In this document: positions 1-64,000 of the stretch, piece after piece
Numbering within the stretch: the first letter of the stretch is position 1
Layout: each line of letters starts with the position of its first letter
Origin: Heterodontus francisci
Lineage: Eukaryota
Assembly (NCBI RefSeq): GCF_036365525.1
Contig: NC_090395.1
Coordinates: 65,249,326-65,313,325 of the forward strand
Length of the DNA stretch: 64,000 nucleotides
Direction: 5' to 3'
Program-made: the position numbers and the translations under genes
Notes under the pieces: model-generated
What the model was told of the DNA's origin: nothing
What the model saw: the letters and a program-made list of their open reading frames with translations, nothing else
The model's database searches: none

Positions 1-376
1 TCACATTCTTGTAATGTTCGACAGTATTCCTCCGTTCCCCTCCCTGAGGGAACTCGCTATTAGTATAGCTCAAATTTCTGGTGCATTGTCTCCTCCCTTT
101 GCCTCACCATTGAGGGCTGCATTTTCAATTAAGTCCAACTTTCTGGAATTCTATCGCTAAACCCCTCCTCCTTGTCAACTCGCTGATCTCCTTTAAGACC
201 CTCTTTAAAGCCCATCTCTTTTACCAAGCTTTTGGTCACCCCCCACAAACTCTCCTCCTTTAGCTCAATGGCTGTATTTCTTCACTCCTCTATGAAAATC
301 TTTGAGACATTTTTCTATGCTGAAGGCACTACATAAATTCAAGTTGTTGTTTCAAATATATCATTGATAATCTTAC

Positions 377-416
377 TTGATATCAAAGTGAGGAACAGCA
401 GAGCAATGAACTTCAT
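377..416 (-). CDS. Signal-peptide exon (MKFIALLFLTLIS) of a further CD300/pIgR-like paralog (gene D); the rest lies left of the window
   Basis: accATG start, 13 codons + 1 nt, then a gtaaga donor (phase 1). Same length, phase and IALL..T..S pattern as the leader at 62552-62591. Confidence 0.75.
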
Positions 417-609
417 GGTTCCAGCGAAGGTATCCACAATTTCCAGTAACCTATCTCTGTGTTGGTCAAAGGATTTGTACTGAATCATTTACTTTCTCGT
501 AGAATTACAGATATCTTCCCTGTATTGCATAGCATAAGAAATATTGACAAATCCTACTGTTTCACAACTTGTGTGTGTAGACATCAACAGTTGCAGTTAT
601 GTAAAGATT

Positions 610-2907
610 TTTTTTAAAATTCATTCACAGGATGTGGGCGTCGCTGGCCAGGCCAGCATTTATTGCCCATCCCTAATTGCCTTTGAGAAGGTGGTGGTGA
701 GCTGCCTTCTTGAACCGCTGCAGTCCATGTGGGGTAGGTACACCCACAGTGCTGTTAGGAAGGGAGTTCCAGGATTTTGACCCAGCGACAGTGAAGGAAC
801 GGCGATATAGTTCCAAGTCAGGATGGTGTGTGACTTGGAGGGGAACTTGCAGATGGTGGTGTTCCCATGTATTTACTGCCCTTGTCCTTCTAGTTGGTAG
901 AGGTTGCGGGTTTGGAAGATGCTGTCGAAGGAGCCTTGGTGCAGTGCATCTTGTAGATGGTACACACTGCTGCCACTGTGCGTCGGTGGTGGAGGGAGTG
1001 AATGTTTGTAGATGGGGTGCCAATCAAGCGGGCTGCTTTGTCCTGGATGGTGTCGAGCTTCTTGAGTGTTGTTGGAGCTGCACCCATCCAGGCAAGTGGA
1101 GAGTATTCCATCACACTCCTGACTTGTGCCTTGTAGATTGTGGACAGGCTTTGGGAAGTCAGGAGGTGAGTTACTCACCTCAGGATTCCTAGCCTCTGAC
1201 CTGCTCTTGTAGCCACGGTATTTATATGGCTACTCCAGTTCAGTTTTCAATCAATGGTAGCCCCTAGGATGTTGATAGTGGGGATTCAGCGATGGTTAAA
1301 TGTCAAGGGGAGATGGTTAGATTCTCTCTTGTTGGAGATGGTCATTGCCTGGCACTTGTGTGGCACGAATGTTACTTGCCACTTATCAGCCCAGGCCTGG
1401 ATATAGTCCAGGTCCAGGTCTTGCTGCATTTCTACACATTTCTACACAGACTGCTTCAGTATCTGAGGAGTCTTGAATGGTGCTGAACATTGTGCAATCA
1501 TCAGCGGACATCCCCACTCTGACCTTATGATTGAAGGAAGGTCATTGATGAAGCAGCTGAAGATGGTTGGGCCTAGGACACTACCCTGAGGTACTCTTGC
1601 AGCGATGTCTTGGAGCTGAGATGATTGACCTCCAACAACCACAACCATCTTCCTTTGCGCTAGGTATGACTCCAGCCAGCAGAGAGTTTTCCCCTTGATT
1701 CCCATTGACCTCAGTTTTGCTAGGGCTCCTTGATGCCATACTCGATCAAATGCTGCTTTGATGTCAAGGGCAGTCACTCTCACCTCACCTCTTGAGTTCA
1801 GCTTTTTTGTCCATGTTTGAACCAAGGCTGTAATGAGGTCAGGAGCTGAGTGGTCCTGGCGGAACCCAAACTGAGTATCACTGAGCAGGTTGTTGCTAAG
1901 CAAGTGCCGCTTGATGGCACTGTTGATGACACCTTCCATCACTTTACTGATGATTGAGAGGAGGCTAATGGGGCAGTAGTTGGCCAGGTTGGGTTTGTCC
2001 TGCTTTTTGTGTACAGGACATACCTGGGCAATTTTCCACATTGCAGGGTAGAACCACTCATGGTGATGGACATTGAAGTCCCCCACCCAGAGTACATTTT
2101 GTGCCCTTGCCACCCTCAGTGCTTCCTCCAAGTGCTGTTCAACATGGAGGACTACTGAGTCATCAGCTGAGGGAGGGCGGTAGGTGGTAATCAGTAAGAG
2201 GTTACCTTGCCCATATTTGACCTGATGCCATGAGACTTCATGAGGTCCGGAGTCGATGTTGAGGACTCCCAGGGAAACTCCCTCCCTACTGTATACCACT
2301 GTGCCGCCACCTCTGGTGGGTCTGTCCTGCCGGTGGGACAGGATGTACCCGGGGATGGTGATGGCAGTGTCTGGGACATTGTCTGTAAGGTATGATTCCG
2401 TGAGTATGACTATGTCAGGCTGTTGCTTGACTAGTCTATGGGAAAGCTCTCCCAACTTTGGCACAAGCCCCCATATGTTAGTAAGGAGGACTTTGCAGGG
2501 TCGACAGGGCTGGGTTTGCTGTTGTCGTTTCCGGTGCCTAGGTCGATGCCGGGTGGTCTGTCCGGTTTCATTCCTTTTTATAGACTTTGTAGTTACAACT
2601 GAGTGGCTTGCTAGGCCATTTCAGAGGGCATGTAAGAGTTAACCACATTGCTGTGTGTCTGGAGTCACATGTAGGCCAGACCAGGTAAGGACAGCAGATT
2701 TCCTTCCCTAAAGGACATTAGTGAACCAGATGGGTTTTTACAACAATCGACAATGGTTTCATGGCCATTAGACCAGTTTTAATTCCAGATTTTTATTAAG
2801 TTCAAATTCCACCTTCTGCTGTGGTGGGATTCGAACCCATGTCCCCAGAGGAATACCCTGGATCTCTGGGTTATTATTCCAGTGATAATGCCACTACGCC
2901 ACTGCCT
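610..2907 (-). mobile_element. CR1/L2-group LINE (APE endonuclease + RT), internally deleted and frameshifted, with a tRNA-like 5' head
   Basis: ORF 1442-2464 has DIVILTESYL, GDFNVHH, NYCPISLLS, QFGFR and PQGSVLGP motifs. 3' tail with A-run at ~610. A box at 2891-2901 and B box GGTTCGAATCC at 2827-2837 on the minus strand. Confidence 0.9.
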
Positions 2908-5726
2908 ACTCAAAGGAAAGGGATTTTCTCTTTAAAATAAATTTGAAAATACCTTCTCAATTCAAACCTTTTAAAATTTTTTCTTGCTGTAATGTGTATT
3001 AAAATAGAAAATAACCCCCCCTCCGCTTCATGTTTAACATAGGAAAGCAATTCAAATGCACTCTTTTTGGCCATGATCCCCAACAATTCAGTTCAAGAGA
3101 TGGGAATCAGTGTGAACTGGTATTGAGAGAGTGTGCAGAGGGTCTGAGGGCACTCTAACTTAACTATATATAAAGCATTTCAAACTGGGGCATTTGAACT
3201 CGAGAGTCTTTGAAATGGCATCCAAAGGGTGCCTGAGTTCATCAGATTTCTATTCTTTTGTTACCCAATGTCCTGTGGTCCTTTAATGTTTAATTGACCA
3301 AAAGAGATACTCAATTACAGAGGCTTAGGTGCCATAGTCAAAAATGTGAAATTTAACATTTAGTAAGGCCACCAAACCTGCCATGACCAAACTCTGTGCC
3401 TTTTCCCTCACCCATTCCAAACCTACGTCCTGGCTGAAAATGCAAATGTCCCTCACATTAGCACATCACTGGAGAATCAGATGGGGTCAACGATCCATCC
3501 CAGACTAGTGGACGATTCAGAGCTGTGCAGAGGAAACTCCTTGTTTTCAATCCCAATGCGAACCAGACATAATTCGTAAATTCAATGATTTAATGTACAG
3601 TTCTCAGTTAAATTAATAAAGCTACTAATGGTTCAGGTAGCACCATTTGGGTGTGGGAGATTGACCTCCTCCTGAATAGTGAAATGTTCTGTTTAGTCTC
3701 AACGTTGAAACCATTAACTCCAAAGGGTGTTAAGCTGCGTCCCTTGGTTCACTATCAGTGCTGGTTTATGTGTAACAAGAAAAGAGTGATACTTAACTAC
3801 TGCACTTGAATAATTTGTATGGAGCAAAACGTGACTGTAGCTGCCGGTCATCTTTGTACATCAACTGCTCACATTTTGTACAGTGTTTTTATGTTAGAAC
3901 AAATTAATGGCTGTTCCCTTAAAGTTCTAGAAGTAGATAAATGTTGGTAACTCGGGGAGAGAAGATGGGTTGGAAGGCCGAAGGGTGAGGGGAGCTGGGG
4001 TTGGAGCAGATGGAGGTTGGTTTTAGACCATTTGTCTGCTCTCTCCCCATTGATTTGCTTTTCCTCTTTTTGGAACTGGTGGATCTGCTGAAATGTTGCC
4101 AGCATCCCATTTCTTTAATTCAGACCTGATCATCATTTTATCTGTTTCCCATTTTCTCCCATTTATTTAGGCCGGTGAGCTGAAGCATGGAGGCACAGGC
4201 GGACTCCACTGGTGGGCTTCAAGCATGGAATGCAACCTGGTCCCCGTCCCCCAGCTCAGAACAAGTTTCTGGCAGTGTGAGGCTGGATGATGCTAGAGAT
4301 GCACCCACAGTGGCACTTAACGCCCACCTGCCACATCCCAATGAGTTGCCCCTCGACTGACCTGAGCAAATTCAAGATGTTCTGCTTTGTTCATTATATT
4401 TATATTAATATTTTATCTAAATGTTGACCATCTGTTCTCTCCACAAATGCTGCTCTTTCTGGTGTTGTTTTGATGTCCAGCATTTAGATCTTTATTGAAA
4501 TCAGTAAACCATGTTGTTGATTTTTTGCACATGGAGCTGTGACGACCAGGATGTAGAAGGCAATGTAGATGGATATCTATCCAGTTTCTTGTACAAGGCA
4601 GCCTTGATAAGTTTTATCCCTGTGTGCCAATAAGCATTGAACAATTTATAGTTAAAATAAAGTACAGCCTCTAACATTGCTTTCTGCCTGAAGAAAAGCA
4701 TCTGTGGTGGAGTGAGCTGATCATGTTCATGAGCTAATGTGCTGGGAGGATCAGATCCGAATCACAGCATTTGCTGGCCTTCTGAAGATGGCAAGCTTTA
4801 ATCTTGGAAAACCAATCATTTCAAGACCTGAGTGGAGTCAGAAGTGCTCAGCTGACTGACTGAGGTTCACTCGTCCTTACACACTCACCATGGGAGTGAC
4901 TGATAGAAGAAGATCTCCTCGCCAGAGGTCAGGTTGAGAGGTTTGTGTGATACAAAGGAGGGAGAGAGCATGAGAGCTGGATTGTTGGAATTAAACAAAA
5001 ACAAATTAAAATTGTTCAGCCACCGGGTAACTCAGCAATGAAGTGTTTAAACTTTTCCTGCTCAGAACGATGCATGTTACGCTGCCAAAGTTGTCAGCCA
5101 TTCACGATTTGCTTTTTTTTTGTCAGTTCCTAGTTGAACCACTATATGACATGCTGCACCACAGCAAGGCTTTCAGACCTGGAAGGAAAATGCAACAATG
5201 GATGGAAGTGAAAGTTTTCACAGGCAAGGGTTAAACCTCAGTTACAGTACTCTGTGCAGTTTTGAATACACGATTACAGAAAGGATATTGAAACCACAGG
5301 CATTACCATGGTATGCATTCCACCAGCAGATGGAGAAGCAGAGTTTATCAATGAGTTTCTCCTGTGATCCTGTTGTGCATTTCTTGGCAGCTGGTTTCAG
5401 ACTGCTGTTGGCAGTCTTAGCAAACAGTTCATTATCTTTGCCCAAGGAATGATATGTGTTCTATAAAATGTGAGGAAGATTCACCAAGTTGATATCAGAG
5501 ATGTAAAAGTATAGTTATAAGGATAAAAGCAAAATACTGTGGATGCTGGAAATCTGAAATAAAAACAAGAAACGCGAGAAATACTCAGCAGGTCTGACAG
5601 CATCTGTGGAGAGAGAAGCAGAGTTAACGTTTCAGGTCAGTGACCCTTCTTCAAAACTGGCAGATGTAAGAAATGTGAGGCAAGAGATAACAAAAGAGGT
5701 GTTGATAGGACAAGGTCACAGAATAG

Positions 5727-6046
5727 TTTATTATTTATTTAGAGATACAGCACTGAAACAGGCTCTTCGGCCCACTGAGTCTGTGCCGACCAACAACCAC
5801 CCATTTATACTAACCCTGCAGTAATCCCATATTCCCTACCACCTACCTACACTAGGGGCAATTTATAATGGCCAATTTACCTATCAACCTGCAAGTCTTT
5901 GGCTGTGGGAGGAAACTGGAGCACCCGGCGAAAACCCACGCAGTCACAGGGAGAACTTGCAAACTCCACACAGGCAGTACCCAGAATTGAACCTGGGTCC
6001 TTGTAGCTGTGAGGCTGTGGTGCTAACCACTGCGCCACTGTACCGA
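5727..6046 (-). mobile_element. tRNA-derived V-SINE (HE1-like) inserted in the Penelope element
   Basis: A box tggcgcagtgg, B box ggttcaattc, V-domain-like tgtgtggagtttgca..gttctccc..gtgggtttt, and a (taaa)n tail. Confidence 0.8.
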
Positions 6047-7759
6047 CCAGAAGGTCATGGAGCAAAGTCAAACAATATGTTAATGGTGTGCTGAAAGACA
6101 AAGCATTAGTACAGATAGGGTGTTAATGGACTGAAAACTGAAAAGGCACAAGCACAACCCCGAAAAAAACACAGTGGGTAGGCATAGTAGAAACAAACTG
6201 AACAAACTAAAATAAAATAAACACAAAAAATAAAAAAGGAAAAAGAAATAACTAAAAATAAAAGTAAAATGGAGGGCCCGTCATGCTCCGAAATTATTGA
6301 ACTCAGTGTTCAGTCCGACAGGCTGTAGTGTGCCTAATCGATAAATGCTGTCCCTCAAGCTTGCATTAATGTTCACTGGAACACTGCAGCAATCCCAGGA
6401 CAGAGATGTGAGCATGAGAGCAGGGGGGTGTGTTGAAATGGCAAGCAACCGGAAGCTCGGGGTCATGCTTGCGGACTGAGTGAGGTGTTCCGCAAAGCAG
6501 TCACCCAATCTGCGTTTGGTCTCCCCAATGTCGAGGAGACCACGTTGTGAGCAGCGAATACAGCATACTACATTGAAAGAAGTACAAGTAAATCACTGCT
6601 TCACCTGAAAGGAATGTTTGGGGTCTTGGATGGTGAGGGGAGAGGAGGTAAATGGGCAGGTATTACACCTCCTGTGATTGCAGGGGAAGGTGCTGTGGGA
6701 AGGGGATGAGGTGGTGGGGGAATGGAGGAGTGGACCAGGGTGTCGCGGAGGGAATGATCACTTCGGAATACTGACGGGAGGGAAGGGAAGATATTTTTGG
6801 TGATGGCATCATGCTGGATGTGACGGAAATGGCGGAGGATGAATCTTTGGAAGTGGCGTCTGATGGGGTGGAAAGTGAGGACAAGAGGAACCCTGTCGCG
6901 GTTCTGGGAGGGAGGGGAAGGGGTGAGGGTAGAGGTGCGGGAAATGGGCCGGACACGGTCGAGGGCCCTGTCAATCACAGCGGGGGGGGGGGGAATCTTC
7001 GGTTGAGGAAAAAGGAAGACATATCAGAAGCGTTGTCGTGGCAGGTAGCATCATCAGAGCAGATGCGTCGGAGACGGAGAAACTGGGAGAGTGGAATGGA
7101 GTCCTTACAGGAGGCAGGGTGTGAAGAAGTGTAGTCGAGGTAGCTGTGGGAGTCGGTGGGCTTATAATGGATATTAGTAGACCGCCTATCCCCAGAGATG
7201 GAGACAGAGAAGTTGAGGAAGAGGGAGGGAACTGTTGTAGATGGACCATGTAAAGCTGAGAGAAGGGTGGAAATTAGAAGCAAAGTTGATAAAGTTTTCC
7301 AGTACGGGGCAGGAGCAGGAAACGGCACCGATACATTCATCAATGTACCAGAAAAAGAGTTGGGGGAGGGGGCCTGAGTAGGACTGGAACAAGGAATGTT
7401 CGACATATCCCACAAAAAGACAGGCATGACTAGCGCCCATGCGGGTACCCATAGCAACACCTTTTACTTGAGGTAAGCAGTTGAAGGCGAAGTTGTTCAA
7501 TGTGAGAACAAGTTCAGCCAGGCAGAGGAGGGTGGCAAAGGATGGGGACTGGTTGGGACTCTGCTCAAGGAAGAAGCAGAGTGCCCTCAAACTGTCCTGG
7601 TGGGGGATGGATGTGCAGAGAGATTGGACGTCCATAGTTGGTTGGGGCCAGGAAACTGGAAATTGTCAAAATGACGTGGGGCGTCAGAAGAGTCACGGAT
7701 TCAGGTGAGAAGAGACTGGACCAGCGGAGAAAAGATAGAGTCAAGATAGGAAGAAATAA

Positions 7760-9061
7760 CTCCATTTCATTCTCCCAGTTTCTCCATCTCCGACGCATCT
7801 GCTCTGATGATGCTACCTTCCATGACAGCGCTTCTGATAAGTCTTCCTTTTTCCTCAACTGAGGATTCCCCCCCACTGTGGCTGACGGGGCCCTCAACCG
7901 TGTCTGGCCCATTTCCCGCACCTCTACCCTCACCCCTTCCCCTCCCTCCCAGAACCGTGACAAGGTTCCCCTTGTCCTCACTTTCCACCCCAACAGCCTC
8001 CATATCCAAAGGATCATCCTCCGCCATTTCCGCCACCTCCAGCGTGATGCCATTACCAAACGCATCTTCCCCTCCCTTCCCCTGTTAGCATTCCGAAGGG
8101 ATCATTCCCTCCGTGACACCCTGGTCCACTCCTCCATTACCCCCACCATCTCGCCCTCTTCCCACGGCACCTTCCCCTGCAATCGCAGGAGGTGTAATAC
8201 CTGCCCATTTACCTCCTCTCTCCTCACTATCCCAGGCCCCAAACACTCCTTTCAGGTGAAGCAGTGATTTACTTGTACTTCTTTCAATATAGTATATTCG
8301 CTGCTCTCAATGTGGTCTCCTCTACATTGGGGAGATCAAATGCAGATTGGGTGACCGCTTTGCGGAACACCTCCGCTCAGTCCGCAAGCAGGACCTGGAG
8401 CTTCCGGTTGCTTGCCATTTCAACACTCTCCCCTGCTCTCATGCTCACATCTCTGTCCTGGGATTGCTGCAGTGTTCCAATGAACATCAATGCAAGCTCG
8501 AGGAACAGCATCTCATTTACCCATTAGGCACACTACAGCCTGCGAGACTGAACATTGAGTTCAATAATTTCAGAGCATGACGGGCCCCCCATTTTACTTT
8601 TATTTTTAGTTATATTTTTCTTTTTCCTTTTTGATTTATATATATTTTTTGTGTTTATTTCATTTCATCTTAGTTTGTTCTGTTTGCTTACTCACTTTTT
8701 TTTCATGTTTGTACTTGCAGCTGTTCAATTTTCAGTCCGTTAACACCCTATCTGTACTAATGCTTGGTCTTTCAACATAACATTAACATATTGTTTGCCT
8801 TTGCTCCACGACCTTCTGGTCAGCTATTCTGTGACCTTGTCCTATCTGCACCTACTCCTTTGTTATCTCTTGCCCCACCCCCACTTTACTTGCTTATAAC
8901 CTTTTACATTTCTAATATATGCCAGTTCTGAAGAAGGGTCGCTGACCTGAAACGTTAACTTTGCTTCTCTCTCCACAGATGCTGCCAGAGCTGCCGGGTA
9001 TTTCCAGCATTTCTTGTTTTTATTTCAGATTTCCAGCATCCGCAGTATTTTGCTTTTATAT
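7760..9061 (+). mobile_element. Second Penelope-like fragment (RT C-terminus + GIY-YIG + 3' terminus) nested in opposite orientation
   Basis: ORFs 7878-8267 and 8347-8580 (CNRRRCNTC, GDRFAEH). 14-bp TSD atagga(a/g)gaaataa at 7746-7759 and 9062-9075. Confidence 0.88.
8924..8960 (+). ncRNA. Minimal type I hammerhead ribozyme motif in the Penelope terminus
   Basis: agtt-CTGAAGA-ag-ggtc(gct)gacc-t-GAAA-cg-TT-aact: stem I agtt/aact, stem II ggtc/gacc, palindromic AACGTT stem III. Confidence 0.7.
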
Positions 9062-9669
9062 ATAGGAGGAAATAAGTTCAGTGGGGCAGGAACAGGCTGA
9101 AACAATGGGTCTGCCGGGAGAGTCCTATTTGTGGATTTTGGGAAGGAGGTAGAAGCGGGCTGTCTGGGGTTGCGGGGCTAGTTATAAGGAATTGAGATAC
9201 TGGGACCATTTCCTCTGGAGCAGAGCAAGTTAAGCAATTTCATAGAGGTTTTTAAAATGATGAAGGTTTACAATAGAGTGAATAGGGGAAAGCTATTTCT
9301 TTTGGTTTGAATGTCAGTAACAAGGAATCACGATTCAAAATTGTCACTGATAAGAGTGATAAGAAATGGTTGGGAGTTACTCATTTATACAAAAAAATGT
9401 TGGAGTACAGAATTCTTTGCCACAGGGAAAAGTTGAGGCAGAGACCATTATAACTTTTAAGGGAAAATTGGGTGGACAGTTATTGAATCTAACAATATTT
9501 CTCTATCCAACTCATTCAAAAACTAGATTGTTGTTTGAGTATTGATAGAGTGATTCAGTTGAAATTAAGAAAATAATTTTGTATCAATGGTCTGGGCTGT
9601 TCCACTGTCAAACAATAGACAATGTACAAATGCTAATGTAGTTCTGTTTTGCCAAACATCTATTTAAAG

Positions 9670-10583
9670 TGTTACGACCAGGTGAGAAAGATGTTTCGGG
9701 GTCCCTCTCAGCCTTCACCTGGTCTTACTGTAACAGGGTTTAACTTGAAACACACCGTGTTTTTAGCTCCCACTTGATGAATGCTTGTTTACCGCTTTCC
9801 AATTATAAGGCAAAGAAACCAGCACAAACAGGCTTTCTTAGGTTTCAAGAAGAAAAGTTGAAATTTATTAAACTTAACCTTAAACTCTAATTTGGTTAAT
9901 ACCTATGGATACACGATGTGCCCATGCTAGCATGCATACGCGATACACGCATGCATACGCGATACACGCATGCAAATAGAGACAGAAAAGAGCAGAGGAA
10001 AAATAAAGTGGAAAAGTTTGAAGCAATATCTGAAGAGTTGTTGGTACGGTTCTTTGAGCTCACTGTAGAGTCTTTGATTGTAGGTAGATCCTGCTTTTCG
10101 TTGGGGCCCAGTATTCCTCTTAAACCTTGTTTGCTGCAGCAGACTTTTCTCTCTTGGGGTTCATGTGTCTTCAGTGGATTCAGCGGCTTGTGAGAAAGAG
10201 ATGGGAGCAGACAGGAAAGAGATCTTCTCAGTTGAGGAGCAAACTGCTTTCTGCTCAAACTATTTATGAAAATTCAAAAAACTCAGGTTGCCCAGCAGGT
10301 TGGCCATGAGACTAGCTGGTTTGACAATGTATTCGGCCATCTTAGCACTCAACCTGGAATGCGAGTTCCCCACCTTCAACATCTGGTGATCAAAAGTCCA
10401 TTGTGGGTTGAATGTCAGGGAATGGCTGCTTTGTCCTTCCAAACACCGTCTGTTAATATGCAAATATATTTTTTCCAGTCCTTGTAACAGGCCTTCTCTT
10501 CTTCCCAGAAACAATTTGAAATTTAATGTTCATGTGGCAAAATTAATATGCCTCATTCTTGGCAGGTGGGGGCCTGCATGACA
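9670..10583. mobile_element. Solo LTR (~914 bp)
   Basis: TGT...ACA termini, near-match 4-bp flanks aaag/aatg, no coding capacity. Confidence 0.6.
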
Positions 10584-10848
10584 AATGTTAAATTAATAGG
10601 TTGCTTCTGAACTTCACTAATTGGTATTCAAGGGCAGGCATAAATTAATCTGCAAAGTACATTTCCTTTGCAAATTCTGATTAAGCATACTTCGTCAAGA
10701 CACGGAATTCTTTAGCTTAGACAAACCTGCTGATATGAAGTGGAGAAATAATATACATGATTATTTTTGCAGTGCCAAAGGGATGTAATGGTAAATTGCA
10801 AAATATTTACTATTGTATATGAGGTGGCACCAAAGCTACTAAGTAACA

Positions 10849-12110
10849 TCACCTCATTCCATGACAAAATGAAAGGCACAATTCAGCATAGCGATACCTC
10901 ATCAGACCCCTTCCTATCCTGAGTGGCGTGAAACAGGGCTGTGTTCTCGCACCTACACTGTTTGGGATCTTCTTCTCCCTGCTGCTCTCACATGCGTTCA
11001 ATTCTTCAGAAGAAGCAATTTTCCTCCACACAAGATCAGGTGGCAGGTTGTTCAATCTTGCCCGCTTAACAGCGAAGAGCAAAGTATGGAAGGTCCTCAT
11101 CAGGGAAATCCTCTTTGCTGACGATGCTGCATTAACATCCCACACAGAAGAGTGTCTGTAGAGACTCATCGACAGGATTGCAGCTGCCTGCAACGAATTT
11201 GGCCTAACCATCAGTCTCAAGAAAACGAACGAAATGGGACAGGACGTCAGAAATGCTCCATCCATCAATATCGGCGACCATGCTCTGGAAGTTGTTCAAG
11301 AGTTCACCTACGTAAGCTCAACTATCACCAGTAACCTGTCTCTCGATGCATAAATCAACAAGCGCATGGGAAAGGCGTCCGCTGCTGTGTCCAGAGTGGC
11401 CAAGAGAGTGTGGGTAAGTGGCACACTGACACGGAACACAAAAGTCCAAGTGTATCAAGCCTGTGTCCTCAGTACCTTGCTCTATGGCAGCGAGGCCGAG
11501 ACAACGTATGTCAGCCAAGAGCGACGTCTCAATTCATTCCATCTTCGCTGCCTCTGGAGAATCCTTGGCATTAGGTGGCAGGACCGTATCTCGAATGCAG
11601 AAGTCCTTGAGGCGGCCAACATCCCCAGCATTTACACCCTACTGAGCGAGTAGCACTTGAGATGGCTTGGCCATGTGAGCCGCATGGAAGATGGTACTAT
11701 CCCCAAGGACACATTGTACAGCGAGCTCGTCACTGGTATCAGATCCACCGGCCGTCCTTGTCTCCGCTTTAAAGACATCTGCAAACGTGACATGAAGTCC
11801 TGTGACATTGATCACAAGTTGTGGGAGTCAGTTGCCAGTGATCGCCAGAGCTGACAGACAGCTATAAAGGCGGGGCTAAAGAGTGGTGAGTCGAAGAGAC
11901 TTAGATGTTGGCAGGAAAAAAGACAGAAGCGCAAGGTGAGAGCCAACTGTGTAACAGCCCCGACAACCAATTTTATCTGCAGCGCCTGTGGAAGAGTCTG
12001 TCACTCTGGAATTGGCCTTTATAGCCACTCCAGGCGCTACTTCACAAACCACTGACCATCTCCAGGTGCTTACCCATTATCTCTCGAGACAAGGAGGCCA
12101 AAGAAGAAGA
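10849..12110 (+). mobile_element. RTE (BovB-like) LINE, 5'-truncated, with stop codons
   Basis: GVKQGCVLAPTLF, LFADDAAL, LLYGSEA and RWLGHVSRM motifs; (aga)n tail. Confidence 0.9.
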
Positions 12111-12189
12111 GCTAGTGGATTGTTAATTTGTGTTAATGCTTCCTAACTGGGCAAAATGCCAGTCTTATTGGTTGGACTGAGGAGAAAGA

Positions 12190-13020
12190 CTGGGCTGGAA
12201 TTTATGCTTCTGCCGCCATAATCTGCAGCGGATGAAAACAATGGCGGTCCGCCTGTGTGGGTCGCATGTTGCGGAGCTGCCGCGATATTAATTGTGGCGG
12301 CTCATTTAAATAGCTGGCAAAGACTGCCCCCAGGCCCCCGATAACACGGAGGGAGCTGGCTGTCCGTCTCCGGCAACGGCTGCCTGTGCACAGACGCTGA
12401 TGCCATTTTTAAAGGGCTTTGAGCCCTAACTTTCAATTTAAATATTTAAATAAATAAGTTGATCTTGTCCCCTTCGACCCCCCCCAATAACCCTAGATTT
12501 AAATACCTGCCCTCTCTCCACCCCACCCCCCCGCAAAACACTTACCATGTGCACCTGACCTTCCCTCCCAAAGTGCATCAACTTTACACTTTACCCCTTC
12601 CCACCATCCCCTACACCAATGAGATGACTTTGACCCCGCGCGCCCCCCCCCACCACCCCGCACAGAGAAACATACCTGCTCCCCCCTTCCACTAGCGTTC
12701 TGCCTCGGATTCCCAGATGGGGATCCAAAGGCGCAGGAGTGCTGGCCATCGGCACCAATATCGCACCGGGACAGATGGCGGGGGCAAGAAAAGGTATTTA
12801 ATTCATTTATTTAAATTAATTTAAATATTTGAATTGGGCTCCGGTCACTGAACAGCGCGGGCATAGGGGGTGCGGGGTGGTGCCGCCATGAGGCTTCGTC
12901 GCTGCTGACAATATTGGGCCAAGCCTTCTAGTCGCGAGGTCCGTGGTGGGCCTTTCCCGGAGACATTTTCCGGCCCTCCCCTGCCACGATCCATGACGTC
13001 GATGGGTGTGTAAAATTGGC
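12190..13020. mobile_element. Non-autonomous DNA transposon (MITE-like)
   Basis: GC-rich block with gggctggaattta...gtaaaattggc ends; similar blocks at ~21560-22240 and ~32250-33260. Confidence 0.45.
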
Positions 13021-13279
13021 TCTACTGACTGCATGGCATACACTTTCCCAGCAGATGAGAGGCAGAGTTTTTCAATGTGATTCTCCTGCACTCTTGCTAT
13101 GCATATCTTGTCAGATTGTTTCAGAGTGCTATTGGCAGGGTCTTAGCAGAAGTTGTCTCAGCCCAAGGAATAATGTATAGTGTATAAAGACATGTTCGAA
13201 TGAATTTATTGAACAGTTTTTGAAATACCACGATCTTCCTTCATCCTTGGTCAGCGTGAAAGTGCAGTAAAGTCTTTTT

Positions 13280-13566
13280 ATGAGATGTTAAACCTAGGCT
13301 TAGTCGCCCTCTCATGAACGTTCAAACCCCATAATACTATTGAAAGAACAGCAGGAGGGTTTGCCAGGTGGCTTGGCCATCATCTAACCCTTAATCAACA
13401 GTACCAAATCAAAGTATCCGTTCCTCTATCTCATTACTGTTTGCTGTGTGCAAATTGGGAGCCACTCTTTCCTACGTAACAACAGTGACTACACTTCAGA
13501 AATACTTCATTGGCTGTAAGGTGCTTTGGGACAGACTGAGGAGATGAAGGGTACTATTTAAATGCA
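13280..13566 (+). mobile_element. Deu-domain SINE fragment (related pieces at ~13740-13845 and ~20900-21160)
   Basis: tgctgtgtgcaaattgg...aacagtgactacacttca...cattggctgtaa...aaatgcaa matches my recollection of the Deu-SINE body and tail. Confidence 0.6.
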
Positions 13567-14470
13567 AATAAATTTGTTTTTTTCTTTCTTTCTACAACAC
13601 AAAAAGGAATGGCAACAAATAAAATCCCAAGTCGGGTCCCGTGTACGTGTGCTGTAATGCTTAAACACAAGTCTCGAAGGATAAAGGGATAAGTAATCAA
13701 TCATCACATTTCCCTATCATTTCATTTCAGTACTGACTCTTTTACATTGCAACAGTAACTACACTTCAAAAGTACTTCGTTTGGTATAAAGCACCTTGGG
13801 ACGTCCTGAAGTGATGAAAGGTGCTATGGAAATGCAAGTCTTTCTTAGTCTGTACATAGAGCATACTCTATGGAAATGTCAAATATATAAATTCACTGAG
13901 AAATGGGTGAATTGTTCATCTAACATTACAGAAGAGCCAATTTTAAAGTGAATTTGTGGTGCTAAGGGAATAGCTCCCATTATGATATGCATGAAATTAG
14001 ATGACTATTTGTGTATCAGTGCTGTATATCTTGTATATTTGGTTTCAGTCACTGTTTTTTTATTTATTTCAGTTCAGAAGCTCTACATATGCCATTATAC
14101 ATGCAGATATATATATATATATATATAACAAAACAGGCATAGTCAAATCATTACCAACAATTGACAAAGTTACAGTCTATAGTAGAATAAAACAGTATGC
14201 TTGCACACATTTCCTGTTCTTCACACCTTTTTGTTTGCTTCATGTATCACATTTAACAAAAGCACAAGGAAATGAAAGCAGTCATTAGAGTCAGAATATC
14301 TACAGCCTTTTAACTGACATGACCAAACAGACTTCAAACAAAATCAAAAGTCAAGGTGAATATTTGTAAGGGAGGTAACTGAAACTATTAATATAAAAGA
14401 GTCATTTTATATTCCTTCTGGGCCAGAGGGGAGCTTCCCTCATTTGAAGAACTGGGATTAGGATGAGGCT

Positions 14471-15453
14471 TGTTATGAACACTGGACTCTGTAGTATGTT
14501 TATGTTTTAAAAACGGTGATCTTTAATGCAGTGTAAAATGCAGAGGAGACATGTGACCTCATACCAATTCTGCTCAGAGTCAAGCCAGGGGTCTTGGTTA
14601 CCATGAAAACAAGGAACCCAGATCAAATATCCTTTTGCAAGCAAGGTGCAAAGTTGTAACACCTAAAGGACAATGGGTTTCACTCTTACAGACTCAGCTG
14701 GTAAACAGGGAGCCAGGGACTCTAAAATGCAAATTCAAGTGCAATTTTTAACACCTGGAAACAAAGGAAGGCCCAACTGGTTTTGCTATGGTCAGACTTA
14801 TGGTCTCTGAGAATTGTAAAAGGCAAACAACTCTTGACTTTCGATCTGGATATATTCAAGAAGCTTTCCTAAGTCTCAAGACTGTAAAGGAAGAAACAAA
14901 GACCAATAGTTGCTGAATAGCCTGAAGGGAGGGAGGAAGGGAGCAGTGGCTGTTTCTGAGAAAACAGTTTCCCTTAGATCATCAATACAGAAAAATGGCT
15001 GCTAAGATTTGAATGCGGTTCAAAGGCTCAAGTTTTGCGGAGGAGAAAAGACCAACGGGGTCACGAGATTGCTTTATTAATGACAGTCCAGTCGAACGTG
15101 CTCGGAAGAAGTAAGTGAAGAGCACTTTGCCTGTAAGAAGGACTGGGAGATCCAGCACATTGCAACTGGGAGGAATTTGAGACTTTTAACTGCAAGGATA
15201 CCATTTCAATGAGAACACCGTGTACCGTATAAATGTGGTGTTGGGGTGTTGAGCGTGTTAATAAACTAAAGGGAATAACTTTTGTTGTAATTTAGTGTAT
15301 TAGCTCCCTACTAAGTACTGTTTAGTTAATGTTGATTTTTAGTTTAGTTATTACAGTAAAGTTTTTAAAATGTGAAATCTTATGTAATCTTTTACTCAAT
15401 CTGGGGAGTGCATATGTCTTGTTTTAAAGTTAATGGCCTCAACGGTCATAACA
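14471..15453 (+). mobile_element. Solo LTR (983 bp)
   Basis: Perfect 8-bp inverted termini tgttatga/tcataaca and perfect 4-bp TSD ggct (14467-14470 and 15454-15457). Confidence 0.85.
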
Positions 15454-16227
15454 GGCTGCAGAATTAACCCATTTGTGAAATGGAAGAATGCAGGTTTGTT
15501 AGACAAGCTGTATCCCTCATGTATTTTTAAATTGCTGTTTTGCAAATTTAAAGTTATTTCTCGACAAGCCATGATGGCTCAGTGTAAGAATGAACCACTC
15601 ACTGTGGAGACATCCATGCCACGAATAGCCCCATAAAATCCCTGATCTGTTTTCAAATTTAAAGGCCACCTGAGCAGAACGTGGATTCAGTTCAACGTCT
15701 CAACTGATAGATAGAATTTTTGACAATGCAGCAATCCCTCTGTATTGAGTTGCAATGTCTGACTAGATTAGGTGTTCAAATCCTGGGGAATGGCCCTGAA
15801 AAATATCAAAAGCTTGCAGTCGTATAGCACCCTAATGTGGCAAGATACCCCAAGGTATTCACAACCTACAGGCTCAGAGCTGAAAGTGCTAACAGCACAG
15901 CCACAATAATAGAGATATCAACGTCAGATTATTTAGTGAGAGGACATGCACATGTTTCTGCCTTATTGCATGCTTGATGCCCACAAGATATGTTTCTTTC
16001 AAATGATAATGACACATATTTCAAAAGCTAGAAAAACAATGACTCTTCAAAGAGTCAAACCTATGTTCATGGCCAAGGCTGTAATTGCTCAATAAAAAGC
16101 TTATCTAAGTTCACATGGACAGTCTTCTTGAGACTATAACGAAAGGTTGTTCTTTTGAAGCCATGTTCAAGGCACATTGCTAAAGTTGTCTGGAAAAACA
16201 CTCACATGATACTTTTTTTGGGTTGTT

Positions 16228-16398
16228 TCATTCGGATCTGAAAAGAACTGTAGAATATTCTACAGTTTCCGAGGCACCTTGGCTATTAGCTGTTTTTTGG
16301 GCTTTAAGATCCTGAACATTAATGTAAGTGCTTTCCAAATCAACTCTGGGTACCTTCTTCACAGTGGCGTATGTCACTCCTTCATCTTCCTTCGAAAA
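16228..16398 (-). CDS. Gene A terminal cytoplasmic exon with tyrosine motifs
   Basis: tttgtctcag acceptor. Reads FSKEDEGVTYATVKKVPRVDLESTYINVQDLKAQKTANSQGASETVEYSTVLFRSE*, containing VTYATV, STYINV and VEYSTV. Confidence 0.88.
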   Translation of the reverse strand, partial: FSKEDEGVTYATVKKVPRVDLESTYINVQDLKAQKTANSQGASETVEYSTVLFRSE

Positions 16399-19300
16399 CT
16401 GAGACAAATGGAAAACCGTCAGCACAATACGTCACAACGTTAACCAAACTCAGGTTTTATCATAACCAATAAATATAAAAGCCGTAAATGTTATGTGTTA
16501 TTGTCTACTGTGCCAATCTTTTATATTTACAGAAGCTCAAGTTTCTCTTATTCATTTCTGTGGGCGATTATTCTGTATTTTTTTTTTTAAGGTTGAGAAA
16601 TGTGAATGAAGGACCACGATCCAGAATGGAGAACATCATCAAGGTGGAAAGGAATGGAAGAGAAGCTGAGGTAAGTCAGAAAGTAAAGGAAGAAAGAACT
16701 TGCATAATGTAGTGTCTTTCACGATCTTAGGATGTCCCAAATTGTTTTACAGTTAGCTAAGAACCTCAGACCCCCGACCTTTGTGCCCCCTGACTCTTGC
16801 ACCCACATCTCTCTTGTTTCCCTAGACTCTGGCCCCTCTACCCAAACAATGATGGTTTCCAGCTCTCACACCTTCGACTCACGCCACCTAATTCTCATGT
16901 CATCCATCTCTCCTGTCCCTAGAACTCTGGCTTGCCCACGGCCCCCAGTTATTTTCAGCACACCAGCCAGTCCTGGGTCTCTGCTGGCATTGGACGGCAG
17001 GGGGCCCCAAAATTTAGGGATTGCTTGGGCACTGCCATATGCTGCATTCTGGGAGACTTTGGGTAATCCAGATGCCTTGACTATTCCATGGGAACTGCCC
17101 CAAGCGCTGAGCCTGCTGCCCTTTGTGTGTTCTCTTAGTTTGCTTCAGGTCAGTCTGTGCCAGCCAGTTTTGATGTATGAAGCACGAGTATAGATTCGTT
17201 CTGACTGAGGTTTCCAATTCAGAGTTGTCACCTTGACACGGAACCGGAAACCGAACCACAGTTTAAGAGGATAGGGAGGGAGATCAGGCCTGTTAAAAGT
17301 GGCATCGACTGGGGAGCCTGACTGCACCTGCTGCAGTGCAGGAGAATTCTAGCTGTGGTTTCAGGGTGAATATCAGTAAGTTGCTGGGTCATTTGAGACC
17401 TCGGGGGTGGTCATCCCTGCCCTTTTACGAGTCGCCCCAGGCCCAGATAAGTGTCCCATGCCCATGAATACGAGCCATGGCAAATGGCAGAACCAGCGAA
17501 ATTTCGGCAGTGATGGTGGAATAGCTTGAGGGACAAAAACTGCATACAGGTGGAGGATTCTTTGGGAAGAGGACTTGTGTTTCCTTTAAAGCACACATGA
17601 GGAAGGCAGTGGAAAACCACCTCATGTACTTTTTTCCTAGACATATTGCTAATTTCTCATGGAAGTTAAGAACTGGGAGGCAACTGAAAAGGAAAGCGCA
17701 GGACCGTAAGGCATTGGAAAATGAGCAGACGACCTATTATCACGACTATCAGTGAGTTATAGGATTATAATTAGTCTTGAGTAGGACATTGTGGTGCTAC
17801 ACCTATTAATGCTAGTAGACTATCAATGAGTTATTCTATTACTTTCACTTATGAGGGAATCTGAATGTTACCACTATCTCTATTAGTTATCAGTGCAATT
17901 CCAGTGTGTCGCTTCTAGTTAATGGTGGAATAAAAGTTCCTCTCATCTGGTTTTCCCTTCTGCGAATCGCTGCCCTGCCTTTGATTTCTCCTCTTCCCTG
18001 CCCTATGTTTCCCCTCTCCACCTGCTCATGAATGTCTTCCTGATGCTTAGAAATTTTTGCACAAAAGCTACTGGTTCAAACTCATGAGCAACTACAGGTG
18101 ACCCAACCTTTCTTAGGTAAATGCAAGGACTTTTGCAGATGTCACGCGATTGAACATCATGTGGTCAGAGGCCACATGATCAAGTACCATGTGGTCAGAA
18201 TGTCATGTAATTAAACTTCCAGGATGCATCCAGCCAGAGTTGGCAGCCCTCTTCGCAGCCCTACCATTACCTCTGCATTTGTTGTGAGTTTGACATGGCA
18301 ACATCTTACCTTGCATGTTGCTGCAGGATTTTCCACAGCAGTAATGCTCTGTTCATTTGTGCCTGTAAAGTAAAATTATAATCAAAACATCATTTTATAA
18401 TAAATTTATTGAGATCAAGCATGCAAAAATTCCTGCTGGGTTTTATTTATTTAACCAATATTTGATACGTGTTTTATGGAAAACGTCATGAAGCCAACCT
18501 ATTGTTTGCTTTATAGAGATTTTATTTGTCTGAAAGGTAGAAGTAATAACTTGTATTTATATAATTCCATGTCACATTCTCAGGAGGTCCCAATGGATTA
18601 CAGAATCCAATCGTTGCGAAAGAACTTGATTCATAAATTAGACTGTTCAGGACATTACTAAACCTCTTACAAAACCCTCAAACTATGCATCTTGTATTGG
18701 ATTACATGGGAACAGCAATGTAGAGGAGGATTGGGTAGGGACTTGCTGCACGCCCATGAGTTTGCTTACCCAATCCTTCTTGAACTGCGCGCAGGCAATC
18801 CAATCTAACCAGGCACAGTCATAGGGAACTCCCCTCCGCCCCCCACAGTGTTATCAGCTCCTTACAATGGCCTGGATCTTTCACTTGTAATGATGCTAAA
18901 ACTGTCAGCATCCGCTGTCATTGCTCCATGAAAATGACAGCAACTTCTGCTATACGCACATGCGCAGTTAAACACGTAAATCCAGAAGTTGCTGTCAGTG
19001 ATTCACCATTCCTACACAGGGTGCGCTGTTGAGTCCTTGCAGATGGAAATCAATTAGAAATCACTGATTTGACATTAAATTCCACTTATTATGCTGTTAG
19101 TCTCGCTGTAAAATGCTTGTAAAAGTTAAAGCCTTATTGAATGAGGTGTAACTGAGATTTTTACGGTAGAATAAATTATAATTACTGCTGATCAACTTCT
19201 CTGGCTCTGAAACAACAATTTTGTATTTGTGGAAAGTCAAATTTCTCCATTATTGCTAAAAATTCCACAGATTTCAGCTTCTACCTTATTCCCATTTGCA

Positions 19301-22300
19301 TGTCTGAATCTTTATTTCATTTCTGTAAAATTATTATAAGTGAATGAAAGAAACCTGCTTCATATTTCCTGGTTTGCTGTCTGTGAGAAATCTTCAAATT
19401 GATTGGCTGCTTAGTCTGTTTGATGACATCACTGTTACCAGATGCTGGAGACAGTTGGTGCCAGAATGAAATTAATGTCAGGAAGATGAAATCTGTGCAA
19501 CAGAGATTGCCAGATCTTTGTGGGCAGTTTTCTTCGAGGTCAGGAGCGAGTGCTGTCACTTCACCACTGATTGTAAAATCCAGGCCTATGTTTGAGTTAA
19601 AATGATGTAAAACAAACATAGTTTTCTCACTGGCGACAGCCAGGAGCGTAATGTTATTGGAATTAGCCTGATTGTGTTCCCGTGTGAATACCCCATTCTT
19701 TTTTTCTCCTTTTGCACCTTTTTCTTTTGCTAATTTTCTCCCCCCTTTCCCCTTTTCTTCTGTAGATGTTGACTTTTGCTGGCCTTCATTTCAATCACTA
19801 CCAACCATCTCCTGATACCTTGACCAAGTGTCCATCCTTTGAGAGTGGGCCTGCACAATGATAATTGGCAGGCGATCCAATTTTTGAAGACAACACAGTC
19901 AAGCACTATCTGACCCCTCTAGCCATCCTCAAGTATAGATTAGGGTGCAGAAGATATTCATAAGAATGGTTCCAGGGATGAGGAACTTCAGTTACATTGA
20001 TAGGTTGGAAAAACTAGGTGTGTTCTTCTTGGGGAAGAGATGATTAAGAGGAGATTTGATAGAAGTGTTCAAAATCATGAGGGGTCTGAATGGAGTGGAT
20101 AGGGAGAAACTGCTTCCATTGGACACAGGATCCAGAACCAGAGGACACTGATTTAAGGTGACAGGCAAAAGAAGTGACAGCGACATGAGGAAAAACTTCC
20201 TTACGCGTCGAGCTGTTACGATTTGGAATGCACTACCTGAGAGTGCGATAGAGGCAAATTCAATCGAGGCCTTCAAAAGAGAACTGGATAATTATCTGAA
20301 GAGAAAAAAAAATGCAGGGCTACAGGGAAAGGCAGGGGAGTGAGCTTGGCTGAGTTACTCTTGCAGAGAGCTGTCACAGACATGACGGGCCAAATGGCCT
20401 CCTTCTGTGCTGCAACCATTCTATGATTCTGTGATCAATTGCATTACCTTGATTGGGACAGCTAATTCAACACAGACTGGACTTTAGCTTTCTATGCCTT
20501 AAAACAACTTTGATGAAGCTCATTCTGGCTCCTACTAGCAAATTTGCATCTTCGCTTTTTTGCACTGCTCCCAGTTTAATTGTTGACTCACTGTATGGGG
20601 AATTGCAGAAGTAAGTCAGGGTGCAACCAGTTCTGGCCCGATATGCAAGATCTTAGTTTTCACATACGATTTTTTTGTTCCAACAATGTACTGCAAAATC
20701 TTCAAATATTAAACTGTGTTTCAAAGCACATCAGATATATTGAATTTAATTCTTGATGTATGTTCCTGCCCTGCTGCGATTTGCTTTTTCATTAAAAAAA
20801 ATCTCTCTTACGTGAGCTAGCCCTAGTTTAATAGTTCTTTGCACATATGTAAGCATGAGATGATCAGAAAATGCTGGAAAACTTTTTCTTTTTGTAATAG
20901 ACATTAAATCAAGGTGCCGTCTGCTTAAAAAGAGCCAATGACACTACTTCAAAGAACAGGGGAGTTCGGTGTCATAACCAATATTTATCCCTCAAGTCGC
21001 ATCACCAAAACAGATGGTCTGGTCATTTATCTCATTGCTGTTTGTGGGATCTTGCTGTGTGCAAATTGGGTGCGATGTTTCCTATATTACAAATATTTAA
21101 TTGGCTGTTAAGCGATTCAGGGATGTTCTGAGGTCATAAAAGGCATTATATAAATAAATGTAAGTGCTTCTTCATGGATATTTTAAATACGGGCGCTCAT
21201 GATTTTTACATTTTGTCCTGGATTGAACATACCACTTTTCTTCTGCTGCTTTACTTTTAAATAAAGAATTACAGCAACAATGAGCAGTAGGAGGATGATC
21301 ACCACGACAACTGAAAGAATGACTTGCCACGGAAATGCACTTCCCTTTCTGCAAAATACAATTGAGATAACTGGAACATGAGCCAGAGAGAGAGCTGAGA
21401 CAATTACACATTTCCCTCAAGTCCTGTTCATTCTGGTTCAATCTGATAAAGCATAAATGAGAAATACATTTTAACATTGTTATATCTGTAACTCTAAATG
21501 AAATAAGCAACTACTCTTTCTATTGACATTTAAGAAGACTCTATGGCCTTGGAATTCTAGGGCTGGATTTGGTAGAGCCAGCAGGGTTCCCAATGCTGGT
21601 CTAAAAAGGTGAGAAACCTGCCATTCCGAACCCCCCGCCTGGCTCTATTTAATGTTGCTTGGGCAATTAACAGCCTGGCGCCAGGATCCCCGTCCCTTTA
21701 AAGACAGGAATCCCACCTCCTAAGAGCTGCTGGCCAATCAGACGGCCGGCAGCGCCATTGGGAGCGGTGGCCACTGCCGGTACTACAGGAGGCCCGGGAC
21801 CAGGCCCAGCGCTGGAGACCCAGACCCAAGCTAAGTGAGGCGGGATCACCAGGGCCAGTCCGGCAGGCCCAGTGATGGGGGGAGGGAGGGTGGTCATTGA
21901 GTGTAGGGTGTGCGAGGTGGGTTGTTTTCCACCAGGGGCCCCCTCCAAAGCTCGCAGGGAGGCCTTGTTTTAAAGCGCAACCTCCCCGTGTGGTGGAGAC
22001 CCTCCTGACCTCTGGCTTAATTCAAGCAGCGGTGGGAAGAGGTCCTTAAGTGGATGATAATACGGCTCTTAAGGGCCTCATTTGGCCTCTGGATGGGAAG
22101 GCCGTCATCAGCCTATACCGCCCCCGACTTCATTGCGGTGCGATAGGAAGGCGACAGGCCCTCTTCTCCCTCGCCTCCTGTTGCAATTCTAGGGCCCCCT
22201 GCCTCCTAGCCCATCTCCAGGGTCCATTAAATCCAGCCCATGCTGTGCATAAATTAGTGTGTGAACATTTAATATATTCCTACTAAATTCCTTTCTCTGC

Positions 22301-25300
22301 TATATTAACAGAGGTTTTTCAAAAGTGAATGAACTGTTAAGTAGGAATTTAATACAAATGGGTTAAATGCTTGTGAATTTACTGATAGGCTGGATTCAAG
22401 TAATTAGATTTTGAGATGGTCACAGTCGAGTGCACGTCTTGGCTCAGTTGGTAACATCTCTGAGTTAGAAGGTTGTTAATTTAAGACTCACTATGGACGT
22501 ACCACTGTGACGTCTTAGTGGGGTTAAGAGTGGTGCATACTTGTGTGAATGTCGCAGATCTCATAGCAAAAAGAGAGCAGGCTGCTCGTCTCATGTGCTG
22601 TTCAGCATTCATCCCTCCACAGGATGAGAATTAAACCTCCTTGATGTTTCTGAGGAAGCAACATCCCAAACAGATTGTGGTAAGCCTAGAGCTGAGGTTC
22701 AGGTGTTTTCTGTCTGCTGCCAATGTCAAACTAAGTTTTTATTTTTGACTTTTTGAATAAAGGATGGTTTTTCTACCTCAGGATTTGTGTAGAATCCTAT
22801 TAGCCTTGGCTGCACATAATGGGGGGATTTTATCTGGCGACAGAGGTCTCGACCATCGATAAAGTGCTGGTGAGAGGCCCGCATTGCCTCCTTTGGGGAA
22901 GGCCCGCCAGATTACATGCCAATTAGGCATTTAAGTGGATAGCGGTCGGCCTTCCCCTAGGATTGAGGACCCCGGTGACAGAAGTCCCACTCGCTGAGAG
23001 CTGTCGGCTAATCAGGTGAGCATCTTTTATTCCCAAAAATATACTTTATTCATAAAAATTTGTAAAAAATACATTACAAAACAGTTCAAAACAGCACCAA
23101 GTTGACATTCCAGAAAGTGCAAAGGAAATCAGTTTTCTTCAATACAGGAGTGAGTTGCCTCACAACCCTTCCATTCCATTTTACATGCCACGTACATTTT
23201 ACAGCAAACCCATATCTAGTGTATACAACCCGAGGGGTTTCCCATGGGTCCAGCCCCTTGGTTCACATTGGTGGGAAGACCTTACTTAGTGCTCTTTCCC
23301 CATTGAGCCTTTGCAGCAGCTGCTCCAAGCTTTAGTGCATCCCTCAGCATGTAGTCCTGGACCTTGGAATGTGCCAGGCTGCAACACTTGGGTGTGGACA
23401 ACTCTTTGCGCTGGAAGACCGGCAAGTTTCAGACAGACCAAAGAGCGTCTTTCACTGAATTGATGGTTCTCCAGCAACAGTTGATGTTTATCTCGGTGTG
23501 CGTCCCTGGGAACAGCCCGTAGAATACAGACTCCTGTGTTATGGAGCTGCTTGGGATGAACCTCGACAAAAACCACTGAATCTCTTTCCACACCTGCTTT
23601 GCAAAGGCACATTCCAGAAGGAGGTGGACAACAGTCTCTTCCCCACCACAGCCACCTCGAGGGCAGTTTGCGGAGGGGGTGAGACTTCGGGCATGCAGGA
23701 AGGATCTGACGGGGAGGGCCCTTCTCATCGCCAGCCAAGCTATGTCTTGGTGCTTGTTTGCAAGTTCTGGTGATGAGGCATTCCGCCAAATTGTTTTGGC
23801 AGTCTGCTAGGGGAACCATGCGACAGGATCTACCATCTCCTTTTCCCATAGGGTCTTGACATTCCGTGCAGACCACTGCCTGATGGATTGGTGGTCAAAG
23901 GCATTTTTTCGCAGAAACTTTCCCACGAAGGATAGGTGGTACATCACAGTCCAACTGGATGGAGCATTCCGTGGCAATGTGACCAGACCCATCCTTCGCA
24001 ACACCAGGGACAGATAGAACAGATAGCATGTAGTGACACTTGGTGTTTGCGTACTGGGGCTCTAAGCACAGCTTGATGCAGCCACACACGAAGGTGGTCA
24101 TCAGGATGAGGGCGGCGTCGGGTACATTTTCCAGAGGTTTGAACATCATGTCCCTCCGGACCCCGTCCATTTTGCATCTCCAGATAAAGCGGAAGAAGGC
24201 TCGGGTGACCGCCATGGCGCAGGAGTGGGGTGTGGGCCAGATCTGCGCCACATACAGCAACAACGTGAGCGCCTCGCACCTGATGACCAGGTTCCTACCC
24301 ACAATGGAGAGAGATCGCTGCTCCCACATGCTCAGTTTATGGTGTACCCTGGCTACTCGCTCCTTCCAGGTTTTGGTGCACATCCCAGGCGTTCCGCACT
24401 ATATCCTCAGCACCTTAAGGTAGTCTGACCTGACGGTGAAGGGGACAAAGGAACGGTCAGCCCAGTTCCCAAAGAACATGGCCTCACTCTTGCCGTGGTT
24501 AACTTTGGCTCCCAAGGCCAGTTCAAACTGGTTGCAGATGCTCATCAGTCTGTGAACGGACAGCGGATCAGAACAGAAGACGGCGACGTCGTCCATGTAC
24601 AGGGAGGCTTTACCTGAGTGCCTCCGCTGCCTGGATTGTCACCCCTCTTATGCCCGTATCCTTCCTAATGGACTCAGCAAAAGGTTCGATACAGCAAATA
24701 AACAAGACAGGGGAGAGAGGACAGCCCTGTCTGACTCCAGAATTGATCGGGAAACTTTCTGATTCCCAGCCATTGATTGAGAATGCGCTACTGATGTTTG
24801 TATAGAACAGTTTGATCCAATTGCAGATTCCCTCCCCAAACCCCATTTTGGAGAGCAGGTACATCATGTATGTGTGTGATATCCTGTCAAAAGTCCCCTC
24901 CTGGTCCAAGCTGATGAGTCAGGTGTGCACTCTCCTGTCCCGTATATAGATGATCGTATCCCTGAGTAGCGCGAGACTATCAGAGATCTTCCTGCCGGGT
25001 ACAGTACAGGTCTGGTCAGGGTGAATTACCAACTCCAGAGCAGACTTGACCCGACTGGCGATGACTTTGGACAAAATCTTGTAGTCAACATTAAGCAGTG
25101 AGATGGGCCGCCAATTTCTGATTTCCGCCCTCTCCCCCTTTCGCTTGTAGTTGAGGGTGATGATGTCTTTCCTCGTGGATTCTGACATGCTGCCGGCCTG
25201 AAGCATACTCTTGTATACTTCCAGCAGGTCTGGGCCGATCCAGTCCTACAGAGCTGAATACAACTCAACCGGTAAGCTGTCACTTCTGGGAGTTTTACTC

Positions 25301-28300
25301 GTCTCGAAAGTACTGATGGCGTTTGTCAGCTCATCCATAGTTAACAGTTTGTCCAGCCCCTCCCACATGCTGTCATCCAAGACCTCCCTGATAGATGACC
25401 GGAAGGACTGGGAGGCCGTGCTGTCCGTGAGCTTCACGTCATACAGCCCAGCAGAAAAGGATTTGTTGATCCTTAGTATGTCGGACTGCGATGACGTAAC
25501 TGTGACATCCTCTTCCTTCAGGCTGCTGATCACAGAGCTCTCACTGTGTACCTTTTGGAAGAAGAAACGCAAGCACATCTCATCCCGCTCAACAGAGCGG
25601 ACTCTGGACCGGAAGATGATCTTGGATTTGGGGCGCGCTGGGCCCATCACAGCTTCCAGTGCCCCGGAGCTGGGGGCTTTATCTTCCAGCTTCTTTGAGT
25701 TCTCCCTCTTCTTTTGCAGGTGCCGTCATTCTGGCCATTCCTCGTCCAATCAGGAGCAGCTGCTGTAGTCTGTCTCATTCGGTAGCCTCCTCTTGCCACT
25801 GGTTTGGGTGGTGGCCTCTCTTTAACTGAACAGGGCCATTGTGGAGGTGGTAGATGCTGCCAGTAGAGCACTCACTGAAGGCACTGGAACCAAGCCACAG
25901 GTAAGTCAGGACGAAGAGTTTCGCCAGGGAGCGGGGGATCGGCAGCAAGGGCAAGACGTGGCTGTCAGCGGAGTCCCGACCACCTTCCCAATGCTGGGTC
26001 CCCTGTTCAGGCACTAAGTTCCTTTAACAAAGGAGCCCCTGGTCCCCAGGAACTGGAAGGCAACCCACACAGGATTGGAAGGCATGCTCCCGATGCGACG
26101 ACAGGACCGCCTGCCGCTGGGCGAATATCAGCAATGGTGGGATGAGGCCCTTGTTTGGGAATTAATTGTCCACTTAAGGGCCTCAATTGGTGGCAGGGTG
26201 GGAAGTCGGTTCACAGGCCTTCCTGCCCCGGACTTAATTTGGGTGGAGGCGGGTAGGTGGTGGGATCCCCACCTGCCACCAACTCGCCCGATTATACACT
26301 CTCCCCACCTCCAAACCTGACACTCTTCCCACCCAGAATGGAGAGGTTGGGAATTTCCCGATCAGTGATCCCTGGAAACTCTGAGTTATTTACAGAAATA
26401 TGGTAACGATGCAGAATATTGATTTCAACTTTTCAGACACTAACCTGTTTGTTCCAGTGCTGTGAAAAGTGGTGAGAGCTTCAGTAGTTCCTGTTGTCCA
26501 GGTGGTTGGGCCTATTATTGACCTGGAGACAACGGGAAGAATTTTAAATTGACAACGCGGCTCTTTGCGGCAGCACCGGAGGTCGTGCTGTCGCCCCTTT
26601 AGTGAAATACAGCCGGGTGACCGTGATCATGCAGCAGCCAGCCAATTAAGGATGGGGTGGGAGGGCCCACTGCAATCAAGGACCTGAGGTGGGAAAGGGA
26701 CACCAATGCTGCCATCATCTCTCACAACGGCACGTGCTGGCACCAGAAATAAAGGGTTGCCAGCCCTGCACTCACTCCTGGATGGAAAGAAAGCCTTCCC
26801 GAGTGCCCTCTGTTCCTCGGACATTGTCTGCTGCCTATGCTGCATAATAAACAAGGTGCTGATTGCGAGCCTGCACTGGCCATGGCTGAAGGAAGACCCT
26901 GGGTGGCCCCACGGATTAGCGATGCCTCCCTGCAGGATCTCCTCCAGGCTGCAAGGAAAAGGCGGGAGGTCCTCTGTCTCAGGGACAAGAGGAGGAGACC
27001 TGCCCACCTGACCAAGCAAGCCTGGACAGAGATTATGGAGGAAGTCAGCAGCCGTGGAGTCACCCCCAGGGCATGGCTCCAGTGCAGGAATTGGGGCAAT
27101 GACCTCATCCAGGCTAACTGCAAACACTTTGGACCCTTTGGGCATTGCATGTGTCTAAACTGAGAGGGAGCGTTTGGTGGAAAGGCAGTGGCCACCCAGT
27201 CATGTTGATTGGGGAAAGGCAGCAGGACCTGTTGCCTGTGGCTGGGCTGCATCTCGATTAGGGGCGCACGTCAGTCATTGTTAAATCCTACACAGTCCCT
27301 CGGTAGGGGCCGCATGTTGGAGGTGTATGTGTGCTCCCATCATGGCCCACTGGACTATCACCATCAGAGGTATGGGGCTTTTTGCCACTGGGAGACTAAT
27401 TTTGTTCACTTTTCTGTCTGCAGGAGAAGACAGCCCCAATAGGAAGGAACATGCCAGCGCTGAACTCCCTTATCTCCATGTCCTCGCCCTGATGTAGGAG
27501 GAAGCCATGGAACAGGCTGGGCACAAGGTGACCAGACCAGAGCTGGGGGACAGCCGGCCATCTCAGAGAAGGAGAAGGGAGCCTCAGAGGTGCACCATCA
27601 CATCATTCCCACCAACAGGTGAGGCAACAGTGGACGATGGAGAAGCCTATCCAGGCCCTGGGTGCTGCACTCTCTCTGCCAATCACATGACTGGCTCCCT
27701 CCATTGCAAGGTTCAGAGGCAGACCTGCACACCATCACTTTGTCTGTGAGCTCTATGCATTGTTTGCAAGGAGAGAGGGGGATGAGGCACCTGAAGTCTC
27801 CACCAGACACATGTCCCTCTCAGGTCAGCAGGGAGTTACAAGCGTCCTTTATAAAGGGGGAAGTGGAAGAGCAGCTTCCTCCTGAATCAAGGGTCTCCTC
27901 TCAGGGTTTTCCTGGTGTGAGCAGTAGCTCCAAAGCCCCTCTGCTAGTGATGCCAGCGCCAGATTGTGAGGCAGGGGCACCGATCCAAGACGGTGAGTGA
28001 GCATCGACTGAGCTGCAGGAGGCACTGAGTGTTCTTGGGCCCCCCAGGTTGAGATAGTCAGAGGACGACCACATAGGTCATCCCAAGCCAGGAGGCAGTA
28101 AGGCCAGCTACCAGCCTCTGCCTCAGCCTCAGCTGCCAGTGCAGGGGGCAGAGCCACATTGGAGAACCCAGAAAAGAATTAAAAAGAGCATCAAAATGCA
28201 CTTCGGGGATCATGGGTGAAGATGCAGTTGAGGTGGGTAGTTGTGCATTTGGTGTGACGCTGAATAAAGAAATGATGTTCACTCACTTTCTGTGATGTCC

Positions 28301-31300
28301 TTTGGGAACTCATTTAAACCCTTCCTCCCAAGGAGCTGGTATTGAGGGACCAAGCCCCGAGTGCTCATCCTTTGGCTTTGTCACTATGTGAAGTGCACCT
28401 GGGTGCTGCAGTGCGGAAGGAAACGGGACAACAGGGCTGTTTAAAGGTAAGGCTTTATTGTTGTGGTTCTAGAAGGTGGTAAGGCTCAAAGGAAATGTGA
28501 ATATAAGGGCGTCTCATGCCTCCCTTACGCGTATCTCATGGCACGTTTTCTGCTCTGCCTGGGACCGTTTATCTGGCACTGCTTGGGCAACATCCTCCTC
28601 CCCATCCTTGTCATCAGAGGAGGCATCACATTCCACGATATCCTCACTAGTCAATGCCTCCGCCCCTCAGTAGTGCCAGGTTGTGCAATGCACAGCAAAC
28701 CACCGCATTATGCATAACCCTCGCCAGGGCATACTGAAGGGCTCCACGGCATTGATCTCGGCACCAATGGCCTGCTCAATGGTTGCTCAGGTTAACCCAT
28801 TGCAAGTGTACCTCTCCTCTGCATCTGTGTGTAGATTCCTCTCAGGCATCAGTAGCCATGTTCTCAGTGGACAGGCCTGGTCTCCAAGGACCTATCCCTG
28901 AAGGGATGTGGGGCATGGAAAAGGTTGGGCACCTGTGATTGACTCTTAGTCTGTAGGCATCATGGCTGCTTCCTGGGAGTTGTGCACACACCTGCAAGAT
29001 CTGTTTGAGGTGGTTACACTCCATGTGTTCATTGAGTGAGTGGAAGCCCTTCCCATTAATGAAGGGAGCAGGCTGGTCAGTGGAAGCCTTGATGGTCACA
29101 TTCATGCTTTGATGACCCACTGCACCTGGGGGAATCCAGCGATGGCCCTGAATCCTATAGCCTGTTTGGATCGTTGCGGAAGCACACATCGTCGCCAGCC
29201 TTCCTGAATATGGCATTAGTGACCTTCCTTATGCAGCGATATGCCGCGGACTGGGAGATTCCACACGTATCTCCAGTAGATCCCCGGAATGATGCAGTGG
29301 CGTAGATGTTCAGTGCTACGGTGACCTTCAGTGCCAAAGACATCAGGTGCCCACCAAGTCCCATCGGGCTCAGATCATCCTGCATCATGGCACACAGAGC
29401 ATTGATGGCCTCCCTGGAGAGACAGAGTCTTCAAAAACACTGCCTCTTGGACATCTGCAGGTAGTTGAGTCTCGGCCGGTATACCCTCTCTGAAGGGTAG
29501 CTTCTTCTGCCTGCAGAAAGGAGCTGGTGTGCCCTCTGTATCCTTCTACAAACTCCAGAGCCCGAGGGAGGACCTCCTGTGTACCCCCAGACTGTGGTAT
29601 GCCCCTCCCAGTTCATGCGCCTCCCTCCCTTTCTGCTGCTCCTCCTCCTCAGTAGTGGTCTCAAAGCCAGGGTCTCAAAGCCAGGGTGAATGAGGCCCAT
29701 GAGAGTTTGCTTCTCCCTAAGTACAAGACCTTCAAGGTAGATGGACCCCCTCCCCCACCCTCTCATCCCCTTACTTGTGACCTCCGATGATGTGGCACTG
29801 CCCATATGGTACACTCGTATGGCTTCCTGCAGTGCTGGCACCTTGGCCCCCTCAGCCTTCACTACCAAGCAATGCTGCCTCACCTGATTGCTTCCTTGTG
29901 ATCGGTATAAAAGTCTGAATTAAGTAGAATTTGGAAATAGTGTATTATGCCTTTTAGAGTTAGAGATTGAATGGATGGTCAGTTTTTAGAATTCACTGCC
30001 ATTCCCCTTTAAGAAGGTAGAGTTAGAAAATGTCAAGGTCACTGTTATGAAGCAGAAACAAGTTGGGAAATCCATTTGTGTCTCTGTTGTCAGGACCTTG
30101 GAAGATAAACACACACATTGAAATATCCTGTCAGTAAGAGGTAGCAACAGACTTAATTGGTTTGTGGGTTTGTGCAGACAGGTTGGCTCCAGAGGTTGCT
30201 TTGAGGTGCCATGGAAAGGGCAATTATAGATAATGAAACAATAAATGGAATGTAGTCACAGGAATAAGAAAGGTTAAGTAAACACAATTATAAACATTTT
30301 GACCAGATAAATGCTCACATCTTCAACAGCAAAGGAAGTTCATTAAGTGGAAATGCTAATTAAAGATACGGATTTTAAAAGGAAGACAGGAAGGTCACAT
30401 CTATGCTAAAAGTCAGATGACACTTCAGAAACAGTATAAACATGAGAGGTTTTTGAAGCCAAATTTAGAAGTGTTGAATCCTCAAACAACGCTACGCAAT
30501 GAAGGGACATTTAAGGTAAAAAGTTTACTTTACATTTTTATGGATATTCTGGATATTCTAAGATATTTTTGCTGTAACATTAGTAAGGTTAAACTTTTGG
30601 ATTCTATGTTAGAAATAAGATTATGTGTTACATCTTTTAGTCATATTTGATATTGTTATATACTTATCCACTGAAGTGTATTGCATGTTAAATTCTTTAA
30701 TAAATCTATAAAAGTCAATAAATCATCTCACGTAGCATTCTGTATACAACCACAAAGAACCCCCTTTCTGTATCTCTTTAAGTGGAGAGATATGTATTGA
30801 AGAGAATTCTCAGACCCTTATAATATCTGGGATATTTATGACTTAGCTTATTTTAATAATTACGGCTATCTGAAAGATGGTAATATTCTCTGTTGGTTTT
30901 CTTTATTTGAGTGAAAACTAGTACAATTCTTTGGAGCCAAATAAGTGTCTCTGAGAATTTGTCTGGTTTGAACTTGATTAAAGGAGATTCAAAGGGATGT
31001 ACTCCTGATTTGGTTTAGTCCCTATTAGGGATTAAAGTCATAAATCACTTCATCCCAGTGACGCCAACACTGAGCTCCTGTATCCTTGTCACCTCCTTTC
31101 ACCAGTCGAGGCCCGGAAGCCCTGTGATTTCCATCCATCATCAGATAAATGCACAATGGAGAACAATATTGCTGTGTATTGGGCTCTCATGTACCTTAAT
31201 TGCCTTCCCGCCTTGTGGATGTATGACGTCCGCCCTCCATGTTGATTGCCAACAGTAAAATCCAGAAGGGATGTCACGATGTCGAACTTCCTGTCTGATG

Positions 31301-34300
31301 CCTCCTGTCCCTATTTTATGCCCCCCCCTCACCTCTGTTCCCCTCAAACGGCCCCTTAAAATACAGCCCAATATTGCTGTAAGAGACTGGGATTGATTTT
31401 ACGCAAACCGACTCCTGTCTTCCCATTTTCTGAACTTTTCAACACCTACTGCTAGGGCCCCAGAAAAAATTGGAACGCTGAACATGTTGGTGAAGTAAAG
31501 CCCACTTCCCGTGGGCTCTGGAATATTTGCTCTTCGACGGTACCAGAAGAGGAAGATCAGCCCAGGGAAATATAAAGGTTATGAGTAGGACATCTCAACA
31601 TAGCAGTGTGGAAAAGAAAGGAGAAAAACATGAATTCTATCAGTCTAATTTAGTTAATCTCTGTAAAGAAAAGGTGGGTTTTATCAGAAACCCTTGAAAT
31701 CTGCTTTAGTGCCAAAGCTAAAAAGAATAGAATCAATTGTAAGTTTCACCACAGATTACAAAGGGTCTGGAATCTGTATAATGTATTTGTCCCTCCAGTT
31801 CAGCATTTTAAAAAGGACTCAGTTAGTTGAAGATTACTTTCATACTTATGACACAATATTGAATTCAACTTTTTAGAGACTAACCTGGTTGTTCCAGTTC
31901 TGTGAAAAGCAGTGGTGAGAGCTGTAGTAACAGAAGCCTCAGTAGTTTCTGTCACCTTGGTGGTTGGGCCCATTGTTGTCCTCAGTACTGGGCCTATAAC
32001 AGATGAACTTGCTGATCATTTTATCCCGAAAAGCACTTTTCATATACAGTTTACTCCTCTTAATTGAGTCATATAATGATCTAATCAATCATTTTTAAAA
32101 GGAATTTCCCATTTTGTATTGTTTGTGTTGCTTAATTCAAATGATCAGATCATTCCTGCTTTTTTAGGGAAGAATTTGACTGAATTAGCAGCACTGGACT
32201 GTGGCATAAAAGGATGAAATCAGAGACACCGACAACAATATACATGGCTAGTGAATTTCAGCTTGGTGGCTACTAGCTGAATATCTGGTGCTGGTTTCCC
32301 TCCTCCTGTGTGAGTTGGCAGAGGTTCTGATCACAGAGCGATCGATTGGCATTGGGGAAGTGACACGATAACAACGGGTTGTATTTTACCAGCCCACTGG
32401 AGACAGGCTGGGAGGTGGGAGGCTGCAGAAGACGGCAGCCGAAAGGTGTCAGGAGGGGAGTCCATGTTTCCTCGCTGCCACGGAATATTACCAGTGACGG
32501 GAAGCTCAATGGTGCTGCCACCCGCTGAGCAGAGGCGGACGGCCAATTAAACCAATTAGTTGCTCAATTAAAGGCCACTTCCCATTCTGGCAGCCTTCCC
32601 GGGGTGGGGGTCCTCCTGTACGGCCACTCCCTGGTCCATGAGGGATCCCTGGCGCCCCCAAGTCTATGTTGCCACCGCTGGAGGGTGCAGCCCTACGACC
32701 GGGTCTGTGTGCCTGAACCCAGCTTGGTAAAACAAAACCTATCTTGCCTTTGAGGGTGCCTCGGGATGGAGGTTCCCTCTCCTCCTTCCTGCATCCTCAG
32801 CAGTGGCCACTTCTATCGGTGGTGCTGCTGAGACTGCTGAGCTATCGGCCCTCTGATTGGGCTGGCAGCTTGGCGAGGCGGCCCCCATCCTCAATTGGAC
32901 AGCAATGACGGCCGCAGCCTCTTAATTGCCCACTGCTGCTAAAATGCCACCCAGTGTCCCTCTGCTCACCCACGTGGGTTCAGGTCTTGCTTTCGGCCCT
33001 GGCGACAGGACAACCCTTTCGATGAGAAAATTCCGGCTGTGAACAGAACAATTGCCAGACAAATCCTTTCAGTCGGAACATGTTTTTCCAGTCTGTTTCT
33101 CTTCCCTCCTTCCTGACGGAGTGGAAGGATCTTGCTCTGGAAATCCAGTGTCCCCATGAGCCGGGTACCCCAGTAAATGGGCGTCCACCCCTTAGGTGCA
33201 AATGAACATGCCCCTGGGATTAGCACAGGGTTACTGTCAGAGCAAACTGGAGAGAATTTCTGGTTTCAAATGTTTCAATTTGGACAGAATAAACAAAATA
33301 GAAATACATTAGTCATCTTACCTTCAGAAACTTCTAATTTTACAGACATCTTGATATTTTGTACAAGTGTTGGCATTTCTATCACACACCAATAATATCC
33401 TTCATCATTCTTCATGAGGTTATCCATGGTTACTGAAAATATCCTTTGTGTTTTGTTATCAGTCAGTGAGAATCTTCCTTTTTTTGGTTTATCAGTAGAA
33501 ACCACCACCTCACAAGATAAGTAATAATAACCTTTACACCATTGTTTAACATGGTCCTTGTAATTCCGATCATACTGACAGTCCACAGTGACTGATCCTC
33601 CCAATTCACCATGAACCTTCTCGGGTCCAGTTAATTGAAATGAACCTGTTGGCATATTAATGATGAAAGATTATTAACAACTCTGGCAGGATCAACAAAA
33701 ACAGTATTTAACCAAATAAACACCGCTATTCCTGTTGTTATGGCAATCTTCATTGTAATTACAGATCGAATCCCATTTTTAATATCAAATTCTTTCTGCT
33801 GATTCTCATGTCACCAGCACTGTTACTGAAATTATTGCATATACTCTGGTTTTGATCCTGATTTTCCTCAATATGGAGTCCTGTGATTTCCTGTTGTGAG
33901 CTGGTTGTGGAGCCAGATTCCCCACAATCACTGCATTCTGACAAAATCATTCCTGTCATCATTGTTGATTTATATTCTTCATTTACACAGATCATCGCTA
34001 TTAAGACAAACTAAAAATCTTTCAGAAAAACAATTTCTTTCATTCTTTCTGACAGTTTCTCTCAGTCTGCCCATTTCTAAGCCCAGTTATTTTATTTCAC
34101 TTTTTACAGTTGAGTTATCTGGGCCTAAACTGCTTTTTCTGATCATCGAAACAGTGAAACATTTGGAACAGGTGTGGGCCACTCACCCGCCTTGGCTCCA
34201 TATCCCTCGATGAAAGGGTACAGACCTGAAACGTTAACTCTGTTTCTCTCTCCACAGATGCTGCCTGACCTGCTGAGTATTTCCAGGACTTTCTGTTTAT

Positions 34301-37300
34301 AAATCAGATTTTCAGCATCTGCAGTATTTTGCTTTTATTTTCTTGCACGAACTGTTAGGACCAGACAGTTCGGGCAATATACTCTGTCTGTCTTCTGGAG
34401 AAAAAGACTAGATTTATGGAAGTGGTGGGTTGATATGTGATGGAGGATGGGAGTGTGGGAGGGATCTTGTGGATGATTGATCAGGCTCAGCTTGCCTGTG
34501 ATAAGTCAGTAGATGCTTTTATTCTTGCTGCTGAATGATTGGCTATTGCATTCTGTGATTTGTCAGTATATGGTATTGTTGCTCCTGATTGGTCAGCTAA
34601 TCTATCCTCTGGTAGGTTAGTACATGTGAATATTCTTGCTGTGTGGTGGATCTTGAGTGTGTTGGGGGTTTGTATGTGTTGAAGTTGGTTGAACATTGGC
34701 TGCAGAGCAGTGGTGATATGATGCATGAGTAGGGGTAGCCAGATGTCACTCATCTCATCCATCACGTACCGGCATATTAGATACAACAGGGAGGTCCTGG
34801 AGATCTATCAACACCATATTGTCCCCACACACAGCGGCCTACTCATCAGTGACATCAGGATGAAGCAGCCCACATAATTGGCAAAGTATTCACCACCCTG
34901 AGCATTCACAGTAACGCACAGTGGCAGCAGTGTGTACCATCTACAAGATGCACTGCAGCAACTCACCACGCCTCCTTCAACAGCACCTTCCAAATGTGCA
35001 ACCTCTATCAGCTAGTAGGACCAATGGCAGCAGATGCATGGGAACACCACCACCTGCAAGTTCCGCTGTAAGCCACACAGTAACCTGACTTGGAAATATA
35101 TCGCTGTTCCGTCAATGTTGCTGGGTCAAAATCCTGGAACTCGCTTCTTAATGGCACTGTGGGTGCAGCTGCACCAGATGGATTGCAGTGGTTCAAGATG
35201 GCAGCTCACTACCACCGTCTCAAGGGCAATTAGGGGTGGGCATCAAATGCTGGCACTGCCAGCAAAACCCATATCCCAAGAAATGAATTTAAAAGGAAAA
35301 CACATCAGGAATATTAGCATGCACTGACTTACTACAGGATATATTTGCTGACCAATCAGGAGCAAGAACAATAGCTAATACTGACCAATCACAGAATACA
35401 ATAGCCAACCAATCATCAGCAAGAACAATCACATGTACCCACCAATCACAGAGACACTCAGCCTGACCAATCATCAGCAAGATCCCGCCCATCCTCCATC
35501 ACCAAAAAACCCACCTTTTCGACAGATTCAGTCTTTTCTCCAGAAGATGGGCAAAGTATGTTGCCTGAAATGTTCTTCTAAGTGATTGTCTTCAAGGAAA
35601 GATTGTCTCTTTTCTGAGCAATTCACGTGGTGTAAATCTTCAATTGTCTTACTGAAGATGCAGTTCTTGTTCATATTACAAATTGTTGTCTTTGAAGTAT
35701 TTTGTGAAGTTGCTGATTCAAATATTGTTTAACCACAATAATTTGCATTTATACAGCGCATTTAACACAATAAAACGTCCAAGGTGCTTCACAGGAGCAT
35801 TATAAAGCAAAATAAGATACCGACACACATAAGGAGATATTAAGTCAGTTGACCAAAAGTTTGGTCAAAGAGGTAGGTTTTAAGGAGTGTCTTAAAGGAG
35901 GCAAGCAAAGTAGAGAGGCAGAGAGGTGCAGGGAGGGTTTTCCAGAGCTTTGGGCCTCGGCAACTGAAGCTGCAGCCACCAATTGTGGAGCAATTAAAAT
36001 CAGGTTTGTTCAAGAGGCCAGAATTAGAGGAGCACTGATATCTCGGAGGATTGTGTGGCTGGATATGATTACAGAGATAGGGAGGGGTGAGGCCAGGGAG
36101 GGATTTGAAAACAAGGATGAGAATTTTAAAATCAAGTGTTGCTTGACAGGGAGCCAGTGTCGGTCAGCAAGCACAGGGATGATAGGTGCATGGGGTCTGT
36201 CGTAGTCACATAGGATGTCATTTGTGACTTTGATAAGAACTGTTTCGGTACTGTGGCAAGGGTGGAAACATAGAAACATGGGAAAATAGGAGCAGGAGTA
36301 GGCCATTCGGCCTGTCGAGCCTGCTCCACCATTCATTGTAATCATGGCTGATCATCCAAACTCAGTAACCTGTTCCTGTTTTCTCCCCGTATCCCTTGAA
36401 ACCTGACAGGAAGGATTCAAACATGGAATTCCAGGAAAGATGGGAAATGGATTTGGGAGGCGACAACACCTTCAAGGACTTTGGAGAGGAAAAGAATTCT
36501 GGATGGAACCCTACGTGAATTGGGTGCAAGTAGAGGGACCTAATTTCTGTGGGGGTCTGATATCCAACACAGCAGCAGGTTTAATGGGACGCTGTACCAA
36601 TATTTAACATATCCAATAATGAGCTGCTAAACTACCCAAACCCCACCCTCCGAGGACTTCACAGGAGCCAGAAAGCTGGCAGAGCCAGGCTGAGAGCACC
36701 CACTGTATGGGCACTCTTGAGGTAGACATGACATGAAAATTGTTCCTCTTTTCATGCAGCATAGCAATGAGAAATGTAGTATGAGGACAGGAAGATTAAG
36801 ATAGTTTCTTTGTGACACTGTTGGTATGTTAACACACACACAGCATTGCAAAATAAGGATGTGAGCTGTGCAGATTGGTTCACAACAGAGCATTTGGGAA
36901 ATAGTTATCGAGGGGCTGGTTGTAGAGCTCACCATGAAAAGCCACAGGTCTATCAGCTCTGAGCTGGTACTGAGAAATATGGTCAAATAATTCCTAGTAA
37001 ACTCATAAGTCACCTGACAAATGGTTTTAAAAAAAAATGATTTATTTGAGTTTCAGAGGTTGGGTAAAACACAATATGAAGAAACACTTGAGGCACCCAT
37101 TCAATTTCTGTTCTGATGCAATTCATTTTTGCTGAATTGAAGTCACAGATTGTGTTTTTCTTTCTCCAAATCTACTTCAGTTCTAAACATTAGTATTTCA
37201 CACAGTTTGTCTTCTAAGAGACAAATGTGTTCGAGGTTCACCATTTTTCTATGCAGTCTTCAGAAGGAACTCTATGTGAAGCGCCTTGGATCATTTTAAC

Positions 37301-37671
37301 AAGTTGCATTATGTCGCATCGTTAACTTAGTGTTCTAAATAAAAAGGAAATGCAGTTAGATTCCTGCCATTGATAAGGAGCTAGAGTTTCAGGAAGGACA
37401 GAGCTGCAACAGGAAAGCACAGAAAGAAGAAAAGGTGATTGAAGATACAGGAGAAGCAGATGAATATCATAAAAATGAACTGATAAGACCAAGTGTGGTT
37501 CACCTTTCGCTCACCACAACAGAATTACGGGCGACAGAGTAAGTAGAAGTTTCTGGTCTTCACCAGCTCTGATGACAAAAGTGCTTTTTCATAACATTAA
37601 GGAACAGGATTTTAAAAAAGAGACTTACTTGATGCAGACATAAGAATCAAAAGAGCAATTAATTCCATCAT
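16228..37671 (-). CDS. Gene A: inhibitory CD300/pIgR-like (CMRF35-like) single-IgV receptor, ~297 aa; exons 37629-37671, 33322-33645, 31885-31993, 26445-26522, 21233-21348, 18310-18362, 16228-16398
   Basis: All introns are GT-AG and the phases chain 1,1,2,2,1,0 into one 894-nt ORF: leader, IgV, Thr-rich stalk, TM, ITIM tail. Confidence 0.88.
18310..18362 (-). CDS. Gene A cytoplasmic exon 1 (GTNEQSITAVENPAATCK)
   Basis: ttttactttacag acceptor and gtaaga donor; phase 1 to 0 exactly bridges the TM and ITIM exons. Confidence 0.75.
19940..20430 (+). mobile_element. CR1 3' fragment
   Basis: RKNFLTRRAVTIWNALP...FKRELD motif and a ttctatgattctgtgat tail. Confidence 0.8.
21233..21348 (-). CDS. Gene A transmembrane exon (uncharged)
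   Basis: ttttgcag acceptor and gtatgt donor; reads RKGSAFPWQVILSVVVVIILLLLIVAVILYLKVKQQKKS. Confidence 0.88.
23024..25630 (-). mobile_element. L1/Tx1-clade LINE, 5'-truncated and degenerate, inserted in a MITE-like element (~22820-26310)
   Basis: NWRPISLLNVDYKILSK, GVRQGCPLSP and YMDD motifs; C-terminal CPRGGCGGEETVVHLLLEC zinc knuckle. Confidence 0.88.
26445..26522 (-). CDS. Gene A stalk exon 2 (RSIIGPTTWTTGTTEALTTFHSTGTN), phase 2-2
   Basis: ttcttcccgttgtctccag acceptor and gttagt donor; paralogous to stalk exon 1. Confidence 0.65.
26534..31369. mobile_element. PIF/Harbinger transposon relic: Myb/SANT gene (+, ~26882-27163) and HARBI1-like transposase (-, ~28500-29500)
   Basis: APRISDASLQDLLQAA...AWTEIMEEVS...WLQCR (Myb/SANT) and KVTVALNIYATASF...GISQSAAYRCIRKVT, FINGKGFHSLN (transposase). 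Degenerate terminal inverted repeats gggaagaattttaa / gggctgtattttaa. Confidence 0.8.
29897..31049. mobile_element. AT-rich solo-LTR-like insertion inside the Harbinger element (second copy at 51570-52722)
   Basis: tgtgat...atcac(t) ends, flanks tcct/tcat, abrupt GC shift. Confidence 0.5.
31885..31993 (-). CDS. Gene A mucin-like stalk exon 1 (GPVLRTTMGPTTKVTETTEASVTTALTTAFHRTGTT)
   Basis: ctgttatag acceptor, gttagt donor, phase 1 to 2, Thr-rich. Confidence 0.82.
33322..33645 (-). CDS. Gene A IgV exon, CD300/pIgR type
   Basis: GGSVTVDC, KQWCKGYYYLSC (second Cys pair), RFSLTDN and DEGYYWC; caacag acceptor, gtaaga donor, 324 nt, phase 1-1. Confidence 0.93.
34370..35570. repeat. Diverged inverted repeat (arms ~34370-34645 and ~35300-35570, CCAAT-rich) enclosing a LINE 3' fragment
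   Basis: The arms align as reverse complements (e.g. tcttctggagaaaa and gctcctgattggtcagc). Confidence 0.65.
37629..37671 (-). CDS. Gene A leader exon (MMELIALLILMSAS)
   Basis: Hydrophobic signal peptide with gtaagt donor; phase 1 matches the IgV exon. Confidence 0.88.
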
Positions 37672-37754
37672 TCTGGACTGTTTCTAGCAGGTGAATTAAC
37701 CGTGCTCAGACATCTGAGCTTTGCTTTCTTTGAGTCGGTTGGTTTTTGTAGGTC

Positions 37755-37762
37755 ACTTCCTC
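37755..37762 (-). promoter_or_regulatory. PU.1/Ets motif GAGGAAGT ~85 bp upstream of the leader ATG (copies at 58727-58734, and AAGGAAGT at 62677-62684)
   Basis: Consensus match retained in the diverged paralogous promoter; typical of leukocyte receptor promoters. Confidence 0.45.
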
Positions 37763-40189
37763 ATTCATCCTGTAGTCAAATAAACCATTTCCTCTTTCAC
37801 AATAAGGACGAGGTCTGGGGCCAAGTGCAAACGCTGAACCCATGCTCCCCACCCAGAATAAAGGACTGGGGTCTTATTTTAAGTGGTTTGAGACACTTAC
37901 CCCCATTACATTCAGAGACTTAGCAGTAAATTCATGAAATCTCTTTTTCACGCATATTTATGCAACCTCTAATACACAGTATTCACATACAATACTGTTT
38001 TATACTCTTATTACACATTCATACTTCTACAAGCTTACTCACAACATTTATAAAAAGAAAATATTCTCCGCTGATTCTATCACCATGACAACAGAAAAAT
38101 GGCCACTGAGGAAGTTGTAACTTTCCCCCAAATTTCTTTGAAGAATTTAATTTTCTCGAAGTATTTATGTGCAGGACTTAAACAAGCTATGATGTGTATT
38201 CTGATTAACAAGAACACTGGTGAATGAAGCAATTAGAAAAGTTTATAATCCTAAAAGCAGTAATGATACATTTCTCACCCTTCTCTTTTCCAGTGAGAAG
38301 ATGGCTAATTTATATAATTGCTCCTCATAATTCAATCCTTCCATCCCTCCATTCACTCAGTCATTCTGGTTGCTCTCCTCTGCATCCTTTCAGTAGCTGC
38401 AATATCCTTTTGTACCACCTGTCCGTTATATTGGAGGCTTAAATTTGCACCCGAAAATGTACTTAGCATTATCGAGGTTTTAGGCCAATATCTGAGTGCA
38501 TGCCTTAAATGAACAAAGTCGCTCTGCTCCCTCTCTCGATGTGTACTTCTAAATAGCATATCTTGTGAGAACATCACTGGTTGTGCAGTGTGAGAGCAAA
38601 TGTCTTCACACCTTTGACCCTTATCATCTGGAAAAGCTGTATAGCTTGGTAGCTTGATATCAAACTGGTAATTATATATGACGTCAAAGATGAATGTGGA
38701 AAGTAACCAATTTGTCCTATGACCATTATGGTGCAAAGACAGTCGATTGTTCTGTAGTGAAAATACAGTAAAAGAGTTTTGCATAAAGAGGTAACCTGGA
38801 TCTGTGCTGACTGAGGTAAGAAGGACTTCACTTGTAAACAAGTTACTTGTGTAATGTGTACATCACTAGCAGTTTATTAGAACAGACTAGAGAAACAACT
38901 ACACAGTGAGGCCTTTATCTTTTTTTTAATTCATTCATGGGATGTGGGCATTGCTGGCAAGGCCAGCATTTGTTGCCCATCCCTATTTGACCTTGAGAAG
39001 GTGGTGTTGAGCTGCCTTCTTGAACCACCTCGCCCTCCTCCAGATTCTAAACTTAATTTAGGAAGATAATTGACCAGTTCAACAAAACTTTAACAAAGAT
39101 TGGTCTTGGGCTGTTCCTTTGTTTACTTTCTTTCTCACTGAGGCAAATGGAGTTCAAGTGAGCAGAGCGAAAACATCTATGTATTCTCGTATGTGGTTGT
39201 AAATTTCATGGCTTTGCAACCTGATGTAATTTGGTCAATTTGCCTTTTAAAGCACTCTGAAGGGAAGGTATTCTAAAGTGGGTTTTCTTTTTACCTTTGC
39301 TGTTTGTACACGATTAACATTTTTGCAGATTTGAAAAGAATTTACCTTTTTAGGGAGACTAATTCAGGGTGAGCATCTTCTGTCTTGCCAGCATTTGAAG
39401 GAATCGATGTCCTGATACTGCCATCTCCATGTTGCATCTGCTGCTCACAAACTCATCCATGTCCTCCATTTGTATTTTGCTTGTTCTGTGGCTTCCAGGA
39501 TGACTGATGGCAGAAGCCAAATAAATCGCAGCTTGAAAAATGAATAATAAAATTTGAGAAGTATCTGTTAAATGCAGTGTGGTGTAAAAGTCGGAATCAT
39601 ACAGAATGCGTTACTTTGTCTGGTGGTGTGAGCAGGATATTTTGGAGTGATGACAGAGCAGTGACAAACCTGTGCAAGTGCTGCTGGTAAACCCCATTCT
39701 GTGCATGTTATACTAACCTCATGCTCGCAATCCTGTTGGGTGGCTCTTTAGTGTGATGCTTTCCTGTCTTTACCACTCCTGAACCAACATTATGATTCTG
39801 AGGGTGCCGAGCACCCACGTGACCTTATGCCATCTAAGGTTGATATTCTCCATTAGGATTCTTGGCTTAAGTCGCATGTGTGTGTTTCGGAGAGTGGAAC
39901 GATCAATCAGATTGAGTTTATCCTTGAATGTACCACGTTTGTCCTCTAATCTTCATTTTATTTTCTTCCTTCCTCACTGCATTACCCTCACTCGAGCAGT
40001 CCTGTGTTTCAGTTTGTGCCATGCCACCTAACCAGTTTTTTTAAAAGTTGGTGAGTTCCAGGGAATTTGTGATTTTATGGAATTATCCTAGGTCTGCAAT
40101 AATTCTTTATTGGAGCTGTTAAAAAAGTTCTAATACGCGGGAATGAGTGCAATCTTTCAAACGAGGAGTCTGGAAAATTTGAAGGTTTT

Positions 40190-43100
40190 TTAAATTCATT
40201 CATGGGAAGTGGGCATTGCTGGCTAGGCCAGCACTTATTGCCCATCCCTAATTGCCCTTGAGAAGGTGTTGTTGAGAAGGCCTTCTTGAACCACTGCACC
40301 CATATGGGGTTGGTACACTCACAGTGCTGTTAGGAAGGGAGTTCCAGGATTTTGACCCAGTGACAGTGAAGGAATGGCGATTTAGCTCCAAGTCAGGATG
40401 GTGTGTGGCTTGGAGGGGAACTTGCAGGTGGTGGTGTTCCCATGACTTTGCTGCCCTTGTCCTTTAGGTGGTAGAGGTCATGGGTTTGGAAGGTGCTGTC
40501 TGAGGAGCCTTGGGAGGTTGCTGCAGTGCATCTTGTATATGGTACAGACTGCTGCCACTGGTGGTTGGTGGTGGAGGGAGTGAATGTTTGTGGATGGGGT
40601 GCCAAACAAGCCCCCAGTGATCAATCACTCTGGTATACCACAAAGGTGCTGTCAGTCGGGCATTTTAAATTAAATGTTCAACGTTTTGCATTTTGTTTGG
40701 AAGAGTGTTCCTGGAGGAGTGTGGGGCACGAATTATGACATCATGATTTGCTTTGAAAAGTGTCATGGTTTACAAGTTATTCATCTTTCCACGCAGTAAT
40801 TATTTCATTGACAGACTTTGAGGCTGATTTAAGACTCTTCCTTAGTGTTGCACAAAATTTGTTTTCTGAAAACAGCAACTGTTACAGCAGGTTGCTTTAC
40901 CCTTGATGATGTTGAGCTTCTTGAGTGTTGTTGGAGCTGCACCCATCCAGGAAGTGGAGAATATTCCATCGCACTCCTGACTTGTGCCTTGTCGATGGTG
41001 CACAGGGTTTGTGGAGTCAGGAGGTGAGTTACTCGCTGCAGGATTCCTGCCTCTGACCTGCTGTTGTAGCCACGGTATTTATACGGCTCCTCCAGTTTAG
41101 TTTCTGGTCAATGGTAACCCCCAGGATGTTGATAGTGGGGGATTCAGTGATGGTAATGCCATTGAATGTCAGGGGGAGATGGTTAGATTCTCTCTTGTTG
41201 GAGATGGTCATTCTCTGGCACTTGTGTGTCGCGAATGTTACTTGCCACTTATCAGCCCAAGCCTGGATATTGTCCAGGTCGTGCTGCATTTCTACATGGA
41301 CTGCTTCAGTATCTGAGAAGTCGTGAATGGTGCTGAACATTGTGCAGTCATCAGCGAACATCCCCACTTCTGACCTTATGATTGAAGGAAGGTCATTGAT
41401 GAAGCAGCTGAAGATGGTTGGGCCTGGGACACTACCCTGAGGAACTCCTGCAGTGATATTCTGGAGCTGAGCTGATTGACCTCCAACAACCATAACCATC
41501 TTCGTTTGCGCTAGGTATGACTCCAAGCAGTGGAGAGTTTCCCCCCTGATTACCATTGACTCCAGTTTTGCTAGGGCTCCTTGATGCCATACTCAGTCAA
41601 ATGCTTCCTTGATGTCAAGGACAGTCACTCTCACCTCATCGCTTGTGTTCAGCTCTTTTGTCCATGTTTGAAGCCAGACTGTAATGAGGTCAGGAGCTGA
41701 GTGGCGCTGGCGGAACCCAAACTGAGCGTCACTGAGCAGGTTATTGTTAAGCAAGTGCCGCTTGATAGCACTGTCGACGACGCCTTCCATCACTTTACTG
41801 ATGATTGAGAGTAGACTGATGGGGTGGTAATTGGTAGGGTAGGACTTGCCCTGCTTTTTGTGAACAGGACATACCTGGGCAATTTTCCACATTGCTGGGT
41901 AGATGCCAGTGTTGGAGCTGTATTGGAAACACTTTCCTAGGAGTCCGGCAAATTCTGGAGCACAGGTTTTCAGTATTATTGCCAGAATATTGTCAGGGCC
42001 CATAGCCTTTGCAGTAACCAATGCCTTCAGTTGTTTCCTCATATCACGCGGAGTGAATCGATTTGGCTGAAGACTGGCATCTGTGACGCTGGGGACTTCA
42101 GGAGGAGGCCGAGATTGATCATCAACTCGGCACTTCTGGCTGACTATTGTTGCAAATGCTTGAGGCTTATCTTTTGCACTGATGTGCTGGGCTCCCCCAT
42201 CATTGAGGAGGGGATAGTTGTGGAGTCACCTCCTCCATTTAGTTGTTTAATTATCCACCACCATTCGCAACTGGATGTGGCAGGACTGCAGAGCTTAGAT
42301 CTGATCCTTTGTTTAGGGGATCGCTTAGCTCTGTCCACCGCATGTTAAAGGCCTGCTTGGGTCTGCAATTGAAACTCGACCCGAGTCCGACAGCACCGCC
42401 TGACCTGGCCCGAGTCCTTTGTTTTTTTTCCCGCACCCGACCCAACCCGACCCAACCACCAGAATGAAGTTGATTATATTAAAGAGGTTGTGCTCTACCT
42501 TGGATGGAATCGCTCATTGCAGACTAGTGCGGAGTCCGGATGCACGTTTCTCGCCTTGACGTCCTGGCTGTCACTGTGTACGACTCAATCTGAGCCGAGC
42601 CCGAATGCCAGACCCGGAAGAGTATCCTGACCTGACCCGACTCGAAGCCAACACATGTCGTCGGGTCCGGTCGGGTTTGGGTTGGGTAGCCATGATCTAT
42701 CGCATGCTGCTTCCACAGTTTGGCAAGCAAGTAGTCCTGGTTTGTAGCTTCACCAGGTTGACGCCTCATTTTGAAGTATGCCTGGTGCTGCTCCTGGCAT
42801 GCCCTCCTGCACTCTTCATTGAACCAGGGTTGCTCTCCTGGCTTGATGGTAATGGTAGAGTGCGGGATATGCCGGGCCATGAGGTTACAGATTGTGGTTG
42901 AATACAATTCTGCTGCTGCTGATGGCCCACAGCACTTCATAGATGCCCAGTTTTGCATTGCTAGATCTGTTCGAAATCTATCCCATTTAGCACGGTGATT
43001 GTGCCACACAACATGATGGAGGGTATCCTCAATGTGAAGGCGGGACTTCTCCTCACAAAGTCTGTGCGGTGGTCACTCCTACCAATACCGTCATGGACAG

Positions 43101-43620
43101 ATGCATCTACGGCAGGCAGATTGGTGAGAATGAGGTCAGGTATGTTTTTCCCTCTTGTTGGTTCCCTCACCACCTGCCGCATACCCAGTCCAGCAGCTAT
43201 GTCCTTTAGGACTCGGCCAGCTCGGTCAGTCGTGGTGCTACAGAACCACTGTTCACACTGGTGGTGGACATTGAAGTCCCCCACCCAGAGTAGATTTTAT
43301 GCCCTTGCCACCTGCACTGCTTCCTCCAAGTGGTGTTCAACATGGAGGAGCATTGATTCATCAGTTGAGGGAGGGCGGTAGGTGGTAATCAGCAGGAGGT
43401 TTCCTTGCCCATGTTTAACCTGATGCCATGAGACTTCATGGGGTCAAGAGTCGATGTTAAAGACTCCCAGGACAATTCCCTCCTGACTGTACACCTCTGT
43501 GCTGCCACCTCTGCTGGGACGGTCCTGCCGGTCGGACTGAACATACCTGGGGCTTGTGATGGCGGTGTCTGGGACATTGCCTGTAAGGTATGATTCGGTG
43601 CGTATGACTATGTCCTGTAG
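40190..43620 (-). mobile_element. Second copy of the 610-2907 LINE family, degenerate, with insertions at ~40612-40885 and 42346-42699
   Basis: EN (TESYL, GDFNVHH) and RT (KAMGPD, QFGFR, PQGS, FADD) fragments. Confidence 0.9.
42346..42699. mobile_element. hAT-like MITE
   Basis: cccga-rich subterminal repeats; 8-bp near-TSD ccgcatgt/tcgcatgc. Confidence 0.55.
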
Positions 43621-44189
43621 CACTGGTGCTAACAAATGGTGAGAGAGCTGATCCTCTGCCTGCAGAGCCTGTGTTGGGGATCTCTCTTCCTTGAAGCTGG
43701 AACTCTGAGTCTGCCCTGTGGAGCTGCAAGCAGCTGAGGAAAAGGCAGCTGGTGCTGCTGGTGGTGTTGCTCCTGCTGCAGATGTTGATGTTCCTGCTGC
43801 TCTTGCTCTTTGTCAGAGGTGCAAGGTGGGGCTGCACAGACTGCTCCCAAGCTGTGGTGTAGGCTGATGGTGAGTGATGTGTGTTCTGAAAGTACTTTCA
43901 TTTTTTGTTAAATTTTGATGACTTGTGTTTTATTTGGGAAAACTGAAAAGAATTCCATTTGGGGTCAGAAGGCTTGACTCTTCTGATATGCCTTTGGTTT
44001 CGTTTTGGACAGTCAAAAAGGAGTTTAAAAATCAACCTGAAAGACAAAACCCCAGCTCACCCTGTTCCATCTCTTTGAAAAGCATGCCAGTTTTTCCATC
44101 TCTTTGAGAAGGTCTTTGCAGTGAATGTAAGAAATAGAGAAGTTGTGATGCATTCTTCCTAAATGGCCTGTTTGAAACCCTAATAATAA

Positions 44190-44765
44190 TTAGGGCTCGA
44201 GGAAGAGCATCTCAACTACCGACTAGGCACGCTACAGCCTGTTGGACTGAACATTGAGTTCAATAATTTCAGAGCATGACAGCCCCCCATATTACTTTCA
44301 TTTTTAGTTGTTTTTTTCTTTTTTTCTTTTTTACATTTTTTACAATCTTTTTTTGCATTTATTTCATTTCATGTTAGTTTGTTCAGTTTGCTTACCCACT
44401 GTTGTTTTCACGTTTGCACTCGCTGCTGTTCAATATTCAGTCGGTTAATACCTTATCTGTACGAATGCTTTGTCTTTCAACACACCATTAACATATTGTT
44501 TGCCTTTGCTCCATGACCTTTTGGTCAGCTATGTGGCATTGTCCAATCTACACCTTCTCCTTTGTTATCTCTTGCCCCACCCCCACCTCACTTGCTTATA
44601 ACCTGTGACATTTCTAATATTTGTCAGTTCCGAAGAAGGGTCACTGACCCGAAACGTTAACTCTGCTTCTCTTTCCACAGATGCTGCCAGACCTGCTGAA
44701 TGGTTCCAGCATTTCTTGTTCTTATTTCAGATTTCCAGCATCTGCAGTATTTAGGTTTTATTTTA
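44190..44765 (+). mobile_element. Penelope 3' fragment (short termini also at ~34205-34340 and ~55885-56010)
   Basis: Homologous to 8495-9058; hammerhead core mutated to CCGAAGA at 44626-44662. Confidence 0.85.
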
Positions 44766-46071
44766 CTGTTTGAAACCCTGGTTGCTGCATTTGTTCTGAG
44801 ATGCTGGAAAAACCAGCCGGATAAATTCTTGATGCTGCTTGAACAAATTGCTCCAGAAAAGGATCCCAGTGACAGCCGTTTACGCGTATTTGGGCCGCCA
44901 GACCAAAAAGGGACAATGGGCATCTTTCCATATTTTCTCTTTTTTTCTTCAGGAATCAGCAAGTATTTGGCCGAATTATTCTTTTTTGTCTTTTTTTTTG
45001 TAACAGAGCTGTAAAGAAAAAAGTTATTTTTCGGTGTGTGTGGTGTGTCTAAGGTAAAAAGGGAACTTTCATATTTCACACTGGGTGTTCATGCTTCATT
45101 ACTGATTAAGACTTGTTTTGTAATAAACTTAAAATTTTGTTGCTTTTTAAAGAAACCTAGTCGGTGAATTTTATTCTGGGGTAAAGAGTCTATGATTGAA
45201 CCTATCGGTAACTGGGTAAACATTTAATTATGAGTTGTGACCTGTGGAGAAATGGAACTAGAAAAGACAATGCACTCCTCCCACCTCAGCTGGAACAAGT
45301 GCAAGACAGGAGAAGTGACTTCCAAGAAGTTGGCAATCAAATATCAGGCAGTGATAGCATTCGCTGCGAAGGAGTGCTGTGAGTAGCAACCTCTCACCAG
45401 GCCATGGCTGCAGCCCGTCAGTTTTAATGATCAAAGGCTTCCCAGCCTGTCAGTTTCACTGAAGAAGCAATCCCTGCTGTGCACTTGCCTCGGTGACCCT
45501 GACGAGTTCCACACAGCTCAAGACGTAGGTCCACTGGCGGTTAAAGCCAGAATCCTTGGTTAAAAGAGTACTTAATTGCCTATTTGAATATTTAAGTGAC
45601 TTACCTGACAGTTGCACGTGGGTTCCCCTCTCTACCTTAACGATACCTGGGTGAAACCCGGAAGAAGGCAGGATGATGTCGGGATCCTGACCTGACGTGA
45701 CTTTTAGGGGATTTAACTCTCCAGACACACCCAAACCTGCCTCCACTTCCCTGTAAAAACTGCCCCAATCATTTGGTGATAGTTCCAAACCATAATGCGA
45801 CACCTTTTTAACAAGTTAGTGCTGGTTAATGAAAAGTGGGAATCAATTATCTGTTTGAATCCCATCAGTTGTGAATATTTCAAAAAAATAACTGCTCCCT
45901 AACATAAAAATTCAGCAAATCGTAACTCCTCTTTTTATTATCACAGAAATAATTCACACAATTTCTACAGACCTTACAAAGCATTTCATATGGTAATAAA
46001 ATACAAAAACGACAATATTGAAAAATAACTACTGAAAGAAAGTGAAAATATTCTGGACATTCATGTATGAT

Positions 46072-46154
46072 TTAGTGAATTTTCTGTCTTGCCTTCAAAT
46101 GCAGCTCTGATCCATTTGTATTCTCTGTTTCCATATAACCCATCATTTGCTGGC
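46072..46154 (-). CDS. Gene B putative terminal exon (GQQMMGYMETENTNGSELHLKARQKIH*)
   Basis: ttttccag acceptor, phase 1 fits the TM exon, minus-strand AATAAA at 45934-45939. No homology support. Confidence 0.55.
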
Positions 46155-49100
46155 CTGGAAAACTGAATAAAATTTGATTTGAAGCAATTGAGCTTAAATA
46201 ATTGAATTGAATTCACACTTCAAGACATTCTGGCCAAAAATATGTCGATGAGCGGGTGGGTAGGGATATTCTGGTGTAAGTGCTGAGGTTCACCTGCCAT
46301 TACCTCTGCTCTTGATACTGTTTGACTTTCTTGGGGTTCGGGAAGCTTTCTATTGTGCATGTGGGTGCCCACAGCACTAGGGCACATCTTGTGTGCCAGG
46401 TTGCACAACGTAACATATGGTGTCTGGTCCAAGAGAGGAGATGGTGCTCCTTCCCATCCCCTGCTCAAGTTCGCCCTTGTGTGGGAGGAGGGATGCATTT
46501 TTATTGCAAAAGAATTCATTCCGTTCTGGCCGAGACATCCAGGTTTGTTATCTGAGTTAATGGTCTACTGCTATGACAGTTCCATCTTAGGACCATTGGA
46601 AGTCTTCGCTCCTTCCTATGCCTCTGGCTTGATTGGCAGAGACTCAAGGCCCCACCTTAGTTAATTATTGTAAAAGCCTGAGATGGTGCTGCAGAGTTTC
46701 ACGATATATGTGGCGGTAGCACAGAAGCAGAAATTTTACCTTGTTTTGCCCATAGATCAATTATATATTGACAACAATATCACTTGCACTTACATAGCTC
46801 CTTTACTGTAGAAATAGGTCCCAAGATGCTTCACAGGAGCATTATCAAACAAAATTTGACACCAAGCCACATAATGTGATATAAGGCCAGATGAGCTTGG
46901 TCAAAGAGCTCGGCTTTAAGGAGCATCTTAAATGAGAAAAGAGAGGTAAAGAGGTGGAATGGTTTAGGGAGTGAATTCCAAAGGGCCAGCGCCAATGGTG
47001 GAGGAATTATATAAGCACTCAGGTGGCATTAGAAAATTATATGGATAGACTTCATTCGACACACTTGGTCTCAGGTTACACTCCCATGTTTGATACTGGG
47101 TCAAGCAGCAACAAAACTACAGTCAGTTCTGTTCTGTAACCAGTCACATCAGTCAGTAACAGATGTACGTGAGTGATTTGTATCAAAGCCAATTTTGATC
47201 TTTTTCTCTCTTAGATTCCCACATGAAACCGAGAACTCCACACTAACCGGCATTTTTAACCTTTCTGTTGATAAGCACAAATTTCACCGCGAAAAGCCAT
47301 TGTCATAACACTAGAATGATGGCAATGCATCCGTCACAAAACTAATGAGCAGCAGTTATTTTCTTTTGGGTTATTTGCTGCTTTTCTCGGCAAGTTTCAA
47401 ATTGCTTGAGCTTTTGGACTGAAATGAAATAATTTTGAATATTACAGTGATAAGATTTAAAATATTATACCTGGGCCTTCTGCAAAGCATGTGACTGAAA
47501 CTGTGCAAATCACCAGAGCACCAACGAGAAGCCAACGGAATATCGGCCATATACGGTGACTCTTCAGTTTATCATCTCTGATTAAACAAGGAACTATAAT
47601 TAATAAACTACAAAATATTTTATACCTGAAGTTGAGAAATACATTTCAATCACATGGAGACAGGTAGGTGGTGGGATCCCCACCTGCCACCAACTCGCCC
47701 GATTATACACTCTCCCTGCCTTCAAACCTGACACTCTTCCCACCCAGAATGGAGAGGTTGGGAATTTCCCGATCAGTGATCCCTGGAAACTCTGAGTTAT
47801 TTACAGAAATATGGTAACGATGCAGAATATTGATTTCAACTTTTCAGACACTAACCTGTTTGTTCCAGTGCTGTGAAAAGTGGTGAGAGCTTCAGTAGTT
47901 CCTGTTGTCCAGGTGGTTGGGCCTATTATTGACCTGGAGACAACGGGAAGAATTTTAAATTGACAACGCGGCTCTTTGCGGCAGCACCGGAGGTCGTGCT
48001 GTCGCCCCTTTGGTGAAATACAGCCGGGTGACCGTGATCATGCAGCAGCCAGCCAATTAAGGATGGGGTGGGAGGACCCACTGCAATCAAGGACCTGAGG
48101 TGGGAAAGGGACACCAATGCTGCCATCATCTCACACAACGTCAGGTGCTGGCACCAGATATAAAGGGTTGCCAGCCCTGCACTCACTCCTGGATGTAAAG
48201 AAAGCCTTCCCGAGTGCCCTGTGTTGCTCGGACATTGTCTGCTGCCTATGCTGCATAATAAACAAGGTGCTGATTGCAAGCCTGCACTGGCCATGGCTGA
48301 AGGAAGACCCTGGGTGGCCCCACGGATTAGCGATGCCTCCCTGCAGGATCTCCTCCAGGCTGCAAGGGAAAGGCGGGAGGTCCTCTTCCTCAAGGACAGG
48401 AGGAGGAGACCTGCCCTCCTGACCACGCAAGCCTGGACAGAGATTATGGAGGAAGTCAGCAGCCGTGGAGCCACCCCCAGGGCATGGCTCCAGTGCAGGA
48501 ATTGGGGCAATGGCCTCATCCAGGCTAACTGCAAACACTTTGGACCCTTTGGGTATTGCATGTGTCTCAGCTGAGAGAGAGCATTTGGAGGAAAGTGTGT
48601 GGCCACCCAGTCATGTTGATTGGGGAAGAGCAGCAGGACCTGATGCCTGTGGCTGGGCTGCATCTCGATTAGGGGTGCACGTCAGTCATTGTTAAACCCT
48701 ACACAGTCGCTCGGTAGGGGCCGCATGTAGGAGGTGTATGTGTGACCCCATCATGGCCCACTGGACTATCACCATCAGAAGTCAGGGGCATTTTCCCGCT
48801 GGGAGACTAACTTTGTTCATCTTTCTGTCTGCAGCAGAAGACAGCCCCAATAGGAAGGAACATGCCAGCGCTGGACTCCCTTATCTCCATGTCCTCACCC
48901 TGATGTAGGAGGAAGCCATGGAACAGACTGGGCGCAAGGTGACCAGACCAGAGCTGATGGTGAGGCGGGGGCACTGATCCAAGACAGTGAGTGAGCATCG
49001 CCTGGGGTACAAGGGTGTATCTGGTACTAAAGAGCCATAGTGTGCCTGTAATCACCACTGCATCAGTGGAGCTGCACAGTTGGGGTGGTTGGAATGTGAC

Positions 49101-52100
49101 AATGGGCAGATCCTAACCCTTCAATGTCGATGTTTTCTTATGCAGGTAAAGCTGAATGACATGGGAGAGGGGCTGGAGAGACTGGGGGACAGCCGGCCAT
49201 CTCAGAGAAGGAGAAGGGAGCCTCAGAGGTGCACCATCACATCATTCCCACCAACAGGTGAGGCAACAGTGGACAATGGAGGAGCATATCCAGGCCCTGG
49301 GTGCTGCACTCTCTCTGCCAATCACATGACTGGCTCCCTCCATTGCAAGGTTCAGAGGCAGACCTGCACACCATCACTTTGTCTGTGAGCTCTATGAATT
49401 GGTGGCAAGGAGAGAGGGGGATGAGGCATCTGAAGTCTCCACCGGACACATGTCCCTCTCAGGTCAGCAGGGAAGTACAAGCGTGCTTCATAAAGGGGGA
49501 AGGGAAGGAGCAGCTTCCTCCTGAATCAAGGGTCTCCTCTCAGGGTTTTCCTGGTGTGGGCAGTAGCTCCAAAGCCCCTCTGCTAGTGATGCCAGCGCCA
49601 GATTGTGAGGCAGGGGCACCGAGCCAAGACGATGAGTGAGCATCGCCTGAGGTACAAGGGTCATCTCGGATGACAGAGGTGGTCCCTGCACCTGTGCAGG
49701 AGGCTCTCAGTGTTCTGGGGCCCCCCCAGGCTTGAGGTAGCCAGAGGACGACCACATAGGGCATCCCAAACCAGGAGGCAGCAAGGCCAGCTACCAGCCT
49801 GCCTCAGCCTCAGCTGCCAGTGCAGGGGGCAGAACCACATTGGAGAACCCAGAAAAGTATTAAAAAGAGCATCAAAATGCACTTAGGGGATCATGGGTGA
49901 AGATGCAGTTGAGGTGGGTAGTTGTGCATTTTGTGTGACGCTGAATAAAGAAATGATGTTCACTCACTTTCTGTGATGTCCTTTGGGAACTCATTTAAAC
50001 CCTTCCTCCCAAGGAGCTGGTATTGAGGGACCAAGCCCCGAGTGCTCATCCTTTGGCTTTGTCACTATGTGAAGTGCACCTGGGTGCTGCAGTGCGGAAG
50101 GAAGGAGGCGACAACAGGGCTGTTTAAAGGTAAGGCTTTATCGTTGTGGTTCTAGAAGGTGGTAAGGCTCAAAGGAAATGTGAATATAAGGGCGTCTCAT
50201 GCCTCCCTTACGCGTATCTCATGGCACGTGTTCTGCTCTGCTTGGGACCGTTTATCTGGCACTGCTTGGGCAACATCCTCCTCCCCATCCTTGTCATCAG
50301 AAGAGGCATCACACTCCTCAATGGTCATTGTCTCCGCCCCTCAGTAGTGCCAGGTTGTGCAGTGCACAGCAAACCAACTCAATATGCGTAACCCTTGCCA
50401 GGGCATACTAAAGGGCTCCACGGCATCGATCTCGGCACCAATGGCCTGCTCAATTGTTGCTCAGGTTAACACATTGCAAGTGTACCTCTCCTCTGCATCT
50501 GTGTGTAGGTTTCTCTCAGGCATCAGGAGCCATGTTCTCAGTGGACAGGCCTGGTCTCCAAGGACCTATCCCTGAAGGGATGTGGGGCATGGAAAAGGTT
50601 GGGCACCTGTGATTGACTCTTAGTCTGTAGGCATCATGGCTGCTTCCTGGGAGTTGTGCACACACCTGCAAGATCTGTTTGAGGTGGTTACACTCCATAT
50701 GTTCATTGAGTGAGTGGAAGCCCTTCCCATAATGAAGGGAGCAGGCTGGTCAGTGGAAGCCTTGATGGTCACATGCATGCTTTGATGACCCACTGCACCT
50801 GGGGGAATCCAGCGATGGCCCTGAATCCTATAGCCTGTTTGGATCGTTGCGGAAGCACACATAGTCGCCAGCCTTCCTGAATATGGCATTAGTGACCTTC
50901 CTTATGCAGCGATATGCCGCGGACTGGGAGATTCCACGCGTATCTCCAGTAGATCCCCGGAATGATGCAGTGGCGTAGATGTTCAGTGCTACGGTGACCT
51001 TCAGTGCCAAAGACATCAGGTGCCCACCAAGTCCCATCGGGCTCAGATCATCCTGCATCATGGCACACAGAGCATTGAAGGCCTCCCTGGAGAGACAGAG
51101 TCTTCAAAAACACTGCCTCTTGGACATCTGCAAGTAGTTGATTCTCGGCCGGTATACCCTCTCTGAAGGGTAGCTTCTTCTGCCTGCAGAAAGGAGCTGG
51201 TGTGCCCTCTGTATCCTTCTACAAACTCCAGAGCCCGAGGGAGGACCTCCTGTGTACCCCCAGACTGTGGTATGCCCCTCCCAGTTCATGCGCCTCCCTC
51301 CCCTTCTGCTGCTCCTCCTCCTCAGTAGTGGTCTCAAAGCCAGGGTCTCAAAGCCAGGGTGAATGAGGCCCATGAGAGTTTGCTTCTCCCTAAGTACAAG
51401 ACCTTCAAGGTAGATGGACCCCCTCCCCCACCCTCACATCCCCTTACTTGTGACCTCCGATGATGTGGCACTGCCCATATGGTACACTCGTATGGCTTCC
51501 TGCAGTGCTGGCACCTTGGCCCCCTCAGCCTTCACTACCAAGCAGTGCTGCCTCACTTGATTGCTTCCTTGTGATAGGTATAAAAGTCTGAATTAAGTAG
51601 AATTTGGAAATAGTGTATTATGCCTTTTAGAGTTAGAGATTGAATGGATGGTCAGTTTTTAGAATTCACTGCCATTCCCCTTTAAGAAGGTAGAGTTAGA
51701 AAATGTCAAGGTCACTGTTATGAAGCAGAAACAAGTTGGGAAATCCATTTGTGTCTCTGTTGTCAGGACCTTGGAAGATAAACACACACATTGAAATATC
51801 CTGTCAGTAAGAGGTAGCAACAGACTTAATTGGTTTGTGGGTTTGTGCAGACAGGTTGGCTCCAGAGGTTGCTTTGAGGTGCCATGGAAAGGGCAATTAT
51901 AGATAATGAAACAATAAATGGAATGTAGTCACAGGAATAAGAAAGGTTAAGTAAACACAATTATAAACATTTTGACCAGATAAATGCTCACATCTTCAAC
52001 AGCAAAGGAAGTTCATTAAGTGGAAATGCTAATTAAAGATACGGATTTTAAAAGGAAGACAGGAAGGTCACATCTATGCTAAAAGTCAGATGACACTTCA

Positions 52101-55100
52101 GAAACAGTATAAACATGAGAGGTTTTTGAAGCCAAATTTAGAAATGTTGAATCCTCAAACAACGCTATGCAATGAAGGGACATTTAAGGTAAAAAGTTTA
52201 CTTTACATTTTTATGGATATTCTGGATATTCTAAGATATTTTTGCTGTAACATTAGTAAGGTTAAACTTTTGGATTCTATGTTAGAAATAAGATTATGTG
52301 TTACATCTTTTAGTCATATTTGATATTGTTATATACTTATCCACTGAAGTGTATTGCATGTTAAATTCTTTAATAAATCTATAAAAGTCAATAAATCATC
52401 TCACGTAGCATTCTGTATGCAACCACAAAGAACCCCCTTTCTGTATCTCTTTAAGTGGAGAGATATGTATTGAAGAGAATTCTCAGACCCTTATAATATC
52501 TGGGATATTTATGACTTAGCTTATTTTAATAATTACGGCTATCTGAAAGATGGTAATATTCTCTGTTGGTTTTCTTTATTTGAGTGAAAACTAGTACAAT
52601 TCTTTGGAGCCAAATAAGTGTCTCTGAGAATTTGTCTGGTTTGAACTTGATTAAAGGAGATTCAAAGGGATGTACTCCTGATTTGATTTAGTCCCTATTA
52701 GGGATTAAAGTCATAAATCACTTCATCCCAGTGACGCCAACACTGAGCTCCTGTATCCTTGTCACCTCCTTTCACCAGTCGAGGCCCGGAAGCCCTGTGA
52801 TTTCCATCCATCATCAGATAAATGCACAATGGAGAACAATATTGCTGTGTATTGGGCTCTCATGTACCTTAATTGCCTTCCCGCCTTGTGGATGTATGAC
52901 GTCCGCCCTCCATGTTGATTGCCAACAGTAAAATCCAGAAGGGATGTCACGATGTCGAACTTCCTGTCTGATGCCTCCTGTCCCTATTTTATGCCCCCCC
53001 GCCCCCCACCTCTGTTCCCCTCAAACGGCCCCTTAAAATACAGCCCAATATTGCTGTAAGAGACTGGGATTGATTTTATGCAAACCGACTCCTGTCTTCC
53101 CATTTCCTGAACTTTTCAACACCTACTGCTAGGGCCCCAGAAAAAATTGGAACGCTGAACATGTTGGTGAAGTAAAGCCCACTTCCCGTGGGCTCTGGAA
53201 TATTTGCTCTTCGACTGTAAAAGAAGAGGAAGATCAGCCCAGGGAAATATAAAGGATATGAGTAGGACATCTCAACATAGCAGTGTGGAAAAGAAAGGAG
53301 AAAAACATGAATTCTATCAGTCTAATTTAGTTAATCTCTGTAAAGAAAAGGTGGGTTTTATCAGAAACCCTTGAAATCTGCTTTAGTGCCAAAGCTAAAA
53401 AGAATAGAATCAATTGTAAGTTTCACCACAGATTACAAAGGGTCTGGAATCTGTATAATGTATTTGTCCCTCCAGTTCAGCATTTTAAAAAGGACTCAGT
53501 TAGTTGAAGATTACTTTCATACTTATGACACAATATTGAATTCAACTTTTAAGAGACTAACCTGGTTGTTCCAGTTCTGTGAAAAGCAGTGGTGAGAGCT
53601 GTAGTAACAGAAGCCTCAGTAGTTTCTGTCACCTTGGTGGTTGGGCCCATTGTTGACCTCTGTACTGGGCCTATAACAGATGAACTTGCTGATCATTTTA
53701 TCCCGAAAAGCACTTTTCATATACAGTTTACTCCTCTTAATTGAGTCATATAATGATCTAATCAATCATTTTTAAAAGGAATTTCCCACTTTGTATTGTT
53801 TGTGTTGCTTAATTCAAATGATCAGATCATTCCTGCTTTTTTAGGGAAACATTTGACTGAATTAGCAGCACTGGACTGTGGCACAAAAGGATGAAATCAG
53901 AGACACCGACAACAATATACATGGCTAGTGAATTTCAGCTTGGTGGCTCCTAGCTGAATATCTGGTGCTGGTTTTCCTCCTCCTGTGTGAGTTGGCAGAG
54001 GTTCTGATCACAGAGCGATCGATTGGCATTGGGGAAGTGACACGATAACAACGGGTTGTATTTTACCAGCCCACTGGAGACAGGCTGGGAGGTGGGAGGC
54101 TGCAGAAGACGGCAGCGAAAGGTGTCAGGAGGGGAGTCCATGTTTCCTCGCTGCCATGGGATATTACCAGTGACGGGAAGCTCAACGGTGCTGCCACCAG
54201 CTGAGCAGAGGCGGACGGCCAATTAAACCAATTAGTTGCTCAATTAAAGGCCACTTCCCATTCTGGCAGCCTTCCCGGGGTGGGGGTCCTCCTGTACGGC
54301 CACTCCCTGGTCCATGAGGGATCCCTGGCGCCCCCAAGGCTATGTTGCCATCGCTGGAGGGTGCAGCCCTATGACCGGGTCTGTGTGCCTGAACCCAGCT
54401 TGGTAAAACAAAACCTATCTTGCCTTTGAGGGTGCCTCAGGATGGAGGTTCCCTATCCTCCTTCCTGCATCCTCAGCAGTGGCCACTTCTATCGGTGGTG
54501 CTGCTGAGACTGCTGAGCTATCGGCCCTCTGATTGGGCTGGCAGCTTGGCGAGGCGGCCCCCATCCTCAATTGGACAGCAATGACGGCCGCAGCCTCTTA
54601 ATTGCCCACTGCTGCTAAAATGCCACCCAGTGTCCCTCTGCTCACCCACGTGGGTTCAGGTCTTGCTTTCGGCCCTGGCGACAGGACAACCCTTTCGATG
54701 AGAAAATTCCGGCTGTGAACAGAACAATTGCCAGCGAAATCCTTTCAGTCGGAACATGTTTTTCCAGTCTGTTTCTCTTGCCTCCTTCCTGACGGAGTGG
54801 AAGGATCTTGCTCTGGAAATCCAGTGTCCCCATGAGCCGGGTACCCCAGTAAATGGGCGTCCACCCCTTTGGTGCAAATGAACCTGCCCCTGGGATTAGC
54901 ACAGGGTTACTGTCAGAGCAAACTGGGGAGAATTTCTGGTTTTAAATGTTTCAATTTGGACAGAATAAATGAAATAGAAATACATTAGTCATCTTACCTT
55001 CAGAAACTTCTAATTTTACAGACATCTTGATATTTTGTCCAAGTGTTGGCATTTCTATCACACACCAATAATATCCTTCATCATTCTTCGTGAGGTTATC

Positions 55101-58100
55101 CATGGTTACTGAAAATATCCTTTGTGTTTTGTTATCAGTCAGTGAGAATCTTCCTTTTTTTGGTTTATCAGTAGAAACCACCACCTCAGAAGATAAGTAA
55201 TAATAACCTTCACGCCATTGTTTAACATGGTCCTTGTAATTCCGATCATACTGACAGTCCACAGTGACTGATCCTCCCAATTCACCATGAACCTTCTCGG
55301 GTCCAGTTAATTGAAATGAACCTGTTGGCATATTAATGATGAAAGATTATTAACAACTCTGGCAGGATCAACAAAAACAGTATTTCATCAAATAAACACT
55401 GCTGTTCCTGTTGTTATGGCAATCTTCATTGTAATTACAGATCGAATCCCATTTTTAATATCAAATTCTTTCTGCTGATTCTCATGTCACCAGCACTGTT
55501 ACTGAAATTATTGCATATACTCTGGTTTTGATCCTGATTTTCCTCAATATGGAGTCCTGTGATTTCCTGTTGTGAGCTGGTTGTGGAGCCAGATTCCCCA
55601 CAATCACTGCATTCTGACAAAATCATTCCTGTCATCATTGTTGATTTATATTCTTTATTTACACAGATCATCGCTATTCAGACAAACTAAAAATCTTTCA
55701 GAAAAACAATTTCTTTCATTCTTTCTGACAGTTTCTCTCAGTCTGCCCATTTCTAAGCCCAGTTATTTTATTTCACTTTCTACAGTTGAGTTATCTGGGC
55801 CTAAACTGCTTTTTCTGATCATAGAAACAGTGAAACATTTGGAACAGGTGTGGGCCACTCACCCGCCTTGGCTCCATATCCCTCGATGAAAGGTTACAGA
55901 CCTGAAACGTTAACTCTGTTTCTCTCTCCACAGATGCTGCCTGACCTGCTGAGTATTTCCAGGACTTTCTGTTTATAAATCAGATTTTCAGCATCTGCAG
56001 TATTTTGCTTTAATTTCTTGCACGAACTGTTAGGACCAGACAGTTCGGGCAATATACTCTGTCTGTCTTCTGGAGAAAAAGACTAGATTTATGGAAGTGG
56101 TGGGTTGATATGTGATGGAGGATGGGAGTGTGGGTGTAGCTACACCAGATGGATTGCAGTGGTTCAAGATGGCAGCTCACTACCACCGTCTCAAGGGCAA
56201 TTAGGGGTGGGCATCAAATGCTGGCACTGCCAGCAAAACCCATATCCCAAGAAATGAATTTAAAAGGAAAACACATCAGGAATATTAGCATGCACTGACT
56301 TACTACAGGATATATTTGCTGACCAATCAGGAGCAAGAACAATAGCTAATACTGACCAATCACAGAATACAATAGCCAACCAATCATCAGCAAGAACAAT
56401 AACATGTACCCACCAATCACAGAGACACTCAGCCTGACCAATCATCAACAAGATCCCGCCCATCCTCCATCACCAAAAAACCCACCTTTTCGACAGATTC
56501 AGACTTTTCTCCAGAAGATGGGCAAAGTATGTTGCCTGAAATGTTCTTCTAAGTGATTGTCTTCAAGGAAAGATTGTCTTTTTTCTGAGCAATTCACATG
56601 GTGTAAATCTTCAATTGTCTTACTGAAGATGCAGTTCTTGTTCATATTACAAATTGTTGTCTTTGAAGTATTTTGTGAAGTTGCTGATTCAAATATTGTT
56701 TAACAACAATAATTTGCATTTATACAGCGCATTTAACACAATAAAACGTCCAAGGTGCTTCACAGGAGCATTATAAAGCAAAATAAGATACCGACACACA
56801 TAAGGAAATATTAAGTCAGTTGACCAAAAGTTTGGTCAAAGAGGTAGGTTTTAAGGAGTGTCTTAAAGGAGGCAAGCAAAGTAGAGAGGCAGAGAGGTGT
56901 AGGGAGGGTTTTCCAGAGCTTTGGGCCTCGGCAACTGAAGCTGCAGCCACCAATTGTGGAGCAATTAAAATCAGGTTTGTTCAAGAGGCCAGAATTAGAG
57001 GAGCACTGATATCTCGGAGGATTGTGTGGCTGGATATGATTACAGAGATAGGGAGGGGTGAGGCCAGGGAGGGATTTGAAAACAAGGATGAGAATTTTAA
57101 AATCAAGTGTTGCTTGACAGGGAGCCAGTGTAGGTCAGCAAGCACAGGGATGATAGGTGCATGGGGTCTGTCGTAGTCACATAGGATGTCATTTGTGACT
57201 TTGATAAGAACTGTTTCGGTACTGTGGCAAGGGTGGAAACATAGAAACATGGGAAAATAGGAGCAGGAGTAGGCCATTCGGCCTGTCGAGCCTGCTCCAC
57301 CATTCATTGCAATCATGGCTGATCATCCAAACTCAGTAACCTGTTCCTGTTTTCTCCCCGTATCCCTTGAAACCTGACAGGAAGGATTCAAACATGGAAT
57401 TCCAGGAAAGATGGGAAATGGATTTGGGAGGCGACAACACCTTCAAGGACTTTGGAGAGGAAAAGAATTCTGGATGGAACCCTACGTGAATTGGGTGCAA
57501 GTAGAGGGACCTAATTTCTGTGGGGGTCTGATATCCAACACAGCAGCAGGTTTAATGGGACGCTGTACCAATATTTAACATATCCAATAATGAGCTGCTA
57601 AACTACCCAAACCCCACCCCTCCGAGGACTTCACAGGAGCCAGAAAGCTGGCAGAGCCAGGCTGAGAGCACCCACTGTATGGGCACTCCTGAGGTAGACA
57701 TGACATGAAAATTGTTCCTCTTTTCATGCAGGATAGCAATGAGAAATGTAGTATGAGGACAGGAAGATTAAGATAGTTTCTTTGTGACACTGTTGGTATG
57801 TTAACACACACACAGCATTGCAAAATAAGGACGTGAGCTGTGCAGATTGGTTCACAACAGAGCATTTGGGAAATAGTTATAGAGGGGCTGGTTGTAGAGC
57901 TCACCATGAAAAGCCACAGGTCTATCAGCTCTGAGCTGGTACTGAGAAATATGGTCAAATAATTCCTAGTAAACTCATAAGTCACCTTACAAATGGTTTT
58001 AAAAAAAAATGATTTATTTGAGTTTCGGAGGTTGGGTAAAACACAATATGAAGAAACACTTGAGGCACCCATTCAATTTCTGTTCTGATGCAATTCATTT

Positions 58101-58643
58101 TTGCTGAATTGAAGTCACAGATTGTGTTTTTCTTTCTCCAAATCTACTTCAGTTCTAAACATTAGTATTTCACACAGTTTGTCTTCGAAGAGACAAATGT
58201 GTTCGAGGTTCACCATTTTTCTTTGCAGTCTTCAGAAGGAACTCTATGTGAAGCGCCTTGGATCATTTTAACAAGTTGCATTATGTCGCATCGTTAACTT
58301 AGTGTTCTAAATAAAAAGGAAATGCAGTTAGATTCCTGCCATTGATAAGGAGCTAGAGTTTCAGGAAGGACAGAGCTGCAACAGGAAAGCACAGAAAGAA
58401 GAAAAGGTGATTGAAGATACAGGAGAAGCAGATGAATATCATAAAAATGAACTGATAAGACCAAGTGTGGTTCACCTTTCGCTCACCACAACAGAATTAC
58501 GGGCGACAGAGTAAGTAGAAGTTTCTGGTCTTCACCAGCTCTGATGACAAAAGTGCTTTTTCATAACATTAAGGAACAGGATTTTAAAAAAGAGACTTAC
58601 TTGATGCAGACATAAGAATCAAAAGAGCAATTAATTCCATCAT
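46072..58643 (-). CDS. Gene B: activating-type CD300/pIgR-like receptor, ~247 aa; exons 58601-58643, 54998-55321, 53562-53670, 47856-47933, 47471-47577, 46072-46154
   Basis: GT-AG introns with phases 1,1,2,2,1 give a 744-nt ORF; Arg in the TM; short tail without ITIMs. Confidence 0.8.
47471..47577 (-). CDS. Gene B transmembrane exon with charged Arg
   Basis: cttgtttaatcag acceptor and gtataa donor; reads RDDKLKSHRIWPIFRWLLVGALVICTVSVTCFAEGP; phase 2 to 1 as in the gene A TM exon. Confidence 0.8.
47856..47933 (-). CDS. Gene B stalk exon 2
   Basis: Identical to 26445-26522. Confidence 0.65.
47945..53046. mobile_element. Duplicated PIF/Harbinger relic
   Basis: Same insertion site and ORF fragments as 26534-31369 (48221-48574 Myb/SANT; 50828-51061 transposase). 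Confidence 0.8.
53562..53670 (-). CDS. Gene B stalk exon 1 (GPVQRSTMGPTT...)
   Basis: Two substitutions relative to gene A; splice sites intact. Confidence 0.82.
54998..55321 (-). CDS. Gene B IgV exon lacking the second disulfide (KQWREGYYYLSS)
   Basis: Five substitutions relative to gene A; canonical Ig Cys/Trp and splice sites intact. Confidence 0.92.
58601..58643 (-). CDS. Gene B leader exon (identical to gene A)
   Basis: MMELIALLILMSAS followed by gtaagt. Confidence 0.85.
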
Positions 58644-59447
58644 TCTGGACTGTTTCTAGCAGGTGAATTAACCGTGCTCAGACATCTGAGCTTTGCTTTC
58701 TTTGAGTCGGTTGGTTTTTGTAGGTCACTTCCTCATTCATCCTGTAGTCAAATAAACCATTTCCTCTTTCACAATAAGGAAGAGGTCTGGGGCCAAGTGC
58801 AAACGCTGAACCCATGCTCCCCACCCAGAATAAAGGACTGGGGTGTTATTTTAAGTGGTTTGAGACACTTACCCCCATTACATTCAGAGACTTAGCAGTA
58901 AATTCATGAAATCTCTTTTTCACGCATATTTATGCAACCTCTAATACACAGTATTCACATACAATACTGTTTTATACTCTTATTACACATTCATACTTCT
59001 ACAAGCTTACTCACAACATTTATAAAAAGAAAATATTCTCCGCTGATTCTATCACCATGACAACAGAAAAATGGCCACTGAGGAAGTTGTAACTTTCCCC
59101 CAAATTTCTTTGAAGAATTTAATTTTCTCGAAGTATATATGTGCAGGACTTAAACAAGCTATGATGTGTATTCTGATTAACAAGAACACTGGTGAATGAA
59201 GCAATTAGAAAAGTTTATAATCCTAAAAGCAGTAATGATACATTTCTCACCCTTCTCTTTTCCAGTGAGAAGATGGCTAATTTATATAATTGCTCCTCAT
59301 AATTCAATCCTTCCATCCCTCCATTCACTCAGTCATTCTGGTTGCTCTCCTCTGCATCCTTTCAGTAGCTGCAATATCCTTTTGTACCACCTGTCCGTTA
59401 TATTGGATATATTGGTTATATTGGGTAAAACACAATATGAAGAAACA

Positions 59448-61965
59448 TAGAACAGTACAGCACAGTACAGGCCCTTCGGCCCACGATGTTGTGCCGAACC
59501 TTTAACCTACTCTAAGATCAAACTAACTACCTACCCTTCATTCTAATATCATCCATGTACCTATCTAAGAGTCGCTTAAATGCCCCTAATGTATCTGCTT
59601 CTACTACCACCGCTGGCAGTGCTTTCCACGCACCCACCACTCTCTGTGTAAAGAACAACCTCTGATATCTCCCCGAAACCTTCCTCCAATCACCTTAAAA
59701 TTATGCCCCCTGGTGATAGCCCTTTTCACCCTGGGAAAAAGTCTCTGGCTATCCACTCTATCTATGCCTCTCATCATCTTGTACCCCTCTATCAAGTCAC
59801 CTCTCATCCTTCTTCGCTCCAATGAGAAAAGCCCTAGCTCCCTCAATCTTTCTTCGTAGGACATGCCCTCCAGTCCAGGCAGCATCCTGGTAAATCTCCT
59901 CTGCACCCTCTCTAAAGCTTCCACATCTTTCCTATAATGAGGCGACCAGAACTGAACACAATATTCCAAGTGTGGTCGAACCAGGGCCTTATAGAACTGC
60001 AGCATAACCTCGCAGCTCTTAAACTCAATCCCCCTGTTAATGAATGCCAACACACCATACGCCTTCTTAACAACCCTATCAACTTGGGTGGCAACTTTGA
60101 GCGATCTATGGACATGGACCCCAAGATCCCTTTGTTCCTTCACACTATCAAGAATCCTGTCTTTAAGCCTGTATTCCGCATTCAAATTCGACCTTCCAAA
60201 ATGAATCACTTCACACTTTTCCAGGTTGAACTCCATCTGCCACTTCTCAGCCCAGCTCTGCAATGTGTCAATGTCCCATTGTAACCTACAACGGCCTTCC
60301 ACACTATCCACAACTCCAGCAACCTTTGTGTCATCGGCAAACTTGCTAACCCAGCCTTCCACTTCCTCATCCAAGTCATTTATAAAAATCACAAACAGCA
60401 GAGGTCCCAGAACAGATCCTTGTGGAACACCACTGTCACCGAGCTCCATGCTGAAGACTTTCCATCTACTACCACCCTCTGTCTTCTATGGGCCAGCCAA
60501 TTTTGTATCCAGACAGCCAACTTCCCCTGTATCCCATGCCTCCTCACTTTCTCAATGAGCCTACCATGGGGAACCTTATCAAACACCTTGCTAAAATCCA
60601 TCTCCACCACATCCACTGCTCTTCCTTCATCAATGTGTTTTGTCACATCTTCAAAGAATTCAATAAGGCTTGTGAGGCATGACCTGCCCCTTACAAAGCC
60701 ATGCTGACTGTCTCTAATCAAACCATGCTTTTCCAAATAATCATAAATCCTGTCTCTCAGAATCCTCTCCAATAATTTGCCCACTACCAACATAAGACTG
60801 ACTGGTCTATAATTCCCTGGGTTATCCCTATTCCCTTTCTTGAACATGGGAACAACATTTGCCACCCTCCAATCATCCGGTACTACTCCAGTGGACAGTG
60901 AAGACGCAAAGATCATCACCAAAGGCGCAGCAATCTCTTCCCTCGCTTCCCGTAATATCCTTGCGTATATCCTGTCTGGCCCCGGGGACTTATCTGTCCT
61001 CATATCATTCAAAATTTCCAGCACATCCTCCCTCTTAACCTCAACCTGTTCGAGCATATCAGCCTGTTCCACGCTGTCCTCACAAACGACCAGGTCCCTC
61101 TCACTAGTGAATACTGAAGCAAAGTATTCATTTAGGACCTCCCCTACCTCCTCCGACTCCAGGCACAAGTTCCCTCCACTATCCCTGATCGGCCCTACCC
61201 TCACTCTGGCCATCCTCTTGTTCCTCACATAAGTGTAGAACGCCTTGGGATTTTCCTTAATCCTACCCGCCAAGACTTTCATGTCCCCTTCTAGCTCTCC
61301 TAAGTCCATTCTTCAGTTCCTTCCTGGCTACCTTGTAACGCTGTAGAGCCCTGTCTGATCCTTGCTTCCTCAACCTTAAGTAAGCTTCCTCCTTCCTCTT
61401 GACTAGCTGTTCCACATCTCTTGTCATCCAAGGTTCCTTCACCCTACAATCCCTTCCCTGCCTCATCTGGCCAAACCTATCCAGCAGTCGCAGCACGTGC
61501 TCCCTAAATAACCTCCACATATCTGTCGTGCATTTCCCTGAGAACATCTGTTCCCAATTTATGCTCCCCAGTTCCTGCCTAATAGCATTGTAATTCCCCC
61601 TCTCCCAATTAAATATTTTCCCATCCCGTCTGCTCCTGTCCCTCTCCATGACTATAGTAAAGGTCAGGGAGTTGTGATCACTATCACTGAAATGCTCTCC
61701 CACCGATAGATCTGCCACCTGGCCTGGTTCGTTGCCAAGCACCAAGTCCAACATAGTCTCCCCTCTAGTCAGCCTATCTACATATTGAGTCAGGAAACCT
61801 TCCTGGACACACCTGACAAAAACTGCTCCATCCAAACTATTTGCACTAAGGAGGTTCCAATCAATATTAGGGAAGTTGAAGTCACCCATGACAACAACCC
61901 TGTCGCTTCTGCACCTTTCCAAAATCTGCCTCCCAATCTGTTCCTCCGTGATCTCTGTTGCTATT
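59448..61965 (-). mobile_element. CR1 LINE, 5'-truncated, relatively young, in the intron downstream of the orphan leader
   Basis: Long overlapping ORFs 61263-61922, 60389-61309 and 59604-60449 (GDFNFP, NYRPVSL, PQGSVLGP, KFADD). Confidence 0.93.
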
Positions 61966-62551
61966 GGGGCGGGGGGGGGGGGGTGGGCAGGGTGTGAGGG
62001 GCACCCATTCAGTTTCTGTTCTGATGCAATTCATTTTTGCTGAATTGAAGTAACAGACAGTGTTTTTCTTCAAATCTATTTCAGTTCTAAACATTAGTAT
62101 TTCACACAGTTTGCCTTCTAAGAGACAAATGTGTTCTAGGTTCACTATTTTTCTATGCAGTCTTCAGAAGGAACTCTGTGTGAAGCGCCTTGGATCATTT
62201 TAACAAGTTGCATTATATCGCATCGTTAACTTAGTGTTCTAAATAAAAAGGAAATGCAGTTAGATTCCTGCCATTGATAAGGAGCTAGAGTTTCAGGAAG
62301 GTCAGAGCTGCAACAGGGTAGAAGTAACCAGATGGGAAAGCACAGAAAGAAGAAAAGGCGATTGAAGATACAGGAGAAGCAGATGAATATCATAAAAATG
62401 AACTGATAAGATCAAGTGTCGTTTACCTTTAGCTCACCACAACAGAATTACAGGTGATAGAGTCAGTCATGGTTTCTGGTCTTCACCAGCACAGTTGACA
62501 AAAATAGTTTTAATAACATTAAGGAATAAGATTTTAATAAAAGAGACTTAC

Positions 62552-62591
62552 TTGATACAAACGTAAGAATCAAAAGAGCAATTAATTCCAT
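62552..62591 (-). CDS. Orphan diverged leader exon (MELIALLILTFVS), probably the native first exon of the activating gene
   Basis: gtaagt donor, phase 1. Flanking 61995-62840 is a diverged paralog of gene A intron 1 and promoter (37090-37920). Confidence 0.75.
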
Positions 62592-62841
62592 AATTCTTGA
62601 CTGTTTCTGGTGGTTGAATTAACTGTGACCATAAGCTGTGCTGTGTTTTCTTTGAGTCGGTTGGTTTTTGAAGGTCACTTCCTTATTCGTCCAGTAGTTA
62701 AATAGACCATTTCCTTTTTCACAATAAGGAAGAGGTCTGGGGCCAAGTGCAAACGCTGAACCCATGCTCCCCACCCTGAATAAAGGACTGGGTTCTTATT
62801 TTAGGTGGTTTGTGACACCTACTCTCCATAGCATTCAGAGA

Positions 62842-64000
62842 GGGAGACCTAGAGGAGTATAGAATGTGTAGTGGGGGGTGGGCGGCGGGGTGGGGGATAC
62901 TTAAAAAGTAACTAGGAGAACGAAGAAGGGATATGAAAATACACTGGTGGGCAAGATAAAAGAAAATCCCAAGGCATTTTATAAGGATATTAAGGGCAAG
63001 AGGATAACCAAGGAAAGAATAGGGCCCATAAAGGACCATAGTGGCAAAGCTATGTGGAGCCGGAGGACATAGGTGAGGTTTTAGTTGATTACTTTTCATC
63101 TGTTCTCACTGTGGAGAAGGACGATGTAGGTGTAGAGATCAGGGAGGGGGATTGTGATATACTCGACAGAAGTAATTACCTGAAAAGAAGGAAGTATTAG
63201 CTGTTTTAGTGGGCTTAAAAGCGGATAAACCCCCAGGCCCAGATGAGATGTATCCCAGTCTGTTATGTGAGGCAAGGCAGGTGATAGCAGGGGCTCTGAC
63301 ACAAATTTTCAAATCCTCTCTGGCCACATGAGAGGATTGGAGGACAGTGAATGTGGTACCATTATTCAAGAAGGATAGCAGGGATAAACCAGGTAATTAC
63401 AGGCCGGTGTGTCTAACATCGGTGGTAGGGAAACTATTGGAAAAAATTCTGAGGGACAGGATTAATCTCCACTTGGAGAGGCAGGGTTTATTCAAGGGTA
63501 GTCAGCAGGGCTTTGTCGGGGGAGATCGTGTCTAACAAACTTGATTGAATTTTTCGAGGAGGTAACTAGAAGTGTAGATGAGGGTAAAGCAGTTGATGTA
63601 GTCTACATGGACTTCAGTAAGGCTTTTGATAAGGTCCCGCATGGGAGATTGGTTAAGAAGGTAAGAGCCCCTGGAATCCAGGGCAATTTGGCAAATTGGA
63701 TCCAAAATTAGCTTAGTGGCAGGAGGCAGAGGGTAATGGTTGAGGGTTGTTTTTGCAATTGGAAGCCTGTGACCAGTGGTGTACCGCAGGGATCAGTGCA
63801 GGGACCCTTGCTGTTTGTAGTGTACATTAATGATTTAGACGTGAATATAGGAGGTATGATCAATAAGTTCACAGATGACATGAAAATTGGTGGTGTTGTA
63901 AATAGCGAGGAGGAAAGCCTTAGATTACAGGATGATATAGATGGGCTGGTAAGATGGGCGGAGCTGTGGCAAATGGAATTTAATCCTGAGAAGTGTGAGG
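62842..64000 (+). mobile_element. CR1 LINE fragment running off the window edge, inserted ~250 bp upstream of the orphan leader
   Basis: VVPLFKKDSRDKPGNYRPVCLTS, YMDFSKAFDKV and GVPQGS motifs. Confidence 0.9.

Follow-up and report, generated by a model that had tools for sequence, protein, structure and literature searches.

A probable inhibitory/activating pair of CD300-like receptor genes in the horn shark Heterodontus francisci, with an ectodomain that appears to have been copied repeatedly

Two neighbouring genes of Heterodontus francisci, here called A and B, are both expressed and probably form an inhibitory/activating pair of CD300-like receptors with a single IgV, of the kind described in skate as 'MDIR'; the pair would be ancient, and its ectodomain re-copied secondarily. 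Both genes are found on the minus strand of the 64,000-nt stretch of contig NC_090395.1 that was analysed (henceforth, the window), and some 8.5 kb lie between the stop codon of B and the ATG of A.

Two genes with a common front end and unrelated back ends

Self-BLAST and MAFFT alignment detected a 12-kb segmental duplication in the window (26244-38435 and 47655-59407), which contains, for both genes, the promoter, the leader, a CD300/pIgR-type IgV exon and the stalk exons. The copies are approximately 98% identical, with a divergence of 1-2% over 12 kb: 203 substitutions were counted over ~11.5 kb of alignment, together with three indels of 704, 228 and 42 nt. Each duplicate is bordered on either side by unique sequence that differs between the copies, and the window contains no runs of N. 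The exons of gene A are as follows:

37629..37671, minus strand: leader exon, the same as that of B; ATG at 37671, phase 1 donor
33322..33645, minus strand: IgV exon, V-set of CD300/pIgR type; Cys37-Cys101 and a second pair, Cys51/Cys59
31885..31993, minus strand: stalk exon 1, rich in Thr/Ser/Pro
26445..26522, minus strand: stalk exon 2, alternative, included in the 297-aa isoform
21233..21348, minus strand: TM exon; uncharged helix followed by a KVKQQKK stop-transfer; AF2 helix 166-197
18310..18362, minus strand: small cytoplasmic exon
16228..16398, minus strand: last coding exon, with VTYATV, STYINV and VEYSTV; stop at 16230-16228

The products of A have 271 or 297 aa, and their tail harbors three motifs that fit the ITIM consensus, a statement made at the motif level. 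The first and third motifs (VTYATV and VEYSTV) are kept in seven elasmobranch relatives. The second, STYINV, matches the consensus in horn shark, while only its YxN is conserved among relatives, so that an ITIM–YxN–ITIM tail is what the seven elasmobranch inhibitory forms have in common.

Gene B and its surroundings comprise the following features:

62552..62591, minus strand: older alternative leader, MELIALLILTFVS; intact GT donor; first exon of RefSeq isoform X2
59448..61996, minus strand: LINE (endonuclease and reverse transcriptase), an insertion into the old intron 1 of B
58601..58643, minus strand: leader exon of A type; ATG at 58643
54998..55321, minus strand: IgV exon, with five replacements relative to A; R51 and S59 instead of cysteines
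53562..53670, minus strand: stalk exon 1; 3' end present in RNA loose ends, joined to 47577 and 47933
47856..47933, minus strand: stalk exon 2, alternative; joint 47577/47856 in run X1
47471..47577, minus strand: TM exon (…IWPIFRWLLVG…), 78 bp outside the duplication
45928..46162, minus strand: last exon; tail …VFQASK, stop at 46145-46143, AATAAA at 45939

The reading frame of B is intact in all exons and isoforms, and its products range from 200 to 226 aa. The arginine of the TM segment occupies position 6 of the predicted helix, in its outer third, and the cytoplasmic tail is made of 10 residues without signalling motifs. If the TM exon is left out, the last exon is read in another frame and yields a soluble tail of 30 aa; this isoform is annotated, and its tail is conserved in Chiloscyllium. 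The old leader belongs to an 840-bp block of promoter, leader and intron 1 (62000-62841) with 89% identity to A and B. No additional IgV exon belonging to the old leader was found within the window.

The leader, IgV, stalk 1 and stalk 2 exons have AG/GT borders throughout and compatible phases, and the ectodomains of A and B are 95-96% identical. The first-pass annotation had described adjacent genes on the same strand that differ at only 7 codons of the leader, IgV and stalk, and exactly 7 differences were counted among the 184 common codons. All seven are nonsynonymous (C51R, K52E, C59S, M92T, V109G, L126Q and T128S, from A to B); five are located in the IgV exon and two in stalk 1, with none in the leader or in stalk 2. 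The back ends, also described as unrelated, show no detectable similarity at the DNA or protein level. Furthermore, blastn (word size 7) and tblastn searches found neither a relic of the Arg-TM exon below A nor a relic of the ITIM exon below B. Because neither search recovered the end of the other gene as a relic, the back ends are considered truly unrelated.

Both genes are already modelled by RefSeq (XP_067913484/86 and XP_067913487-90), and the RefSeq proteins coincide exactly with the predicted exon chains, including the old-leader isoform and the TM-skipped isoform. Full-length homology searches used proteins taken from the database; exons of the window were searched as such and joined solely for the counting of codons. 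The agreement with RefSeq upholds the earlier description of A as a receptor with an uncharged TM and an ITIM tail and of B as one with an Arg-containing TM and a short tail.

Expression was examined in contigs from four runs, all of one sample; the label of these runs as RNA was a guess, and their RNA nature is shown by GT..AG joints from which the intron is missing. In gene B, the joint between TM and tail (46162/47471) was detected in all four runs, and that between stalk 2 and TM (47577/47856) in run X1. Loose ends of contigs at 47580 and 47937 carry the 3' end of stalk 1, and indicate that stalk 1 of B is joined to both the TM exon and stalk 2; the splice from stalk 1 to TM is thus read from the letters of these loose ends. 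Contig depth over the TM exon of B was high in at least one run. In gene A, the sole splice seen joins stalk 2 to TM, as a loose end at 47856 continues with the start of the A TM exon (run X3). Hence, both genes are expressed in this sample, B with three kinds of splice in up to four runs and A with one junction. The expectation that RNA would be found at the predicted junctions was borne out for stalk 1-TM, stalk 2-TM and TM-tail of B and for stalk 2-TM of A; the reads on B extend from stalk through TM to tail, and its own IgV variant is linked to the TM exon by the RefSeq models and by gene order. The boundary of the duplication is spanned, with zero mismatches, by one contig that is unspliced (X1 record 6, 47552-47867). 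Because this contig crosses the boundary, the B-side junction of the assembly is real, and a misassembly at that point, which had been contemplated as a possible refutation, is discarded. Judged by sequence and transcripts, the locus has the paired-receptor design attributed to it by the first-pass annotation.

The IgV domain

The IgV domains of A and B match the Pfam V-set family with E values of 1e-16 and 2e-15, respectively. Residues C37, D95, G97, Y99 and C101 are invariant in the IgV alignment, and correspond to the canonical B-F disulfide and the D.G.Y.C motif. The proposed affinity to CD300 and pIgR was confirmed by two kinds of comparison. A phmmer search against PDB retrieved pIgR (2e-39, over multiple domains) and CD300f/CLM-1 (5e-22). 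In the AF2 model of A, the IgV has a pLDDT above 90 and its best fold matches are CD300lf, CD300f and CD300a; the Foldseek match to CD300lf has an E value of 7e-14, a TM-score of 0.89 and an rmsd of 1.8, with 40% identity. This likeness concerns the sequence and fold of the IgV within one window.

A second disulfide, between strands C and C', can be formed in A (C51/C59); B has R51 and S59, and lacks both cysteines. Several intact shark relatives, inhibitory ones included, also lack one or both of them. Loss of this disulfide in B could equally reflect relaxed constraint.

Placed on the AF2 secondary structure, four of the five IgV differences fall where strand C ends, where C' begins or in the FG loop, a surface that we take to be the ligand face by reference to CD300/TIM structures. 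A and B would presumably have a ligand in common. No significant selection was detected on the coding differences: dN (7/426) did not differ significantly from the noncoding divergence of 1.0-1.8% (Fisher p=0.2), nor was the fact that all seven are nonsynonymous (dS=0) significant (P=0.16). The differences are compatible with neutrality. Clustered positive selection near the cysteine pair was also considered, as 3 substitutions fall within 26 nt; the probability is 0.002 for a single window and only ~0.05 after scanning, and no claim is made.

Divergence strata and the age of the pair

The divergence between the two copies is not uniform. The relevant intervals are:

A 28856..38435 and B ~50530-59407: young stratum, ~1.0% divergence, with promoter, leader, IgV and stalk 1
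A 26244..28855 and B 47655 to ~50529: older stratum, 4.4% divergence, with stalk 2
59408..59447: junction on the upstream side of the copied cassette, with stuttered TATATTGG units followed by 27 nt equal to A intron 1 (37060-37086)

A change-point at A 28855 separates 4.4% from 1.0% divergence (2ΔlnL=111), and the step persists inside a single GC-rich block (115/2601 vs 11/1044, p=5e-8). Base composition as the source of the 4.4% stratum was ruled out, since non-CpG divergence also steps within that block. A Harbinger-type transposon was considered for the GC-rich block of the intron, but no Pfam match was obtained at E<=0.001, and the block is left unnamed. Stalk 2 has 0 differences in its stratum, compared with 3.4 expected (P=0.03). 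The old leader block of B at 62591, with 11% divergence, makes up a third and oldest layer. Divergence is thus stratified (11%, 4.4% and 1.0%), which argues that the ectodomain has been homogenised repeatedly, and the ectodomain likeness appears to be the product of repeated copying within an old pair. Strata of this kind could in principle also arise if the intronic repeat had exchanged ectopically with copies elsewhere in the genome.

The following sequence of events would account for the layers. An old activating gene, with the Arg-TM exon and a promoter and leader of its own, would have been present already beside A. A cassette of A that reaches from 764 bp before the ATG as far as stalk 2 would then have been inserted into the first intron of this activating gene. 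The insertion was presumably non-homologous, with a junction of the microhomology type; a TTGG microhomology is indeed seen at the upstream junction. The old promoter and leader, left behind by the insertion, would have become the second first exon of B. At a later time, the 5' 9.6 kb (promoter, IgV and stalk 1) would have been homogenised again.

Relatives of both ends were found in other fishes. An Arg-TM core of the form W-x3-R-W-[LIV] was recognised in Scyliorhinus, Chiloscyllium, Mustelus, Hemitrygon, Leucoraja, Mobula, Narcine and Acipenser; the exon is 44-68% identical over 25 residues, with W/R/W invariant, and its carriers (three more shark genera, several rays and sturgeon) all have CD300-like domains. 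In sturgeon, the TM likeness is confined to a short motif and might have arisen by convergence. Counterparts of both the Arg-TM exon and the ITIM tail exist in Scyliorhinus, Chiloscyllium/Hemiscyllium, Mustelus and Hemitrygon; the ITIM tail is additionally found in Pristiophorus, and the Arg-TM in skate, manta, electric ray and sturgeon. In the IgV tree, sequences cluster by species and not by signalling type: activating and inhibitory forms of the same species fall together in Scyliorhinus and Hemitrygon, and forms of both types fall together within one family in Chiloscyllium/Hemiscyllium. Forcing the activating IgVs to be monophyletic costs 309 lnL units (AU test, p-AU 6e-45). On comparative grounds, the pairing would be hundreds of millions of years old, and only the identity of the ectodomains young. 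Because the ends also occur in rays and the TM motif in sturgeon, the paired design and the homogenisation of its ectodomain are likely to date to jawed vertebrates.

These data have to be set against other explanations of the locus. It is hardly credible that two haplotypes or a collapsed repeat were placed side by side in the assembly: a 98% identity is indeed of haplotig level, but the unique sequence that flanks the two copies differs on either side, three indels and a stepwise profile of divergence set the copies apart, gaps are absent nearby, an RNA contig crosses the B boundary without mismatch, A-specific and B-specific splices are both present, and RefSeq models both genes. The first-pass annotation proposed a young pair, and a single recent tandem duplication of the inhibitory gene in the horn-shark lineage, which caught an Arg exon by chance, would explain why divergence is only 1-2% across 12 kb and why the back ends are unrelated and neither gene has a relic of the other's end below it. 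We deem this very improbable, as the Arg-TM exon accompanies CD300-like domains in three other shark genera, several rays and sturgeon, an 89%-identical older promoter and leader, still annotated as a first exon, lies upstream of B, and two divergence strata require more than one event. The proposal of youth was therefore abandoned for the pair, given the counterparts of the Arg-TM exon and the ITIM tail in other sharks and rays.

One may also imagine that B is not an activating receptor, and that it is a decaying or non-signalling copy, whether a decoy in soluble or membrane form or a transcribed chimera on its way to becoming a pseudogene. Its dN is close to the noncoding rate, with dS=0 and no significant constraint on the IgV, the two cysteines of the second disulfide are gone, and the tail of the annotated soluble isoform is conserved in Chiloscyllium. 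In addition, the FcR gamma chain has been stated to be absent from cartilaginous fish (reviews PMC4016189 and PMC5742104), which counts against an activating role, and the activating partner CD300C has been pseudogenised repeatedly in primates (PMC12447643). We nevertheless find this alternative unlikely: no exon or isoform has a broken frame, splicing is correct and the contig depth of the TM exon high in at least one run, the TM module is conserved across elasmobranchs with its arginine, stalk 2 is unchanged inside a stratum of 4.4% divergence, and the cysteines are also lost in intact relatives, inhibitory ones among them. An expressed inhibitory/activating pair is therefore preferred.

A broader reading joins these observations. 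The Arg-TM module of the activating gene would be older than the split between cartilaginous and bony fish, and the gene would have been kept matched by repeated transplants of its neighbour's promoter and ectodomain (at least three layers in horn shark, with parallel homogenisation in catshark and stingray); the ligand face of the activating copy would have diverged after each reset, and the C-C' disulfide would have been lost in parallel in two shark orders. We hold this reading tentatively, as a serious possibility that falls somewhat short of probable.

Predicted signalling and place among paired receptors

The signalling polarity of both genes is predicted from their motifs. A would recruit SH2 phosphatases and dampen the cell; B would signal only through an ITAM adaptor with an acidic TM.

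Like the horn-shark genes, mammalian CD300A and CD300C have a single V-set IgV of pIgR/CD300 type (the closest structures being CD300lf, CD300f and CD300a), and are likewise neighbours, one with ITIMs and the other with a charged TM and a short tail. Mammalian activating CD300 members have a central Lys or Glu in the TM, whereas the charge of horn-shark B is an Arg within the outer third of its helix. Unlike mammalian CD300, B also lacks the C-C' disulfide, and the horn-shark copy takes in the promoter and is inserted in intron 1, thus providing B with two promoters and two leaders. In primates, the ectodomain likeness of CD300A and CD300C is reported to be upheld by gene conversion (PMC12447643).

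The first-pass annotation left open that the pair might be of an undescribed kind. That possibility was given up: NCBI models both genes, and the account of skate MDIR in PMC3031540, which cites Cannon et al. 2006, presents a multigene family with activating (positively charged TM) and inhibitory (ITIM) members, whose Ig domains resemble CD300, TREM/TLT and pIgR. MDIR, compared here through its description, is stated to have 1-6 domains, whereas the horn-shark receptors have one IgV. A skate (Leucoraja) protein labelled 'pIgR-like' carries the same Arg-TM motif as B. We know of no mention, in the description of MDIR, of pairing through recurrent homogenisation of the ectodomain.

Siglec-5/14, SIRP, PILR, KIR and CEACAM1/3 likewise combine a near-identical ligand-binding domain with opposite signalling ends and concerted evolution of the ectodomain (for CEACAM, see PMC5112662 and PMC7042247); they differ in Ig families and adaptors, and none is from cartilaginous fish. 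Every domain of pIgR aligns with the horn-shark IgV, and NCBI applies the label 'pIgR-like' to relatives in rays and sturgeon. An identification of the pair as pIgR was however rejected, as the horn-shark receptors have a single domain and ITIM or Arg-TM ends, without evidence of Ig transport. A search of the CD300 and CMRF35 literature on sharks and elasmobranchs found no published paper on the horn-shark pair. Altogether, the paired CD300-like kind is already known, and the horn-shark pair is a new, well-resolved member.

Discussion of paired receptors has mostly centred on mammals, and the locus provides the full paired design, transcripts included, in a shark. Recent reviews still describe cartilaginous fish as lacking both the FcR gamma chain and receptors related to pIgR (PMC4016189, PMC5742104, PMC13337447). 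The horn-shark genes place a pIgR/CD300-type domain and a TM of adaptor-dependent type in this group, and sharpen the question into which adaptor is used by the shark Arg-TM receptor. The stepped divergence and the retained old leader offer an unusually clear picture of how a receptor pair may be renewed. If repeated transplantation into an ancient Arg-TM gene is the true history, a long-running decoy cycle would be legible straight from the divergence strata of introns.

Shared exons and separate signalling ends

The window contains no gap runs. Self-comparison detected a single large direct repeat (26244-38435 = 47655-59407), together with a partial third copy of 840 bp (62000-62841) that shows 89% identity to both long copies. 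When the long copies were aligned with MAFFT, 203 substitutions per ~11.5 kb and indels of 704, 228 and 42 nt were found. Coding features of both genes lie on the minus strand throughout, and each copy carries a leader exon, one IgV exon, a Thr/Ser/Pro-rich stalk exon (stalk1) and a second stalk exon of 78 nt (stalk2), all with AG/GT borders and compatible phases. The first-pass annotation had counted seven codon differences between A, the putative inhibitory receptor gene, and B, its activating-type neighbour. The count is exact: five differences are in the IgV and two in stalk1, and leader and stalk2 are identical. The claim that the back ends are unrelated is likewise borne out, as the genes differ completely below the repeat:

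21348-21233, minus strand: gene A transmembrane (TM) exon, uncharged
18362-18310, minus strand: gene A 53-nt exon
16398-16228, minus strand: gene A last exon, encoding VTYATV, STYINV and VEYSTV
47577-47471, minus strand: gene B TM exon, with Arg at the sixth helix position; 78 bp past the repeat boundary
starting at 46162, minus strand: gene B last exon, encoding six residues (VFQASK) followed by a stop

Sensitive searches at the DNA and protein level recovered no trace of the A back end close to B, or of the B back end close to A. Misassembly had been named as an outcome that would undo the pair. It does not account for the repeat boundary of B: an unspliced RNA contig matches 47552-47867 with 0 mismatches and spans that boundary, so the junction is not an assembly error.

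In both genes, the stalk1-stalk2 intron harbors a GC-rich (0.53-0.56) coding-like block (26600-29900 and 47950-51000) with long open frames on both strands and no Pfam match at E<=0.001. Other repeats were also detected. An inverted repeat of ~1.06 kb (6045-7102 vs 7759-8821) shows 87% identity, a dispersed repeat of 570 bp links 8496-9059 with 44195-44761, and 40186-43614 holds a LINE copy that shares 88% identity with 610-2416. LINE fragments with reverse transcriptase are found at:

23286-25700, minus strand: intron between stalk2 and the TM exon of gene A
41029-43284, minus strand: between genes A and B
610-2416: a further fragment

Models and transcripts of the pair

Using the B IgV open frame as query, we retrieved a 100% identical RefSeq protein of Heterodontus francisci; its 200 aa are exactly the leader, B IgV, B stalk1, Arg-TM exon and VFQASK. 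Cluster look-up and further search yielded two gene A models, XP_067913486 (without stalk2) and XP_067913484 (with stalk2), and four isoforms of gene B (XP_067913487 to XP_067913490). One of the latter opens with the third leader (ATG at 62591), and in another, skipping of the TM exon changes the frame of the last exon and yields a soluble product.

RNA contigs from four runs of one sample were placed on 44800-48300, where depth was high in exons and low in introns. Though the RNA label of the runs is a guess, the intron-less joints are bounded by GT..AG when read on the gene strand, which identifies them as transcripts. The joint between TM and last exon (46162/47471) was present in 4/4 runs, and that between stalk2 and TM exon (47577/47856) in run X1. 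The last 24-27 nt of stalk1 were read in loose ends at 47580 (runs X2 and X3) and 47937 (X1-X3); hence stalk1 has two splice partners, the TM exon and stalk2. At 47856, one loose end continues into the start of the A TM exon, as in the stalk2-containing A isoform. Of the predicted paired-receptor transcripts, the stalk-TM-tail splices of B are therefore seen in contigs, and the B IgV and exon 47471-47577 are not seen on one molecule. That the two are joined follows from gene order, as the TM exon is upstream of the A promoter, and from the RefSeq models.

In the TM-skipping isoform of gene B (isoform X3), 46072-46162 (minus strand) encodes a tail of 30 aa that terminates in …QKIH. The end of a Chiloscyllium short form reads …LHLKMGQKIH, and SPGQQM occurs within Scyliorhinus activating tails; both frames of the B last exon thus seem conserved. 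At 46789-46905 and 45034-45384, contig depth was very high with many differing loose ends, and these signals look like abundant short repeats transcribed elsewhere, outside gene B.

Divergence strata and a proposed copying history

Divergence between A and B is not uniform. A likelihood change-point at A 28855 (B ~50529; 2ΔlnL=111; Fisher p=5e-26) separates a 3' stratum with 4.4% divergence (26244-28855, including stalk2) from a 5' stratum with 1.0% (promoter, leader, IgV and stalk1). Base composition was considered as the cause and ruled out, since the step remains at non-CpG sites and lies within one GC-rich block, not at its edge (115/2601 vs 11/1044, p=5e-8). In the third copy, which carries the old promoter and leader, divergence is 11%.

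The upstream junction of the B copy is at 59407, and the copy begins 764 bp upstream of the ATG. Beyond lie two stuttered TATATTGG units, then 27 nt identical to A intron 1 (37060-37086) with a shared TTGG microhomology, a LINE with endonuclease and reverse transcriptase (59448-61996) and, past it, the remaining part of the older gene's intron 1, followed by its leader and promoter. The 59407 junction is not a homologous exchange. The simplest history would have three steps: at the outset, an old activating gene possessed a leader of its own; an A-derived cassette then replaced everything between old intron 1 and the intron before the TM exon; and the 5' 9.6 kb was made uniform again by a later conversion. 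Under an assumed rate of 0.5-1e-9 substitutions/site/year/lineage, which does not fix the dates, the age of the 1.0% stratum would be roughly 5-10 million years and that of the 4.4% stratum roughly 20-45 million years. An inverted LINE-like pair, 65% identical (60211-61302 vs 62913-63998), flanks the old promoter/leader block and is reflected in a strong GC skew of opposite sign across 60-64 kb.

All coding differences (7/7) are nonsynonymous. Given 426 nonsynonymous and 126 synonymous sites, this excess lacks significance (P=0.16), and no difference was found between dN (1.6%) and noncoding divergence (p=0.2). Stalk2 shows 0 differences vs 3.4 expected in the 4.4% stratum (P=0.03), weak evidence that both genes may be under constraint. 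Outgroup residues place C51R, K52E and C59S on the B lineage and the changes at L126 and T128 on the A lineage; the A branch in the IgV tree has zero length.

Ectodomain, relatives and proposed working

Both IgV exons encode V-set domains, whose best sequence matches among solved structures are pIgR domains and CD300f/CLM-1. In the AlphaFold model of A, the IgV has pLDDT >90 and a TM helix spans 166-197; its best folds are mouse CD300lf, human CD300f and CD300a, followed by pIgR D1 (best match: TM-score 0.89, rmsd 1.8 Å, 40% identity). On the strand map of this model, C51R and K52E fall at the end of strand C, C59S at the start of C' and V109G in the FG loop; M92T stands alone at the opposite pole. 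In CD300 and TIM structures, the ligand face is formed by the CC' and FG loops, and most IgV differences between A and B would map to that face. A C-C' disulfide is typical of the CD300-type family; gene A keeps both cysteines, whereas gene B has Arg and Ser there. That both partners are lost and that three changes fall within 26 nt is suggestive, and the R and S recur in the S. canicula activating form. However, the second cysteine is also absent from inhibitory relatives, so the bond is labile across the group generally.

The pair had been described as young. Only the shared ectodomain is, as both back ends recur in other species. The activating core W-x3-R-W-[LIV] is found in Scyliorhinus canicula, Chiloscyllium plagiosum and the stingray Hemitrygon akajei, and activating TM modules share 11-17/25 residues. 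Searching 1.8 billion representatives with a profile extended the Arg-TM carriers to Mustelus, the skate Leucoraja, Mobula and Narcine, and detected a like motif in two sturgeons. The Acipenser 'pIgR-like' proteins (handles P0051 and P0120) have the TM pattern W-x3-R-W-I-L-F of elasmobranch activating forms, either by homology or by convergence. Inhibitory forms of seven elasmobranch species, the horn shark included, keep the order ITIM – YxN – ITIM.

In a maximum-likelihood tree, IgVs cluster within species or lineages, and signalling type does not define the groups. Activating and inhibitory forms of S. canicula are sisters (99/95) with the S. torazame inhibitory form outside, those of the stingray pair domain by domain, and horn shark A and B are nearest each other by a wide margin. 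Forcing activating IgVs into a single clade costs 309 log-likelihood units (p-AU 6e-45). This is the signature of an ectodomain that evolves in concert, joined to signalling ends that are conserved and inherited independently. The catshark (S. canicula) activating gene has two isoforms (P0005 and P0015) whose stalk, TM and tail are near-identical, a few residues apart; their leader and IgV cassettes are very different, one being close to the neighbouring inhibitory gene. These isoforms resemble the two-leader arrangement of horn-shark gene B.

Judging by motifs, the A IgV would bind ligand and phosphorylated ITIM tyrosines would recruit SH2 phosphatases; Grb2 would fit the conserved YxN. Gene B would present nearly the same IgV, with the TM arginine as its sole signalling feature. 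A TM Arg in receptors pairs with a TM aspartate of an ITAM adaptor; an Arg placed towards the outer leaflet fits pairing with FcR-gamma/CD3-zeta, and a central lysine is the DAP12 pattern. According to reviews, the FcR gamma chain is absent from cartilaginous fish (PMC4016189, PMC5742104). Gene B has two promoters, and its soluble isoform is a possible decoy.

The first-pass annotation could not confirm that the pair is undescribed; the kind is already known, and NCBI models both genes. Activating and inhibitory CD300-like MDIR genes have been described in skate, as cited in PMC3031540, and reviews up to 2026 consider pIgR-related receptors lacking in cartilaginous fish (PMC13337447). Our literature search found no paper on the A/B pair, nor any that reports such pairs evolving in concert in cartilaginous fish. 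The A/B pair is a well-documented addition to a known kind, and its interest for specialists lies in the layers of its transplant history and in the old leader that was kept.

Follow-up and report, generated by a model that had tools for sequence, protein, structure and literature searches.

Our analysis suggests that the activating gene of an old receptor pair in the horn shark (Heterodontus francisci) probably carries a DNA-level copy of the 5′ part of its inhibitory neighbour, pasted in through a non-homologous join on the right and leaving the recipient with dual first exons. The two genes, inhibitory gene A and activating gene B, lie on the same strand ~9 kb apart in the window, i.e. the whole 64,000-nucleotide stretch analysed (Table 1). 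Under this explanation, the signalling end of gene B (an Arg-bearing transmembrane (TM) exon and a 10-residue tail) would be native and ancient; a copy of A that takes in the leader, IgV and two stalk exons with their introns, plus 764 bp lying upstream, would have been pasted between the native intron 1 of B and a point 77 bp before its TM exon, replacing the former IgV and stalk; the right-hand join would have arisen without homology, by template switch or by end joining with templated filler; and the native leader with its upstream flank would have been left intact 4 kb upstream, giving dual first exons. The expected protein would present the ligand-binding face of A, with five IgV residues changed since; its TM Arg is predicted to link it to an ITAM adaptor.

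Table 1. Features of the gene A/gene B locus (window coordinates)
Feature	Position	Strand	Details
Gene A 3′ end	16240..21348	-	Uncharged TM exon 21233-21348; cytoplasmic exon near 18310-18360; ITIM exon near 16240-16400
Donor block, gene A	26244..38435	-	764 bp upstream sequence; leader 37629-37671; IgV 33322-33645; stalk1 31885-31993; stalk2 26445-26522; introns; exons agree with RefSeq XP_067913484 (P0019)
Gene B last exon	45940..46162	-	Tail ...VFQASK; stop 46143-46145; 3′UTR; AATAAA-type signal near 45945
Gene B native TM exon	47471..47577	-	Arg-bearing, DDKLKSHRIWPIFRWLLVGALVICTVSVTCFAEGP; RNA splice joints; homologues in three other sharks
Native intron remnant, gene B	47578..47654	-	77 bp between left junction and TM exon acceptor (47577)
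A-derived block, gene B	47655..59407	-	Leader 58601-58643; IgV 54998-55321; stalk1 53562-53670; stalk2 47856-47933; exons agree with RefSeq XP_067913487 (P0006)
5.1% divergence island in block	48125..50528		Three indels: B longer by 228 and by 42 bp, A by 9 bp
Right-junction filler	59408..59420		13 bp; TATATTGG at 59408-59415
Truncated native intron 1 end	59421..59447	-	Homologous to intron 1 of A (37060-37087) and B (58032-58059)
LINE in native intron 1	59448..61995	-	Reverse transcriptase (Pfam RVT_1)
Native intron 1, 5′ part	61996..62551	-	80-98% identical to A/B intron 1
Native leader exon, coding part	62552..62591	-	MELIALLILTFVS; ATG and GT donor; opens the coding sequence in RefSeq isoform X2 of gene B
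Upstream of native leader	62592..62841	-	~250 bp homologous to A/B upstream region; another LINE beyond

A candidate receptor pair of the CD300/pIgR family

All exons of gene A and gene B have AG/GT splice sites and agree piece by piece with the RefSeq models. As in paired receptors, the IgV domains are 95% identical between A and B, the signalling ends are opposite, and the loci are adjacent. The domain is a V-set Ig domain with the canonical B-F disulfide (Pfam V-set, E 2e-15 for B and 1e-16 for A), and its PDB matches include pIgR (up to E 2e-39) and CD300/CLM-1 (E 5e-22). The tail of gene A carries the ITIM/ITSM motifs VTYATV, STYINV and VEYSTV (P0019, P0007, exon near 16240-16400). Gene B has the sequence features of an activating receptor: a basic residue in the TM segment IWPIFRWLLVGALVICTVSVTCF, followed by a short tail of 10 residues, AEGPVFQASK, without signalling motifs. 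Judged by sequence, the two genes form an old shark paired-receptor system of the CD300/pIgR (CMRF35-like) family, with A as its inhibitory member and B as its activating one. The sequence-only reading of this DNA had described gene B as chimeric, its 5′ half being of A type and its 3′ end different and of activating type, and our data agree.

Related receptors in other sharks

Exons were searched or compared individually, and the full-length queries were database proteins. The Arg-TM exon matches receptors of catshark, cloudy catshark and smooth-hound (E 9e-6 to 6e-4) with the common motif W.IFRWLL..AL..C..SVTC; the Arg-TM module appears to be conserved across shark orders, three in all, and the signalling end of gene B to be native and ancient. 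The catshark pair (activating XP_038675621; inhibitory “CMRF35-like molecule 1”, P0013) has a leader of the horn shark type, MELIALLIL..., and Arg-TM and ITIM modules that match those of horn shark, but its members are more diverged (85% vs. 95% in IgV).

Within-species identity of the paired IgV domains is 95% in horn shark, 85% in catshark and 89% in smooth-hound, whereas identity between species is 51-71%, except for 79% between two orectolobiform genera; the IgV tree groups pair members by species (support 96/94, 99/99, 94/92). On the native side of gene B, 62000-62841 is 89% identical to the leader and intron 1 of A and B. Given this A-like native leader and intron, the species-wise clustering of IgV and the conserved Arg-TM module, the horn shark block seems to be the most recent in a series of homogenisations of an old pair. 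The first two of these observations also indicate that the recipient was already the paired partner of A, which runs against the earlier expectation of a recipient with a different IgV: in other sharks too, the activating IgV matches that of its own inhibitory partner.

A mosaic block

Self-BLAST identified gene B 47655-59407 as a copy of gene A 26244-38435, a block of ~11.75-11.8 kb, in three segments: A 26244-27545 corresponds to B 47655-48956 (95.7%), A 27539-34459 to B 49177-56134 (97.3%), and A 35151-38435 to B 56122-59407 (99.2%). The block is a mosaic in divergence: A and B differ by 0.99% over 8.9 kb, uniformly and as far as the right junction, but by 5.1% over a 2.1-kb island (2ΔlnL = 126). 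Because the island stands out from the rest and contains all three mid-size indels of the block, it is likely that gene B holds A-like sequence of at least two ages. Alternatively, as DNA depth identifies the island as a high-copy repeat, its divergence could reflect overwriting by a different copy of that repeat and not an older layer. An Rfam scan of 15000-64000 gave no match, and an inverted and direct repeat search of A 26300-30300 found no terminal repeats for the island; Pfam searches of ORFs in the island, across the right boundary of A and in a transposase-like stretch were empty, so the boundaries of the repeat cannot be defined from proteins.

These data bear on whether a single recent copy-and-replace event, moving the promoter, leader, IgV and stalk of A into an activating gene with a different ectodomain and followed only by mutation, would suffice. 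Such an event would explain the two junctions and the 8.9 kb at uniform ~1% divergence up to the right one, but the island with its indels, the 89% A-like native leader and intron, and the species-wise IgV pairs of other sharks all argue against it. We regard it as unlikely, and the earlier proposal of one event as doubtful. Repeated transfer into an old pair accommodates the island and the 11%-diverged native leader, which resemble older layers, and we lean slightly towards the view that this transfer was not the first. The last event would then probably have proceeded on the left through homology inside an older layer and on the right by a new junction.

The right junction

The sequence-only reading rested on three observations, the left junction, the right junction and a leader without IgV, and all three hold. 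On the right, the A-like sequence stops at 59407, as judged from the assembly sequence alone; beyond it lies the truncated paralogous intron (59421-59447), and homology begins again from ~62000, past the LINE, as described. This LINE, which that reading called a CR1, was recognised by its reverse transcriptase and is a putative CR1. The spare leader has exactly the coding limits given for it, and no IgV exon lies between it and the block. Its assignment to the native gene is supported by RefSeq isoform X2 (predicted) of gene B, which begins there.

Collinearity is broken at the right junction, where A 38435 is followed directly by the homologue of A 37060, so that the leader is present twice. 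The junction also contains a TTATATTGG stutter, with copies at 59398-59406 and 59416-59424 and TATATTGG between them, and overlaps the native intron by TTGG. This stutter on short microhomology would fit a template switch, or end joining with templated filler. Ordinary collinear gene conversion between old tandem paralogues, without structural change, is the mechanism usually named for mammalian paired receptors (PMC5701461, PMC12447643), and mosaic identity is typical of it. Its tracts, however, end in collinear homology without gain of sequence, whereas here the right junction is non-collinear, the leader is duplicated and a 13-bp filler has been gained; the flanks, moreover, are unrelated on both sides. 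If the assembly is correct at 59407, the junction sequences contradict conversion of this kind; it is thus very improbable, and the event is better described as a putative duplicative replacement, with A or an A-like copy as donor. As the sequence-only reading had it, a native segment beginning in intron 1 and stopping 77 bp short of the TM exon was apparently replaced.

The left junction and the direction of copying

Similarity between A and B begins abruptly at B ~47651-47655, equivalent to A 26244; the ~80 bp earlier estimated between this junction and the TM acceptor proved to be 77 bp of native intron. The native left flank of gene B (47000-47654) has no relative in the window by sensitive BLAST, the vicinity of the TM exon of A included, which rules out a later repeat insertion in A as the cause of the left boundary. 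DNA contig X2 spans the junction (47459-48195) with 0 differences. In run X8 (organism B), the introns that precede the TM exon are not covered by any contig, and the run is uninformative on the presence of the block there.

An assembly artefact, either a false duplication or a haplotype mis-join, might be suspected in a long block of 95-99% identity whose right junction is known from the assembly alone, in an individual whose DNA also contains a divergent second version of 46972-47363. However, contigs of both DNA and RNA run through the left junction and show no differences; an RNA contig (48349-50499) agrees with B and not with A across the 5.1% island; spliced RNA connects stalk2 with the Arg-TM exon; and B-specific residues occur in RefSeq models with either leader. 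We give an artefact very little credence.

An equally faint prospect is the reverse polarity, with the block of B original and the 5′ half of A copied from it: at two stalk1 positions (Q, S) it is B that has the ancestral-like residue and A the derived one, but the block of B sits within a truncated paralogous intron beside a spare leader, the left boundary of A falls inside a continuous old repeat, and the IgV tree gives branch lengths of 0 for A and 0.054 for B. It is mainly the position of the block within the truncated intron that points to A, or an A-like copy, as donor, as originally proposed. The repeat, said to continue in A over 26040-26310, does cross the breakpoint (A 26130-26245 vs. 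22025-22140, 69%, E 1.4e-7) but is traceable only over ~26130-26262; being old (69%) and reaching at most ~20 bp into the block, it says little on polarity.

Transcripts, first exons and coding differences

RNA contigs X1 and X6, which derive from the sample that was assembled, contain the splice joints 47856>47577, which places stalk2 onto the Arg-TM exon, and 47471>46162; X1 also holds the end of stalk1 joined to stalk2. RefSeq XP_067913488 (predicted) has the native leader in front of an IgV with B-specific residues, together with the Arg-TM exon, and in the predicted isoform X2 the native leader is spliced to the new IgV exon. Gene B presumably has two alternative first exons, each with its own putative promoter. 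Since the native leader persists in annotated (predicted) transcripts, the second start was added to gene B, not swapped in. The earlier suggestion that expression control was copied is therefore only partly sustained: the 764 bp upstream were copied, but the native start is still annotated.

A and B show seven coding differences, all nonsynonymous, five in the IgV exon and two in stalk1. This pattern is not significant alone (~0.15 by chance; dN 1.7% vs. 1% in introns). The IgV of gene B lacks both cysteines of the C-C′ disulfide (WC...C motif), which A keeps, and has Arg and Ser in their place; another change sits in the CDR3-like loop. With five altered residues, we cannot endorse the claim that ligand specificity was copied. 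One or both of these cysteines are missing from catshark and sawshark relatives too, so the disulfide is not strict in this shark subfamily. The Arg and Ser are the residues of the catshark activating protein; retention of old sequence at these positions was nevertheless set aside, because relatives lose the cysteines repeatedly, and is further weakened in that chance alone should produce clusters of three differences within 26 bp in the block.

Discussion

The matching ectodomains of mammalian activating/inhibitory pairs are usually ascribed to gene conversion. Primate SIGLEC11/SIGLEC16, an inhibitory/activating pair, is a mosaic of parts with 97-99% and 88-93% identity, and the exchange has been described as gene conversion in collinear similar regions of ~2-3 kb (PMC5701461). 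The horn shark genes likewise form an inhibitory/activating pair with mosaic identity, but their Ig family differs, the block measures 11.8 kb, the junction is non-collinear with filler, and the spare leader is annotated as used. In the ITIM/ITAM-type pair CEACAM1/CEACAM28 of dog, high similarity covers intron 1, the leader exon, ~1 kb upstream and the ligand-binding exon (PMC2832619); that pair belongs to the CEACAM family, unlike the horn shark genes, and no relic of the recipient leader is described in the text consulted. In primate CD300A/CD300C, a protein-level study found homogenisation of the ectodomain within each lineage, combined with signalling ends that are unlike (PMC12447643). 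By sequence (PDB matches), this pair shares its Ig family with the horn shark genes, orthology not being implied; the TM residue is Glu in CD300C and Arg in gene B.

The pattern is thus of a known kind, seen in mammals in SIGLEC11/16, CD300A/C and dog CEACAM1/28, and horn shark provides a clear shark example; existing knowledge is not overturned. A cartilaginous fish has arrived at the same outcome, and both breakpoints can still be read. The signalling modules appear old and common to three shark orders, while the ligand-binding half appears to have been taken wholesale from the inhibitory neighbour; together these would date paired-receptor logic and concerted evolution to early jawed vertebrates. 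The locus offers a concrete case of structural transfer, non-collinear and with filler, that added a second first exon, and a natural test of the drift of an activating decoy after copying, in which two cysteines of one disulfide have been lost and one CDR3-like change has occurred.

Taken jointly, the data allow a broader reading, which we put forward only tentatively. In sharks, the members of a pair may be made alike again and again through non-homologous, template-switch-like pasting of the whole inhibitory 5′ half with its promoter, not by classical conversion, leaving datable layers (11%, 5% and 1%) and a native first exon that is stranded and confers dual control; a deeply divergent second haplotype of gene B may still segregate in horn sharks, perhaps without the latest transplant. 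The putative second haplotype is represented by a minor DNA contig, which matches a related species.

The block and its two junctions

The window carries two receptor genes, the inhibitory A and the activating B, both on the minus strand and with AG/GT splice sites at every exon (Table). Exon translations agree piecewise with Heterodontus francisci RefSeq XP_067913484 and XP_067913486 for A and XP_067913487 to XP_067913490 for B, whose protein ends in ...AEGPVFQASK. The IgV exons encode a V-set domain of pIgR/CD300 type (Pfam E 1e-16 to 2e-15), with PDB matches to pIgR (up to E 2e-39) and CLM-1 (E 5e-22).

Table. Exons of genes A and B and divergence segments of the copied block
Feature	Position	Strand	Differences/aligned bp	Divergence
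A leader exon	37629-37671	minus		
A IgV exon	33322-33645	minus		
A stalk1 exon	31885-31993	minus		
A stalk2 exon	26445-26522	minus		
A uncharged TM exon	21233-21348	minus		
A ITIM exon	near 16240-16400	minus		
B leader exon (copied)	58601-58643	minus		
B IgV exon	54998-55321	minus		
B stalk1 exon	53562-53670	minus		
B stalk2 exon	47856-47933	minus		
B TM exon with Arg	47471-47577	minus		
B last exon	from 46162 downwards	minus		
Block segment 1	A 26244-26713		7/470	1.5%
Block segment 2 (island)	A 26714-28854 (B 48125-50528)		108/2130	5.1%
Block segment 3	A 28855-38435		88/8874	0.99%

Self-comparison of the window bears out the A-derived block in B proposed by the sequence-only reading: A 26244-38435 matches B 47655-59407 at 95.7-99.2% identity. 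On the left, where a cut about 80 bp from B's TM acceptor had been described, similarity begins abruptly at 47655, 77 bp away. An old repeat (A 26130-26245 vs. 22025-22140, 69% match, E 1.4e-7) does continue in A past this point, with only about 20 bp inside the block, but it could be traced over a shorter span than the 26040-26310 first given. Nothing related to B's native left flank lies near A's TM exon.

On the right, the A-like sequence ends at 59407 and gives way, as had been read, to a truncated paralogous intron 1: 59421-59447 is homologous to A 37060-37087 (intron 1), next comes a LINE encoding a reverse transcriptase (Pfam RVT_1), and homology resumes at about 62000, passes through a third leader and ends at 62841. 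This native fragment matches both A and B at 89% identity, and its leader exon (62552-62591) is intact, reading MELIALLILTFVS with a GT donor. Some 230 bp of intron 1 within it (62156-62405 vs. A 37252-37482) share 98% identity with A and B, bar a 19-bp indel, whereas the leader region is 74-90% identical; this points either to conservation of an intronic element or to a later conversion of small extent.

The right junction is non-collinear: A 38435, 764 bp upstream of the A start codon, adjoins the intron-1 homologue of A 37060, and B therefore has two leaders. The join bears a 13 bp filler; the word TTATATTGG occurs at 59398-59406 and 59416-59424 with TATATTGG (59408-59415) in between, and its last copy overlaps TTGG of the native intron. 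Simple homologous conversion is ruled out by the non-collinearity, the two leaders and the filler; the junction would be compatible with a template switch or with end joining with templated filler. The block's position within a truncated paralogous intron makes B the derived copy, with A (or an A-like copy) as donor, as originally proposed; IgV tree branch lengths are 0 for A and 0.054 for B. In the proposed event, an A-type 5' half would have been pasted between the truncated native intron 1 and the point 77 bp before the TM exon.

Layers of divergence within the block

The suggestion that everything was transferred in one event is doubtful, as divergence is not uniform: changepoint analysis yields three segments (2dlnL = 126 against uniformity; Table), and all three mid-size indels lie in the 5.1% island, a 704-bp insertion in A being the exception outside. 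Five of the seven differences in segment 1 fall within 68 bp of the left junction, and A and B are identical over the 270 bp next to the right junction. A CpG effect does not account for the island's excess. We lean, by a modest degree, towards an older A-like layer already present at B, with the latest transfer re-copying A from a homologous point in that layer to the new, non-homologous right junction. Alternatively, with no older layer, one of the two island copies may have been replaced by sequence from elsewhere in its repeat family; by DNA depth the island is a high-copy repeat.

The 704-bp insertion (34454-35157), found in A intron 1 only, consists partly of a repeat also at 741-983 and 40316-40560 and partly of an inverted copy of the adjacent 35300-35497. 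A 228-bp stretch exclusive to B (48955-49182) is a local duplication within the island: matches of 88-90% to its initial 60 bp occur at B 49601-49661 and A 27962-28010. LINE and repeat pieces at the window start (600-9059) give several 86-88% matches to the A-B intergenic stretch (40186-44761), which would date either from an earlier spread of repeats or from an earlier duplication of this part of the locus.

Leaders, isoforms and coding differences

Expression control, which had been read as copied from A, was probably not replaced. The predicted RefSeq isoform X2 of B (XP_067913488) starts MELIALLILTFVS: the native leader is spliced to the B IgV exon, which carries the B-specific residues, and the protein runs on to the Arg-TM. 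The copied leader belongs to isoform X1, and the transplant would therefore have given B an additional first exon and probably a promoter as well. In isoform X3 the TM exon is skipped and the last exon (46005-46162) is read in another frame (...SFPGQQMMGYMETENTNGSELHLKARQKIH). Comparable tails are seen in proteins of bamboo shark (...ELHLKMGQKIH), catshark (...SSSPGQQMKG) and smooth-hound, so that reading of a B-type last exon in two frames, as well as a soluble form, seems to be conserved across sharks.

All seven coding differences between A and B are nonsynonymous, numbers too small to show selection; two lie in stalk1 and five in IgV (A>B: C>R, K>E, C>S, M>T, V>G). Alignment to pIgR D1 places both changed cysteines in the C-C' disulfide and V>G in the CDR3-like loop. 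Judging by relatives, B appears to have acquired the IgV changes and A those in the stalk.

The pair in other sharks and in mammals

The recipient was already A's partner, its native leader and intron being 89% A-like. Searching the 35-residue Arg-TM exon against 1.84 billion proteins gave four matches, the best three being catshark XP_038675621 (E 9e-6), cloudy catshark GCB70553 and smooth-hound XP_078054025; all three have W.IFRWLL..AL..C..SVTC in common, and a ...QASK-type tail occurs in two. ITIM tails are also conserved between species. Unlike these signalling ends, the IgV domains group by species: pairs are 95% identical in horn shark (tree support 96/94), 85% in catshark (99/99) and 89% in smooth-hound (94/92), vs. 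51-71% between species, excluding two orectolobiform genera (79%). Old signalling modules have therefore had their ectodomain repeatedly refreshed, and the horn shark block would be the latest and best-preserved round.

Among the papers available to our search, none dealt with shark CD300-like paired receptors. Homogenisation of inhibitory/activating ectodomains is already known from primates and dog, and the horn shark is a further example: SIGLEC11/16 likewise has upstream sequence and a V-set exon in the common stretch, with mosaic identity (PMC5701461); in dog CEACAM1/28 similarity extends over the leader and intron 1 as well as about 1 kb of upstream sequence (PMC2832619); and primate CD300A/C is homogenised within lineages (PMC12447643), as are the shark IgV pairs. 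The horn shark locus is distinctive for its legible non-collinear junction, its layered ages and a stranded leader still annotated as used.

RNA and DNA contigs at the left side of B

Contigs from the assembly's own sample (RNA sets X1 and X6, DNA set X2) and from a related species (RNA set X8) were placed on 44500-50499. Sets X1 and X6 contain the splice joints 47856>47577 and 47471>46162 (GT..AG, minus strand), and a single X1 contig joins the stalk1 end, the whole of stalk2 and the beginning of the Arg-TM exon. The X1 contig over 48349-50499 derives from B, as it has no differences to B where A is 5% off. The left junction lies within one X2 contig (47459-48195) and one X1 contig (47552-47867), neither of which differs from the window sequence. 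Set X8 has the identical stalk2-to-TM joint; its Arg-TM exon has two changes and an in-frame 9-nt insertion at 47485, which places an extra Tyr-Thr-His at the TM segment's cytoplasmic end. No X8 contig covers the upstream introns, so that this set does not date the block.

The X2 DNA also holds a second version of the intron at 46972-47363, with 17 differences and two gaps in 218 bp, at depth 3.5 vs. 8.8 for the reference (the sum equals the local single-copy depth). It agrees with the X8 RNA at 15 of the 15 places listed, and would be either a second, deeply diverged haplotype of B or a paralogue in the hemizygous state.

What the first reader, a model, noticed from the sequence alone, without database searches (positions are those of the whole stretch)
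54998..55321. Both cysteines of the family-defining second disulfide lost in the activating copy; all coding differences are nonsynonymous
Seen: the 324-nt IgV exons differ at 5 sites: C>R (55214), K>E (55211), C>S (55189), M>T (55090) and V>G (55039). Stalk exon 1 differs at 2 sites (L>Q, T>S). I found no synonymous difference. Established: the C-x7-C bond braces the C-C' region in CD300/pIgR/TREM domains. Inference: paired loss avoids a free thiol and, with the charge change in the same loop, suggests selected remodelling of the binding surface. Seven of seven nonsynonymous is suggestive but not statistically strong alone.
Basis: partly seen in the sequence, partly recalled or inferred. Interest (0 to 1): 0.8.

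Follow-up and report, generated by a model that had tools for sequence, protein, structure and literature searches.

The report
Shark receptor copy lacking cleft disulfide
One of two nearly identical horn-shark immune-receptor genes, the "on-switch" copy, is actively expressed but lacks the extra disulfide bond that floors the ligand pocket in related receptors. This is a real but already familiar kind of variation in this receptor family.

Summary
The minus-strand exon 54998-55321 (copy B) and its twin 33322-33645 (copy A) differ at 5 of 324 bases. All five are nonsynonymous: C36R, K37E, C44S, M77T, V94G. Stalk exon 1 differs at 2 sites.

B is neither an error nor a dead gene. Spliced RNA-type contigs from two runs match B exactly. 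NCBI already annotates it as a CMRF35-like (CD300-like) activating receptor of Heterodontus francisci.

- **Rates:** nonsynonymous divergence (1.6-1.9%) equals intron divergence (1.15-1.8%), so rates show no selection.
- **Stalk changes:** both are derived in A, not B.
- **Polarity of C44S:** a related species appears to carry Cys36 with Ser44, so it is unclear whether B lost both cysteines.
- **"Family-defining":** the bond is common, not universal. Of 439 related domains, 26 lack both cysteines and 12 lack one.

Still, 4 of the 5 differences lie in the C-C' and F-G loops. In mouse CD300lf these loops form the lipid-binding cleft, and this disulfide is its floor. The catshark activating partner also has Arg at position 36.

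This is a new member of a known kind. Earlier scan notes describe similar receptor pairs elsewhere in this genome, but not this cysteine loss.

The parts
54998..55321 (-). IgV exon of gene B (activating copy). It has the canonical Cys22/Cys86 and Trp35, with Arg36, Glu37, Ser44, Thr77 and Gly94 at the five sites that differ from A.
   Evidence: Pfam V-set E=2.1e-15. RNA-type contigs with 0 other letters.
33322..33645 (-). IgV exon of gene A (inhibitory copy), with W-C36-x7-C44.
   Evidence: 100% match to XP_067913486.1.
55188..55214 (-). Codons 36-44 of B, the end of strand C and the C-C' loop. This 27-base stretch holds three of the five differences (55214, 55211, 55189).
   Evidence: Strand assignment from the AlphaFold2 model.
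55089..55091 (-). Codon 77: ATG (Met) in A, ACG (Thr) in B. In B this creates an N75-L-T77 N-glycosylation sequon that A lacks.
   Evidence: The sequon was read directly from the translation.
55038..55040 (-). Codon 94: GTA (Val) in A, GGA (Gly) in B. It lies in the F-G (CDR3-like) loop.
58601..58643 (-). Leader exon of B, identical to A's leader at 37629-37671.
   Evidence: The loose end of the RNA contigs beyond 55321 reads into this sequence.
62552..62591 (-). Older leader-exon copy, about 89% identical over its surrounding region to the A and B leader regions. NCBI isoform X2 of gene B (P0163) uses it.
53562..53670 (-). Stalk exon 1 of B. It differs from A at 53661 (Q vs L) and 53656 (S vs T). 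By outgroup comparison B keeps the ancestral residues.
   Evidence: Spliced to the IgV exon in contigs.
47856..47933 (-). Stalk exon 2, identical in A (26445-26522). It is optional in the annotated isoforms.
   Evidence: The loose end after stalk exon 1 in run X1 reads into it.
47471..47577 (-). Transmembrane exon of B with an arginine in the membrane span. It lies just outside the duplicated segment and is conserved in the activating genes of three other sharks.
   Evidence: The Carcharodon sequence was seen.
47655..59407 (-). Duplicated segment B: promoter, leader, IgV exon and both stalk exons.
26244..38435 (-). Duplicated segment A. Gene A continues downstream with an uncharged TM exon (21231-21347) and ITIM-bearing tail exons (18310-18360, 16231-16398).

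Best explanation
Genes A and B are a paired inhibitory/activating CD300-like (CMRF35-like) receptor pair of the horn shark.

Shown:
- A segment of about 12 kb carrying promoter, leader, V-domain exon and stalk exons is present twice, at 95.7-99.2% identity.
- Copy A runs on into an uncharged TM and a tail with three ITIM-type motifs.
- Copy B runs into an old, conserved TM exon with an arginine and a 10-residue tail.
- B is transcribed and correctly spliced.
- Its V domain differs from A's at five residues. Four of them lie in the C-C' loop (R36, E37, S44) or the F-G loop (G94). The fifth, T77, creates an N-glycan sequon.

Inferred:
- In mouse CD300lf these two loops form the lipid head-group cleft, and the Cys36-Cys44 bond is its floor. 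Replacing that bond with Arg/Ser, next to a Lys-to-Glu charge reversal, therefore most likely changes or weakens binding of whatever ligand A recognises.
- The result would be an activating receptor that no longer mirrors its inhibitory partner.
- C36R and K37E arose on the B lineage. Whether Ser44 arose in B or was inherited is open.
- Whether the changes were fixed by selection or by drift cannot be decided from this sequence.
For: - Duplication and different 3' ends.
- Intact, identical splice sites.
- NCBI models XP_067913487-90 (B) and XP_067913484/86 (A).
- Spliced contigs with 0 other letters over B's IgV and stalk exon 1, with a 53669->54997 joint that has GT..AG ends, at depth 237-896 in 2 of 2 same-species runs laid.
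- Loop positions from the models (strands 32-37, 45-49, 82-89, 97-106).
- Best structural matches are mouse CD300lf chains, TM 0.87-0.91.
- The cleft-floor role of Cys36-Cys44: PMC6166816 passages.
- Clustering of 4 of 5 differences in 16 loop residues, P=0.002.
- Polarity of positions 36, 37 and 77.
- A parallel in Scyliorhinus canicula. The activating P0106 has R36/S44 and its 85%-identical inhibitory partner P0157 has C36/S44. 6 of their 17 differences lie in the same loops (P=0.03).
- Cysteine-less domains persist in skate, sawfish, catshark, sturgeon and paddlefish, so the fold tolerates the loss.
Against: - No rate evidence for selection. dN is about equal to the noncoding rate, and zero synonymous changes is unsurprising (about 1.5-2.3 expected, P=0.10-0.23).
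- A B-lineage excess is only borderline even if all 5 changes are B's (Poisson P=0.018-0.088). It vanishes if positions 44 and 94 are not B's.
- The loop-clustering test is post hoc, and loops are also the least constrained parts of Ig domains.
- Substitutions are clumped in introns too, for example 4 within 19 nt at 55386-55404.
- An intact reading frame says nothing at about 1-2% divergence.
- AlphaFold2 gives the same confidence for A and B (94.9 vs 94.7), but it is insensitive to such changes.
- No ligand, adaptor or protein-level datum exists.
- My reads call did not show the IgV exon linked to the TM exon. That link rests on NCBI's models.
- All RNA-type runs come from the same sample as the genome.
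Confidence: 0.5

Rival explanations
1. Neutral drift under relaxed constraint. After the ectodomain was copied, the activating copy was redundant, so its V domain accumulates any substitution. Once one cysteine was hit, the other was freed from constraint. No new function is implied.
For: The nonsynonymous rate equals the noncoding rate. By outgroups A's V domain shows no derived change at 36, 37 or 77 while B changed, as expected if only A is constrained. Primate CD300C, the activating partner, is repeatedly degraded or lost (PMC12447643, abstract and passages). Substitution clumps also occur in introns.
Against: B is among the deeper contigs in two runs and is correctly spliced. Its TM exon is conserved across four shark orders. 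4 of 5 differences lie in the two cleft loops, not spread evenly. The same C36R state occurs in the catshark activating partner.
Confidence: 0.3
2. The common ancestor of A and B had a single cysteine (Cys36 with Ser44). The two copies then resolved the unpaired thiol in opposite ways: A regained Cys44 and B lost Cys36. On this reading B lost only one cysteine after the duplication.
For: Contigs of a related species (runs X9 and X10, two studies, about 93% identical over the exon) read A's letters at 55214 and 55211. No difference from B is listed at 55189, although both contigs span it. 19 of the 20 differences are listed, and the table omits differences near the ends of pieces. Cys36/Ser44 domains are annotated in S. 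canicula P0157, Narcine P0001 and Heptranchias P0011.
Against: The inference rests on the absence of a table row. More distant sharks have Cys at 44 in 4 of 7 rows. The maximum-likelihood tree puts zero length on A's branch. A precise Ser-to-Cys reversal on a very short branch needs strong selection. Parsimony counts two changes under either scenario.
Confidence: 0.25
3. A short gene-conversion tract from a cysteine-less paralogue elsewhere in the receptor cluster introduced R36 and S44 together.
For: Three differences lie within 26 nt. The same residues, R and S, occur in cysteine-less domains of catshark, sawfish and skate. Earlier scan notes list many CD300-like paralogues within 500 kb. 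These were not checked here.
Against: Every base between the three changed sites (19 and 2 bases) is identical to A, and a diverged donor should have brought further changes (read directly). Glu37 occurs in none of the cysteine-less relatives seen. tblastn found no other IgV exon in the 64-kb window. 3 of 5 changes falling within 26 nt is not unusual (P=0.14).
Confidence: 0.08
4. Sequencing or assembly artefact, or two alleles mis-assembled as paralogues.
For: None beyond the high similarity of the copies.
Against: Both copies lie 21.7 kb apart on one contig and have different 3' exons. Contigs from independent libraries reproduce B exactly. NCBI models exist for both copies.
Confidence: 0.01

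Closest known systems
Mouse CD300lf / CLM-1 V domain (PDB 5ffl, 1zox, 6e47 and others)
   Same: It is the best structural match to the B model (TM 0.87-0.91, 37-39% identity). It has the same W-C36-x7-C44 register as copy A. Its Cys36-Cys44 bond floors the phosphocholine/norovirus cleft between the CC' and CDR3 loops (PMC6166816).
   Different: B has Arg36/Ser44 in place of the bond. No ligand is known for either shark protein. I did not see a residue-by-residue alignment to the CD300lf chain; the register is inferred from the conserved W-C motif.
Primate CD300A / CD300C paired receptors
   Same: An inhibitory/activating pair whose ectodomains are kept alike by gene conversion. The activating member is the evolutionarily labile one. 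The second disulfide is reported lost in Lemuriformes and Lorisiformes (PMC12447643, passages).
   Different: The mammalian activating TM carries Glu, while the shark one carries Arg. In the shark the loss separates the two members of one pair within one genome. Figure 5 and the supplements of that paper were not seen.
Scyliorhinus canicula CMRF35-like molecule 3 (P0106) and molecule 1 (P0157)
   Same: Same architecture, leader and TM motif. The activating member has R36/S44, and the inhibitory member is 85% identical over the V domain.
   Different: The catshark inhibitory member already lacks Cys44 (single cysteine). The pair differs at 17 V-domain positions against 5 here.
'Atypical' teleost NILT Ig domains and pIgR domain 2
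   Same: These are V domains of the same superfamily group that lack the CxnC pair. 39 of 127 zebrafish NILT domains are of this type (bioRxiv 10.1101/2022.04.21.489081, passages). The pIgR domain-2 row has no cysteine in the C-C' stretch.
   Different: They are old, diverged domains, so the change cannot be dated or polarised. Here the cysteine-bearing twin sits 21.7 kb away at 98.5% identity.
Skate and zebrafish MDIRs (modular domain immune-type receptors)
   Same: They are described as multigene activating/inhibitory families of cartilaginous fish with CD300/TREM/pIgR-like V domains (PMC3031540, passages).
   Different: No MDIR sequence was compared here. The original MDIR paper was not in the library searched, so membership is not tested.

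Membership tests
CD300 / CMRF35-like (pIgR-TREM-NKp44 group) V-domain receptors | V-set Ig domain with the canonical Cys pair and the invariant Trp | tested here: met
   Pfam V-set E=2.1e-15 for B and 1.3e-16 for A. C22, W35 and C86 are present.
CD300 / CMRF35-like (pIgR-TREM-NKp44 group) V-domain receptors | Second, C-C' disulfide (W-C-x6-9-C) | tested here: not met
   A has C36-x7-C44 and B has R36...S44. The feature is typical but not universal: 401 of 439 related domains have it.
CD300 / CMRF35-like (pIgR-TREM-NKp44 group) V-domain receptors | Fold closest to solved CD300 or pIgR D1 domains | tested here: met
   The top 10 Foldseek matches are CD300lf chains (E about 1e-12, TM 0.86-0.91), followed by pIgR D1, CD300a and CD300c. 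The sequence search of the PDB agrees.
CD300 / CMRF35-like (pIgR-TREM-NKp44 group) V-domain receptors | Single V domain, Ser/Thr-rich stalk, TM, then either an ITIM tail or a charged TM with a short tail | tested here: met
   A has an uncharged TM and the motifs VTYATV, STYINV and VEYSTV. B has Arg in the TM and a 10-residue tail without Tyr.
CD300 / CMRF35-like (pIgR-TREM-NKp44 group) V-domain receptors | Binding of polar lipids in the CC'/CDR3 cleft | not testable with these tools
   Known for mouse CD300lf (PMC6166816). No data exist for the shark proteins.
Paired activating/inhibitory receptors with homogenised ectodomains | Neighbouring genes with near-identical ligand-binding exons and unrelated signalling exons | tested here: met
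   12-kb segments at 95.7-99.2% identity. The TM and tail exons lie outside them.
Paired activating/inhibitory receptors with homogenised ectodomains | The activating member associates with an ITAM adaptor through its charged TM residue | not testable with these tools
   Only the TM arginine is seen.
MDIR (cartilaginous-fish modular domain immune-type receptors) | Sequence relationship to the described skate MDIR1-5 | not tested
   No MDIR sequence was fetched. The family is known to me only from passages in PMC3031540 and from recall.

The most novel reading that the evidence does not exclude
In shark CD300-like pairs the activating gene's ectodomain is repeatedly overwritten by its inhibitory neighbour's. 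It is then 'de-tuned' by the same route, removal of the disulfide that floors the lipid cleft. This is seen independently as C36R in the activating partner of both Heterodontus and Scyliorhinus canicula. It may start from a single-cysteine intermediate that the inhibitory copy repairs and the activating copy abolishes. That would be a predictable, repeatable molecular path by which an activating receptor escapes the ligand of its inhibitory twin.
Probability: 0.2. Interest if true: 0.65.

Novelty: new member of a known kind. Interest (0 to 1): 0.4.

Why it matters
Paired immune receptors raise an old question: how does an activating copy that shares its binding domain with an inhibitory twin avoid being triggered by the twin's own (often self) ligand? 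Here the twins are only 1.5% apart in the V exon, so every difference can be listed, and most differences lie in the pocket that binds ligand in the mammalian relative. That gives a small, testable set of five residues for binding and folding experiments in an early-branching vertebrate. It does not reveal a new kind of receptor, and the loss of this disulfide is already documented elsewhere in the family.

Tried and rejected
- **Rate tests for selection** (Nei-Gojobori site counts, Fisher tests against introns). All were non-significant, so the claim of selected change is not carried by rates.
- **Lineage-specific excess on B**. It is borderline only if all five changes are B's, and the polarity of positions 44 and 94 is not secure.
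- **A conversion donor in the window.** tblastn with six shark proteins found only the two known IgV exons. The rest of the genome could not be searched.
- **AlphaFold2 on A and B**. The two models are indistinguishable, which is no test of folding without the bond.
- **Clustering of 3 changes within 26 nt.** Not unusual (P=0.14), and introns show similar clumps.
- **Literature searches** for shark CD300 or CMRF35-like paired receptors. They found no paper on these shark genes in the library searched. Subscription journals are largely missing, and the original MDIR paper was not found.
- **Supplementary files.** They were closed and I did not ask for them. The NILT preprint's supplementary figures S4-S7 and the supplements of PMC12447643 and PMC6166816 may bear on how often, and where, the motif is lost.

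Full report
**What is there.** The window is from the horn shark Heterodontus francisci. The proteins it encodes match NCBI models of that species exactly. A self-comparison shows one segment present twice on the same strand:

| Copy A | Copy B | Identity |
|---|---|---|
| 26244-27545 | 47655-48956 | 95.7% over 1302 nt |
| 27539-34459 | 49177-56134 | 97.3% over 6972 columns |
| 35151-38435 | 56122-59407 | 99.2% over 3286 nt |

Both genes run on the minus strand. I mapped the NCBI proteins back onto the window to get the exons:

| Exon | Gene A | Gene B |
|---|---|---|
| Leader | 37629-37671 | 58601-58643 |
| IgV | 33322-33645 | 54998-55321 |
| Stalk 1 | 31885-31993 | 53562-53670 |
| Stalk 2 (optional) | 26445-26522 | 47856-47933 |
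| TM | 21231-21347, uncharged | 47471-47577, with Arg |
| Tail | 18310-18360 and 16231-16398 | short last exon near 46146-46162 |

Gene A's tail carries VTYATV, STYINV and VEYSTV. Gene B's TM exon lies just outside the duplication, and its cytoplasmic tail is 10 residues long. All splice sites of the shared exons are AG/GT and identical in both copies. I did not run any search with a joined exon model. Searches were made exon by exon or with other species' database proteins.

**The observation.** A and B differ at 55214, 55211, 55189, 55090 and 55039, giving C36R, K37E, C44S, M77T and V94G, with no synonymous difference. Stalk exon 1 differs at 53661 and 53656. The leader exon and stalk exon 2 are identical.

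**Is B real and expressed?** Four runs of the window's own species and sample, guessed to be RNA, hold all 26 sampled words of B's exon. I laid two of these four, X1 and X3, on 53450-55450.
- Each has a contig covering 54997-55321 with 0 other letters.
- In X3 the same 433-nt contig continues across a joint 53669->54997 (1327 nt skipped, GT..AG on the gene's strand) into stalk exon 1, again with 0 other letters. In X1 the same joint is seen (depth 896.4) and separate contigs cover stalk exon 1, also with 0 other letters.
- Intron bins have no depth, apart from low-depth contigs at repeats and at a minor cassette exon (54645-54888).
- The loose end beyond 55321 reads into the leader exon (compare).
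- In X1 the loose end beyond 53562 reads into stalk exon 2.

So B-type message is spliced and present, at word depth 237-896. There are three limits. These are contigs, not reads. They come from the same individual as the genome. They do not reach the TM exon, so the link from the IgV exon to the arginine TM rests on NCBI's models XP_067913487-90. No A-type letters appeared at the five sites in X1 or X3, but contigs drop minor variants, so A's absence is not shown.

**Selection or drift?** There are 126.7 synonymous and 425.3 nonsynonymous sites in the shared coding sequence, of which 67.2 and 259.8 are in the V exon. Noncoding divergence of the aligned copies:

| Region (B coordinates) | Differences | Divergence |
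|---|---|---|
| 50615-56111 | 58 of 5052 | 1.15% |
| 53000-56111 | 42 of 2667 | 1.57% |
| Whole duplicated segment | 196 of 10904 | 1.8% |

- Observed nonsynonymous divergence is 5/260 (1.9%) in the V exon and 7/425 (1.6%) overall.
- Fisher tests against noncoding sites give P from 0.24 to 1.0.
- About 1.5-2.3 synonymous changes were expected, so finding none is unremarkable (P=0.10-0.23).
- The chance of 7 of 7 nonsynonymous is 0.16.

The coding sequence has therefore diverged at the neutral rate. This is compatible with relaxed constraint, or with a mix of constraint and adaptation. If all five V-domain changes were on B's lineage, 5 against 1.5-2.3 expected gives Poisson P=0.018-0.088. That rests on polarity.

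**Polarity.** An alignment with seven shark and ray relatives gives the following:

| Position | State in the 7 relatives | Reading |
|---|---|---|
| 36 | C in 5 | B derived |
| 37 | K in 6 | B derived |
| 77 | M in 4, T in none | B derived |
| 44 | C in 4, S in 3 | Unclear |
| 94 | Neither V nor G in any | Unclear |
| Stalk, L/Q site | Q in 3, L in none | A derived |
| Stalk, T/S site | S in 6, T in none | A derived |

- At the two stalk sites the relatives carry B's residues.
- A maximum-likelihood tree of 26 V domains puts length 0 on A and 0.056 on B. The trait columns were not removed before the tree was built.
- The nearest evidence comes from a coded related species (organism B, runs X9 and X10, from two studies). 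One spliced contig in each run has 20 other letters and 5 gap letters over the exon. Both read A's letters at 55214 and 55211, meaning Cys36 and Lys37. Both have a 3-base insertion behind 55197 that adds a Tyr codon, and third states at 55090 and 55039.
- No difference from B is listed at 55189. 19 of the 20 differences are listed. The smallest listed distance from a piece end is 21, so differences closer to an end appear to be omitted, and 55189 is 133 or more letters from either end.
- I therefore think it more likely than not that this relative has Ser at codon 44, that is Cys36 with Ser44. The tool warns that a missing row is not proof.
- If so, either Ser44 arose twice, or the A/B ancestor had one cysteine and A regained its partner. 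Both scenarios need two changes.

**How common is the loss?** A full HMMER search with A's exon found 2679 proteins at E<=0.001, and the best 150 were returned. In those proteins plus one cluster mate I found 439 distinct domains with the canonical cysteine pair:

| State | Domains |
|---|---|
| Both extra cysteines | 401 |
| Neither | 26 |
| First only | 9 |
| Second only | 3 |

- Joint loss is far commoner than independence predicts (Fisher P=4e-31). This is not corrected for shared ancestry, so it is only a description.
- Among the closest relatives, cysteine-less domains occur in catshark, sawfish and little skate. Single-cysteine domains occur in Narcine and Heptranchias.
- The tree needs at least 3 origins of the cysteine-less state, of which well-supported branches force 2.
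- Published parallels exist. The second CD300 disulfide is reported lost in lemurs and lorises (PMC12447643, passages). 39 of 127 zebrafish NILT domains lack any CxnC motif (bioRxiv 10.1101/2022.04.21.489081, passages).

'Family-defining' is therefore too strong.

**Why the position still matters.** AlphaFold2 models of B and A have mean pLDDT 94.7 and 94.9. In the B model the strands are at 32-37 (C), 45-49 (C'), 82-89 (F) and 97-106 (G).
- Positions 36, 37 and 44 therefore frame the C-C' loop, and position 94 sits in the F-G (CDR3-like) loop.
- The best structural matches are mouse CD300lf chains (TM 0.87-0.91).
[quoted passage not shown] The bottom of that cleft is composed of the Cys36-Cys44 disulfide together with five side chains (PMC6166816, passages).
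- The register matches the shark W35-C36...C44. I inferred this from the conserved motif, not from a residue-level alignment to that chain.
- Four of the five A/B differences fall within the 16 residues of these two loops (P=0.002, post hoc).

**A parallel pair.** In Scyliorhinus canicula the activating protein P0106 has R36/S44. It shares B's leader type and TM motif. An inhibitory protein, P0157, is 85% identical over the V domain and has C36/S44. The S. torazame inhibitory protein P0158 has both cysteines. The two catshark V domains differ at 17 positions, 6 of them in the same loops (P=0.03), and again at positions 36 and 77. White-shark and bamboo-shark activating proteins keep both cysteines, so the pattern is not general.

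**History of B.** A third, older copy of the leader region lies at 62000-62841 and is about 89% identical to both others. It holds an intact leader exon at 62552-62591, which NCBI isoform X2 of B uses. B's TM exon is conserved in catshark, bamboo shark and white shark. This fits an old activating gene whose 5' part was recently replaced or supplemented by A's promoter-to-stalk segment.

**Verdict.** The two missing cysteines sit at a functionally meaningful place. The claim that both were lost in B under selection is not established. Rates are neutral. The polarity of one cysteine is doubtful. The stalk changes belong to A. Loss of this bond is a known, recurrent variation in the family. Both genes are already in NCBI's annotation. 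I rate it a new, unusually clean example of a known kind.

Noticed in passing
window 54645-54888 (minus strand): A minor 244-nt cassette exon inside the IgV-stalk intron. One X1 contig joins 53669->54645 and 54888->54997 with GT..AG ends at depth 19.7, against 896 for the main joint. X3 has a piece at 54697-54891. Its length is not a multiple of three, so it would shift the frame.
   Followed up: no
window 62552-62591 and 62000-62841: A third, older leader/promoter copy (about 89% identical) lies upstream of gene B. Its intact leader exon is used by NCBI isoform X2 (P0163). RNA contigs in the two runs laid used the younger leader type instead.
   Followed up: partly
window 46075-46212 (minus strand): An alternative 3' exon gives a TM-less, probably secreted isoform of B (P0164). 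Similar C-terminal peptides appear in Mustelus, catshark and bamboo-shark models.
   Followed up: no
window 48126-50614 vs 26.7-28.9 kb: Inside the duplicated segment, a GC-rich stretch is 4-7% diverged, while its neighbours are 0-1.5% diverged. It also carries 42-nt and 228-nt indels. The cause could be uneven conversion or fast-mutating sequence.
   Followed up: no
window 34460-35163: A 704-nt stretch is present in copy A and absent from copy B. Nearby sequence (34365-34644) is an inverted match to 56271-56544, so it is probably a repeat insertion or deletion.
   Followed up: no
window 59607-60485 and about 23300-25700 (minus strand): Long reverse-transcriptase-like open frames (LINE fragments) lie upstream of the duplicated segment of B and inside the stalk-TM intron of A.
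   Followed up: no
proteins P0157, P0001, P0011 (catshark, Narcine, Heptranchias): These annotated V domains keep the first extra cysteine but have Ser or Arg at the second. Across all 439 domains, 9 keep only the first and 3 keep only the second, which hints that the C' cysteine tends to go first.
   Followed up: partly
protein P0008 (Carcharodon carcharias): One 572-residue model fuses an activating and an inhibitory receptor whose V domains are nearly identical to each other. This is another homogenised pair, here with both cysteines kept.
   Followed up: no
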